A stretch of 64,000 nucleotides of DNA from Octopus bimaculoides (GCF_001194135.2 NC_069001.1:37058165-37122164), one strand, 5' to 3'. Shown: positions 1-64,000, counted from the first letter of the stretch. The notes: a model not told the origin generated them from the sequence alone. Made by a program: numbers and translations.

Positions 1-164
1 AAAACTTGTTTGTAAATGTCTAATTTGAATGCAAAATCCACAAGTCCATTTTCGAGATAGTAATGTTACTGATATTCTCCGTACAAAGAAACTATGGTGA
101 AATTCTTACCGAAAATATTTCGCATCAATTCGATTGTAAATATATAAAAACAAGTTCGGTTCTG

Positions 165-326
165 GGTACTACTAATGCAGCACGGTTCCGTCCGTGCTAG
201 CTAGTCTTGAGTGGTCGATCCTAACCCTAACCCTAACCCGCGTGTGCAAATGAATACGGGTTAGGGTTAGGATCGACCACTCACGACTAGCTAGCGCGGA
301 CGGAATCGTGCTGCTTTAGTAGTACC
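165..326. mobile_element. Palindromic MITE (GGTAC...GTACC) with internal inverted telomere-type repeats; Merlin-like
   Basis: Near-perfect ~70-bp arms; (CCCTAA)n on the left arm and (TTAGGG)n on the right; 8-bp TSD CGGTTCTG at 157..164 and 327..334. Confidence 0.85.
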
Positions 327-1022
327 CGGTTCTGTTATGTAAAGTAGTTTTTCTTTGTAATTATTTCAATGATGAATATTCTTGATGCACCTGAAAAATG
401 CCTTTTATATGACAACGTCATATATTTCTCAGATAACACCAAACAGTAGAAGATATAGAAACGGTGACAGACAAATGCCTACAACTACACATTCGCATTG
501 TCTCACATTACATACGTTACACAATAAGTAGATTCTAACACTGTTTTATCTTCCAATAGTCATCCATCGTTGCTCAGAGCCGTAGGTCAGTTGCGATTGT
601 GTAGACCTGCGATAGGTTGTTTTCTTGGCTGTCAGTAATCTTACGATAGATCAGTCAAAATGAAAAGGATTGAATGAAGAAATATCAATACACTATTTTT
701 TTCTTTTTTTGAGCTGGGGTCAAACGCTTCAGTTTGACCGAAATATCAATACAAATACATCGTTTAAATTGCATCTCATATTAAGAAGTTCTTGACGGTT
801 TGCTTACGTTTGTTGATAAGTGGCAAAGAGGTACTGATATATATATATATATATAGTTTCAGCTTAGAGCTGCGGCCATATATATGTGTGTGTGTGTTGT
901 CTTCTATGTAATACGTTACTTTATCATGGAATGGACTCCTTGTTTCACGTTAAGAAAACTTTCAGATCTAAACAATACGAATGAAGGCTTCACTTTAGTT
1001 TTCCGGGTGCCTGACAGTTTGG

Positions 1023-1041
1023 TATCCGGTTGAGCATGCGC
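1023..1041 (-). promoter_or_regulatory. Conserved ZNF-cluster upstream element, copy 1 (Z0)
   Basis: TATCCGGTTGAGCATGCGC on plus strand; ~265 bp from the exon-1 donor. Confidence 0.75.
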
Positions 1042-2499
1042 TGCGCAGAGGGACGTATGTAAACATAAAACGCACATGCTTGAGTGCGTTCACACTCAAC
1101 CCTCCATACAAAGACAGTCAGACAGGCAATAAACATATATAGGTATAGCTACACAACTACGATCCTTACAGACTTCGTTTCGTTACGACTTTCTAAGAAA
1201 TGGATATTTTTTTTTCATGAAAATTTTATCGAAATTCGTTTCAAATAGTGTACTATAACGGAATTTGCTCTAAAAACTTTTATGAGGTGTACGAGTGAAG
1301 TTTCGGATAATACACACAACTTATTTTGTTGTGCCTGGGGAGAGTCATTCTCTTTTAGTGTCTTATTACACACGCACTGGTAAAATTTCTACTCATTAAT
1401 TTATTTTTCCTGAAATTTTCGTTGCGTCTGGCAACCTTTAATAGTCATTGAAAGTCAACGACTATTGAAAAGGTCCCAGATATCATATAGGACAGAACTT
1501 GCCCCTGGGTCACCATTCTCAAAATAAATACAAGAAGTGGTTGAAGTCTTACTGATAGGGCACACTACATTTGTCTCATGGGTCTGGAATAACCATGGAA
1601 ACAGCTCCTTACCCTATACAAGTGAAATTACTAGTGTATAATTTGAAGGTGATAAAAGATATTGCCAGGACTTTTGGCTTCCAACAAACACATGGTTTTG
1701 GAACAATCATAGATGGTAGTGGGATGGATTAGGAAAGAAAATATGACATATTTCTCCAAAACTTTTTTAACAAATTTTGTTTTTTGTCGTTGAAGAAATA
1801 GGTTAACGTGATTCCACAAATTTAGTAGAATTCCAAACTGTATCTCAGTTGCATGAGTAATGTAAGCCTTCGAGTTACCATTATTTGTTTTTGATTATCT
1901 TCAATAACAACATATCAACAAAGATGTTCCTTTATTAATCAGAAAAGGAAGCAATTAAAGTACAAATACAAGAGAACTCCAGTTTTATTTCATTTTGAAT
2001 TTAAGAAAGGTTACAAAGGATGGTGAAGATTTTGGGCTTCAAAACCTAGAGAATACAAGCTTGAGAAAATGTGGTGATATCTTGTATGGCAGAAATGTCC
2101 AACCGACGCCAACATAGGAAAATGAATAAAAACACGGGAGACATTTAATCGTAAACTATACCAGACTGTGCATTTAGGATCAGTTCAAGATTAATTACAT
2201 TGACTTGATACATGCAATTAAAATTTAGTTTAACAATGCTTGAGAACTGATAAAACAACTCAAATCTTACGAACAATGAAATCATCCCTTTGATAAGATT
2301 CATACATAATAAACGTTACATGAACGAATATATAATGATATATTTATATTCTAATTTAGCATGACGAAATGTTTTCTAACATAACAAATGTTGTGATTGA
2401 GTTCCAGATTTATCAGTAGTTTCATCGATATTTACCAACAATATCAAATAAATCAATGCCATCTGTTCTGGAAACAATTACATGAGATATATACGAGTT

Positions 2500-2739
2500 T
2501 CCTGAAACAAGCATTTACTTATATATCACAGTGGTAAATTCTCACCACGGTACAGTTGTATTTATTATAGATGTTTGAAAGATTGTGATCACACATCCAA
2601 ATTTACCTTCCACTGTGTGTACATTTCTACAAGTAACTCTTTACATTGAAAAGTTTTTCTTTCTGTATGAAACCATGCATGTATAGTTGACAGTCTACCA
2701 GTAGAGAATGATTTACTACAAATATCACAGTGATATGCT
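2500..2739 (-). pseudogene. Decayed zinc-finger tail downstream of the Z1 stop
   Basis: The stop is GAG>TAG in the linker (GGT TAG), followed by CATATCACTGTGATATTTGTAGTAAATCATTCTCT and further eroded finger sequence. Confidence 0.7.
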
Positions 2740-4284
2740 CTAACCTGTATGAATACGCATGTGTCTAGTTAATTTATTTCTAATGTAGAAAGATTTGCCA
2801 CAAATTTCACAGCTATGTGCTTTTTCCCCTGTGTGAATAAATTTGTGTTTCAACAAGCTACCATTTTCAGAGAATGATTTGCCACATATATCACATTGGT
2901 AAGGTTTTTCACCTGTGTGAATGCGTCTGTGCCTATGTATGTCACTACTTACAGAGAATGATTTACCACAAATATCACAGTGATACGGTTTCTCACCTGT
3001 ATGGGTGCGTTTATGTTTAGTTAACTCACTGCTGCCACAAAATGCTTTACCACAGATATCACAATGATATGGTTTCTCTCCTGTATGAACACGGTTGTGA
3101 ATATTAGATGCACTTTTATCAGAGAAAGCTTTACCACAGATATCACAGCGGTATGGTTTTTCCCCTGTATGAATCCGTTTATGCCTATGTAATTGATCAC
3201 TTCGAGAGAATAATTTACCACAGATCTCACATTTAATTGACTTTTCTGCAACATGAATATATTTATGTGCAGTTAAGTTGCCATTTTCACAGAATGATTT
3301 ACCACAAATATCACAGTGATATGGTTTCTCTCCTGTATGAATTAATTTGTGCTTTGCTAAATTGCCATTTCCAGAGAATGATTTACCACAGATATCACAG
3401 TGATATGGTTTCTCACCAGTATGAATACGTTTGTGTATTGTTAAGTCACTACTTCTCGCAAATGATTTACCACAGATATTACAGTGGTATGGCTTCTCTC
3501 CTGTATGAATACGTCTGTGTTTAGTTAAGCCATCTCTGCAAGAGAATGATTTTCTACAAATATCGCATTGAAATGGTGTCTCACCTGTATGAATACGTTT
3601 GTGTGTGATTAATCCATTACCAGAGAAAAATGATTTGCCGCAGATATCACATTCATATGGCTTCTCTCCTGTATGAATACGCTTGTGTTTAGATAAGTCA
3701 TTACTTCCACAAAATGATTTACCACAAATATCACAGTGATACGGTCTCTCTCCTGTATGAATGCGTTTATGTCTAGTCAAGTCAACACTTCCATAAAAAC
3801 ATTTACCACATATATCGCAGCGATATGGTCTTTCTGATGTATGAATGTATTTGTGTCTTGTTAAGTAATAAGATGCAGAGAATGATTTACCACAGACATC
3901 ACACTCATATGGTTTCTCTCCCGTATGAATAGATGTGTGAACTGTCAATGCAGTCTTCGACAAGAATGTCTTACCACAGATATTACAATGGTATGGCTTG
4001 TCTTCTTTATGATACCGTTTGTGTCTAGTTAGGTGAATCTTTTGAGAGAATACTTTACCACAGTTATCACAGCGATACGGATTCTGTTCAGTATGAATAC
4101 GTTTGTGAATGGTTAGGCTGTATTTTTTAGAGAACGACTTACCACAGATGTCACAACAACATGTTTTCCCTTCCTCTGTACATATGTCATCAGCCTGTTT
4201 CTCATACGACTCATTATCCATTTTTTTTTCTTTGCCCACTGTTATTCGTATATTCTTATTTTGTTTTTTTGCAATATGAGACAT
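2740..4284 (-). CDS. C2H2 zinc-finger protein Z1, 17 fingers
   Basis: Uninterrupted CxxC..H..H repeats with TGEKP linkers. The track start at 4287 is TTG; the first ATG is 4284 and the family-conserved ATG (MDNE..) is 4221. Confidence 0.93.
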
Positions 4285-4713
4285 CAACTGAGATGTTTGT
4301 TAACATACGATGATGCCAGAAACTTGTTAGTAAATATTTAATTTGAATGCAAATTCCATATGTCCATATTCGAGGTAGTAATGCAGATGAAGTTTGCCGA
4401 TTTTCTCTGTACACAGAAAATAATGGATCCAGTCGGTTAGGCTGCTGCCAGATCAGAAATATTTCAATTCAATGATGAGCAATATTCTTGATGCATTTGA
4501 AGTAAAAAAAATTTGTCATGCATGTGTCATTTGGTATATCTGAAATAAAACAGAAACAGTATATAATATCGGAGATACTTAAAAATAGATTATTTTAATA
4601 AGCATCCTTTTGACAATTTAAAATTTTTATTACAAAGACAATTGATAAGATATCTTAATCAGACTTGTTCTATTGTACTCAGTGGTTTACAAATTTTTTA
4701 ATTTTTACCTCAT

Positions 4714-5050
4714 TTAATACACCTCTGTATGGACACCATTAGTTGCACGAAGCACATCAAGACGGCAATTGATTCCTTGCCATGTTCTCTGTAGCATAGC
4801 CTCGTCAATGGTTGCAATTGCATCTGTTATCTTTTGCTTTAGTTCAGTAATGTTCCGTACCTTTGTTCGATACACGATATCTTCAACATAGCCCCATAGA
4901 AAGCAATCCAGAGGTGTGATATCTGGTGAACGTGGTAGCCACGGAATTGGTCCATCCCTTCCAATCCAACAGTCTGGAAATGTATGATTAAGGAACTCAT
5001 GAACATGTAGTCTTCAATGTAGTGGGGCACCATCTTGCTGGAAAATGATG
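4714..5050 (-). mobile_element. Tc1/mariner-superfamily transposase C-terminal fragment (in Z1 intron)
   Basis: Reads FQQDGAPLH..WIGRDGPIPWLPRSPDITPLDCFLWGYVEDIVY..LDVLRATNGVHTEVY*, with an internal stop. Confidence 0.85.
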
Positions 5051-5272
5051 GTTGGTTCAAGGTCTGGGAGTTGTGGTGCTACATATTCAGTCAAATTGTA
5101 AAAAGACTTTATGGACACTGTACATATTTTACCTGCCATTGCTTCCCAGCTGTTTTGATGGCGTGTTCGGTAAAATCCGTAAAAAGATTTTATGTATATT
5201 TACTTTTTGCTCTGATATACCACACACGCTTTGATGTTCAAGACCGACTTTCATTCCCTTGACGGTAGAGAC

Positions 5273-5737
5273 GGACTATATGTAATCTGAACCTTTCCCC
5301 CCCTTATTTATTAATTTTTTTACGGAATCCCACGTTTTAGGCTATGGAGATTCCGATTATGAAAAAANNNNNNNNNNNNNNNNNNNNNNNNNNNNNNNNN
5401 NNNNNNNNNNNNNNNNNNNNNNNNNNNNNNNNNNNNNNNNNNNNNNNNNNNNNNNNNNNNNNNNNNNNNNNNNNNNNNNNNNNNNNNNNNNNNNNNNNNN
5501 NNNNNNNNNNNNNNNNNNNNNNNNNNNNNNNNNNNNNNNNNNNNNNNNNNNNNNNNNNNNNNNNNNNNNNNNNNNNNNNNNNNNNNNNNNNNNNNNNNNN
5601 NNNNNNNNNNNNNNNNNNNNNNNNNNNNNNNNNNNNNNNNNNNNNNNNNNNNNNNNNNNNNNNNNNNNNNNNNNNNNNNNNNNNNNNNAAAAAAAAAAAA
5701 AACACAAGGGGGGAAAGGTTCAGATTACATACAGTCC
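5273..5737. mobile_element. MITE-like element spanning an assembly gap
   Basis: ~32-bp inverted repeats GGACT(A/G)TATGTAATCTGAACCTTTCCCCCCTT at 5273-5305 and 5706-5737; no clear TSD. Confidence 0.6.
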
Positions 5738-6837
5738 ATCTGGACCATTCTGTTTGAGAATTACATTAAGGGTATACATGTTTGTGGAATACTCAGCCAC
5801 TTAGACGTTAATTTCATTGTGAAGGTAATTCATTTGATCGAACCACTGAATGTTCATCGTCGAAACCGATGGAAAACCCATCATGTATGTATGTATGAAA
5901 GGTTCACGAAACAAGACCAAAAAATCACAACAATATATCTAAACAAAATAACAATAGTAAAAAAAGTACATCAGCATAAAACAGATTTCTGTATATGTCT
6001 ATGTTTGGATAATCGCGTGTGTGTGTGTGTGCATGACTGTATATGTGTGTGTCGGTGACCGTAGCTGTCAAGAGAAAGTCGGTCTTGAACATCAAAGAAT
6101 GCCCAGATATGAATATCTCTCAACACAAGTAAAGCAGTGGATAGAAATTAGCATTGTGTTTGTGAGAGATGTTACTTGATGAAAACTTATTGTTATGATT
6201 GTGCGAATAAGGACGACAAATTGGCAGAGCTAGAGAGAAAATGCTTACAACTACACTTTCACATTTCTCATTACATATGTTTTGAACTTGAGAAAAGTAG
6301 GTTCCAACACTTTCTTCTCTGTAGTCATCTATTGTTATTCATAAACGTTGCTCTGTTTTGATTGTGTAGATATGTGATCAAAGCCAGGTTGTTTTCATGG
6401 AAGTCACGAATATTACGGCAGATCAGTTAAAAGGAAAAGGATTGAATGAAGAAATATCAATACACATACCTCGTTTAAATCGTATGTAATATCAGGAAGT
6501 TCATGATGTGTTGATGAATGGCAAAGATTTTGTAACAGGATGACAGATTCCCGCACTGGATGGGTGCTGCTCGCATCCTTCACATCAAATATTAATTGAA
6601 GAAAGAATCAAGAGTTTTCGTTAATTTCAACAGTATACACATTTATTCTTTGATTCGCAATATAAACCATTTCCTTCCTGTGGGCGAATCGGCAGAAGCC
6701 TAGTGGAATGAGTCAATCTTGTCCGTTCATGCATAGCGGGGATGCGCCGAGGTAGCAGCTCGGGAGAGCTGCTGGAGACACGTCTGTATCGTTCAGCTGC
6801 TAGCGTCCAAAAGAGAATTTAGCTGTTGCTAGTTTTC

Positions 6838-6880
6838 TGCGCATGCGCAAACTTCCGGCAGGCCTTCCAAGATGACGTCA
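6838..6880. promoter_or_regulatory. Housekeeping-type motif cluster: NRF1 palindrome, ETS site, CRE
   Basis: TGCGCATGCGCA 6838-6849, ACTTCCGG 6851-6858, TGACGTCA 6873-6880, in a CpG-richer patch between the Z1 element and the Z1 exon-1 donor. Confidence 0.55.
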
Positions 6881-7025
6881 CTACAATTTGCACATATAGT
6901 CATATGATAATATGGTACTTTGCCATGGAATCCTTGTTTGACGTTATGTGAAATGTTTTCAAATCTTTGCGTTTAGAATGAAGGTTTAATTTACATTTTA
7001 AAAAATTACATCGTAGTGTCGTATG

Positions 7026-7046
7026 CATATCCGGTTGAGCATGCGC
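7026..7046 (-). promoter_or_regulatory. Conserved upstream element, copy 2 (Z1)
   Basis: CATATCCGGTTGAGCATGCGC; exon-1 donor ACGAG|GTATGT at 6470/6469; acceptor at 4541-4540. Confidence 0.75.
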
Positions 7047-8157
7047 TTGACTTGGTTACACACGAACTGTAACTTGTGTACAGCAAGGGCACCTTTTAAA
7101 ACGTATACACGAATGTATAAAAAATACTTACGTGAGTACGCTCCCACCCAGCAGACTGTTTCCTCATGGTCGTGGTATGTGCTAGAACCAACAGCACATA
7201 CCACATACCTTGAATCCCACCCCTTTTTGCCTGAAAAATTTTACAATTTTTTTTTTTTTTAATACAGATTTTATAACATGTTATAACATTTTGGTTAGAT
7301 TACAGAAACACATTTGATTATTTTATCTTGCTTGTGGATGCTAGAATCCCTTTGACTTACCAAGGAACAATACTGGGTCACCATTCTGAAAATAAATATA
7401 TCTATTGTGTTGCCATGTTTGTTCTAGATTATCATCAATAACAACATAACAAATATGTTCCTTTATTAATAAAAAAAGAAGAAACTAAAATACAAATATG
7501 AGAAGACCGGTTTTATTTCAGCTCCAATTTAGTAAGAAATAGCCACAAAGAATTTTAAGGTCAGGATGAAGATTCTTACGTCCAAACTGAGAAAATGTAG
7601 AGGTATCTTATACAATGGACATGTTCAGAGGGCAGCATGGGAAATGAATAAAAGCACTGGAGACATCTAATCACAGACTATACTCGACTCTGCGCATTTA
7701 CAATCAGTTCAACATCAATTACATTGACACATGCAATTAACATTTAACTTAATGATGGTTAAGAACTGATGAAATAACTCAAATCTTAGCAACAATGAAA
7801 TCATTCCTTTGATAAGATTCATACATAAACTTTAAACTAGAATATATAAAGTACATGAATGAATGTATAATGATATAATATATATCCTAGTATAGCATGA
7901 TAAAATGTTTTTTATGGTTTGTGTGTTTCATCATAATGTAACAATTGTTGTGATGTCTCTGATTTATAACAATATTTACTAATTTGTCTTTCTCTTCTCT
8001 ATTCTGGAGAGAGTTTCATGGGATATATGAATTTCCTGAAACAATGCATTTATTAACATATTGCAGTGTTTATTATAGATTAAAGATACTCATATATTTG
8101 CTCTGTGTGTCAATACATCTATGAATAACACTTTTCATAGAATAACTGCTTATAGGT

Positions 8158-9306
<1,149 letters not shown>

Positions 9307-9623
9307 CTAAAGCGAAGTATTTTGTAAATTTGTTCAATTTTAATTTACAAACAAAATAATCCTGCACATATTCGAGACAGTGAAGAACTGGAAATATTTC
9401 TCATTAGTTCCTCCACTGGTTTATATAAACAGAATCCTATCTGCTCTGTACAGCAGCCTCCCTTTGTCTTTAAATGATCCACTTGAAGCATCAGAAATCT
9501 TCTTATGCCAATGACATCCAATATTCTGAAATAGAGAAATAATATTAGCTATATAGAATACTCCAAAATAGCGATTCATTGGAAATTTTTCAACATTTTT
9601 ATTTTGATAAAATGATAAATTAA

Positions 9624-9785
9624 GGTGTAAGTGTGGCTTTGTGGTTAAGAAGTTTGCTTGCTAACTACAGTGTTTCAGGTTCAGTCACACTATATTGTAC
9701 CTTAGGCAAGCGGCTTCTGCTGTAGCCACAGGCTATTTAAACCATGAGAATGAATTTGGTAGATGGAAACTGAAAGAAGCCCATC
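9624..9785 (+). mobile_element. Degenerate tRNA-derived SINE in Z2 intron
   Basis: A-box-like GTGGTTAAG, B-box-like GGTTCAGTC, followed by a CCTTAGGCAAG core and a GGAAACTGAAAGAAGCCC tail; family assignment is by recognition only. Confidence 0.5.
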
Positions 9786-10013
9786 CTGCATGCTTATAAG
9801 TATGTGTTTACGCATGTGCGAGATTGTATATTTTTTGTCTCCTGTGATTGATGTAAATGTGTGCCAAAATTGTACAAGAGCTTGTCTGCCCATGGGGAAA
9901 TATTACCTCACTGGGAAACGGGTAAGAGTTGGTAGTGGACTGCAAGTAAATACCATCGTTTGTATGAACGATGAGGCCGTTGGGCATTGTAGAAGTGAAG
10001 GGAAACCCGAAGT

Positions 10014-10045
<32 letters not shown>

Positions 10046-11280
10046 NNNNNNNNNNNNNNNNNNNNNNNNNNNNNNNNNNNNNNNNNNNNNNNNNNNNNNN
10101 NNNNNNNNNNNNNNNNNNNNNNNNNNNNNNNNNNNNNNTATATATACATACACACACACACAAGCTTCTATCCATGAAGCATAGAGTGGGACTGAAACTG
10201 AAACGATGTCAGAAATTGAACCCGGCCTTACTTGCACAATCTCATACACACGTATATATATCATTACACTTTACCATTTTGTCTTGACGTAAAGTAATAA
10301 CAAGTCTAGATGTGACTTCAGATATGTTGTCTTCTGAGACTACACATTCAATATTACCTGGGTGCACAATTATATTGGCTTGGTGCCTAAATTTTATTCA
10401 ACAAAAACAATAACAATATTTAACAAAAACGTTTTTAAATTGATGGTCTGACCGTTTGCCAAGCAAATGGGAAGCAGTAATTGAAGTAGATGGTGAATAT
10501 GCTCCGGAATAATCATTTAAAGATGTTTTTGTTTCATGTTGTTGTTTTCGTTGAAAAAAAGCCGCAATAATTATGCACCAACCCAATACCATATCAAGAA
10601 TCAAATGTAGCAAACAAAATACAATTTCAAAAGAAATGATATATTTCGTTGTTCTTTATGAACTTCCAACCATCTTAAAATTTTCAGAATAACCGTGGAA
10701 TTTTCCATGGGTACTGCTAGTGTAAACGTTAAGGTAGATATATGTATGCATTGCATACTCCTACTCCGGAGAACTCTAGTTATCCGATCCTTTTAGCTAT
10801 TATACTTTATTACTTTACAAAGATAATTCATCTTACGCTCCTCGAAGTTTTTGCAAAAAAGAAAAAGAAAAAAAGGTACAATTACTTTTATGCTCTCGTT
10901 GCAACCCCGCCAGGTTTGATTGAGCAGCTGATCTGTTGTCCAGTTTAGGTTGCTTACAGGGATGTTGTTACAAATTTCATGAGAGATTAAACAAAAGAAA
11001 AACTTCATAATGATCAAAGTATAAAAAAGAAATTGAGGCAATTATAAACAAAAAATACCTTGAATAAATGACAGGTATTCGAAAGTTAGTAATGGTGGCG
11101 ATATATGTTACTGAACAGAGAAGAGTCAGTACAATGTAGATATCATATAACTTCAGATACATATGACTATTTTTCCATTACTTTATGTTTGAAATTAAAT
11201 AAAATAATTCTTTAGATTGACTTGAAACTAGTTAATGGATATTTTATGACATTCCTCACCCAAGACGGGCGGTGCAAAGT

Positions 11281-11302
11281 CAATATCCGGTTGAACATGC
11301 GC
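11281..11302 (-). promoter_or_regulatory. Conserved upstream element, copy 3 (Z2)
   Basis: CAATATCCGGTTGAACATGCGC (full consensus); donor TCAAG|GTATTT at 11059/11058; acceptor at 9527-9526. Confidence 0.8.
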
Positions 11303-11544
11303 AATCCGAATTGTCTTTTTAGCGAAGGAATTTGTAAGTGCGGTCACGGTATTATGTCTTGTTCAATGCTGTTAGGTCTTTGTAGATCATCTTTTAACGA
11401 TATAGTATAGAAAGATAGCAGGGTAACTCCGTTCGTAGGAGAGGTTAAGAAGTTAAAGGGAGAGGATGAAACATTGTAACTGAATAAATCGGGAAGTTAA
11501 AAGCACTTCTGAAAAATATTACTCTTTTACTTGTTTCAGTCATT

Positions 11545-11672
11545 TGACTGCGGCCATGCTGGAGCACCGCCTTTAGTCGAGCAAATCGACCCCAGGACTT
11601 ATTCTTTGTAAGCCTAGTACTTATTCTATCGGTCTCTTTTTGCCGAACCACTAAGTTACGGGGATGTAAACA
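11545..11672 (-). mobile_element. SINE fragment running into a gap
   Basis: GCGGCCATGCTGGAGCACCGCC..TCGACCCCAGGACTTATTC..GGTACTTATTCTATCGG-type core; a short piece of the same end (TTAGAGCTGCGGCCAT) lies at ~865. Confidence 0.55.
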
Positions 11673-13929
11673 NNNNNNNNNNNNNNNNNNNNNNNNNNNN
11701 NNNNNNNNNNNNNNNNNNNNNNNNNNNNNNNNNNNNNNNNNNNNNNNNNNNNNNNNNNNNNNNNNNNNNNNNNNNNNNNNNNNNNNNNNNNNNNNNNNNN
11801 NNNNNNNNNNNNNNNNNNNNNNNNNNNNNNNNNNNNNGGGGGGGGGCAAACACATACATACACATATATGACAGGCTTCTTTCAGTTTCCGTCTACCAAA
11901 TCCACTCACAAGGCTTTGGTCGGCCCTGGATCTCTCTAATGCTTTTCTCTGTCTCGTGTTTCTTTATTTATAGCCATGTTTTGGCAGGAAAATCATGAAA
12001 AATTCCTCTCGAATTCATATGATCAAATGATAGCGGCTGAACTATCATCAGCAGACAATTAGGCTGATGTTGCCTAATGTTTGTCTCCTATCTCTTGTTA
12101 CTGGTGATCTTTCGTTACGAGAACACACGACTGCTAGTTACAAACCACATGTGTTTATTTACCTTTGTGAAGATGATCGTCGATTTCCGTAAAATTATTT
12201 TATTTTTTCACATATGTGGTTGGGAGGGAAATGGGATCTTCTGAAGTCGGCGTGAAAGCGAAAGAGACAGAGAGAGCACGATTGTATGAGGGAAGAACTT
12301 TTGAAGTTGGCGTGAATCGGAAGAATTGATGTTCGTGCGTGTGTGTGTTTGATGGTGTGTGCGAGACAGAAAGTGTGGTGTGTAAGTGAAGTGCTTTTGT
12401 TAGTGTGTGTGAAGAGACAGAGAGAGTGATGTCCTTGCTGTGTGTGTGTGTGTCAGAGAGAGAGAGAGATCACTAAAAATCTTTTCACTTTTTGTAGTGA
12501 GTGAATGGTCGACCTGGTTGGGGAGGCACAAACCTGTGCCATCCCTGGAAGGACGATACACGACAACCTTCACCTTAGATCGGGTTAGTAAAGTTCCTGG
12601 CAAGGGTGGTGCACTGGTGAATTTGGACTGGTCTAAAATTTTCAGGGGTAGGTGAAGCTATGTGGAATGATAATTAAGTTGTAGGGATGGTTGTGATGGA
12701 GAAGTATTCTGAAAGATTTTTATTGAATAAATTTAAGGTTGTATAATTATTTGGAATTCACTCCTGCAGGTAGAACTTTGTAATGAAAGTTCAGTCCATC
12801 ATTTAAACCTTAGTAAATTAGGTAAGGTTTTGTAGGTGGAAAGTTGGTCAGTAGATTTCTATACTTGTTGCTGGCTCTCACTTGGCTACTGTCAACTAAC
12901 TGGCTATATCACATGTTCATACTATAGCCATCATTGTTATTATTTAATCAATTTATCCTATTTCTTATCACTCACTCACTGTTTGATAACCTCTTTACCT
13001 AGCATTTAATACCAATTTCTGTCAGCAAATTATAATTTCAAAGCACACAATTAATGTAAACGTTTTTTTTGGTGAACTCTGCTATTTATGGTTGTCCAAT
13101 CCAAACCATGCCAGTGCACTGAGAGAAGGGTGCATTGATGCTGGATTACAAACTATAACACCATGTATTCATATCCATACATGCAAATTAACATTGAATC
13201 ATTAAATAAATATGACAAAAATATAAATTTTACTGACAACAGAATCAGTCTTTTATTGGGATACGCAGATAATTAAAATTTCAACTAGAATATTTACTTG
13301 ATACATGAATAAATGCATAAGATTGAAATTATATACAAGATGCAATTATATTGTATCATGTATTATTACTTTTGCACAGGTGCTATATAGAATATATACG
13401 AAGAAGCTGGAACAGTACTTTCAGGAGCAATATCAGTGTTAAGATATCTCACCAATGTAGATATCTGTTGTGATTGTACAAAACACAGTGTTAAGAGGTT
13501 TTTATTGAAGTATTGTTATCCGAGATGTTGAAGGCTTTATCAAACGGCTTCCCTGTGTGAATAAATTTCTGTGTATATATTTATGAACACAGAGCCACTT
13601 CTGAAGTTGAAAACATTTACTCTTTTGCAAAAATATACACATTGTTATGTATTCTTTTGTTCTTGATGGGATAATAAACAACTCACTGAAGGCATTGTTA
13701 TGATTCTACGTGTTTATTTACTTGACATGTTTACAGATAGTATCTATAGCGGAGTGATACACACTGCGTATCTGCCTTAGACACAGTTCATACTGCTTAG
13801 TAGATGCGCTTAACAAAATAGTACTACTAGTGAGGATGTATTCATATATATATATACGTATACCTACGCATGCACATAGATATGAAAGTATAACACACAT
13901 ATATAGTTATGTGATATTTATCACTAATA

Positions 13930-15045
13930 TCAATTACATAGTTTTTCTCCCGTATGAATACACTTGTGCCTAGCTAAGCTACCTGTGTGGGAGAATGATT
14001 TATTGCAGATAGCACAGTGGTATGGTTTCTCACCTGTATGAATGCGTTTGTGTCTAGTTGCATTACTACTTTTAGAAAAGGTTTTACCACAGATATCACA
14101 GCGATATGGCTTCTCACCAGTATGAATACGTTTGTGTTTAGTTAAGTGACTTCTTTCAGAGAAAAATTTATCACAGACATCACAGGGAAATGGCTTCTGT
14201 CCTGTATGAATACGTTTGTGTTTTGCTAAGTTACCTGGATCAGATAATGATTTACCACAGATGTCACAGTGATATGGTTTCTCTCCAGTATGAATGTGTC
14301 TGTGGACAGTTAATTCCCCACTTGCAACAAATGCTTTACCACAGATATCACAGAGGTATGGCTTTTCTCCTGTATGAATGCGTTTATGGATAGTTAATTG
14401 ACTATTTGCAGAGAATGATTTACCACAGATATCACAGTGATATGGCTTCTCTCCTGTATGGATGCGTTTGTGACTGGTTAAGTGACTACTTCCAGTGAAT
14501 GACTTACCACAGATATCACAATGGTATGGTTTCTCTCCAGTATGAATGCGTGTGTGGGTAGTTAATTCACTACTTCCAGAGAATGATTTACCACAAATAT
14601 CACAGTGATATGGTTTCTCTCCAGTATGAATGCGTTTGTGGATAGTTAAGGCATTTCTATGAGAGAATAATTTCCTACAGATATCACATTGGTATGGTTT
14701 CTCTCCTGTATGGGTACGTATGTGAGTAGTCAAGTCACTACTTCGATAGAATGATTTGCTACAAATATCACAGTGATGTGGTTTCTCCCCAGTATGAATA
14801 CGTTTGTGTTTAGTTAAGACACTTTCTTCAAAGAAAGATTTACTACAAATATCACAATGATATGGTCTCTCTCCTGTATGAAAGCATTTGTGAGCAATAA
14901 GGTTACTATTTTGAGAGAATGATTTACCACACATATCACAGTGATATGATGTTTTCCCCCTGTCTTTCAGCATTTCCTCACAAAAATCCATAGTTTCAGA
15001 CTCTGTTTTGCATTTAACCTGGCTGTTTTGCAATTCATTTTCCAT
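13930..15045 (-). CDS. C2H2 zinc-finger protein Z3, 12 fingers
   Basis: The track start at 15081 is TTG; the conserved ATG ([13 protein letters not shown]) is at 15045; intact array. Confidence 0.94.
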
Positions 15046-15468
15046 AGTTACTTTCCCTTTGACACTTCTGTTATATTTCAAACAACTGTGATCTTCCTCG
15101 ATACATCACTATATCACAAATTTCAAATATGTGTCAAATTCTTCTGAGGATGCCAAATTACCTTGTCACATTCTGAAATAATGGAGAAAGAGTGTAAGAC
15201 ATAGGGATTACTTAAAAGCAGAGAATCAACAGTTGAAAATTTTCTACAGTGAGCAGGAAGTAATTAAGTTGGTTATAGAGGCAGTAGAAGTTGCTTCAAG
15301 GGTCAGAAATGTGAGCCCTGGTGGGTAGTTACTGATTGGAAACAAGATATGGCTCGGTGGAACCGAAATGAAACCAGAAGTGATGACAGTGACATCCCGT
15401 AATTGCAATTCAACACTATAGGACATACCAATGCAGCCAATACATAAACATACATATATTTAATAGCC

Positions 15469-15514
<46 letters not shown>

Positions 15515-15630
15515 TTAAAGAATGGAATAAACGCATATTATAACTGCATAATGTGCTACCCTGGTATCTATTAACCAATTTATTTTATCCGAGTTATTTA
15601 TTACTAGGAGAAAATAAAGACATATAATAA

Positions 15631-15666
<36 letters not shown>

Positions 15667-16112
15667 CAAGATGGAAACAATCACATTTACGAGAAAATAT
15701 AAGCCATTGATGTACGAAATGAGATTCATAATTTTTTCTCAGTCTCTAAATTTGTTTCGTCATCATGTGGATCAACAAAATTGAATGGTTCACAACTTCA
15801 TAATAGAAGTTGCCGAGATCCACATAAGAAACCCACCCATCGGATATCAAACGTGTTTTATAAAATTTTGGTATATCACTTGTCACTTCCGGTTTCTATC
15901 GCAATTTTACTTTCATTTTTTACGGACAACTTACTTTCACTATTTTACGATGATAAACGGCCTTTTAAGCAAATACAGATGTAAAATCTGACCTGAACCA
16001 TTCAAATTTTACTTCTTGATTTAAAATTACATCATACAACCCTGTTTGAAATGAGCATATTTACAGACTACAACTTTAGATTGTGTAACATTACACATGT
16101 GTTAAACTATAG

Positions 16113-16284
16113 CAGGGGTCCCTCAACTTTTTACACCATCGACCCCTTCAAAGAATCCTTAACTCTTCATCGACCCCCAGGCATGTACAAGATAATAAAA
16201 TTGATGTGCTGCTATGCATATATTGACCCCTTGAATAGTCCCACCGACCCCAGGGGTCGATATCGAACACTTTAGAGATACCTG
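16113..16284. mobile_element. hAT-type MITE
   Basis: CAGG...CCTG imperfect TIRs, internal GACCCC repeats, 8-bp TSD AACTATAG / AACTATAA (7 of 8). Confidence 0.7.
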
Positions 16285-16723
16285 AACTATAAAATAGTGG
16301 ATGTTAACATTCTTCTGAGTCCAGAGAGGTCACTGATTGTCATAGAGTCACCGGTAAAATGTGATTAAACCCACGTTTAAAGGGGTGCAACGAATTTGAT
16401 GACATCAAACAAAACGAAACATAATATCAATGAAAGATGGGGGAAAAACAGGAGGAAATCAAGAGGTCAACATGAACAAAAGATACTCTAAGTATGAATT
16501 ACAACAAATTTTTTGAGGAAATCGATGACAGTGGGAATGTGTTAACCTGAATGCAGAACTAGTACTACATGAATAATGCAATATAATAGGTATATGTAAA
16601 TATTACAGTACAGTAAATAAATAGGATTACTTTACCGTGATTCAGCTAACAAAAATATTCTTTGCATGGTTGAGATTGGAATAAAAATATTGTTTAGCTG
16701 TCAATCGGAGTGATGCTTTCTGT

Positions 16724-16745
16724 CAATATCCGGTTGAACATGCGC
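16724..16745 (-). promoter_or_regulatory. Conserved upstream element, copy 4 (Z3)
   Basis: CAATATCCGGTTGAACATGCGC; a partial second copy CCGGTTGAGCA at 16770-16780. Confidence 0.8.
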
Positions 16746-17766
16746 ACGCATGGCGAACGAACTTTTTTGCCGGTTGAGCAGGATACAAGCGGGGCTTGTC
16801 TGTGTCCAATAACCATTCTTCCATTCCGTTATCGATGTGGGCGAGCGCGCGTGTATATCTATCTATCTGTGTGTTTCTATTTAGCATGCAGTTTAGTGTT
16901 GTAAAAAAGTGAAAGTAAACTTTGACGCCTGTGTCATACCACAATTTCGTGAACACAGGCACCCGGTTGTGTGATATATTGTAGTGGTAGTACAGGCATT
17001 TCGGAAGTAGCAGTTGAGGTACACTGCTGTAATGTCGTATACCCAACAGCACCAGAGAAAATCTTCACGGAGGCGTTTGTTATCTTATGGGTGGGCTTCC
17101 TGGAGTGAGTTCATATATAGTTGTAAAGCTCTGAAACATTCCTCAATTTTTGTTCATCCAATGATGGGAGAATCCATACGCAAACGGTTGAAGGGCGGCG
17201 AATGCTACACACACACACACACACATAGTGCACAGGCATCGTACAATCTGCCCTAAGTTTTGAATTAAAATCTTCCACCAAACCTTAGTCACAATTTATG
17301 TTCCTTAAACTAGCTGAATGATAACTAAGTTATTTTACTAAATTCTTTATTATATTTGCAGTAACTGAAAGAAACACAGAGCATCTCAAAATAAATACAG
17401 TAACAAAAGGGTTAATTAATTTTTTATTTCACTTCCTTCCTAATGGTGTTACTCTGTTATCTTTCTGTTCTGGAATTATGTTAGATGGAATACAAGTTAC
17501 TATTCTGAAACAAAGTAATTATTTACAACATCACAGTAATATGTTATCTCAGTAAAGTAGCTACAGTTACGGTTATATTATATATAGTGTTAAAAAGTTA
17601 TCACACAATTGTCTTTCCACTGAGAATACTTTTGTGGTGATAGGAAAAGTATCATTTATAGTAGAATTTGACACTGATCGGTTTATACCTGTAGAAATGC
17701 AGATATTTGTAGTGAAGTGACATTCTTTGAGAAACTGATTTACTACCCATATCAGTTATAAGGCTT

Positions 17767-18415
17767 GGATCTTGTTCAAAACGGGGGCAGCAGTATTTTC
17801 TTAACGAAACACTTTGAAACTTGGGACACTGGTAGAATGTGTCATATAAAACATCTTTTTCTCTTAGTCTTCTTAACAAAAGAAAACGTACATCGCAAGT
17901 TATTTCATGTTAAAATTGTCGTATTTCTGTAATTTCAACCAATCACTGACGTCTATTCAGCTGTATACATTAAGTGCTGACTACGTAAACAAACGATTCT
18001 CGCGGTGATAAAATTATTTCCTTGTCAAAAAATGGCTGAAGCATATTGGCAGTAGCTAATAAACCTTTCTATTATAGGCACAAGGCATGGTTTTTGAGGG
18101 AAGGAGCAAGTGGGTTAGGGAAAACGAACACACGTGTGTTGTCTCTGCAAAATGTCAGAAGTAATGGAGATTAAATACGCTTTACACCGCTTAAACTGCC
18201 AAAGGAGTAAGTATAAACAGCTGAATACTTGTCAGTGATTGGTTGAAATTATCGAAATAAGACAATTTTTTACATGAAATAAATTCGAATACAAAAATTA
18301 TTTTCTGTTCTATAACACAAAATAGATAAGTATACGAAGTTTGAAAGTCTTTCGGTACCAAAAACACTACATAAAACATAAATGAAAACTGGTGCCCCCG
18401 TTTTGAACAAGATCC
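17767..18415. mobile_element. Non-autonomous DNA transposon (GGATC termini), Merlin-like; inserted at the 3' end of Z4
   Basis: 22-bp perfect TIR GGATCTTGTTCAAAACGGGGGC; 8-bp TSD TAAGGCTT at 17759..17766 and 18416..18423. Confidence 0.9.
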
Positions 18416-20187
18416 TAAGGCTTTTCTCTTGTATGAAGATCCTTGTGTCTAGAGAAGCTGCCAGTGTCAGATAGTGATTTGCCACAGATATCACAAAGAT
18501 AAGGCTTCTCTCCTGTATGAATACGTTTGTGCTTATTTAAGTCACTACTTTGAGAGAATGATTTATCACAGATATCACAATGATATGGCTTCTCTCCCGT
18601 ATGTACACGAATGTGAGTTGTCAAGTAACTACTTCTAGAGAAGGATTTACCACAGATGTCACAGTTATATGGTTTTTCTCCTGTATGAACTCGTTTGTGT
18701 CTAGTTAAATCGCCATTCTGAGAGAATGAATTGCCACAAATATCACAGTGATATGGTTTCTCCCCCGTATGAATGCGTTTGTGTCTAGTTAGGAAACTTC
18801 CTTCAGAGAAAGATTTACCGCAGATATCACAGTGATATGGTTCCTCTCCTGTATGAATTCGTTTGTGTCTTGTTAACTCACTACTTTGAGAATATGATTT
18901 ACCACAAATATCGCAGTGATATGGTTTCTCTCCTGTATGAATACGTTTGTGTTTAGTTAAATCCCCATTTCGAGAGAATGATTTACCACATATATCACAA
19001 CAAAATGGCTTCTCTCCTGTATGAGTCCGTCCATGCCTAGTAAAGTCACTACTTCCAGAAAAGGATTTACCACAGATATCACAATGATATGGTTTCTCCC
19101 TTGAATATTCTTCAGCAGTTGATTTACCTGAGTGTAACAATGATTTACCACAGATATCAGTACAATTCTGCTTGTCTCCAGTATGAATGCGTTTGTGTTT
19201 AGTCACTTCTGAATTTTGAGAAAATGATTTACCACAGATATTACAGTGAAATGGTTTTTCTCCTGTATGAATACGTTTATGTCGAGTTAACTCACTACTT
19301 TCAGAGAATGATTTGCTACAGATATCACAACAATATGGCTTCTCTCCTGTATGAATTCGTGTGTGTTTAGTTAAATCTCCAGTTTGAGAGAATGATTTAC
19401 CACATATCTCACAGTGATATGGCTTCTCTCCTGTATGAATACGTTTATGCTTAGACAAGTCTCCATTTCGAGAGAATGATTTACCACAGATATCACAGTG
19501 ATAAGGCCTCTCTCCCGTATGAATGCGTTTGTGTTTAGGTAAGTTAGATTTTCGAGAGAATAATTTACCACAGATATCACAGTGATATGGCTTCTCTCCT
19601 GTATGAATACGTTTGTGACAAGTTAAGTTACCACTATGGGAAAATGATTTACCACAGATATCACAGTGATATGGTTTCTCTCCTGTATGAATAAGTTTGT
19701 GCTTATCTAAGACATATGGATTTGAGAAGGATTTATTGCAGATGTTACAGCAATATGGCTTCTCTCCTGTATGAATGCTTTTGTGAAAAGTTAAGCGATT
19801 TCTTTGAGAAAATGATTTATCACAGATGTCACAGTGATATGGCTTCTCTCCAGTATGAATACGTTTGTGAGCACTTAATGCAGTACTCTGGGAGAATGAT
19901 TTCACACACACATCACACTGATATACTTTTATTCCTGTATGAATGCGTTTGTGAATAGTTAAGACATTTGTATGGGAAAATGATTTACCACAGATATTAC
20001 AGTGATATGGTTTTTCTCCACTATGTTTTCTTTTGTGAGTAAGGATACTTTTTTGAGAGAATGACCTCTTAAAGATATCACACTTGTATGATGTTTTTTG
20101 TATCTCTTCCGTCATCTCATCAGCAAAATTATTTGTTTGTGGCTCAGTTTTAATCCCAATTGGTTCTTCATAGAATTTACTCTCCAT
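18415..20187 (-). CDS. C2H2 zinc-finger protein Z4, 20 finger units (units 1 and 12 defective)
   Basis: ATG start with [15 protein letters not shown] leader; the TAG stop overlaps the transposon junction. Confidence 0.94.
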
Positions 20188-21059
20188 AGTTATTATTCCT
20201 TTAGCACTGCTTTAGTTTATATTTCCATCAACTGTAAATCGTTTTTTAAGAATGAAGATACCACAAACTCTTTGTAGATGTTTCCAAGTTTATTCCAGAC
20301 AGTGAAGTAGAATTTTGCTGATAATCTCAGTTCACAAGGAATATTTCACACCAATTCAAACATAGATTTATACACACAGGTTGTATCTGGAGAGCCCAAT
20401 ATCTTCCTCCAGTCTTTAAAAGTTGATAAATATTGTCCATACATCGGATATTTCTGAAATAATAGAGAAACAATTTAAGTGAAAGAGGATATTTAAAAGT
20501 AGGCACAGCATTGGAAAATTTACTACATTTCTAAATTGATAAACTGGAGATATAAACATTTATATGGACAATCGAGGTTTACTTGAAATATACATATTTT
20601 CAAACTACAGTTACATCCTAAGGCTGTGTAATATGTCAACTTAAAGAAAGTAGTTGTAGACAGACGAAAGTAAAGCCTTATCAAGGCCCGTAACTCTCAA
20701 ATGATGACACCACTAGCAATAATAAACAACGATTTCACTGAAAATATATCACAACACCTTCTGATTCTCTAACACACACACATATATATATATATACGGC
20801 GATCTTTATGTATATACACTCGCACATATATATAAGCAGCCCAACAGCAGTTCGTAACATTCTGTTCTGTTGTTTTTTTTATAGCCCTAGGTCAGTCCTG
20901 GCTGAGCAGACTTGTGACCAAATATTGTTTTTAGGGGAGTCACGAATTTTATGACAAAACATTAACCAAAGAAACAATACAATGATAAAAAAAAAAAAAC
21001 ACCGATAATATCAAGAAATCAGCGACAAAAAATACCTAATATAAATCCTTTCAAGAAAG

Positions 21060-21170
21060 CTTGAAACTTTGGGAAGGGAGCTAGTCGATTCCAGCGACCC
21101 ACTACTCGACTTGTACTTAATTTATCGACCCCGTAAAGATGAAAGGCGGGGTCGGCCTCGGCTGAATTAC
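21060..21170 (-). mobile_element. SINE core fragment in Z4 intron next to the exon-1 donor
   Basis: AGTCGATT..CGACCC..GTACTTAATTTATCGACCCC..GATGAAAGGC; the reverse complement of the fragment at 58350-58470. Confidence 0.6.
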
Positions 21171-21490
21171 CTGGTACACCTCGTATAAATAACAATGTCA
21201 GGAAGACTGATCGCGGACAAATGTATTACTGAAGCGATAATTAGTGTTTATATATATATATATTTATTTGTTATAATGTTATATATATATAACATTATAA
21301 AATATATATATAATATGATGTATAAATATGATTACCTGGCACTGTCATGGTATTAGCTGTCAGAAGTGAAGGAAGACAGTGCCGATTACCTTTCTATCAG
21401 CATCTATCTCACGCGAAATGATTTCTTTACAAATATGTAATTTAATTATGCGTATAATTACAGTAATCTTCGGCTTAAAGTGTCTGTAGT

Positions 21491-21512
21491 CAATATCCGG
21501 TTGAACATGCGC
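21491..21512 (-). promoter_or_regulatory. Conserved upstream element, copy 5 (Z4)
   Basis: CAATATCCGGTTGAACATGCGC; donor ACGAG|GTGTAC at 21180/21179; acceptor at 20455-20454. Confidence 0.8.
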
Positions 21513-22554
21513 ATATTCAACCAGAAATTCACTTTGGACAACCAACAAGCACCACAGTAACGAAAACAATATTCTGTCAAAGACATCGATCACATACTTG
21601 TAGGCTGTTTGTGTGTCTGACTCAGGCAGAATTAGGAGAGAAAAAAAAAAAGGCAATCTCTCGTTTTTGGTCTCAAACTTGCGATGATTGCTTGTGAATT
21701 TCTGTAAAATGTTTTATTTATTTAGTTTTGTTTTCATGACATGTAGAAGGCGACATTAGCTTTGAAGTCTGAGAGAAATGAAACAAACGCTATCGCCCCC
21801 ACCCCCGCTGTTTTCATGTTGATGACTTGAACAGTGAAACATTCGCACAATGTGTTTATATGTATTTATGTATATACCAAAGATAATGGTTGTGCGTGCG
21901 CATGAGCGTGTTCAGCTCTATGTATTTGTATTCACTCACACTCGCACAATGAATATATGTACGTGTGTATGAAAGATAATGGTTGTACGTGTGTGTTTCT
22001 GTTCTGTTTTCAATTATTTAAATTCTTCCTCTGAATCAGAAGCTGATTTCTAACAAATATACAAAGCAGGATCGTTGGAAAGAACATAATAAAACCAATG
22101 TCGCATTTTAAACTTGAGAAAAGCCTTGAAAACTTATAATGTGCAAGTTATGTATGTGTGCGTGTGTGTGTGTACATGTATATGTTTTGTGCATCTCTGT
22201 GTATGTGGCCAGGGTTCGTTCTTACCTACTTAATCTATGTAAAATCCGGAAACTTTGCTGCGTATGTAAAATCCAGGTTAGCATGCACTTTTCTGTTTTA
22301 AAACAGTTTAAGTAAATTTACGAAACGAAATCAATGTCGAAAAAGCCGTATTAATGATAACAGACGATTTATTATTATGATTTGTTTGGAATAAAATGTC
22401 ATTGTTTGTGTGGTAGTAATTTTTTCTTTCTTTTGGTTCAAACTCTTGGTTTAGTTAAAAAACAAAACAAAACATTAAACAAAATTTGGCTGCCACTTTT
22501 CAATTTTTGTTTCAATTGATTTCATAATGTGAAAATGTGTGTGTATAGACACAA

Positions 22555-22760
22555 GGTGTACAAGATATTTGAGGACAGATGGATGTTTATAAAAAAAACA
22601 GCTATATAATAACAGATAATAACTTTATTTATCAAAATATACTCTGAGGTTAAAAATAAACCTTCTTTTCTATAATGTTATTCAATAAAGTCACCTTCAG
22701 CTTCAACAACTGCTTCTATATGAGATCTAAATCATCTACATGTTAATAAATAGTATATTA
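22555..22760 (-). mobile_element. Short Tc1/mariner-like 3' remnant
   Basis: Minus strand reads ..SHIEAVVEAEGDFIE*, typical of Tc1/mariner C-termini; TIR-like ACAAGGTGTACAA at the left end. Confidence 0.45.
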
Positions 22761-22799
22761 TCTCAGACAGTGGTAGTTATCCATGTTTCAACAAAATAA

Positions 22800-23696
22800 T
22801 GTTGCAATGATAATTCATCGCAAATGTCAGTTATATTTTGATGTGTATGAATATATTTGTCTCTTTAAGCTACCTGTTTAAGAGAATGATTAACCACAAA
22901 CATCAGTGTTCCTCTTTTGTATAGATATGTTTGTGTTTAGTTAACTTAATTGAGTTTGAAAATTTGTTAGATATCACAATTGACATGTATTACCCACCTT
23001 ATGAATGCAATTATATTTAGTAAAAATGACTTTGATGAGAGAATAATTTACTACAGATATTACAGTGATATGGCTTGTCTCTTGTATGAAAACGTTGTAA
23101 GACGTTTTTATGATAGAAAGTATCTCAAGTATGACAGTGATATGATTTCTGTCATACATGAATGTTTGTGAGTAGTTAAGATAACAATCTGTGACAATGA
23201 TTTACCACATCCCACTGTGATATGGCTTCTTTTCTATTTGTGAATGATTAAAGTATTTTTACTCGAGAAGGATTTGCCACAGGTTTCACATGTGGCTTTT
23301 CTCCTGTGTAGTTATGTTTGTGTTTAGTTGAATGACCTGGGTTTAAATATGATTTGCCTCAGACACCACTGAGACAAGGTTTCTCTCTGTATGAATGTGC
23401 TTATGTGTTTTTAAGTTACCTGCTTGAGAGAATGATTTACCACACACATCACACTGATATGGCTTCTCACCTGTATGAATACGGCTGTGCACAGTTAAAG
23501 CATTTCTATAAGAGAATGATTTATCACAGATCTCACACTGATATGGCTTTTCTCTTCTGTGGATATGTTTGTGTTTAGTTAACTGACTTCTGTTAGAGAA
23601 GGGTTTCCCACAGATATTGCAGTTATATGACCTATCAACTGTATGCACACATTTGTATCTAGTTAAGACTTTTTGAGAGAATGATTTACCAGACAT
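22800..23696 (-). pseudogene. Frameshifted and decaying continuation of the Z5 finger array
   Basis: ORF 23343..23696 holds 3 intact fingers in a different frame (2-nt deletion TGTGGT>TGGT at ~23690); progressively eroded fingers continue to ~22800. Confidence 0.85.
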
Positions 23697-26163
23697 TACA
23701 GTGACTTGGCTTCTGTTCTGTATGAATTTGTTTGTGTATTGTTAAGAGACTCCAACAGGAGAATGATTTACCACAGATATTACAGTGATATGGCAATCCT
23801 CCACTATGAGTCAGTTTATGCTTTGAGTAGCGGCCAGGATCAGAGAATGATTTACTGCAGATATTACAATGATATGGCTTCTCTCCTGTGTGAATGCGTT
23901 TGTGAGTAGTTAAGTTACCTGCCTGAGAGAATGATTTACCACAGATATCACACTGATATGGTTTCTCACCAGTATGAATGCGTATGTGTATAATTAAGGC
24001 ATTTCTATGAGAAAATGATTTACCACAAATATCACAGTGATATGGCTTCTCTGTTGTATGAATGAGTTTGTTTGTAGTTAAGTCAGTTGGGACAGAAAAA
24101 GATTTACTGCCGTTATTACAAGAATATAGTTCTACTCTTTTGTGTTTGGGTTTGTGAGAAGTAAAGTTATCAGTTTGAGAGAATGATTTATCATATACAT
24201 TGCACTGATTTGTTGTCTCTCCTGCATGAATACGCATGTGTATAGTTAAAGAATTTCTACAAGAGAAGGATTTACCACAGATATCACAGTCATATAGCTT
24301 CCCACTTCTATGCGTATGTTTGTGTCTAGTTAAGGCATATTTTTGAGAGAATGGATTATTACAGATATCACAGTAATATAATTTTTCTCTTCTATGAATC
24401 AGTTTGTGTTTAGAGAAGTCACCCGGGTCAGAAAATGACTTGCTACATATCTCACAATATGGCTTCTTTCCAGTATGAATGTGTTTGTGAGTAGCTAAGT
24501 TACCTGCCTGAGTGAATGATTTACCACAGATAATACATTGATATGGCTTCTCCCCTGTATGAATGCGTATGTGTATAATTAAGGCAGTTCTATGATAAAA
24601 TGACTTATCACAGACATTACAACGATATGGCCTCTCTCCTGTATGAATGCCTTTGTGAGAAGTGAAGTGAGCTAGATTAGAGAATGATTTACCACAGATA
24701 TCACAGTGATATAGTTTCCTTTTCTTATGAATGAATTTGTGAGTCATTAAGTTATTAGTCTGAGAAAATGATTTACCACAGACATCACACTGATATGGCT
24801 TCTTTCCAGTATGAGTGCGTTTGTGAGAAGTCAAGTTACCAGCTTGTGCAAATGATTTTCCACAGATGTCACAATGATGCGGTTTCTCTCCAGTATGAAT
24901 GCGTATGTGTATAATTAAGGCTTTTCTACGAGAGAAGGATTTACCACAAATGTTACAGTGATAGGGCTTTTCTTCTGTATGAATGCGTTTGTGAAAAGTT
25001 AAGTGAGCCAGATTAGAGAATGATTTACCACAGATATCACAATAATCCAGTTTCTCTCCTATATGAATTTGTTTGTGAATAGTTAAGTTACCAGTCTGAG
25101 AGAATGATTTACCGCAGACATCACAATGATATGGCTTGTCCCCTGTATGAATACGTTTGTGTATAGTTAGGGCATTTTTATGAGAAAATGATTTACTACA
25201 GATATCACAGTGATATGGTTTTTCTCCCGTATGAATATGTTTGTGTATGGTTAAAGAATTTCTGTGAGGGAATGATTTACCACAGTATTCACAGGGATAT
25301 AACTTGTCTTCTCTATGTATATATTTATGCTTTGTAAACTGACCTGGGTCAGAGAATGATTTACCACAGACATCACAGTGATATGGTTTCTCTCCAGTAT
25401 GAACATATCTGTGAGTAGTCAAGTTACCAGCCTGAGAGAATGATTTACCACAGATATCACACTGATATGGCTTCTCTCCTGTATGAACACGTTTGTGTAT
25501 AGTTAAGAGATTTCTTTGTGAGAATGATTTACCGCAGATATTACACTGATATATCTTTCCTTCTGTATGAATGATCTTGTGTTTTGCTAAGTAACTTGGT
25601 TCAGAGAATGATTTACTGCATATATCACAGTGATATAGTTTCCCTCCTGAATGAATACGTTTATGAGTAGATAAGTTACCAGCCTGAGAGAATGATTTGC
25701 CACAGATATCACAGGGATAAGGTTTCTCTCCAGTATGAGTGCGTTTGTGTATAGTTAGAGCATTACTATGAGAAAAACATTTGCCACAGATATCACAGTG
25801 GTATGGCTTCTCTCCTTTATGAATATGTTTGTGTTTAGTTAACTCACAACTTTCAGAAAATGATTCACCACAAATATCACAGTGATATGGTCTCTCTCCT
25901 GTATGAATGTTGCAATGTTTGTTTAAGATATTTTCCTGCAAGAATGATGTATCACCAACATCGCACTTATATGGTTTCTCTTGTTTATGAAAACACATGT
26001 GTTTAGTCAAGTCTTTATTTCTAGTGAATGATTCCTTACAGATTTCACAAAGATATGGTTTGTCTCCTTTATGAACATATTTGTGACTTGTGAAGCTACT
26101 TTTTTCAGTGAATGACATTTTACAGATATCACAGTGGTACAATATTTTTCTTGTATCTTTCAA
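23686..26163 (-). CDS. C2H2 zinc-finger protein Z5, 29 finger units (3 defective); canonical start lost
   Basis: 825-codon open frame. 26163 is TTG; the family ATG position reads AGG (26236..26238); the first in-frame ATG is 26118, inside finger 1. Confidence 0.8.
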
Positions 26164-27419
26164 AATTTTATTGGGAAAAGCAATTCTTTCAGACTCTGTT
26201 AGGCATTGAGCCTGTTTCTCGCATAATTCATTTTCCCTAATTATTTTCCTTTGATCACTGGTTTTATATATTATTCCAAACAGTTGTCTCTACTGCTATA
26301 TTTGAAACAATTGTGATCTTTGTGGACATCTGAAGATGCTTTAAACTTCCTTGTAAATTTGTCTTGGTTTAATTAGAATGCAAAATCACTTTGAACACAT
26401 TCTAGACTGCAAGACTGAGAACAGTTCATAAGACTTATTTTATAGCAATTCAACTGTAAACATCTATGAACAGAAATATATCAATCCTGTACAGAATCTT
26501 TCTTTAGTCTTCAAAAATTGAGAACAATTTACAGATTTGAAGCAGAAAATTCTTTTGTGCTAGTGCTATCTGGTATTCTGAAATAAGATAGAAACAATAT
26601 AAGATATAAGAGATACTTAAAAGTAAGCGATTTAACAGTGGAAATTTTACATGTCTACACTGACAAACTGTAAATAGCTTTTAGCTAAACAGTTGAGGCT
26701 TATCTTTTAAATTTGTTTTAATATTACATCATACATCTGTGAGCAAATTTTATGTATTTACAGACTAAAGCTATTCCTTCAGTGTGGAGGAGACAGTGGC
26801 AAGAGACGGAGTGGATATAGTGAATTACAAAAAGGGGCATTGGTGGTAGAGATGGAAAAACTGCAGGCAGGCTTATCAAATAATGTGCAAATACTATTTT
26901 CTGCTAAATCCAATCCCAAGGTTTTTGGTGGTACAAAGCTGTTGTGTAAAGTGCTTGCCCTAAGAACTACAGTGGGACTGAGCCCAAAGTCATGTGATTA
27001 GGATCAATACCATATTTCTGTGGTTTTCTGACAGTAAATGTTTTCCTGACACACACACATACAAAGTGAAAGCTTTTATAATTAATGTACACACAAAGAT
27101 GGTTTCATAATCAGTACCGTCTTAAGATATGAGCACAATGGGCCATTTTTCACAGTCCCCATGAATCTTGGGGTCAAATGCTAATCTATGTAGGCTGTAG
27201 TTGTATATGTAGGGGCCTCAGTACATTGCTTCCCCTATGGACCTGTGATGTTGCTAAGATGATACCATTTATAATTTGTGTTTACACACCCAAGCATTGT
27301 ACCTCTGAACTTGCTGCTATACTCATAAAACTTTGTGTGTCTGACACACATCTATCAAATCTTCCTGCCTACAAGCTCCACCCATCTCTCATTCAATAAT
27401 GCCTTGATTACACCCATGT

Positions 27420-28130
27420 GAAGGTGGAGCTTCTGCTCAACTTTCAATCAACTCAGGTATTCCTGAGTTTAGTTTTGTCCCCACCTCTTCCTTCTGCATA
27501 ACAATAATCTACTTACAATGTTCAATCTTATGCAGATGACATGACATTTCATTCCTCTCAAACTTCCCCTAATAATGCATCATTCACATACACCCTACAC
27601 ATCTTGCACTGATTTCATAAATTGAGACCTTGATAGTATCTTTCAGTGGGGCCATACCAACCTCATTTCTTTTAACAGCAAAAAGATTGAAGTACTATTC
27701 ATAACAAAACACCACTGCACACACCCTGTATTCAACATGAATGGTACTCAACTAGAGCCCTTACAGTTTCACCATTTGTTGGGCATTTCCGTCTCTGAAG
27801 ATCTCTCCAGCCATAGCAAAACTTGGATCAAACATTCCAAATACTGGCCCCTTCTCGTTATGGCCAGAAAAACAAGCAGCCAGCAACTGCTGACAATCTA
27901 TAAAGCTTATGTGAGCCCTACAATGGAGTACTGCGCCCTCATTTGAGCTGCTACTGCCACATAGACATCCTGGAATTCATCAAGATAAAAGCCACTTGAC
28001 TAATATTGATATTCAAACACTAACAGACATGCTGTCTCCTCTCTCTTTTCTATCGCTGCTATAATGATCTTTGCTCCTCGAATCAGTCTGTTCCACTCAG
28101 CCAACCCATCTTTCCACCTCTCGTCACTGT
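27420..28130 (+). mobile_element. Degenerate LINE reverse-transcriptase fragment (CR1/Jockey/L2-like)
   Basis: SGIPE..VLSPTLFL, YADD at 27529..27540, later KAYVSPTMEYC; multiple frameshifts. Confidence 0.75.
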
Positions 28131-28419
28131 TGGTGCATGCTACCCGTCTGCCCCACCCTAAACGTTATATCTAGTATTTTATACCCAGGAAGAATATCGG
28201 CGCTCTCGATTCTCCATGTCATACCTATAGGTGTTAATCTGTAACCTTTTAAATGGAATATCAAATTCACCGGTTTCGGGGTGGATGGATTCCTATGTTT
28301 CAGATGTCGGAGATAACGTATATACAAAAAAAACCTTGTTTCTCATAAAATGGTGTATATTTAATTTACATTCAATTATTATTTACGATTATTTAACGCA
28401 GGGGGTAAAATTTAAATTA

Positions 28420-28464
<45 letters not shown>

Positions 28465-28784
28465 NNNNNNNNNNNNNNNNNNNNNNNNNNNNNNNNNNNN
28501 NNNNNNNNNNNNNNNNNNNNNNNNNNNNNNNNNNNNNNNNNNNNNNNNNNNNNNNNNNNNNNNNNNNNNNNNNNNNNNNNNNNNNNNNNNNNNNNNNNNN
28601 NNNNNNNNNNNNNNNNNNNNNNNNNNNNNNNNNNNNNNNNNNNNNNNNNNNNNNNNNNNNNNNNNNNNNNNNNNNNNNNNNNNNNNNNNNNNNNNNNNNN
28701 NNNNNNNNNNNNNNNNNNNNNNNNNNNNNNNNNNNNNNNNNNNNNNNNNNNNNNNNNNNNNNNNNNNNNNNNNNNNNNNNNNNN

Positions 28785-28815
<31 letters not shown>

Positions 28816-29231
28816 CAAGAAATGAAAAAAAAAAAGGGTGGGGTTAGGCAAAAGTTTCGGTAAGTTATTTTAAGAAATATAATTTTAAAATTTCTTTACT
28901 ACTACAGAATCATAATCTTACATGCTGCAAAAATATAAATCTGAAGAAATTGTCGAAAAAGATACGAAGAAACAAAATCGTTTACACGGTTCTTCGACAA
29001 ATACTCTGTTATATATATATATATATATGAATGAAAGCAGGAAAAAAGATGCTTGCAATAAATAAAATACCTCGTATAATATGTTTGTGTGTGTTGATGA
29101 ATAGAAGGTGACTAACAGAAATATATATACGTGTGTATATGATGATATGGAAGGTAGGTTTAATGTTGCGTGCAAAATTGACTCCAAAACAGATGGAAAA
29201 GATTATTTTGTCTAAGGTGGCAATCTGAGAT

Positions 29232-29253
29232 CAATATCCGGTTGAACATGCGC
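29232..29253 (-). promoter_or_regulatory. Conserved upstream element, copy 6 (between divergent Z5 and Z6)
   Basis: CAATATCCGGTTGAACATGCGC; Z5 donor ACGAG|GTATTT at 29071/29070; acceptor at 26579-26578. Confidence 0.8.
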
Positions 29254-31189
29254 CTTGGCGATTTGCCAGCAGAAGCATGTCTCTGCTACATACATACTCA
29301 TATGCGCACACATACGTACACCCAGCTAATATAGCTATTTATCTATCTATTTATAATACAGGGGAAACCGTTTACTGTAATCGTAGACATTATTATCAGT
29401 CGGTTATTGATATCTAAAAATATTCATCCCAAAGTAATCACAAGTAGTATTTATATACTTTCGGATGAAGACAGTCAGCCGTCACTCGCGATAGACTATA
29501 GCTTGATAACGTGTACCGTGCTTTCACTAATTGTTTTAGGTACTTATGAAGTAGCGAGCATTAACACACCATCGGTTCTTCATCCTTGACCCAGCGACAC
29601 GTCTGCGATGTGAAAGTTGGAGGGTGAGTGAGAGGTGCATGATAATTCGACTGGCTCTCTTTGAAGTCGAATAGAATGTTACAACGTGAAAGAAAAAAAG
29701 TAATCGAACGCCCGACCGTAGACTCATGAGCTAAATACTCTAACCAATAGGCCAAATGTCTCTGTAAGACCCTTCTACCTCCCATTTCGTTACCTTATGC
29801 CTTATCATTCAGCGGACATCCCATAATTCAACTTCCGTTGTGTCAGTATACAAAGATTTTATATCATTTTCAAACTATGAATGACTTTCTGTAAAGAACT
29901 GTCATTTATTCTGTGATAGCGTTCTGTGAACCCAATTCCATTGACAAGGTATATTTATCTTTAACCCTTTATCTAAACGTCTGCCTACAGAACTTATGCA
30001 CAAACATTATTAGCTTCCAATTGTTGGCGAAAACCAACAACTGGAAGCTAATAATGTATAAAGGCCAAGCTACTTTCTTCCAGTTCAAACGTCTTTACTG
30101 AACTATTTTTAGATTTGTATTAATTTATTTTCATTTAACTGTCTTTTCTTCGTTCATTTATTTTATGTTTGTTTTTACTGAGTAACAGTGTAACTAAAGT
30201 TACTGGTCGAATGGAAAGTCGCTTCAGGTCCCTCACTACCATTAAATAAAGTTGAGGACGTAGGCCTTATTCGCTGCTTTCTTGGTAAGGATTTTATGTG
30301 TGCAGATTTCTCAAACCCATTTCTTTTAAACTGGCAAGTGTTGCTGTTGTCTGATCAGTCCGTCTGATTATTTCCACCCCTCATAGAGTGATATCTGTGA
30401 AACCAAGTTAAGTAAAACTTCTGCAACACTCCCAGCTTGTTGTTGAGTGATGGAAAGAGAAAATCTCGCATCGTAACTGACAATGTTTCCTTCATACATT
30501 ATCGCCAAGCTCAGTTCATAACAAACACATGCAAAGTTGTTCTGTAGGACTAACTACTGTTACATTGTACTCAAATAGTAAATATAAGTGTTTTGAGTAA
30601 CTTGGTGTGTCTTCTAACTTGCACCGGTTCAATAGCCTCCAATAAAGAGCAACAAGGTAAGGACATTAGAACCATTTGACTCTGATGTAAATATCGAAAA
30701 CCTTTGAAGATGATCTAAAAAAATCGGATTAGTCCCCTCTGTGAGACTGTGTAAAACGACTGAATCCAGCTCAGGATCCTGACCTGACAATCGAATTTTT
30801 CGCTGTCTTGGTTCATGAGCTAGGGTTGGCGACTGCGATGTACAGTGATGTTCTCTGCTTTCTGAGAGCCAGTTTGATTTGTACAAGACCGACAGCTTAG
30901 TTGGATCCATCATACATCAGCCACAAGTTCTTTGTGCAGCATAGTGCTGTTTTCTACTGGAATTCAGAGTTTGTAATGTTGGAATTAATGAATGATGTTT
31001 ATGTTGCAAAAGTACCACATGTTTTTCCCTCTACAATAGTGTTGAGCTAAGTCCTCTAAGATAACCAGAAGACTGGCTCCAAACTGGTCCTATGATTATT
31101 TCTATTTATTTCTAGAAGTAGGATGCACTGCCATAGATAGTACTTCTGAGCTACTTCTATTATGTTTCTGCATCTCCCATTTGTGATTG

Positions 31190-32080
31190 AGGACCAACCG
31201 TGTTTTCAAAGGATTTTCAGAATGAAGTCTCATATAAGCAGAATGTTCACCAGTGTCAACAGTGGTTCCAGAAATTCTGAGCTGGAAACTACAGCCTCAT
31301 CCTGAAAGATCTCTAGAGCAAACCCTGGTGGAACTTAATCCTATCGTAACTGTTGAAGAACTAGCAGAGAAGCTTGGATTTGGTCATTCAACCATTCATT
31401 GACACCTGCATACCATTGGAACAGTCAGCAAATTGGGTCAGTGGGTTCCTCACAAACTCTTCTTTGCTGTCATGTCTCATGAATGAACCTTTTTCAGAAT
31501 GAATAGTGACTGATGACGAGAAATGGGTTCTCTATAAAAATGTCAAGCGCTGAAGACAGTGGGTAGGGAAAGGAGAAACACTGGTACCCCAGGTTTAAGA
31601 AGGCCTTCACCCACGTTAGGTGTTGTTATCTGTTTGGTAGAAAATGAAAGATTTAGTCCATTTTGAACTTTTAAACGCAAACCAAACAGTAACAAAGATT
31701 TACTGCGAGCAACTTGAGCAACTTAAGTCAGCACTAGAAGAAAAACTGTTTTTGGTTTCAAGATGGAAGGTGTTCTTCCATCAGGATAATTCTTGGCCAC
31801 AAATAGTGAGGATGATATTCCATAGGCTGGAGCAGTTTGAATGGAAAACAATGTCCCATCCACCATATTCATTGGACATTGTCCCATCTGATTATCATTT
31901 ATTCCACAGTCTTCAAAATCATTTGAATGGCAAAAATATGAATCCTGTAGATGAGGTCAGAACAATAGTAGAGTAATTTTTGTTGCAGACAAATGAATTT
32001 TGGAAGAGGGGCCTTGCAAGTCTACCAGATAGATGGAAGAACATTGTAGAAAAATGAAGGAGAGTATATTTTAGATAAAA
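31190..32080 (+). mobile_element. Degenerate mariner transposase
   Basis: WVPH at ~31442, IVTDDEKWVLYKN, FFHQDN, HPPYSLDIVPSDYHLFHSLQNHLNGK; stops and frameshifts. Confidence 0.9.
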
Positions 32081-32594
32081 AAGTATAAAAGAACTGCAAG
32101 ATTTTGGGGATGATCCGATATATGCAATGTTGCACAAAATGTGAATGTGTAGCAGTAGTCTGTAAATTTGTAGATGCCGTACAAGGTTGTATGATGTAAT
32201 TTTAATAGCAAATTAAAATGGAAACCCTAATTGTTCAGCTGAATATTTCTATCTACAGTTTACCAGTGTATAAAAAGAAAATTTCCACTTTTAAATATCC
32301 CCTGTAACTTAGTGTTTCTCTATTATTTCAGAATACCAGATGCCACTGGCATGGAAGAAATCTTTACTTCAGATGTATCATTTATATTTGTCATCTTTTA
32401 AAGTGTAAATGAAGATGTTGTACAGAACAGACGTAACCCTTTTTATATGAATCTAGAGGTGGAGTTTCTGTGAACTGAGACTAAGATCAAGACATATTGA
32501 GAAAGAAGTTTGCAGCATTTTCAGATATTAAAAGGAAAAAAGATTAATGGAAATATAGCAGAAATATGTGTTAGGTAAAGATATATAAAAGCAT

Positions 32595-34004
32595 ATGAGA
32601 AGAAAAATATCTGTATACTGTTGTGAAAGAAAATATATTATGGAAAATGAATTATGTGAGAATGAGAGTAAATGTAAAACAGAGTCTATAGGAAATGATT
32701 TTCCTGTTAGAAGACCAAAAGAAAAAGGAAAAACATACGAATGTGATATCTGTAAAAAGTCATTTTCCCATAAATGTAACCTAACTACTCACAGACGCAT
32801 TCATACAGGAGAGAAACCATATATATGTAATATTTGTGGGAAATCATTCTATGGAAGTAGTGACTTAACTAGACACAAACGTATTCATACAGGAGAGAAG
32901 CCATATCACTGCGATATTTGTGGCAAATCATTCTCTCAGAAGGATCAGTTAACTATACACAAACGTGTTCACACAGGAGAGAAACCGTATTGTTGTGATG
33001 TCTGTGGTAAATCATTCTCTCAAAGGAGTCCTTTAACTACTCACAAACGTATTCACACAGGAGAAACCCCATATCATTGTGATATATGTGGTAAATCATT
33101 CTCTGTAACAGGACATTTAACTACTCATCAACATATTCATACAGGAGGCAAGCCATATCACTGTGATATCTGTGGTAAATTATTCTCTAGAAGTAGTCAC
33201 TTAACTACTCACAAGCGTATACATACAGGTGAAAAGCCATATTGCTGTGATGTTTGTGGTAAATCTTTCTCCAAAAGTGGTGATTTAATGCCTCATAAAC
33301 GTATTCATACAGGGGAAAAGCCATATCACTGTGATATCTGTGGTGAATCATTTTCTCGGAAAGGTGTCTTAAGTACACACAAACGCATTCATACAGGAGA
33401 GAAACCACATCGCTGTGACACTTGTGGCAAATCATTCTCTCGAAGTAGTCACTTAGCTACTCATAAATATATTCATACTGGAGAGAGGCCATATGACTGT
33501 GATATCTGTGGTAAATCATTCTCTGAAAGTAGTACCTTGACTAAACACAAACGTATTCATACAGGGGAGAAGCCATATCACTGTAATATTTGTGGCGAAT
33601 CTTTCTCTCGAAAAGGTATCTTAACAACACACAAACGCATTCATACAGGAGAGAAACCATATCACTGTGATATCTGTGCTAAATCATTCTCTAGACGTAG
33701 TCAGTTACTTACTCACCAATATTTGCATTCTGGTGAGAAACCATATCACTGTGATATTTGTAGTAAATCCTTCTCTGAAAGTAGTACTTTAACTAAACAC
33801 AAGCGCATTCATACAGGAGAGAAGCCACATCACTGTGGTATCTGTGGCAAATCGTTCTCTCGTAGTGGTGACTTAACTACTCACATACGCATTCATACAG
33901 GAGAGAAACCATATCACTGTGATGTCTGTGGTGAATCGTTCTCACAGACTGGAAACTTAATTCGACACAAGTATATTCATACAGGAGGAAAACTAGATAA
34001 CTGA
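32595..34004 (+). CDS. C2H2 zinc-finger protein Z6, 15 fingers
   Basis: ATG at 32595; conserved ATG ([13 protein letters not shown]) at 32640; acceptor TATTTCAG at 32330-32331. Confidence 0.95.
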
Positions 34005-34629
34005 TATCTGTACTAAATCCCACTCTTAAACATTCACTTGGCTGCACATCTATTCATACAGATGAATATTAATGTCAAAATTTATTCAATGGGAAGAAGA
34101 ATAAAAACAACAAATTATATAACCATAATTGTATTGATAGAGTGACGATATAACAGTGTGACAACAACCTTGTGAGATTATAGTGTATACAACAAATACA
34201 CCTCTGTTGGTGAAATATTCAAAGTAATTTTTGTGAGAACATAGATTCTGGCTAACTTATTTTCAAAGAAGAGAAAAGATAGATTTGATTTGTCATTGTT
34301 GGTAAATAACTGCAAAATGTATTGTCTTTAATTAAGTGCAACATCACTAGTACAGTTTGTGGCACGAATAAAATACATAAGCCATAGAAGAAAATATTTC
34401 CTCATAACATAATGAGATGCATATATAAATAAATGTGATATAGACATTGATTTGTGTATCTTTAATCTTTTTACTTGTTTCACCCATTCGATTGTGGCCA
34501 TGCCGGGGCACCACATTCCAAGGTTTAGTTGAACAAATTGCCGCAGTAATTTTATTTTTAAGCCTGGTATTTATGCTATGGTTCTCTTTTGCTGAACTGC
34601 TAAGTTGTGGACAGCTGCATCAAGAAGAA

Positions 34630-34745
34630 CCAATTCCTAATTGTGGAAGGGGTAGACCCAGAAAGACATGGGAGGAAGTGATGAGAAAGGATTTTCGGAC
34701 TTGGGCCTCACAGAGATGACAAAGAACTGAGACTTCTGGTGCCTC
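34630..34745 (+). mobile_element. RTE-type LINE 3' coding remnant
   Basis: GRGRPRKTWEEVMRKD..; same family as the minus-strand piece near 48360-48450. Confidence 0.65.
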
Positions 34746-36865
34746 GCTGTGCTAAGTCAAATCGTGGCTGGACTTGCAAACTGGCATGTCCTCTACATCT
34801 CTCTCTAAATCAAGAGAGTCTTGTCTTATGAGCTCATGTGTGCTCCTTATTCCCAACAACTCTGTGAATCATTGGGATTATATATAGATACGTGTGTATA
34901 TAAATAAATATATAAGTATACATATATGTATATGTGTGTATGTATATATATTATATGTTTTTATGTGCTGCTGCTATTTCATGTGATAAGAGCATACCAG
35001 ACAGTATTTTTTAACATATCTGGTGTCCTAGCATAGTCGTCAGCCACTGCCCACATGACATAAAAAACTAAAAACTGGATGATAGGAAGTAGATTTAAAA
35101 GGAGCAAGATTGAAAAACCGGAAAACGAAAAAGAAGACAAAAGGGAGTGAATTAGAGTTACGTCCCCTTCGAAAGTAAATTTATAACGCTGAACGGATAG
35201 TGGCCTAGTGTCTGCAGCACATCTGTTCAATCTGGCATTTTCCAGTTTGTCAACAAGATAATCAAGTGATGGAAAATACTTAGAAAATTATACAGACAAA
35301 ATTCTAAATTTGCTTGGAAAAGCCTCTACACCTAGGAAGCAATCAAGCAGCAAGTTTTTAACTTCCCTTATCCACAGTTCTAACTTGTTGGTGAAAGACT
35401 TTAATTTACCTGTAATTGTTAAACTAAAAATTGATTAAAATTAACATATAATAATTTATGTAAATTATAAGTAAATCAAAAGTTAAAATTTAGGACTACC
35501 AAACAATTTACTTACAGACAATCCCGGTTTAGATGCAGAAATGTGATATATTGTAACAAAACTGTTGTTCGTCATGTATCAATTTATATTTACCATATTT
35601 TACGATTTATATAATTAATTTATATTTACGCTCAAACTTTGTGAATGTTTTTGGATTGATGTTTCCCAAAAATCCTGAAGATATTTTTTGTGGCACTCCA
35701 TGAGTCTCTTGCAGCACACCATTGTGCCGCGGTACACAGTTTAGCAGACACTGCCTTACACAGACTATATTTTTCTTTAAACACTGATTTTCTAAAGGAC
35801 ATACAATTTTGTTTTTACAATTATTCACTTATAAGTGGATAGAAATAGATTCTGCTGAATTTAGCAAGATTATTGGATTGATTATTCTTATCATAGTTCA
35901 TAATTTTCAAGCACGAAAACTTGACTCAACTTTGGAGTTTTGGAAATGACATCCCAACTTTTTACACACGCACATGAATACAAAGATCCACATGCACATA
36001 TATATTAATAATGTCCACAAATACATGACAGGTATATGTAATACTGAAATACGCAACCCATAGTGATTCCATGTTTAGAAGTCAATGGCTTAATAAAGTA
36101 CAACTGTAAAAACTAATGTGGAACAAAAACATAGACAAATATGTTAAAATAACAAATTAGAAAAAATAATAAAAACGTACAAAACACTATAGAAATCAAT
36201 GAAGAGACAAAAGAAATAGATCTTTATTTAGAAACCTACAATGAACAGGTCATTTCACAGACACGAAACTATAAATTTCATAGGGTACAACCTGAAAGTT
36301 GACACTGCTACAATGCAGAAAATTTCTGTCTCATTATTGGCTAAAAATACAGTTTTTTCAATTTTTAAATGTCTAACATTTTTGTCAAATTTTTTCTCTA
36401 CAAGTTCATGGCTTCACAGAAATAAGCATGGAAAACTGAAATAACATAACTGATTTTCAGATTTTCTTACTTTCATTCTGTGAACGAAACAAATTACATC
36501 CGTTTTACTGATAAAAGTAGAAAAAACGATTGAATAAAGAACACAATGTCAAGAAAAAAATATGTTGTTTAAATTACAAGTATTGTTTGGCGGTCATTGG
36601 GGTGGTCAAGTATATAGCTACTATACACATAGATATACTATGATACACGTATAAAGATATATATATATATATATATACACAAATACACACTTCCCAAGAA
36701 CGAATCATGTGAGGGAATAAGAAAGTGTATTAGTTGACACTCAAGAAAAATGGAAAAGTCTTTGACATTTCAAGCTCAAGTTCTTCAACAGAAAGGAATG
36801 ACGTAAGAAATGGAGAGAGAGAGAGAGAGAGAGAGAAACAAAAAGTAAAGAGTAAAAAGGTATGT

Positions 36866-37075
36866 ATCATCATCATCATCATCGTTTAACGTCCGCTTTC
36901 CATGCTGGCATGCGTTGGACGATTTGACTGAGGACTGGCGAACCAGATGGCTACACCAGGCTCTAATCTGATCTGGCAGAGTTTCTACAGCTGGATGCCC
37001 TTCCTAACGCCAACCATTCTGAGAGTGTAGTGGGTGCTTTTATGTGCCAACGGCACGACGGCCAGTCAGGCAGTA
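36866..37075 (-). mobile_element. RTE-associated LINE/SINE 3' end with (GAT)n tail
   Basis: (CAT)n CGTTTAACGTCCGCTTTCCATGCT..; near-identical copy at 50058-50360 and a diverged copy at 47704-47890. Confidence 0.7.
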
Positions 37076-37529
37076 CTCAGGTGGTGTATTTATAAAAATT
37101 TTCAGAATTCAAAAGAACTAAGTATTTAACTAGTAAAAACACTCAGGTAGAGTCAGGGATAGCACACCTGTGTACCGACAACGTATACTGACATATACCA
37201 TATTTTAACGAGTATAAAGAACACTTTTTTTGTCAAAAATTAGGTTTAAAAAAATATTAGTTTCTTATACATGGATAGTATTATAATCCCTTTCAAAACC
37301 TTTTTTTCAAATTTTAATCCCGCCAAATTAGGTTCCTGATACACGTTAAAATATGGATTTGCCCTTGCAGTTATGCATACATTCACAAGTAACTGACTGA
37401 AAACACAATGTGCCAACAATGTCATACCAGGGCACACTCGCTGCATGTATTCCACTTTGACTATAGACTCCTGGCAACAACCACAACTATGATTCACAGG
37501 TGCTATTTGCATGGCACTGTCAATGAGCA

Positions 37530-37660
37530 GAAATATCAATGAGACATCTGAAGTAAGAAATACTTTTATGGCAATGTCAGCTGGTATTTCTAAAATAATA
37601 GAGAAACAGTATAAGATGTAAGGGATACTAAAAAGCAGAGATTAAACAGTGGAAAATTTA
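37530..37660 (-). pseudogene. Orphan intron-end / exon-2 5'UTR module of a deleted ZNF paralog
   Basis: Matches the acceptor module of the other genes (e.g. reverse complement of 42370-42470); AG at 37591-37590; no finger ORF follows. Confidence 0.7.
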
Positions 37661-39025
37661 CTTTGAAAATTTATTTACTTTTGTATGAATGTATTTGTGT
37701 GTAGTTAATTGCCCTTTCTGTGAGAATGATTTACAACAGATATCACATTGATAGGGTTTCTCTCCTGTATGAATACGCTTATGATTAGTTATGGAACTAC
37801 TCCTAGAGAATGTTTTACCACAAATATCACAGTGATATGGCCTCTCACCTGTATGAACACGCTTATGAGAAGATAAGGAACTACTTTCAGAGAAAGATTT
37901 ACCACATATATTACAGAAATATGGTTTTTCTCCTGTATGAACACGCTTATGTTTAATTATGTCACTGCTTGAAGAGAAAGATTTACCACAGATATCACAG
38001 TGATACGGTTTCTCTCCGGTATGTGTCCGTTTGTGCTTTGTTAAGTCATTTTGAGAGAATGATTTGCCACATATATTACAGTAATGCAGCTTTACTCCTG
38101 TGTGAATGTTTTTGTGTCTCATTAGGTTACTTTTAATTGTGAATGATTTACCACAAATATCACAGTGATATCGTTTCTCTCCAGTATGGACACTTATGTG
38201 TTTAGACAGGCAATATTTCTGAGAGAATGATTTACCACAAATTTCACAGTGGTATGGCTTCTCTCCTGTATGAATCCGTTTGTGTACAGTTAGTACAGTT
38301 GCATGGGAAAATGATTTCCCACAGACATCACAGAGATATGGCTTCTCTCCAGTATGGATATTTTTGTGATTAGCCAGACGAAGTTTTTGAGAGAATGATT
38401 TACCACAAATATCACAATAGTATTGCCTCTCTCCTGTAAGAATATTTTTGTGAGTACTTAAATTACATTTTTGAGAGAATGATTTACCACGAATATCACA
38501 GTCATATGGTTTCTCTCCTGTGTGGATTGTTCTGTGATTAGTTAGGCGAAAGTTATAAGAGAATGATTTACCACAAATATCACAATGATATGATTTCTCT
38601 CTTGTATGAATACGTTTGTGACCTGTTAAGGCATTTCTGTTACAGAATGATTTACCACAGATGTCACAATGATATGGTTCCTCTCCTGTATGAATGCATT
38701 GGTGTAGGGTTAAGCGACTTTTTTCAGTAAAGGTTTTGCCACAGATATTACAGCAATAAGGTTTACCTCTTGTGTGGATGTATTTGTGACGACTTAGGTG
38801 ATGTTTTTGAGAAAATGATTTACCACAGATATCACAATGATATGGTTTCTCTCCTGTATGAATGCGTTTGTGACTAGTTAGATTACCTCTATGAGAGAAT
38901 GATTTACCACAGATATCACAGTGGTATGATATTTTCTCTACTTCCTTCAGTATCTCATCAGGAAAATCAATTGTTTCTGACTCTGTTTTAATTTGAATTG
39001 GTTTCTCACAGAATTCATCTTCCAT
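37658..39025 (-). CDS. C2H2 zinc-finger protein Z7, 15 finger units (unit 6 defective)
   Basis: ATG start with MEDEFCEKPIQIKTESE leader; acceptor at 39372-39371. Confidence 0.94.
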   Translation of the reverse strand: MEDEFCEKPIQIKTESETIDFPDEILKEVEKISYHCDICGKSFSHRGNLTSHKRIHTGEKPYHCDICGKSFSQKHHLSRHKYIHTRGKPYCCNICGKTFTEKSRLTLHQCIHTGEEPYHCDICGKSFCNRNALTGHKRIHTREKSYHCDICGKSFSYNFRLTNHRTIHTGEKPYDCDIRGKSFSQKCNLSTHKNILTGERQYYCDICGKSFSQKLRLANHKNIHTGEKPYLCDVCGKSFSHATVLTVHKRIHTGEKPYHCEICGKSFSQKYCLSKHISVHTGEKRYHCDICGKSFTIKSNLMRHKNIHTGVKLHYCNICGKSFSQNDLTKHKRTHTGEKPYHCDICGKSFSSSSDIIKHKRVHTGEKPYFCNICGKSFSESSSLSSHKRVHTGERPYHCDICGKTFSRSSSITNHKRIHTGEKPYQCDICCKSFSQKGQLTTHKYIHTKVNKFSK

Positions 39026-40783
39026 AATTATTCTTCTCTGACCACTTCTCTTTTTCTCGTATTTTCTTAATTATTTCTGCTGCTATATTTAAATCACACA
39101 TAACTTTTGTTGATATTTGAAGATATTGCAAACTCCTTTGTAAATTTCTCCAAGTCTAATTAAAATGCAACCTAATCTTGAACATATTCCATAGAGAAAT
39201 TTTTTGAATGATCTTAAGCTACAACAATAAATATTTCACTCCAGTTCTACGTTTATAGAAACGAAGTGATATCCATTCTGTATAACATCTTCCTTTACTT
39301 TTTAAAAGATAATCAATATTGATGGTACATCAGAAGTAAAAAGATGGTATGTCAATGTCATCTGATGTTTCTGAAATAAAAGAGAAACAGTGTAAGATAT
39401 AGGGGGGCATTATGTTATTTCCTACAATATCGGTTTAGTGAAACAATTTTTTTTTTTGAGCGGTACATACCCTTCTAACACGGTATATTCACAAACAATA
39501 AGGTGTAATTTGAGGGAAAATTTAGCAACAACTTGAAGCAGGTGAAATGCCAATGTCGTCACGTCGCTCCTGATGCTGTTTAGTACCACCTGTTGTTTTA
39601 TTAAATGAAAACAAACACTCCTTATTGATGAACAAAAAAAAAAGATTGTTATAACATTAAACTAAAAAAATACGCATATAATTGAGATTAATGACGACAT
39701 TTGAGTTGGTGGAGAATAGCTTGGTCTTTTTCCAATATTCGCTTCCAATTGTTGGTTAAAAAAAGGTAAATTTTGATAAATGAAACGCGCTTATCAAAAT
39801 TTACCAAAAAATGTAGACTGTTTGTAAGTATTGTAGGTAGACGTCAAGATAATGGGATAAATGTACCTTGTCAATGGAATTGGGTTCACAGAACACTGTC
39901 ATGGAGAACAACAACAACACTGGAGTTGTATGGAATAAATAAGTCATTACTGGGATCCACGATGGAATGTGGGGGGGGGGGAAATACGAAACAGATATTT
40001 CCGGAAAATAGAGACGACGGAAGCAGAATCATTGGCTGTTCATTGGAAAAGTGAATGTAAAGATAAATGAGTACTGTTGACGAAAATATACATGCTTATA
40101 TTGGGTAACTGTGTGTTTACGTTTTAGCAAAAATACGAGAGTCAGTGATATGATGCGGTACAGAAAGTTAGTAAACACTTTGTACATCAGAATACGGAAC
40201 GGGGGTCAGGATATACGTTCATAATATCTGTGACAAATTCAATTTGTACAAACATGTGTTTCATTCAAGAATGTCAAAAGGAAATGTTTTGTTTTGTTCC
40301 AATAAAATAATTAATTTTTACAGTCTTTTAGAACGCTGAACAGTTGTGAGCAAAAGGGATTTTTTCATATGCGTAGTTAAAAAAAAATAGACTCCTAAAA
40401 CAAAAAAAAGTGAAAACTTTTGTGGGGGAGGATTAAAATTTTGAAATGCAGATTCGGAATCTCCGCAGTCGAAAATATGGGTTTCTGTAAGAAAAAAAAA
40501 TAATAATCGAAAGCGGGTGCAGTCGATATCCCTTACCTCTGCCAAGAAATCTAAACCGATGACATTTACTATCTGATATCTAAGCATTTACATATACTTC
40601 TTGCTTTCTCAGGATATGCAAGTCTTTTTTTTTTTTTTTTTTTTAATAGTTTTTCCCCCGGATGAATCTACTTTCATTATCATTTCTGCCGTTATACGCA
40701 CTTAACACAAAAGCTATATATTACACTAACACACATACACGTGTATATGTTTACGTTAGTGTGTTTGTTGACGCGTCGCTTCT

Positions 40784-40805
40784 GCGCATGTTCAGAGTGT
40801 ATTGA
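40784..40805 (+). promoter_or_regulatory. Conserved upstream element, copy 7 (inverted, diverged; between divergent Z7 and Z8)
   Basis: GCGCATGTTCAGAGTGTATTGA, followed by YY1-like GCCATCTT (40814-40821); Z8 donor CAG|GTATTG at 40953/40954; acceptor at 42410-42411. Confidence 0.65.
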
Positions 40806-41519
40806 TTCCAGCTGCCATCTTCGACTTAATCGCTACCATGTTCTCCTACAAAGTGTCATCCTATTACGATTGAAAGATAACTGAGTGACGGAAAAGTAGT
40901 CATATACACGACCACCATCACTGACTTCCTAATAATGCAGTGATTTATTTCAGGTATTGTTTTCTTCGTTCAATCGTTTTTTATTTTTCCATTTTCATCA
41001 GTATAACATTTGGTAAATGTGAAGAATTACAGCGTAATTTCGAAGATATGAGGAATGTATAAAAACGTGATTTACTGGAAATACTGAAATGAAATCGAAA
41101 CATTGTTTGCTACAGAGGTGATACTGTAATGGTTGTTAACAGGAATTCCATAATTTCTTACATCTTAAAATAAATGCCCCCCCCCCCCCACTTCTTAAGC
41201 CTGTAAATTTGTGTTCGATTTTCAGACATATCTCCGATGCGGAAGAAATGCATTCCGAAAATAATGTAACGCGAAATTAATTTTATCCATTCGATTCTTA
41301 TATAGCAAAGAGAGATACATTTTGACTGATTATTTTCGGGAAAACAAAAAAAAAGCAGGCAATACGACCACTTATATCCATGAAAATAACTATCTCGCAA
41401 CATTCATTGTACAGTATATGTTTAAAAAAAATATTTGAAGAGAAATAAGCTAAGGAATCATTAAAAATCATAACGGGTTATTAATGAGAGTTATTAAGAT
41501 GAATGACTCTAACGGAACG

Positions 41520-41700
41520 AAAGCCTGAAGTATCGAGACTTCCAGCCTGTGGCGTTTGGAGGGGTGGGCCACAGTGTCAGGTGATGTCCGTGAGGGTGCT
41601 TCACTGTTTCAACGTTTTAGCCTCGCAATCGCAATGCCGCGAGCGGGCTGGCTTGCTTCAGTAGGTTCCGTTGAACCTTCTCTGAGACCAATTGAGGCAC
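41520..41700 (+). mobile_element. Possible CRE-type non-LTR retrotransposon C-terminal remnant in Z8 intron
   Basis: GC-rich patch encoding ..SGDVREGASLFQRFSLAI, then after a frameshift RNAAS, resembling the QRLSxAIQRGNAAS motif. Confidence 0.4.
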
Positions 41701-42719
41701 TTGGTGTTGAATTGATATGGTCCCCACCTTTTTTTTCCTGTCTTTTCCCTTCCTTCCTCTTTTTTCGTTTTCTTTTCTCTCAGTTTTGCATTTATATTTT
41801 TAATGTGGTTTTGCATCTTACGTCTATCATATTCATACGTGTTATATATATTCCATGAAGGAAAAAAAAAAAATTCAGGTTTGAAGCTATCCAATGTTGA
41901 TGTTCATAGCTTATCATCTATTCGTATATTATAGAATAGGAACTGTAGTAAACAATATTTCGATTTTATTTTGATATTTCATGTAAACCATGGATGTCTA
42001 TACGTTCATCAAATTTTTCATTTTGTTTAAACTGTCATAAAATTCATAGAATACCTGAGAACAACCCGTTTTTTTTTTTTTTTGTTAACGGGCGAGGGTC
42101 TTTATATTGACCAACAACTAATCCTCGATCATAAGTCTGCTCAATACAAAGTGACCTGGGGCTGAATAACAAATAACCAGTAATGATCGATCTCCTGGAC
42201 AGGACAAATTTGCACTATTATTTAGTGTAGCATGCATAAGATATCTGTAACAGTTGTTTGATGACATTTTAATAACCAATTAAAGTTTCAAGTTCATTCG
42301 TCGCTGTAAATGTTATTCACAGTTCATCAATATAGAGATGAAGTAAATTTTCCGCTGTTGTACCTATACTTTTAAGTACCCCCTATACCTTATACTGTTT
42401 CTTTATTTCAGAAATATCAAATGGCATTGGCATAAAGGTATTTCTTCAGATGTATCATCAATAATTAACATCTTTTAAAAAGTAAAGGAAGATGCTATAC
42501 AGAATTAACATACTCTTGTGTCTCTAAATCTATGGTGGAATTGGTGTTAAATATTTCGCATGACCTGAGATCATTGCAAACTTCCTCTCCTTGACTGTCT
42601 GGAATATATTCATTTATAAAGGAGTTTGTAGAATCTTCAGATATCAACAGGTATCACATTTGTTAGAATTATAGTGGTAGAAAATAATTAAGAAAATACA
42701 AGAACCAGAAAAGAATAAA

Positions 42720-45221
42720 ATGGAAGATGAAATCTGTGAGAAGCCAATTAAAATTAAAACAGAATATGAAGCAGTTTACTTCCCTAATGAGATGCTAAAA
42801 AAAAAAGGAAAAACATATAGCTGTGATGTCTGTGGTAAATCTTTCTCAGAAACAGGAAACTTAACTACTCACAAACGTATTCATACAGGAGAGAAACCAT
42901 ATCACTGTGATATCTGTGGTAAATCATTTTCTGAAAGTGGTAGCTTAACTATACACATACGAACTCATACTGGAGAGAAACCATATTGCTGCAACATCTG
43001 TGGTAAATCATTTTCTGAAGCACGAAACTTAACCACACACAAACGTATACATACAGGTGAGAAGCCATATCACTGTAATATCTGTGGAAAATCATTTTCT
43101 GATAGTGGTACCTTCACTACTCATAGACGTATTCATACAGGAGAGAAACCATATCAATGTGATATCTGTGGTAAGTCATTCCCCCGAAAAAGTCCCCTTA
43201 CTACTCACAAAAATATCCATACAGGAGAAAAACCATACCATTGTAATATTTGTGGTAAAACATTTTCTCATAGAAGTGCCTCATATGTACACAAACGGGT
43301 TCACACAGGAGAGAGGCCATACCACTGTGAAATTTGTGGTAAATCATTTTCTTTAAAATCTTCCTTAACAACTCACAGAAATATTCATACAGGAGAGAAG
43401 CCATATCACTGTGATGTTTGTGGTAAATCATTCTCTCAAAAAAGTCACCTAAATACTCACAAAAATATTCATACAGGAGAGAAGCCTTACCACTGTGATA
43501 TCTGTGGTAAATCCTTCACAAATAAATGTAACCTAACTACTCACAGACGTATTCATACAGGAGAGAAGCCATATGACTGTGATGTTTGTCATAAATCATT
43601 CTCTCAAAAAGGTGAACTAACTATTCACATAAGGCTCCATACAGGAGGGAAACCATATCACTGTGATATCTGTGGAAAATCATTCTCACAAAAATGTCGC
43701 CTAACTAATCACAGAAGTATTCATACAGGGGAGAAACCATATCACTGTGATATTTGTGGTAAATCCTTTACAATTAAAAGTAACCTAATGAGACACAAAG
43801 ACATTCATAATGGAGTAAAACGATATTGCTGTAATGTCTGTGGTAAATCATTCGTTCAAAGTGGAGATTTAACTAAGCACAAACGTATTCATACAGGAGA
43901 GAAACCGTATCACTGTGATATCTGTGGTAAATCTTGCTCCACAAGTAGTGACTTAATTAAACACAAACGTGTTCATACAGGTGAAAAACCATACCACTGT
44001 GATATCTGTGGTAAATCCTTCTCTGAAAGTAGTTCCTTAGCTCCCCACAAGCGTGTTCATACAGGTGAGAGGCCATATCACTGTGATATCTGTGGTAAAT
44101 CATTTTCTGAAAGTGGTAGCTTAACTAAGCACAAAAACGTTCATACAGGAGAGAAGCCATATCACTGCAATATTTGTGGTAAATCATTTTCTCAAAATAA
44201 GGACTTAACAAAACACACATGCATTCCTACAAAGGAAAGATCATTCTCTGGAAGCTGTGATGTAACTAGACCCAAGTATTCTAATTCATATGAGAAACCA
44301 TATCAGTGTGAAGTCTGTGGTAAATCATTTTCACATAGAATCACCCTAACTATGCACAAACGCATTCATACAGGAGAAAGACCATATCAATGTGATACTT
44401 GTGGGAGAACATTCTTACGTAGAGGTAATCTCACCAATCACATACGTATACATACACAAGAGAAACCATATCACTGTAGCATCTGTGGTAAATCATTCTC
44501 AGAAAAAAATATCTTAACTCTGCACAAACTCATTCATGCAGGGCAGAAACCATATGACTGTGATATATGCAGCAAGTCATTCTCTCGGTGTTATGACTTA
44601 ACTATACACAAACGCATTCATACAGGAGTTAAGCTACATCACTGTGATGTTTGTGGAAAATCATTCACGCAGAAAAGTGTCTTAGCTATGCACAAACGTA
44701 TTCATACAATAGAAAAGCCATACAATTGTGATGTCTGCAGTATATCATTTTCTCAAAAAAATGTCTTGACATTGCATAAACGTATCCATACAGGAGAGAA
44801 ACCATATTCCTGCAATATCTGTGGTAAATCTTTCTCCCGGTCATATGTCTTAATTACTCATAAGCGTGTCCATACAGGAGAGAAGCCATATCACTGTGAG
44901 ATATGTGGTAAGTCTTTCTCTCATGGAAATGCATTAACTGTACACAAACGCACTCATACAGGAGACAAACCATTCCAATGTAATATTTGTGGGTACTCCT
45001 TCTTTCAAAGTAGTGTCTTAACTATTCACAAACGCACTCATACTGGTGAGAAGCCATATGAATGTGATATCTGTGAGAAGTCATTCTCTCAAAGAAGTAC
45101 TTTCAACAATCACAAATATGTTCATAGAGCAGAGAAGCTGTTCCTCTGTGATATCTGTGGTAAATCATTCTCTAGAATTATTCAGTTAACTAGACATAGA
45201 CGTCTTCATACGGAAAAGTAA
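42720..45221 (+). CDS. C2H2 zinc-finger protein Z8, about 29 finger units (units 17-18 broken)
   Basis: ATG start with [15 protein letters not shown] leader; 833 aa; decayed fingers continue after the TAA to ~45410. Confidence 0.95.
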
Positions 45222-47703
45222 CCATATCAGTGTGATATTTTAGGAAACTCATTCTGTGGACATGAATGGCTTAACATGACTCAAACATAGTTATACAGAA
45301 GAGAAGCCATTATCAGCATAACATTTCTGGTAAATCAGTTTCTGTAAGTAGTGACAAAACAAGGCACAAATATATTAAAATAGAAGAGAAATGAAATTAT
45401 GAAATCTGGGCAGATGGGTAGAAACCTTAAACAATTGTGATACAAGATGTCTTATAAAAACACAACTGTATTTACATTTTTAAGAAAATCATTGTATTGA
45501 AATACTTGTATGTATTCCATTTAACTTATTTTCACAACAGAAAAATAATATATTCTTTTATTAGTAGCAAGATTCCTTTGTCATATGATGGTTAAACAAT
45601 GTTTATTTGAATATGTCTCTAAATCTCAACTTGGTGTGAATGCAATAAGTGCTCTATAATTTGTGAATCATCATTATCAATGTCCATTCTACATGGGTCA
45701 AACGTGTCAGTTAGAAGATATCACCACAGTTTCTGAATCATTTGGCATCTGAACTTCAATGCTAAGAATCTTGTGTTCTGTCCTCATTACATTTTGTGAA
45801 TTTTCTAACCTGAGGTCTAAATAAATCTTATTCACTCTTAAATTATTGTCTTATTATTTCCTGTATACATGCTAATCCAATATTCATAAATTATAGAATT
45901 CACTAATTTGGATATAAGTAGTGTATTTTCCCAAACTGATCTTCACTGTATATTTTGCGATGTGGTTGCAGAAAAATATTGGCAGATGGTGAGGAGTTCC
46001 TGCAAAGTGAAGGACTTAGTGTAGTGGTTAGACCAGTGCTTTATGTATGAATGCTGTCGGTCATCTCAGTAGCGAAGGGGATATCATGTGAGAAAATTAA
46101 CCAAAGTAAAGTGGTAACATGATAAGTTTAACACACCTAGCCTTTTTAGATATCATTAATGTATTACCTATGGGTTCTGAAATGCAGCTAATGCACAGTT
46201 ACATGAGATTTAATATTAGCCATCTTTAACTGCAAGCCACATTGTTTATTTTCAGAATTTGGCAGGTTTTGTTTTACAGTGGATAAAAAAACATTCTTTA
46301 GTATAAATATTGTTATTGTTGTTTAGTCGTGACTAAAATTACAGATTGGAGAATCTGAAGAGGGATTTACTTGTAAGAAATGATCAGGAAATTGTTTTTC
46401 TTAGATAGAAACTGAATAATATTCATTTTTGTTATTTACCTGTCAATTCTAAGTCAGCTACGATCTAGCAGACCTACAATCAACAACTGTAACCATTCCA
46501 TCTTATTTTCAGGCATAACCTAATTAGAACTACTCTATCAAGTGTGTTTTTCTGAACAAAAACAAAGTTACAGGCAAAAATATAACATTCCACTTCGATA
46601 CCATAAATAAATAATATAATTTGTTTACTATAACTAACAGTACACAACTTGTACACAGTGAAAATATAATTTGTATAATGACTATTAGAGCTATGTGAAA
46701 AATATCAGTTTTTTCAGTCTTAAACACAAGGAAACAAAATATTAGATCATGATGATGGTAAGATCAATTATGGAAGTTTCCTGAAACTTTACTGTTCGGA
46801 ATTGTGCGTTGGCTCTCATTTAGGCCATGTAAGGGACAAAGAACATATATTCAAGGATCACCTCCTATAATACTGATGAAGATAACTGAAAGGAAAGTTC
46901 CTGTGATGGAAATGTTCATCACATTCTCTCCTTGTAGTCACTGCTAAAATTTCAGTCAGTTATTTTCCTGGCAATGTGAAATGTGAAGAACTTTGTTCTT
47001 TTATTTACAGGAGTTGAAAGGAAAACTTTGTTATAATCAACAACTTGCCATGAGACAGGAATTTCCTATCTTAAAAATAAATCATTTAAACTCAGGTACA
47101 TATAAATGGAGATTGGATCTACTTCAGATTGAAGCTGAGGATGTTTTTTTTTTATCTCTTGTTTGGTCATCCCTGACAACGACCATTCTGTTCCAGCTCT
47201 CCATAGAACCTTAAGGATCTTCATTTAAATGCAGGCAGATTTGGCTGTGTTTAGGACAGTGAGACAGGCAACACTGTCCTGCTATTGTGTTTACATGGTG
47301 AATGGTTGGGAGATTGTTTAACCTCTCTAAAAAACATTATCTATGTTCGACAGCCATTGACAACAGCATTGTAGACTTTCAGTTTGGTGGAGAATAACTT
47401 TGGGCTGCAATGCTTTGTTTGATGTGGAGTTTTTGAAATGCTTGGCTAACTCCTCTGTATACTCAACAAAGTTTCTATGTTAAAGTACTTCATTATTATT
47501 CAACATATCTTGCACATTATAATAGAATCCATCCTCCACATCTAAAAATAATTTCTTTCAGAAGGAAGTAAAGAGAAAATTGACTCCAGTACAGGATTAG
47601 TACAGAAGTAATCAATACCAAAATTGACCTCAGAGGGATTTATTTTTAGAGAGTTAGAAGAACCACATATCATATCTGACAGTCTAAGGATTCTATCAGT
47701 TTG

Positions 47704-47890
47704 TCATCATTTAATGTCCGCTTTCCTTGCTGGCATGGGTTGGATGGCTTGACAGGAGCTGGTCTGCCAGAGAGCTACCTGGGTTCCAATTTGTTTTGGC
47801 ATGGTTTCTACAGCTGGCTGCTCTTCCTAATGCCATTCACTCCACAGAGTATACTGGGTGCTTTTCACATGGCACCAGATCTCTGTGCCT
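47704..47890 (-). mobile_element. RTE-associated 3' end, diverged copy
   Basis: Similar to 36866-37075. Confidence 0.6.
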
Positions 47891-47949
47891 GCAAGATAAG
47901 GAACTCTCAGCTGAGAGACAGAGAGCATGGCAGTAAATGACATGCCTGT

Positions 47950-48310
47950 GGGTATCTCACTATCAAGGCATCATCCAGTCAGGCTGATTGCTCGGGCCAG
48001 CCTGACTAGCTCTCTCCATCCCTCCCGATCTTCTACTAATGTTTTAGGTCTATTCTGCACACTGATGTATATATGTCTTCCATGGTCTTCCAGCCACTGT
48101 GGTACCATGATTTGGTGTCCACAGCAACACATTACTCACAAGTTCTTTACTTCTCTAGCAAACCTCAATCTCTGCTCTTGGATGATTGATAAGAAAGTTG
48201 GAACATTCCCATATAACTGTTGTTTTGTTGGGTGCTCCCTCCAAGAGCTGTTGAGCACTGCATGTAACATTCTGGTGTAGGCACCATCTAGCATGCACCT
48301 AATTTTACGT
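47950..48310 (-). mobile_element. RTE-X-like LINE fragment
   Basis: LDGAYTRMLHAVLNSSWREHPTKQQLYGNVP..QEQRLRFA. Confidence 0.7.
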
Positions 48311-48349
48311 AGCTTAACACGTCTTCTCAAACACAGCAAATCACCAGAA

Positions 48350-48960
48350 GTTTCAGTCCCTTGTCATTTCCTTAGTTAAGCCCAACGTTTGAAGATCCTT
48401 TCTCATCACTTTGTTCTACATCTTCCTGGGTCTACCTCTTCCACTGGTTCCCTTAGCAATTAGGTATTGGCACTTCTTCGTGCAACTGTCACCTCTTGCA
48501 CACTTCCAATGTTGTCTCTTACACCCCAATTTTTCTGTTAAATCATTTATACTCTGTCATACATGTACACTGACATTACCCACCCAGTAAAAACCATGTT
48601 TCACTACCCTGTAGCATAGCTGTACATGCACAGGGATAATACAATCTGCCTTTTGCTCTGGTAACAAAGGTAATAGCTCTATGAACTTCACCCAGACTAT
48701 GCTTATTCTACCAACTCTGCTTTCAGAACTTCCTCCTCCACAGGTAACTTGATTGCCTCCAGGTAACAGAAGCTGTCTGCTACTTTTAAGGATCCCTGCT
48801 GAACATTCAAGGAAGTCTATTCTCAGTACATTCTTAGTGTTTATTGTACTTGCATGTCTGCCACACACAAAATCTACTTTTTCTGTCAACTTTCCTATGG
48901 TACTGTTGCACCTCTTATGTGTCCAAAACTTGCACTGGCCTCACAATCGATATTAGAAAC
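48350..48960 (-). mobile_element. RTE LINE fragment (degenerate)
   Basis: RISIVWVKFIELLPLL.. and GRGRPRKM*NKVMRKDLQTLGL; frameshifted. Confidence 0.65.
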
Positions 48961-50057
48961 CTGATGCACAGAGAAATGGAAATAGTTGTTGTCACATTTT
49001 TAATATGATACTTCTTTGGATATTGAAAATGAAAGAAGAAAGAGGAAAGAAAGAAAATAAAAGAAAAAAGTGAAATGCAGATTTGGTTACCTCCGGTCAG
49101 CCATGGATTGTCCCGAAATTGGACGATGGGTTTGGGATTTTAAGACTGGAGAGAATGGGCTTCTGTTTGTATGTATAATTCTTTGTGTCTCATGCTTATG
49201 TCTGTTATGTGTACATGTGTATCTATCTGGTGTGGAAGGATGGAAGTAACATGGTATAAGGAGGTAGGGTAGAAAAAGGAGATGCCATTGGATGTGGGAA
49301 ACCTGCAGTGGCTGGGGTCAACTTGGCAGTCTTGGGTGAGAGCAGTTTAGAGTAGTGAAATTATCTTTGTGGAAGGAAGAGGTTACTTATACCAGAAAGT
49401 GGCACAGACATTTCCTGAGTATAACATCACACACATACCAAGAAAATTTAAGTCAACATTAGAGAAGGCAGTGAAACTAGTTTATTTTATAAAAGTTTCA
49501 TCTATTAAATTCTTGTGAGATGATGGGCAGTGTCTATGCTCTTATATTCTCAAATGCTTTGGCTGTAATGGGGAAGAGTACTTATCCACGCATCTAAGTT
49601 GTGTAGACATAATTTAACATACTTCTCATTCCAGCATGCATTGGATGATCCCAGAGGAACCAGCAAGACAATGGACTGCACCAAACTCTAATGTCTGCTT
49701 TGGTATCGGATCCACAGCTGGATGCTGTTCCTAATCCCTTTCCAGAACTTCTTATGTGGCACTGGCACTAGGGAGGTCACCAAGTAACTGGCAATGCAAG
49801 ATCCTTCAACTGAGTGGGATATAATATTGAAGGATGTAAAAGAATGACAGAGGGACAAGAACAGGTGTTGTCTTGCTGACAGGTGAATACATAGCTTCCC
49901 CAGTTGGAAAGGGAGAGAGAGATGGTGAGGATATACTCTCAAGTTACAAGATGAATATAAAAGATAAGGATAGAGGAAATAAATTTATTTCTTCGTAGAA
50001 AGTGGTTCTGTGGGAGTGAGTGGTTCAACAACCTTTTTGTGGCTAGCTAGGGTGGCA

Positions 50058-50360
50058 CATCATCGTTTAACGTCCGCTTTCCATGCTAGCATGGGTTGGA
50101 CGATTTGACTGAGGACTGGTGAACTAGATGGCTACACCAGGCTCCAATCTGATTTGGCAGAGTTTCTACAGCTGGATGCCTTTCCTAACGCCAACCACTC
50201 CGAGAGTGTAGTGGGTGCTTTTACGTGCCACCGGTACGAAGGCCATTCAGGAGGTAATAGCAGCGGCCACATTCGAAATGGTGTATTTTACGTGCCACCT
50301 GCACAAGGGCCAGTCCAGCGGTACTGGCAACGAACTTGCTCGAATGTCTTTTCACGTGCC
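50058..50360 (-). mobile_element. RTE-associated 3' end
   Basis: Near-identical to 36866-37075 over ~200 bp. Confidence 0.7.
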
Positions 50361-51919
50361 AGGAAGGCGACGGGCCTACAAATGAGATATATTTTTACAG
50401 CTGAAGATTAAACTAAAAGCTATGATTATTAAATTAGAAATTGCGAGGTCAGAATATCTGCAGAGCAATGTTTTTGAATCTTTCCTGACACTAAAGAACT
50501 GTTTTGTAACATCAGATGGTGATCCCTCTGAAGAAATATGCAACCCTTACATTCAAAACTTGGCAGGATTTTTTTTTTAAATGTGATTATTTTCCTCAAC
50601 CAGATACGTAACAATTTCATGAGTAATTCGTTTCATGTAATGTAAAAACTGTAAAATATTTAATATTAAAATGAAGAACATAATCTTGTTGAACTTTGGT
50701 GCAACATATCATCACATGTCAGTACAATTTAGCTGTTTCTTGAAAAGCGAATCCTAAGAATCTGCTCCCAAAGCACAGAAATATTTAATGCCATTTCTAG
50801 CTATATATTTATGTGAACAGGCTTCCTCCCAGCTGTTTTATAGAAATCTTCTCTTAGAACTAACCACCACTTTGCTTGAAATTCAGAACACAGTATCATC
50901 ATAATTTTAATATTCACTTTCCCTTGCTTGCAGGGATTGGAAAGAGTTTATTGGGGCAGATTTTCTATAACTAGATGACCTTCCTGTTGCTAACCCTTAC
51001 CTGTTTCCAATCAAGGTAACATGATCTCACAGAATACTGGAAGTGAATGATACAGCTTGGATGACAATAACTCTTGTCAAAACAAAGAGACACAAACATA
51101 TACATAAAACATCTCATAATACAAGTAATATTTTTTAAAAATTATCATTTATTTAATTGCATATTGAATTACATATTTCTTTTAAATGAGATGAAATTAG
51201 GAAAATAAGTTTGCTTTTAAATAAATTTTCTTAAGTAGACCTTTCAGAAGCTTGGGAGTCCACAAGTCAATTCATTTACATACAAGGAAGAAGACTGTGA
51301 CAGTAAAAAGATTAGGAACCACTGCTGATAACAATTTCATAATTCTGTATTTTCCAGCATACAAATCAAATTTTTCAAACCGAAATTTACAACTGAAAAT
51401 GCAGTGTGAAATGCAGCATATGTGGAAAGAGTGATATGTTTGAATGTTTATACTATATAGTTATATAGTACACTGACTTGTATGTTGGAAAATACGGTAA
51501 TACTTAAACCAAAATATACATTAGATACAATAAGGTGTGTATATATAAGTGAAAATGTAAGATCTTGTTTTCTGGTTTGTGCATGTATTTCTAACATAAT
51601 AGACACACATTCATGTTCTAACATGATCCATGTTATTTACTCACTTTATCAAATAAATTGGTTTCAGCTTTTCTGTTTCGGAAATATATTACAGAGAATA
51701 TAAATAGATATTTTGCTTTTATTAACAATAGCACAATATAAGTTATCCCATGAATATAGATATTGAGGTTTTATATAATATAGATTTGGGTAGTACAATA
51801 TCTTCTTTGCTGTGTGAATATTTGTTTTGATATATTTTCCATTGAATCGTTTTTGCTTCTGAATAAACATATACATGCATAGTTAGATTACATTTTGGAG
51901 AGAATGATTTACCAGATAA

Positions 51920-53440
51920 TCACTCCTCTACCATATGAATACGTTTGTGTCTAACTAAATTATTTGAGTCAGAGAACAATTTACCACAGATATTGCAGTG
52001 AAATGGTTTCTCTCTTGTATGAATACGTTTGTGATTAGTTAATCCACCACGATGAGAGAATGATTTACCACAGATGTCACAATGATATGGCTTCTCTCTA
52101 GTATGAGTACGTTTATGGTCAGTTAACTGACCACTTCGAGAGAAGGATTTACCACAGATATCACAGTCATATGGCTTCTCTCCTGTATGAATGCGTTTGT
52201 GCATAGTTAAATCACCATTTCTAGAGAACAATTTACCACAGATATTGCAGTGAAATGGTTTCTCTCTTGTATGAATACGCTTGTGATTAGTTAATCCACC
52301 ACACTGAGAGAATGATTTACCACAGATGTCACAATGATATGGCTTCTCTCCTGTATGAGTACGTTTATGGTCAGTTAACTGACCACTTTGAGAGAAGGAT
52401 TTACCACAGATATCACAGTTATATGGCTTCTCTCCTGTATGAATGCGTTTGTGCATAGTTAAATCACCAGTTCTAGAGAACAATTTACCACAGATATTGC
52501 AGTGAAATGGTTTTTCTCTTGTATGAATACGTATGTGATTAGTTAATCCACCACACTGAGAGAATGATTTACCACAGATGTCACAATGATATGGCTTCTC
52601 TCCTGTATGAGTACGTTTATGGTCAGTTAACTGACCACTTACAGAGAATGATTTACCACAGATATCACAGTGATATGGCTTCTCCCCTGTATGAATGCGC
52701 TTGTGTCTAGTTAAGTCCTTTGTTTGAGAGAATGTTTTACCACAAATATCACAATGATATGGCTTCTCCCCTGTATGGATTCGTTTGTGTGTAGGTAAAT
52801 GACTACTTCTAGAGAATGATCTACCACAGATATCACAGTGATATGGCTTCTCAGTATGGGTGAATTTGTGAGCTCTTAGGGCTACAGTTGTAATGAATGA
52901 TTCACCACCAACATCACAATGATATGGTTTCTCTCCTGTATGGATTCGTTTGTGTGTAGTTAAGTAACTACCACGAGAAAAGGATTTGCCACAGATGTCA
53001 CACTGATATGGCTTCTCACCTGTATGAGTTCGTCTGTGAGTACTTAAGCCACCACTCTGAGAGAATGATTTACCACAGATATCACAGTGATATGGCTTCT
53101 CTCCTGTATGAATGCGTTTGTGTATAGTTAAGACCTGTGTTTGAGAGAATGTTTTACCACAAATATCACAATGATATGGCTTCTCCCCTGTATGGATTCG
53201 TTTGTGAGTAGGTAAATGACTACTTCTAGAGAATGATTTACCACAGATATCACAGTGATATGGCTTCTCTCCTGTATGAATGCGTTTGTGCGTAGTTAAA
53301 TCACCAGTTCTAGAGAATGATTTATTACAGATATCACAATGATATGGTTTTACTCCTTTATGGATACTTCTGTGAGTATCTAGGTAATGTTTTTGAGAGA
53401 ATGATTTATCACAAATATTACAGTGGTATGTTTTACACAT
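51920..53440 (-). CDS. C2H2 zinc-finger protein Z9, 18 finger units (unit 7 defective); leader peptide disrupted
   Basis: The track start at 53458 is TTG; the first in-frame ATG is 53440. The family ATG at 53510 is out of frame and stops after 13 codons. Confidence 0.85.
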
Positions 53441-53872
53441 CTTTATAAGAAAAAACAATTTCGGACTCTTATTTTATTTTAATTGGTGTTTTACATAATC
53501 CATTTTCCATTCTTCTTCTTTCACTCTTTGTTCTGTAAAGGAAAGTACAAAAATCCTTTTATGCCAATGACATCAGGTATTCTGAAATAATAGAGAAACA
53601 TTTAAGATATAGGGAATTCAACAGGGGAATACACATATTGATAAATTGTAAATATAAACTCAACTGATCAATCCTAGATATTTACAGACTATAGCTACAT
53701 CTTGAGACTGTCACATTATATAATGACAACGACTGCCCCATCCTCCAAAATTTCGGGCCTTGTGCCTTGAGTAGAAAAGAGTAAAGGTTCATCCTATCAA
53801 GGCCCGTAACTAGCAATAACTACACAACTAAAACGATGAGAACAATAACAATGACAAGTCCACGGAAGATAT

Positions 53873-54947
53873 AGGGCTTTCCTATAAGTAGGTTATCTCC
53901 CTTGGCTAGGCGGCGCTCCATGTAGACAAACTTCCGCAGACTATCCACGCTAGTGTTATTGTTTCGATGATTCAGCTATCGAAGTACTTACTGTGCCCAA
54001 GTTAAAGAAATATTTAAGATTATATGGACAGTATGTTACTGGAAGGAAGGCGGACTTGACTGAAAGGTATAAAAATTCTGTCAATGAAGAATGTCAACAA
54101 AGTAAATTCATCGGACGATACTTCAGACAGGAATAAGCAGAAGCTTATATCTCCTCTCGGTGAAGTATTGCCTGATATAATTTTAATCATCGGATTTTTT
54201 TAATATGCTAGACCACTGGTTCTAATTGATTAATATTAATTTCTACCCTTATTAATATATATATATATANNNNNNNNNNNNNNNNNNNNNNNNNNNNNNN
54301 NNNNNNNNNNNNNNNNNNNNNNNNNNNNNNNNNNNNNNNNNNNNNNNNNNNNNNNNNNNNNNNNNNNNNNNNNNNNNNNNNNNNNNNNNNNNNNNNNNNN
54401 NNNNNNNNNNNNNNNNNNNNNNNNNNNNNNNNNNNNNNNNNNNNNNNNNNNNNNNNNNNNNNNNNNNNNNNNNNNNNNNNNNNNNNNNNNNNNNNNNNNN
54501 NNNNNNNNNNNNNNNNNNNNNNNNNNNNNNNNNNNNNNNNNNNNNNNNNNNNNNNNNNNNNNNNNNNNNNNNNNNNNNNNNNNNNNNNNNNNNNNNNNNN
54601 NNNNNNNNNNNNNNNNNNNNNNNNNNNNNNNNNNNNNNNNNNNNNNNNNNNNNNNCGGATGGCAAGGGGTGATCTTTCGATGGCCCATTAAAATTGACGA
54701 AATGCTGGGAACACATTTGGCTATTTGCAGTGTAAACAAAGTCTTTCCTCACAAGTCTCGATCTCTGAAGCCAAATACGACGAATAGCTACGTTTGCAGG
54801 ATATCTATGTAGCGAAATAACTTTGCCGAACCGGTCAGTGCAGTATGTGAGTCGTCTGCGGAAGTTAAAGCAAGTCACTGAGCGTGCGTACATGTCATAT
54901 GGGAGAGTTCCAATCAGGGGTGATTAACAACCTTATAGGAACCCCCT
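53873..54947. mobile_element. THAP + SAP DNA transposon (ISL2EU/PIF-Harbinger-like) in Z9 intron, spanning a gap
   Basis: Imperfect TIRs AGGGCTTTCCTATAAG / CTTATAGGAACCCCCT flanked by AT (or TA); SAP-like frame on plus at 53975-54067; THAP domain on minus at 54893-54657. Confidence 0.7.
54657..54893 (-). CDS. THAP-type zinc-finger domain (transposase N-terminus), runs into the gap
   Basis: ATG..C....C..SLHRYP..W..MCSQHF..P pattern of THAP domains; open up to the N-run. Confidence 0.65.
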
Positions 54948-55392
54948 ATAACCCACAGATGCACCATCACGCTAACATTAGATACGTTAAACTACGCAGT
55001 AGAGAACGATAACATTCAGCCCTCTTTCCAAGAACGTGCTTCGTCGTTGTTTATAGCCCTAAGTTAATCCCGACTGAGCAGACCTGTGGGCAATGTCAAT
55101 TTCTTACCAGGGATGTCACAAATTTTATGACTGATCAAATAAGGAACATTGTGTTAATGAAAGTAGAAACGATGTTTGAAGGGGAAAATATCAATAAAAA
55201 TACCTCGTATTAATTACAACTGTTATCAGGAAGTCAGTGACGGTGGTGGCGTTGCTGAAGAGAATCATCTATAGATTATCATAGATAAATATATTATAAC
55301 ATTCAAACTTATTAATTATCCTTTAGAAATAAAGCGATCCACTTAAAATTCAAAGTAAGACTACAGCAACCATCAGGTTGAAAGGCCGAATT

Positions 55393-55414
55393 CAACTTCC
55401 GGTTGAACATGCGC
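55393..55414 (-). promoter_or_regulatory. Conserved upstream element, copy 8 (Z9)
   Basis: CAACTTCCGGTTGAACATGCGC (canonical ETS core variant); donor ACGAG|GTATTT at 55204/55203; acceptor at 53583-53582. Confidence 0.8.
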
Positions 55415-55822
55415 ATTCTAGATTGCCAGATGGGTGGGGTTAAACAGAAATAAGGACACGTTCTTTTTCAAACATATTCTGTAGCTTTTAATATAACAAT
55501 TACTAAAAGTACTAAAAGAAAGCAACCATTTAAGGGTTGACCGTCCGGAAATATTTTTATAAATTCATGTTCTTAGAAATTTCCTATAATTTCGATTTCT
55601 CAAGTTTATTGAATTGTTTTAACTCCAATTTCTTGCAAATTTAAATATTCACTGCGTCCAATTCACCACATTATTAAATAGTGGTGCTGGTCGATCGTCA
55701 CCGCGCCACAAAAAGCGAACTTTCGGAATGGTTTTTTTTTTTTTTTTTTCCCAGCGGATTCATAGGTTTTCGATGACGAAGATTCCGAATATGCAAAACA
55801 TCACGTTTTCAACATTTTAAAT

Positions 55823-56873
55823 GGATCTTTGGGGTTTGACGGGCAACATTTTTTTTGTGTGGTGTGTGCGTACGAGTAGATGTAATCGCCTTACCTCGGT
55901 TTTCCTTTCGTCGACTGCGAGTCTGTCTTGCGGTATCCAATCCTTGAAGCTTGCCCCGAACCAAAGAACACCAGGAATAGCAGCTGCTTCTCCCAAACCT
56001 AGACCGTCGCTTAACACATCTTGTCCTGACCACAACCCCGTTCGAAAAGGGCACGAATCCCGATCGAGGCTCCCTCTGCTCTTTTTCCTCTTCCGGTCAG
56101 CCTCCCTAGACACTGACATCATACCACATTTTGTAGTGTTTTTGGTACCGAAACACTTTCAAACTTCGTATACTTGTATATTTTGTGGTATAGAACAGAT
56201 AAAAAATGTTTGTATTCGAAGTTATTTCACGTTAAAAATTGTCTTATTTCGATAATTTCAACCAATCACTGACGTCTATTCAGTTGAATACAGTAACTGC
56301 TGTAACGGTGTATATGGTATTAATCCTCGTTAGTTCTGACATTTCCGATTAACTAGACTGTTCGTAAACACGCGTGTTGCTCAGTTTATTTTTTCATTTG
56401 ATTTGTTCTTGCTTAATCCTATCCCTAAATAGAGTTTGATTTGAAGAAGATTTGGCTGCTATTTCTAGGAAATGAAGCACTTGGTGGAGGTGCATTAATA
56501 ACAGACACGCACAGCGTAATTTATTATATAAACAATATTTGCGTATGAATTACCATTTTTCTGCAATTTTGTCTGTTTCAAAAGAAAACAAACCAAAAAA
56601 ACCGGATGAAATATGTCAGGGGAATAACATTTTTCTTACCGGTCAAAAGCTGCTGCTTAGAAAACAGTAGTAACTGTATTCAGCTGAATAGACGTCAGTG
56701 ATTGGTTGAAATTACAGAAATACGACAACTTTAACATGGAATAACTTGCGATGTACAAAATTTTGTTAAGAAGGTTAAGAGAAGTTGTTTTATATGACAC
56801 ATTCTACCAATGTCCCAAGTTTGAAAGTGTTTCGTTAAGAAAACAAATGTTGCCCGTCAAACCCCAAAGATCC
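55823..56873. mobile_element. Non-autonomous GGATC-terminal DNA transposon, Merlin-like
   Basis: 29-bp TIR GGATCTTTGGGGTTTGACGGGCAACATTT; 8-bp TSD TTTTAAAT; internal sequence related to 17767-18415. Confidence 0.88.
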
Positions 56874-57049
56874 TTTTAAATTCCACCCCACACGCAATTT
56901 TTTAAAATTTTAAACTTTTTTTCGATTTTTTTTTTCAGTCTCCGTGGAAATTTCGAACCTGGGTTCTCTTTCCTAAGGTATTATTATTATTATTGTTCAG
57001 GTCACTGGAATCTTGTATAATTTTATTAGATATTCTTTATATATACATA

Positions 57050-57290
57050 TAGTGGTTAAGAGCGCGGGCTACTAACCCCAAGATTCCGAGTTCGATTCCA
57101 ATCAGTGACCTGAACAATAATAATAACAATATTGAAAAATACCTAAGGAAATTTCCCCAAGACACCTGAAGAAGGCTGGAGGGTATATCAGCCGAAACAT
57201 TGTGTTAACATCAAGCAAGATAAGGACAAATATCCGTCGAATGTAAATAATGTACATAATTCCTTGTCTCTTCAATATAGAACTGTATGT
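57050..57290 (+). mobile_element. tRNA-derived SINE
   Basis: A box GTGGTTAAG, B box GAGTTCGATTCC, (AAT)n, then CTGAAGAAGG..GCCGAAAC tail. Confidence 0.65.
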
Positions 57291-57491
57291 AAAACATGTT
57301 TTCATTGAGCCGTAGAGATTATTGGGTGCGCACCCATTTTTTGCTGGGTGGCGAGGAGTGTGTGCATCAATTTTGGAAGTATGTTAAAGTTTTTAGTGAA
57401 TGGATGACGGAGAATTATTTAAAATCTCATTTGCTTCTATGAGAATAGGTTGCTTTTAATGTGAAAAAACAAGGCCGACATATACAACAAG

Positions 57492-57663
57492 GGTACTACT
57501 AACGCAGTCGCGCGTCCGCGTAAGCTAGTCATGAGTGGTCGATCCTACAAAAAGTGCGCGTGCACAAATGAATACATGTGGTTGGGGTTGGGATCGACCA
57601 CTCACGACTAGCTAGTGCGGCCGCGCGACTGCGCGTTTGGGACCACGCCGCTTTAGTAGTACC
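57492..57663. mobile_element. Palindromic GGTAC-terminal MITE, same family as 165..326
   Basis: GGTACTACT...AGTAGTACC ends; 9-bp TSD TACAACAAG at 57483..57491 and 57664..57672. Confidence 0.85.
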
Positions 57664-57838
57664 TACAACAAGTATGTAAGACATGTTTCACTCGTTTTCA
57701 GTCGATCATTTTCAGTGTAGAGATTGGCGCGCACGCGCATCCTTTTTTGATGGGTGTGGATCAAATTTGGACTTTTTTTTAATATAAAATTTGAAATCAA
57801 TTAAATTTTTCTTTACCATATTGTTAATCTCCGTATTC

Positions 57839-58343
57839 GGATCTATTTTAAAACGGGGGCGCCAGTATTTTCTTAACGAAACACTTTGAAACTTGGGACA
57901 CTGACAACCAATCACTGACGTCTATTCAGCTGAATAGAGTTACTGCTGGGCGGTCATAAAAATGTTATTCCCTGTGACATATTTCATCCGGTTTAATCGT
58001 AATTTATACGCATATATTGTTTATATAATAAATTACGCTGTGCGTATCTATGTGTGTAACAATTTTAGAGTTAGGGTTACGGTTAACAGTCTAGTTAGGG
58101 TTAGGGGATTAATACGATATACACCGTTACAGCGCTAACTGTTTTCAACTGAATAGACGTCAGTGATTAGTAGAAATTATCGAAATAAGACAATTTTTTA
58201 CGTGAAATAAATTCGAATACAAAAATATTTTTCTGTTCTATAACACAAAATAGATAAGTATACGAAGTTTGAAAGTCTTTCCATACCAAAAACACTACAT
58301 AAAACATAAATGAAAACTGGCGCCCCCGTTTTAAAATAGATCC
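57839..58343. mobile_element. Non-autonomous GGATC-terminal DNA transposon, third copy
   Basis: 27-bp perfect TIR GGATCTATTTTAAAACGGGGGCGCCAG; internal TTAGGG repeats; TSD not clearly retained. Confidence 0.8.
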
Positions 58344-58349
58344 CAAATT

Positions 58350-58470
58350 CTGTCAAAGTCGTCTTAACCGTTCGGGGTCGATAAATTAAGTACCAGTTCC
58401 GCACTGGAGTCGATCTAACCGACTTGCCCCCTCCCTCAAAATTTCGGGCCTTGTGCCTACAGTAGAAAAA
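58350..58470 (+). mobile_element. SINE core/tail fragment
   Basis: GGGGTCGATAAATTAAGTACCAG..GAGTCGAT..AAATTTCGGGCCTTGTGCC; related tails at ~53745-53780 and ~63950-64000. Confidence 0.6.
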
Positions 58471-61387
58471 ATTTTATGTACTTACATTTCAAGTTTCGCT
58501 CCAAGTCTATTTTTTACATTTCCCCAATTATTCTCAGTCCATTGTCAGACGCACGTCCGAATTGTTCAGGGATTCCACTGACTCAGAGAGTCCAATGACT
58601 GGGTAGTAAGTGTAGTTGATTGATGCTACGTGAAATTGCTGAATAAACATTAAAACACTACGTAAATCCAATTGAAATACATTCCTTCCTTCAAAATGTT
58701 GCTTATAAAATGTATAGTGGTCAGAGTGAAAGAATGAGATGCAGAAAGAGGATGTGTGGACAAATCTACGTTTGCAAAAGTATTCAGAATAATATGGAAA
58801 AATGCAGTACGTTAGCAGGTGAAGATGGCCTTCTGTTTATGACTTCCCTACATTGGTTGACAAAGATATCTCTGGGTTGAAAGTAATTGATAGAGGAAAA
58901 GCAGACAAATTGATATTATCGCGGCCGATAGAACTAATTGTCTAGCTTGACAGCAACTGTTGGAGAAACATTATCTAGCAGTAATTCTTGATGCTAAAGG
59001 AAAGCTATAGTTGACCACTGATTTTGCGTGTGCGCAGTGACAAAGACGAGATGCGTCTTAGGGCATTTAGTCGATTCTCTGTTTGTGTGACATAGAGGCG
59101 ACATGACTTCGTTCATCACGTGTCGTGCTCTGTGTGCTCAGGCTACATTGGCTTGTACATATGGCAAGACTGACCAGCTTTACTAAGAGCTATAATGTAT
59201 TCTCTATGTGAGAACAATGGCAAAGTGATCTACGGTTTTGTTCTTTCAGGTGAATTTCTTCTGGTGGGGTTAGAGATCAAGTGGCGAAAACATTAATCAA
59301 CTAAAGATAGCCATTGTTTTAGCTGTCAGCATGTGTGGTGTTATTGTTCTTAACTAAAAACAATAGCATTACCTAGCTAGGGGGGAAACTAATGATTTGG
59401 TTTCAAATCTAATGCTAGCTGGTCTTCAAACGAAAATGTATTCCACGCATCCGTTACAACTGTTTCGTCATCTTCATTGGATGAGTTGAGTTGTTCAGGT
59501 AAACGTTTCTATCTACAGTTTATCAATATAGAAGAAATGTAGTAAAATGTCCACTTTTGAATGTCTGTAGGAGGAATTCCAACCACGTTTCACGGTTCGC
59601 TACCTGAACAGCTCCCTTATAGGATCCAGTGGGTAAGGCCATCATCAGTACTTGCTGGTAGCCCTCAGTAACCAGCGGCAGCTGTCATGTGACATAATCT
59701 AAGCTTCACCTGATCAATGGGGGGTAAGGGCACATTGTTTTGGCCTGCGTCCTTTCTTGACCTACCTTCCAACAGAGTCGTTTTTGTTTCAGTTCCAGCT
59801 GACTAGCTGTCTGGTGGTACAAGCCTTTGAACTGTTGGGGAGGTGCAATGAATGAGATGCTTTCCTTGGCTCACCTGTTAAGCAACAGTGCTGTTTAGGT
59901 GCCAGCCAGCCAGCCTCTCTTAGTGACGCTATTTCCCAGTCGGCATGTTATGGATTTTGAGCTGTTTCGGGTCAATTAGTTTTAGCCATATATAGAAGCT
60001 GGCTTTCTCAACTGCCTCCATAAATTCATTTGATAGATAGATATATGAGAATCGGTTTCTTGTTTGTTAAACATTTACATCATTCGAAGTATTTGTTTAA
60101 TTTCCTCAGAAAGACATGTTAGCAAAGAAATCATTTTTGGCATTCAAAATTTGGTTAATGTTTACAATATTACCCGGAAACAAAAAAAAAGTAGTGCAAC
60201 GTACATAAAGAAAAGAACGCGTAGGAAACGAATATGAAAAAAAAAAATGCGCAGAAATGAACGGTGGGGAGGACTTCGGAAAATACACAGGATCCAAGTT
60301 TTTTCCTCATAACTTTTGGGAAACATTTTTTTTCTTTTCATGATATTTTACATACATACCTTTCAACTGGCATAGATAACGATTATAAAGAAATTTGTGG
60401 GAAAATCTTTTTGGAAGGGTGGGGAAAGGACTTCGGAAAATTCACAAGATCTGAGTTTTTTGCCCATAACTTGGTGATAGTTTATCGTGGATAGCAGGTA
60501 TAAATCCAAATTTTACGAATTCCTCTGAATCTGCATAACTACAGATTTCTGCGCCACCAAATTTGGATGATAATAACTTTCAGAAAAATGAATGTTTTTA
60601 ATGAAATTGTCCACGAATATGTGTGTAGCGTACGACTTAAGGGAAATTGCTCTCTCTCAGTTATATATACATGAATACGGACGTAGTGGATAACAGCTAG
60701 CCTTCGGCCACACTTTGGACCCTGTTATGTCCACTATTCTGATTGGTTGGTATTGGTGCAATTTGTCTCTTGCTCTACTGCGTGCCAATAGGCAACCCAA
60801 CCAATCACAGCTTCAGATAAGGTAACATGTGACAGTCTCTTCTAAACTTCCAGTGAGCAGACTGCACGCTCTAAAACTTCAGCGACACAACGAGTTGAGG
60901 TCTTTCGGTTCGAGACATTTTGAGGTCTAGCCACTGACCACAGAGCACACGGTCAGTNNNNNNNNNNNNNNNNNNNNNNNNNNNNNNNNNNNNNNNNNNN
61001 NNNNNNNNNNNNNNNNNNNNNNNNNNNNNNNNNNNNNNNNNNNNNNNNNNNNNNNNNNNNNNNNNNNNNNNNNNNNNNNNNNNNNNNNNNNNNNNNNNNN
61101 NNNNNNNNNNNNNNNNNNNNNNNNNNNNNNNNNNNNNNNNNNNNNNNNNNNNNNNNNNNNNNNNNNNNNNNNNNNNNNNNNNNNNNNNNNNNNNNNNNNN
61201 NNNNNNNNNNNNNNNNNNNNNNNNNNNNNNNNNNNNNNNNNNNNNNNNNNNNTAGCATGGAAAACAGAAGTTAAGTGATAATGAGGACCAACAAGCAAAA
61301 GAAAAAAAAAAGTAATTGGATCAACAAACGTTCAGTTGAACCAGTTATTAGATTTTATTGGCATACAAGCTGAATTACGATACAGGA

Positions 61388-61616
61388 TCACACGTCCTTA
61401 TGAACACTGATATGTCTCTCAGCAAATGATTTACCACACACATCACATTGATGTGGTTTCTCTCCTATATGAACACGTCTGTGCTTCGTCAATTGACTAC
61501 TTTCAGAGAATGACTTACGACAGATATCACAGTGATGCGGCTTCTCTCCTGTATGAAGACATCTGTGTACAGTTAACTCACTACTTATAATGAAAATGAT
61601 TTACTACATATCACAG
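61388..61616 (-). pseudogene. Frameshifted tail of Z10 (about 3 decayed fingers)
   Basis: After GAGAAGAC|ATGA (2-nt deletion) the sequence resumes ..[55 protein letters not shown]. Confidence 0.8.
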
Positions 61617-63398
61617 TCATGTCTTCTCTCCTGTATGAATACGTTTATGTCTAGTCAAGTGACTACTTACAGGGAATGATTTACCACAGATATCACAGTC
61701 ATATGGCTTCTCTCCAGTATGAGTACGTTTATGGTAAGTTAAGTTACTACTTCCAGAGTATGATTTACCACAGATACGACAGTCATATGGCTTCTCTCCT
61801 GTATGAATATATTTATGGTAAGTTAAGTTACTACTTAGAAAGAAGGATTTACCACAGATATCACATTCATATGGCTTTTCTCCAGTATGAACACGTCTGT
61901 GTATAGTTAAGTCACTACTTCGAAAGAATGATTTATCACAGATATCACAGTCATATGGCTTCTCTCCTGTATGAATACGTTTATGGTAAGTTAAGCTACC
62001 ACTTTGCGAGAATGATTTACCACAGATATCACAGTGATATGGCTTCTCTCCTGTATGAATACGTCTGTGTATAGTTAAATTACGACTTCGAAAGAACGAT
62101 TTACCACAGATGCGACAGCCATATGGCTTCTCTCTTGTATGAATCTGTTTATGGTAAGTTAAGTTACTACTTACAGAGTATGATTTACCACAGATATCAC
62201 AGTGATATGGCTTCTCTCCTGTATGAATACGTCTGTGTACAGTTAATTCACTACTTTGAAAGAATGATTTACCACAGATACGACAGTCATATGGCTTCTC
62301 TCCTGTATGAATACGTTTATGGCAAGTTAAGTTACCACTTTGAGAGAATGATTTACCGCAGATATCACAATGGTATGGTTTCTCTCCTGTATGAATGCGT
62401 CTGTGTTTAGTCAAAGCACTGCTTCCAGAGAATGATTTACCACAGATATCACAGTCATATGGCTTTTCTCCTGTATGAGTACGTTTATGGTCAGTTAAGT
62501 GACTACTTACAGAGAATGATTTACCACAGACATCACAGTGATATGGCTTCTCTCCTGTATGAATACGTTTATGTATAGTCAAGTGACTACTTACAGAGAA
62601 TGATTTACCACAGATATCACAGTCATATGGCTTCTCTCCTGTATGAATACGTTTATGTGCAGTCAAGTGACCACTTATAGAGTATGATTTACCACAGACA
62701 TCACAATCATATGGCTTCTCTCCTGTATGAATATATTTATGGTAAGTTAAGCTACTACTTTGAGAGAATGATTTACCACAGATATCACAGTGATATGGCT
62801 TCTCTCCTGTATGACTACGTCTGTGTACAGTTAATTCACTACTTTGAAAGAATGATCTACCACAGATACGACAGTCATATGGCTTCTCTCCTGTATGAAT
62901 ATGTTTATGGTAAGTTAAGTTACTACTTAGAAAGAAGGATTTACCACAGATATCACAGTCATATGGCTTTTCTCCTGTATGAGTACGTTTATGGTTAGTT
63001 AAGCTACTTACCCAAGAGAATGATTTACCACAGACATCACAGTGATATGGCTTCTCTCCCGTGTGAATACGTCTGTGTTTAGTTAACTCACTATTTCGAA
63101 AGAACGATTTGCCACAGAGATCACAGTGATGTGGCTTCTCTCCTGTATGAATATGTTTGTGTGCAGTTAACTCACTTCTTTGAAAGAAGGATTCCCCACA
63201 CACATCACAGTCATATGGCATCTCTCCTGTATGAATACGTCTGTGAGTTGTAAAGTTACATTTATAATAGAATGACTTGTTACAAATATCACACCGATAT
63301 GATATTTTCCTCTTTTCCATCTTAATATCATTGGGGAAATTCATCCTTTGCCTCTGTGTATTATATTGGGCTTTGTTTTCACACATTTCGTTTTCCAT
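61617..63398 (-). CDS. C2H2 zinc-finger protein Z10, 20 fingers
   Basis: 63401 is TTG; ATG at 63398 (MENEMCEN); acceptor at 63692-63691; promoter expected beyond the window end. Confidence 0.94.
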
Positions 63399-64000
63399 CA
63401 ATCTTTATCTCTTTCCACAATATAGATGTTTTTCTTTTTGTTCTGCTATATTTCCATCAACTGTGATCTTGATTAATATTTGAAGATGCAGCGAACTCCT
63501 TTGTAATCCAATTTTAATTAGAATATAAATTCATCTTCTACACATTCCAAACAGAAAAGACAGGAAATTCAGCTATTAATCTCTATTTTTTTATGGTAAT
63601 GTTTTCCATAGAGTTTTTCTGTCCTAACAAGTTAATAAATATTGATGGATCTCAGGCAAATAATTCTTTTATGGCAACATCATCTACATTCTGAAATAAA
63701 AAGAGAACAAATATAGAATATAGAGAATATTTCTATAAAAAGTAGACGTTTTACTACATTTCTTTTATGTGTTTCAAATTTTTGGCCTAATCTCTGGTAG
63801 CGCTTCATTTTAAGAACCCCAAAACAGTGAAAGACAAAGCAGACCTCAATGAGGTGTGCAAAGGGAGAGACAAAATGCTGCGAAGCATTTTATCTGATGG
63901 ACTAAGGATTTTGACTACTCCCCACCTGAAGAACAATGGAAAATCCTTTCTAATATAGGCACAAGGCCTGAAAATCTGGGGATAGGGAAAGTCAATTATA

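What the first reader, a model, noticed from the sequence alone, without database searches (positions are those of the whole stretch)
1023..55414. One conserved 22-bp element per ZNF promoter: a candidate cluster-wide regulatory code
Seen: the near-invariant motif CAATATCCGGTTGA(A/G)CATGCGC occurs at 1023, 7026, 11281, 16724, 21491, 29232 and 55393, and inverted and diverged at 40784. Where a donor could be placed, it lies ~150-550 bp from a conserved exon-1 donor and is oriented the same way relative to the gene (sense GCGCATGTTCAACCGGATATTG), while flanking DNA is far more diverged. Knowledge: GCGCATG is half of the NRF1/EWG palindrome and ACCGGA(T/A) is an ETS-type core; the Z9 copy has the canonical ACCGGAAGT. 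Inference: a fixed-spacing NRF1-half + ETS composite, or the site of one unknown factor (possibly one of these ZNFs), co-regulates the whole family. I do not recognise it as a described element.
Basis: partly seen in the sequence, partly recalled or inferred. Interest (0 to 1): 0.85.

Follow-up and report, generated by a model that had tools for sequence, protein, structure and literature searches.

The report
Shared promoter element of octopus ZNFs
A 23-base DNA word stays almost unchanged upstream of each zinc-finger gene in one Octopus bimaculoides gene cluster while the DNA around it has mutated to randomness, so it is very probably a shared on/off switch for this local gene subfamily; no protein that binds it is known.

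Summary
GCGCATG[T/C]TCAACCGGA[T/A][A/G]T..A (gene sense) occurs seven times on the minus strand. An eighth, decayed copy lies on the plus strand at 40784. Chance expectation is zero.

The window is Octopus bimaculoides chromosome CM046621.1. Anchored on the motif, 17 of 23 positions are identical in all seven copies. The bases immediately outside are at random identity (0.28 against 0.27 expected). The other homologous non-coding blocks reach only about 67%.

Each copy lies 170–577 bp upstream of a conserved non-coding leader block with a donor, in the same orientation as the gene, inside a zone where CpG is not depleted. It tracks 5' ends, not the 3' ends of neighbouring genes. The two genes without their own copy use a different leader and sit head-to-head with a gene that has one.

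The element is not a dispersed repeat, tRNA, Rfam family or hairpin. It is absent from five other octopus ZNF loci (about 114 kb, three species), so it is specific to this subfamily, not family-wide.

Best reading: a promoter-proximal binding site kept by selection, compatible with an ETS site plus an NRF1-like half-site, or with one factor that has a long footprint. TSS position, binding and conservation across species are untested. The closest analogue is the ~22-bp protocadherin CSE. This is a new member of a known kind.

The parts
1019..1041 (-). Motif copy GCGCATGCTCAACCGGATACCAA. It serves a gene lying left of the window.
7024..7046 (-). Motif copy GCGCATGCTCAACCGGATATGCA, upstream of ZNF 2740-4287.
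11280..11302 (-). Motif copy (consensus GCGCATGTTCAACCGGATATTGA), upstream of ZNF 8158-9243.
16723..16745 (-). Motif copy (consensus), upstream of ZNF 13930-15081. A partial direct copy TGCTCAACCGG lies at 16766-16781.
21490..21512 (-). Motif copy (consensus), upstream of ZNF 18415-20187.
21509..21531 (+). Diverged inverted partner GCGCATATTCAACCAGAAATTCA. It shares the central GCGC with the copy at 21490-21512, giving a partial palindrome.
29231..29253 (-). Motif copy (consensus), upstream of ZNF 23686-26163. It lies about 0.7 kb from the type-B leader of the divergent gene 32595(+).
40784..40805 (+). Decayed copy GCGCATGTTCAGAGTGTATTGA (ACCGGA core lost), upstream of ZNF 42720-45221(+). It lies about 0.9 kb from the type-B leader of the divergent gene 37658(-).
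55392..55414 (-). Motif copy GCGCATGTTCAACCGGAAGTTGA (canonical ETS core), upstream of ZNF 51920-53458.
55186..55246 (-). Type-A leader block, best-preserved example: CCACCGTCACTGACTTCCT...ACGAG|GTATTTTTATTGATATTT, with the GT at 55203.
40912..40963 (+). Type-A leader block of gene 42720, with the GT at 40954.
11049..11098 (-). Type-A leader block of gene 8158, with the GT at 11058.
6458..6476 (-). Type-A donor context of gene 2740, with the GT at 6469.
747..765 (-). Type-A donor context of the gene left of the window, with the GT at 758 and the -1 base changed from G to T.
29060..29078 (-). Type-A donor context of gene 23686, with the GT at 29070.
21025..21043 (-). Type-A donor context of gene 18415, with the GT at 21035.
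29914..30185 (+). Type-B leader block of the motif-less gene 32595(+): ...CCATTGACAAG|GTATATTTATC.
39598..39901 (-). Type-B leader block of the motif-less gene 37658(-).
2740..4287 (-). Poly-C2H2 ZNF coding exon. The others are 8158-9243(-), 13930-15081(-), 18415-20187(-), 23686-26163(-), 32595-34004(+), 37658-39025(-), 42720-45221(+), 51920-53458(-) and 61617-63401(-).

Best explanation
The 23-bp word is a promoter-proximal cis-regulatory DNA element. It was inherited with the tandem-duplication unit of one local subfamily of Octopus bimaculoides C2H2-ZNF genes and has since been held almost invariant by purifying selection.

Proposed mechanism (inferred, not shown): one or more sequence-specific factors bind it upstream of the non-coding leader exon, in a 5' region where CpG is not depleted. 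Binding opens or positions the promoter, which gives the paralogues a common transcriptional input.

The sequence fits two readings. One is an ETS-type site (ACCGGAWRY) abutting an NRF1/P3A2-like GCGCA(T/C)G half-site. The other is a single factor with a long footprint, which would explain why the bridge bases TCA and the tail TATTGA are also constrained.

Shown: existence, copy number, orientation, position relative to the leader and donor, extreme conservation against random flanks, and the CpG context. Inferred: that the region is the promoter, that proteins bind the element, and that it co-regulates the genes.
For: - Copies: 7 intact plus 1 decayed, with 0 expected by chance. PWM scores are bimodal.
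- Conservation: positions 1-7, 9-17 and 23 are identical in all 21 pairs. The mean over 23 bp is 0.90. Flanks from -60 to -1 and from +24 to +90 are at 0.28, against a random expectation of 0.27, and the edges are abrupt.
- Context: in all-vs-all alignment of whole upstream regions, only three blocks are shared: the motif, the leader/donor block and the acceptor/5'UTR block. The other two average about 67% identity.
- Rank: motif words are the most widely shared non-coding 12-16-mers in the window.
- Position: the orientation is constant, 170-577 bp upstream of the leader donor. The CDS lies entirely in the large exon, so the upstream exon is a 5' leader.
- 5' ends, not 3' ends: the distance to the upstream neighbour's stop codon varies from 1.1 to 6.2 kb, and head-to-head pairs keep the element.
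- Link to the leader: genes that lack the motif also lack the type-A leader and share a type-B leader instead.
- CpG: o/e in the flanks is about 1.0, against 0.56 +/- 0.13 in random non-coding sets (at most 0.2% of sets reach it).
- Word specificity: GCGCATG occurs 11 times in 64 kb, 8 of them in the element. ACCGGAWRY occurs 8 times, all on the gene strand, 7 of them in the element.
- Local partial duplicates of the site (21509-21531 and 16766-16781) look like homotypic site turnover.
- From the literature: ETS/GABPA and NRF1 are chromatin-opening factors that set TSSs at CpG-island promoters (bioRxiv 10.64898/2026.05.04.722487).
Against: - No TSS, expression, accessibility or binding data could be obtained, so 'promoter' rests on gene anatomy and CpG content only.
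- The spacing to the leader donor is not fixed (170-577 bp).
- The DNA between motif and leader is unconstrained, so the element may sit a few hundred bp from the TSS.
- The NRF1 part is only a half-site.
- GGAT is a sub-optimal ETS core.
- The 40784 copy has lost the ACCGGA core, yet its gene keeps an 833-aa ORF.
- Some genes with perfect copies have damaged 5' coding ends (23686 has ATG changed to AGG; 51920 has an early stop).
- The orthologous locus in another species was not found, so conservation is shown only among paralogues.
- Four of the seven motif-gene links cross an assembly gap.
Confidence: 0.68

Rival explanations
1. Architectural or promoter-choice element. The word is bound by an insulator- or looping-type factor, as CTCF binds the protocadherin CSE. 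It would mark each paralogue's promoter for stochastic or enhancer-mediated choice, or act as a boundary between tandem units, rather than acting as a conventional activator site.
For: There is one ~22-23-bp element per tandem paralogue promoter, with a strict orientation. That matches the formal layout of the Pcdh CSE (PMC3333863; window data). It sits between every pair of neighbouring genes, including the head-to-head pairs. A footprint of 17-23 constrained bases suits a multi-finger protein.
Against: There is no sequence resemblance to CTCF or CSE motifs (comparison from memory). No distal enhancer copy was seen in the window. The orientation could simply reflect duplication history. There are no chromatin data.
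Confidence: 0.12
2. RNA-level element. Transcription starts upstream of the word, so it forms part of the 5' leader and acts in the RNA. It could be an RBP site (it contains GCAUG) or the target of a ~23-nt small RNA that controls the whole subfamily.
For: The length (23 nt) and strict strand-specificity fit an RNA target. The antisense strand would begin with U (UCAAUAUCCGG...). The leader exon is non-coding and partly conserved.
Against: No conserved promoter-like block lies upstream of the word, where identity is at the random level. The sequence between the word and the conserved leader block is unconstrained. The part that would pair with a small-RNA seed (GAUAUUGA) is the least conserved part of the element. 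There is no hairpin or precursor in either strand except for one palindromic copy. Rfam gave no match.
Confidence: 0.1
3. No present function. The identity reflects short-tract gene conversion, or a fragment of a mobile element carried along with the duplications.
For: All copies lie in one tandem cluster, where conversion is possible. MITE-like repeats exist in the window.
Against: The identity drops from 1.00 to the random level within one base on both sides in all 21 pairs, which is far shorter than known conversion tracts. There is a single copy per unit and no paired terminal repeats. The flanks do not align, so it is not part of a longer repeat. The only variation inside the element is at a few tolerated positions. 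Matches to the 17-mer in metagenomes are chance hits in GC-rich prokaryotic contigs.
Confidence: 0.05

Closest known systems
Conserved sequence element (CSE) of clustered protocadherin promoters (vertebrates)
   Same: It is a core motif of about 22 bp present once in the promoter in front of each tandemly arrayed paralogue. It is far more conserved among paralogues than the surrounding promoter DNA and is required for promoter activity (PMC3333863).
   Different: The sequence is different, with no CTCF-like motif. The genes here are ZNF transcription factors with a separate non-coding leader exon, not variable first exons spliced to shared constant exons. Binding factor, distance to the TSS and any promoter-choice behaviour are unknown here. 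The element covers one local subfamily (8 copies seen), not a whole family.
ETS + NRF1 sites of TATA-less / CpG-island promoters
   Same: The element contains ACCGGAWRY (once ACCGGAAGT) and GCGCA(T/C)G in a 5' region where CpG is not depleted. A separate stretch at 6835-6885 carries CRE + CCGGAAGT + the full GCGCATGCGC palindrome, showing that these words co-occur in octopus promoter-like DNA. ETS/GABPA and NRF1 open chromatin and position TSSs.
   Different: Only half of the NRF1 palindrome is present. The bridge (T)TCA and the tail TATTGA are also constrained, which generic ETS and NRF1 sites do not require. Ordinary ETS/NRF1 promoters do not keep a fixed 23-bp composite across paralogues.
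Shared promoter architecture of zebrafish chromosome-4 FiNZ zinc-finger genes
   Same: It is a lineage-specific, tandemly expanded ZNF family whose members share a recognisable promoter type that correlates with coordinated expression (PMC10547256, summarising Hadzhiev et al.).
   Different: There the shared feature is a TATA-box or sharp-peak architecture, not a 23-bp specific word, and expression data exist for it. Here there are none.

Membership tests
ETS binding site | A GGA(A/T) core within ACCGGAWRY | tested here: met
   All seven intact copies read ACCGGATAT, ACCGGATAC or ACCGGAAGT, and the variation stays within W/R/Y. The consensus occurs 8 times in the window, 7 of them in the element. 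The consensus itself is recalled from established knowledge.
ETS binding site | Bound by an ETS-domain protein | not testable with these tools
   This needs EMSA, DAP-seq or ChIP.
NRF1/Ewg/P3A2 site | The full palindrome GCGCATGCGC | tested here: not met
   Only GCGCATG is invariant. The copies match 8/10 (T variants) or 9/10 (C variants at 1019 and 7024) of the palindrome. The only exact palindrome in the window is at 6839, outside the element.
Protocadherin-type CSE (one conserved promoter word per tandem paralogue) | A word of about 22 bp, one per paralogue promoter, far more conserved than the flanks | tested here: met
   definition from PMC3333863
Protocadherin-type CSE (one conserved promoter word per tandem paralogue) | CTCF-type sequence and binding; role in promoter choice | not testable with these tools
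   No CTCF-like sequence was seen by eye. No PWM library or chromatin data were available here.
Promoter-proximal element | Lies within a few hundred bp upstream of the TSS | tested here: inconclusive
   It lies 170-577 bp upstream of the donor of a conserved non-coding leader exon, in a zone where CpG is not depleted. No transcript or TSS evidence could be retrieved.
Dispersed repeat / transposon fragment | Part of a longer repeated unit, or paired terminal repeats, with copies unrelated to genes | tested here: not met
   The flanks are at random identity. There is one copy per 5' region. It is absent from 114 kb of other octopus ZNF loci. A genome-wide census was not possible.
Structured or small-RNA gene (miRNA, tRNA, Rfam family) | A conserved hairpin or a match to a covariance model | tested here: not met
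   Rfam gave 0 matches and tRNA search gave 0. Fold z-scores range from -1.3 to +0.5, except for the palindromic copy.
Target site of a ZNF encoded in the same cluster | The predicted finger specificity matches the word | tested here: inconclusive
   With the crude canonical code, the best match is 11/23 against a null mean of 11.8. The method is too weak to exclude the idea.

The most novel reading that the evidence does not exclude
The 23-bp word is the recognition site of a lineage-specific multi-finger protein, possibly a member of the expanded octopus ZNF repertoire. That protein would control this ZNF subfamily as a unit, either by auto- or cross-regulatory feedback, or by a protocadherin-like system of promoter choice that gives neurons different ZNF subsets.
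Probability: 0.1. Interest if true: 0.8.

Novelty: new member of a known kind. Interest (0 to 1): 0.45.

Why it matters
Cephalopods expanded C2H2 zinc-finger genes massively, and nothing is known about how these clusters are controlled. A sharply defined 23-bp element under obvious selection gives a concrete handle:
- It can be used as bait to identify the binding factor.
- It can be scanned genome-wide to define a regulon.
- It can be mutated to test co-regulation.

It also shows that promoter types are modular within a single cluster: type-A leader plus motif against type-B leader. That can be used to reconstruct how the cluster grew. It does not by itself reveal a new kind of mechanism.

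Tried and rejected
- Transcript or TSS evidence. Exact-product look-ups for window ZNFs returned only the genome record, or nothing. The one Logan contig was genomic and from another subfamily.
- Orthologues.
  - A full-length ZNF query was swamped by vertebrate poly-ZNFs.
  - N-terminal profiles did recover octopus proteins.
  - The five loci fetched from them were O. sinensis L002 and L127 and O. vulgaris L003, L006 and L128. They share only the coding start, with no motif and no type-A leader, so they are other subfamilies and not orthologues.
- Extending the window. To the right, the promoter of gene 61617 falls in a 2.1-kb run of N, and the next gene has no motif. To the left, nothing was on record.
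- Metagenome scan for the 17-mer. It returned more than 120 hits, all in GC-rich prokaryotic contigs, and the next six bases match only at chance level. They are unrelated.
- Literature. The exact sequence appears in no paper, and the cephalopod genome and 3D-genome papers describe no shared ZNF promoter element.
- tRNA-like or primer-binding-site reading, and the miRNA or hairpin reading: rejected.
- 3'-end or terminator signal of the upstream neighbour: rejected, because the distances vary and head-to-head pairs keep the element.
- Other factor motifs were compared from memory only: Grainyhead AACCGGTT (7/8 match), a p53 half-site, ZNF143 SBS, Pax, CHR, REST and CTCF. None fits better than ETS plus the NRF1 half-site, and none could be tested.
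- Crude recognition-code prediction for the window's ZNFs: no signal.


Full report
**Source and genes.** The window is Octopus bimaculoides GCA_001194135.2, chromosome CM046621.1. Record coordinate equals window coordinate plus 37,058,164. It holds ten long ORFs that are all poly-C2H2 zinc-finger arrays, eight on the minus strand and two on the plus strand. In each gene the start codon (M-E-N/D-E-L-C-E...) lies just inside the large exon, directly after a conserved acceptor (...ATATAG|CAG). The whole protein is therefore encoded in one exon, and any upstream exon is a non-coding leader.

**The observation.** The 22-mer matches seven times on the + strand, with none expected by chance, and the 16-nt core is exact in all seven. 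In gene sense the consensus is GCGCATG[T/C]TCAACCGGA[T/A][A/G]T[T]GA. Four copies are identical over 23 bp. The eighth copy, at 40784 on the + strand, keeps GCGCATGTTCA and TATTGA but has lost ACCGGA. A PWM built from the seven copies gives 38-46 bits for them and 28 bits for an inverted partner abutting the 21490 copy. The next best score in 128 kb of both strands is below 9 bits. The six assembly gaps were located. None is within 370 bp of a copy. Three motif-to-ATG intervals are gap-free and four contain one gap in the putative intron.

**Is it more conserved than the neighbouring duplicated DNA?** Yes.
- In an ungapped comparison anchored on the motif, positions 1-7, 9-17 and 23 are identical in all 21 pairs.
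- The 60 bases upstream and the 67 bases downstream average 0.28 identity, against a random expectation of 0.27. The transition happens within one base.
- A multiple alignment of +/-300 bp shows the same picture.
- In sensitive all-vs-all alignments of the complete upstream regions, only three segments recur: the motif (a 23-26-bp island), a block 150-650 bp downstream of it, and the acceptor/5'UTR/N-terminal block.
- The latter two average about 67% identity where they can be aligned.
- The first 127 residues of the proteins are 51-70% identical.
- Motif words are the most widely shared non-coding 12-16-mers in the window. The only rival is an unrelated MITE-like repeat.

The 23 bp is therefore the most conserved non-coding sequence in the repeat unit. 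Short gene-conversion tracts or a dispersed repeat cannot explain an island with edges this sharp.

**Anatomy.** The second block reads ...CCACC(A/G)TCACTGACTTCCTGATAA...ACGAG|GTATTTTTATTGATATTT.... I read it as the 3' end of a non-coding leader exon, its donor and the start of the intron. This is an inference and has no RNA evidence behind it.
- The GT lies 170, 183, 211, 244, 283, 477 and 577 bp downstream of the first base of the motif.
- In gene 13930 the GT is lost.
- The element is always in the same orientation as its gene.
- Its distance to the stop codon of the next gene upstream varies from 1.1 to 6.2 kb, and it is retained where the neighbour points the other way. It therefore belongs to 5' ends, not 3' ends.

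**The two genes without their own copy.** Genes 32595(+) and 37658(-) also lack the type-A leader. They share a different leader-like block (type B): TGAYAGYGTTCTGTGAACCCAATTCCATTGACAAG|GTAYATTTATC at 29914-30185(+) and 39598-39901(-). Each is head-to-head with a motif-bearing gene, so a copy lies 0.7-0.9 kb upstream of the type-B leader in reverse orientation. The promoter of the tenth gene (61617) falls in a 2.1-kb run of N just beyond the window.

**Promoter-like context.** With the motif itself excluded, pooled CpG o/e in its flanks is about 1.0, against 0.56 +/- 0.13 for random non-coding sets from the window. At most 0.2% of random sets reach the observed value. The zone where CpG is not depleted runs from about -400 to +1000.

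**What it is not.**
- Rfam finds nothing and there are no tRNAs.
- The RNA folds of both strands are unremarkable, apart from the palindromic copy.
- The 17-mer occurs in metagenomes only as chance hits in GC-rich prokaryotic contigs.
- It is not a general octopus ZNF promoter word. Five other ZNF loci have neither the motif nor the type-A leader, although they share the N-terminal coding start. These are O. sinensis L002 and L127 and O. vulgaris L003, L006 and L128, about 114 kb in all.
- The next gene to the right of the window also has none.
- None of these loci is the orthologue of the window, so conservation across species remains untested.

**What might bind it.** From established consensus sequences (my own knowledge, not tested here):
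- ACCGGAWRY is the class-I ETS consensus. All intact copies fit it. The one copy that differs (TA changed to AG) becomes the optimal ACCGGAAGT.
- GCGCA(T/C)G is half of the NRF1/Ewg/P3A2 palindrome. The two C-variant copies match it at 9 of 10 positions.
- Both words are almost exclusive to the element in this window.
- A separate stretch at 6835-6885 carries TGACGTCA, CCGGAAGT and the full GCGCATGCGC. This shows that these site types co-occur in octopus promoter-like DNA.
- ETS/GABPA and NRF1 are chromatin-opening factors that position TSSs in CpG-island promoters.
- A plain ETS plus half-NRF1 reading does not explain the invariant bridge TCA or the conserved tail TATTGA. A cooperative composite or a single long-footprint factor is equally possible.
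- AACCGGAT is also 7/8 of the Grainyhead site.
- A crude canonical recognition-code test found no window-encoded ZNF predicted to bind the word: 11/23 against a null mean of 11.8. This test is uninformative rather than negative.
- Local partial duplicates of the site look like ordinary turnover of binding sites. They are the inverted copy at 21509-21531, the direct copy at 16766-16781 and a decayed relic at 22262-22292.

**Comparison with known systems.** The closest formal analogue is the ~22-bp conserved sequence element present in the promoter of every clustered protocadherin variable exon and bound by CTCF (PMC3333863). The layout is the same, but the sequence, gene structure and scope differ. 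Zebrafish FiNZ ZNF genes also share a promoter architecture (PMC10547256). No paper in the searchable library contains the sequence or describes a shared promoter element for cephalopod ZNFs.

**Verdict.** The best explanation is a promoter-proximal cis-regulatory element of one local ZNF subfamily, maintained by selection (confidence about 0.68). It is a new member of a known kind. It is of moderate interest, mainly as an experimentally tractable entry point into the regulation of cephalopod ZNF clusters.

Noticed in passing
window 6835-6885 (-): TGACGTCA...CCGGAAGTTTGCGCATGCGC: a CRE, a canonical ETS site and the only exact NRF1 palindrome in the window. They sit inside a GC-richer insert of about 300 bp between the 7046 motif and the leader donor of gene 2740. 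This looks like a second, housekeeping-type promoter module.
   Followed up: partly
window 21490-21531: The motif plus a diverged inverted partner share the central ATGCGCAT, forming a 42-bp partial palindrome. As RNA or DNA it would fold into a hairpin (z = -3.8), unlike every other copy.
   Followed up: partly
window 16766-16781 (-) and 22262-22292 (-): A partial direct copy (TGCTCAACCGG) lies 37 bp upstream of the 16745 motif. A decayed relic (GTGCATGCTAACCTGGATTTTA) lies about 750 bp upstream of the 21512 motif.
   Followed up: no
window 29914-30185 (+) and 39598-39901 (-): The two ZNF genes without their own motif share a second type of leader block with a clear donor (CCATTGACAAG|GTAYATTTATC). 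The two head-to-head pairs (23686/32595 and 37658/42720) are mirror images, which suggests an inverted duplication of a divergent gene pair.
   Followed up: partly
window 17767-18415, 56140-56843, 57826-58346: MITE- or foldback-like elements with nested inverted repeats (outer arms GGATCTTGTTCAAAACGGGGGC..., inner arms ...AACCAATCACTGACGTCTATTCAG...). They are unrelated to the motif.
   Followed up: partly
window 26238, 53470-53510, 20050-20100, 16486: Several motif-bearing genes have damaged 5' parts. In gene 23686 the start codon is AGG. Gene 51920 has a stop after 13 codons and the ORF then restarts at MCKTYHC. The first finger of gene 18415 is broken (CDIFKRSF). Gene 13930 has lost the leader donor GT and has an ACCGGAAGT at 15885(-) inside its intron.
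   Followed up: no
window 55228-55246, 40912-40930 (type-A leader): The conserved leader block contains a reverse-oriented canonical ETS word (ACTTCCTG = CAGGAAGT) in several paralogues.
   Followed up: no
L005 7279-9398 (equivalent to window 64001-66120): A 2.1-kb run of N starts immediately after the window's right end and hides the promoter of gene 61617.
   Followed up: yes
L128 7722-8666 and 13963-14907 (O. vulgaris OX597834.1): Two 314-aa ORFs with a DDE_Tnp_IS1595 transposase domain are interleaved with ZNF genes in an O. vulgaris cluster.
   Followed up: no
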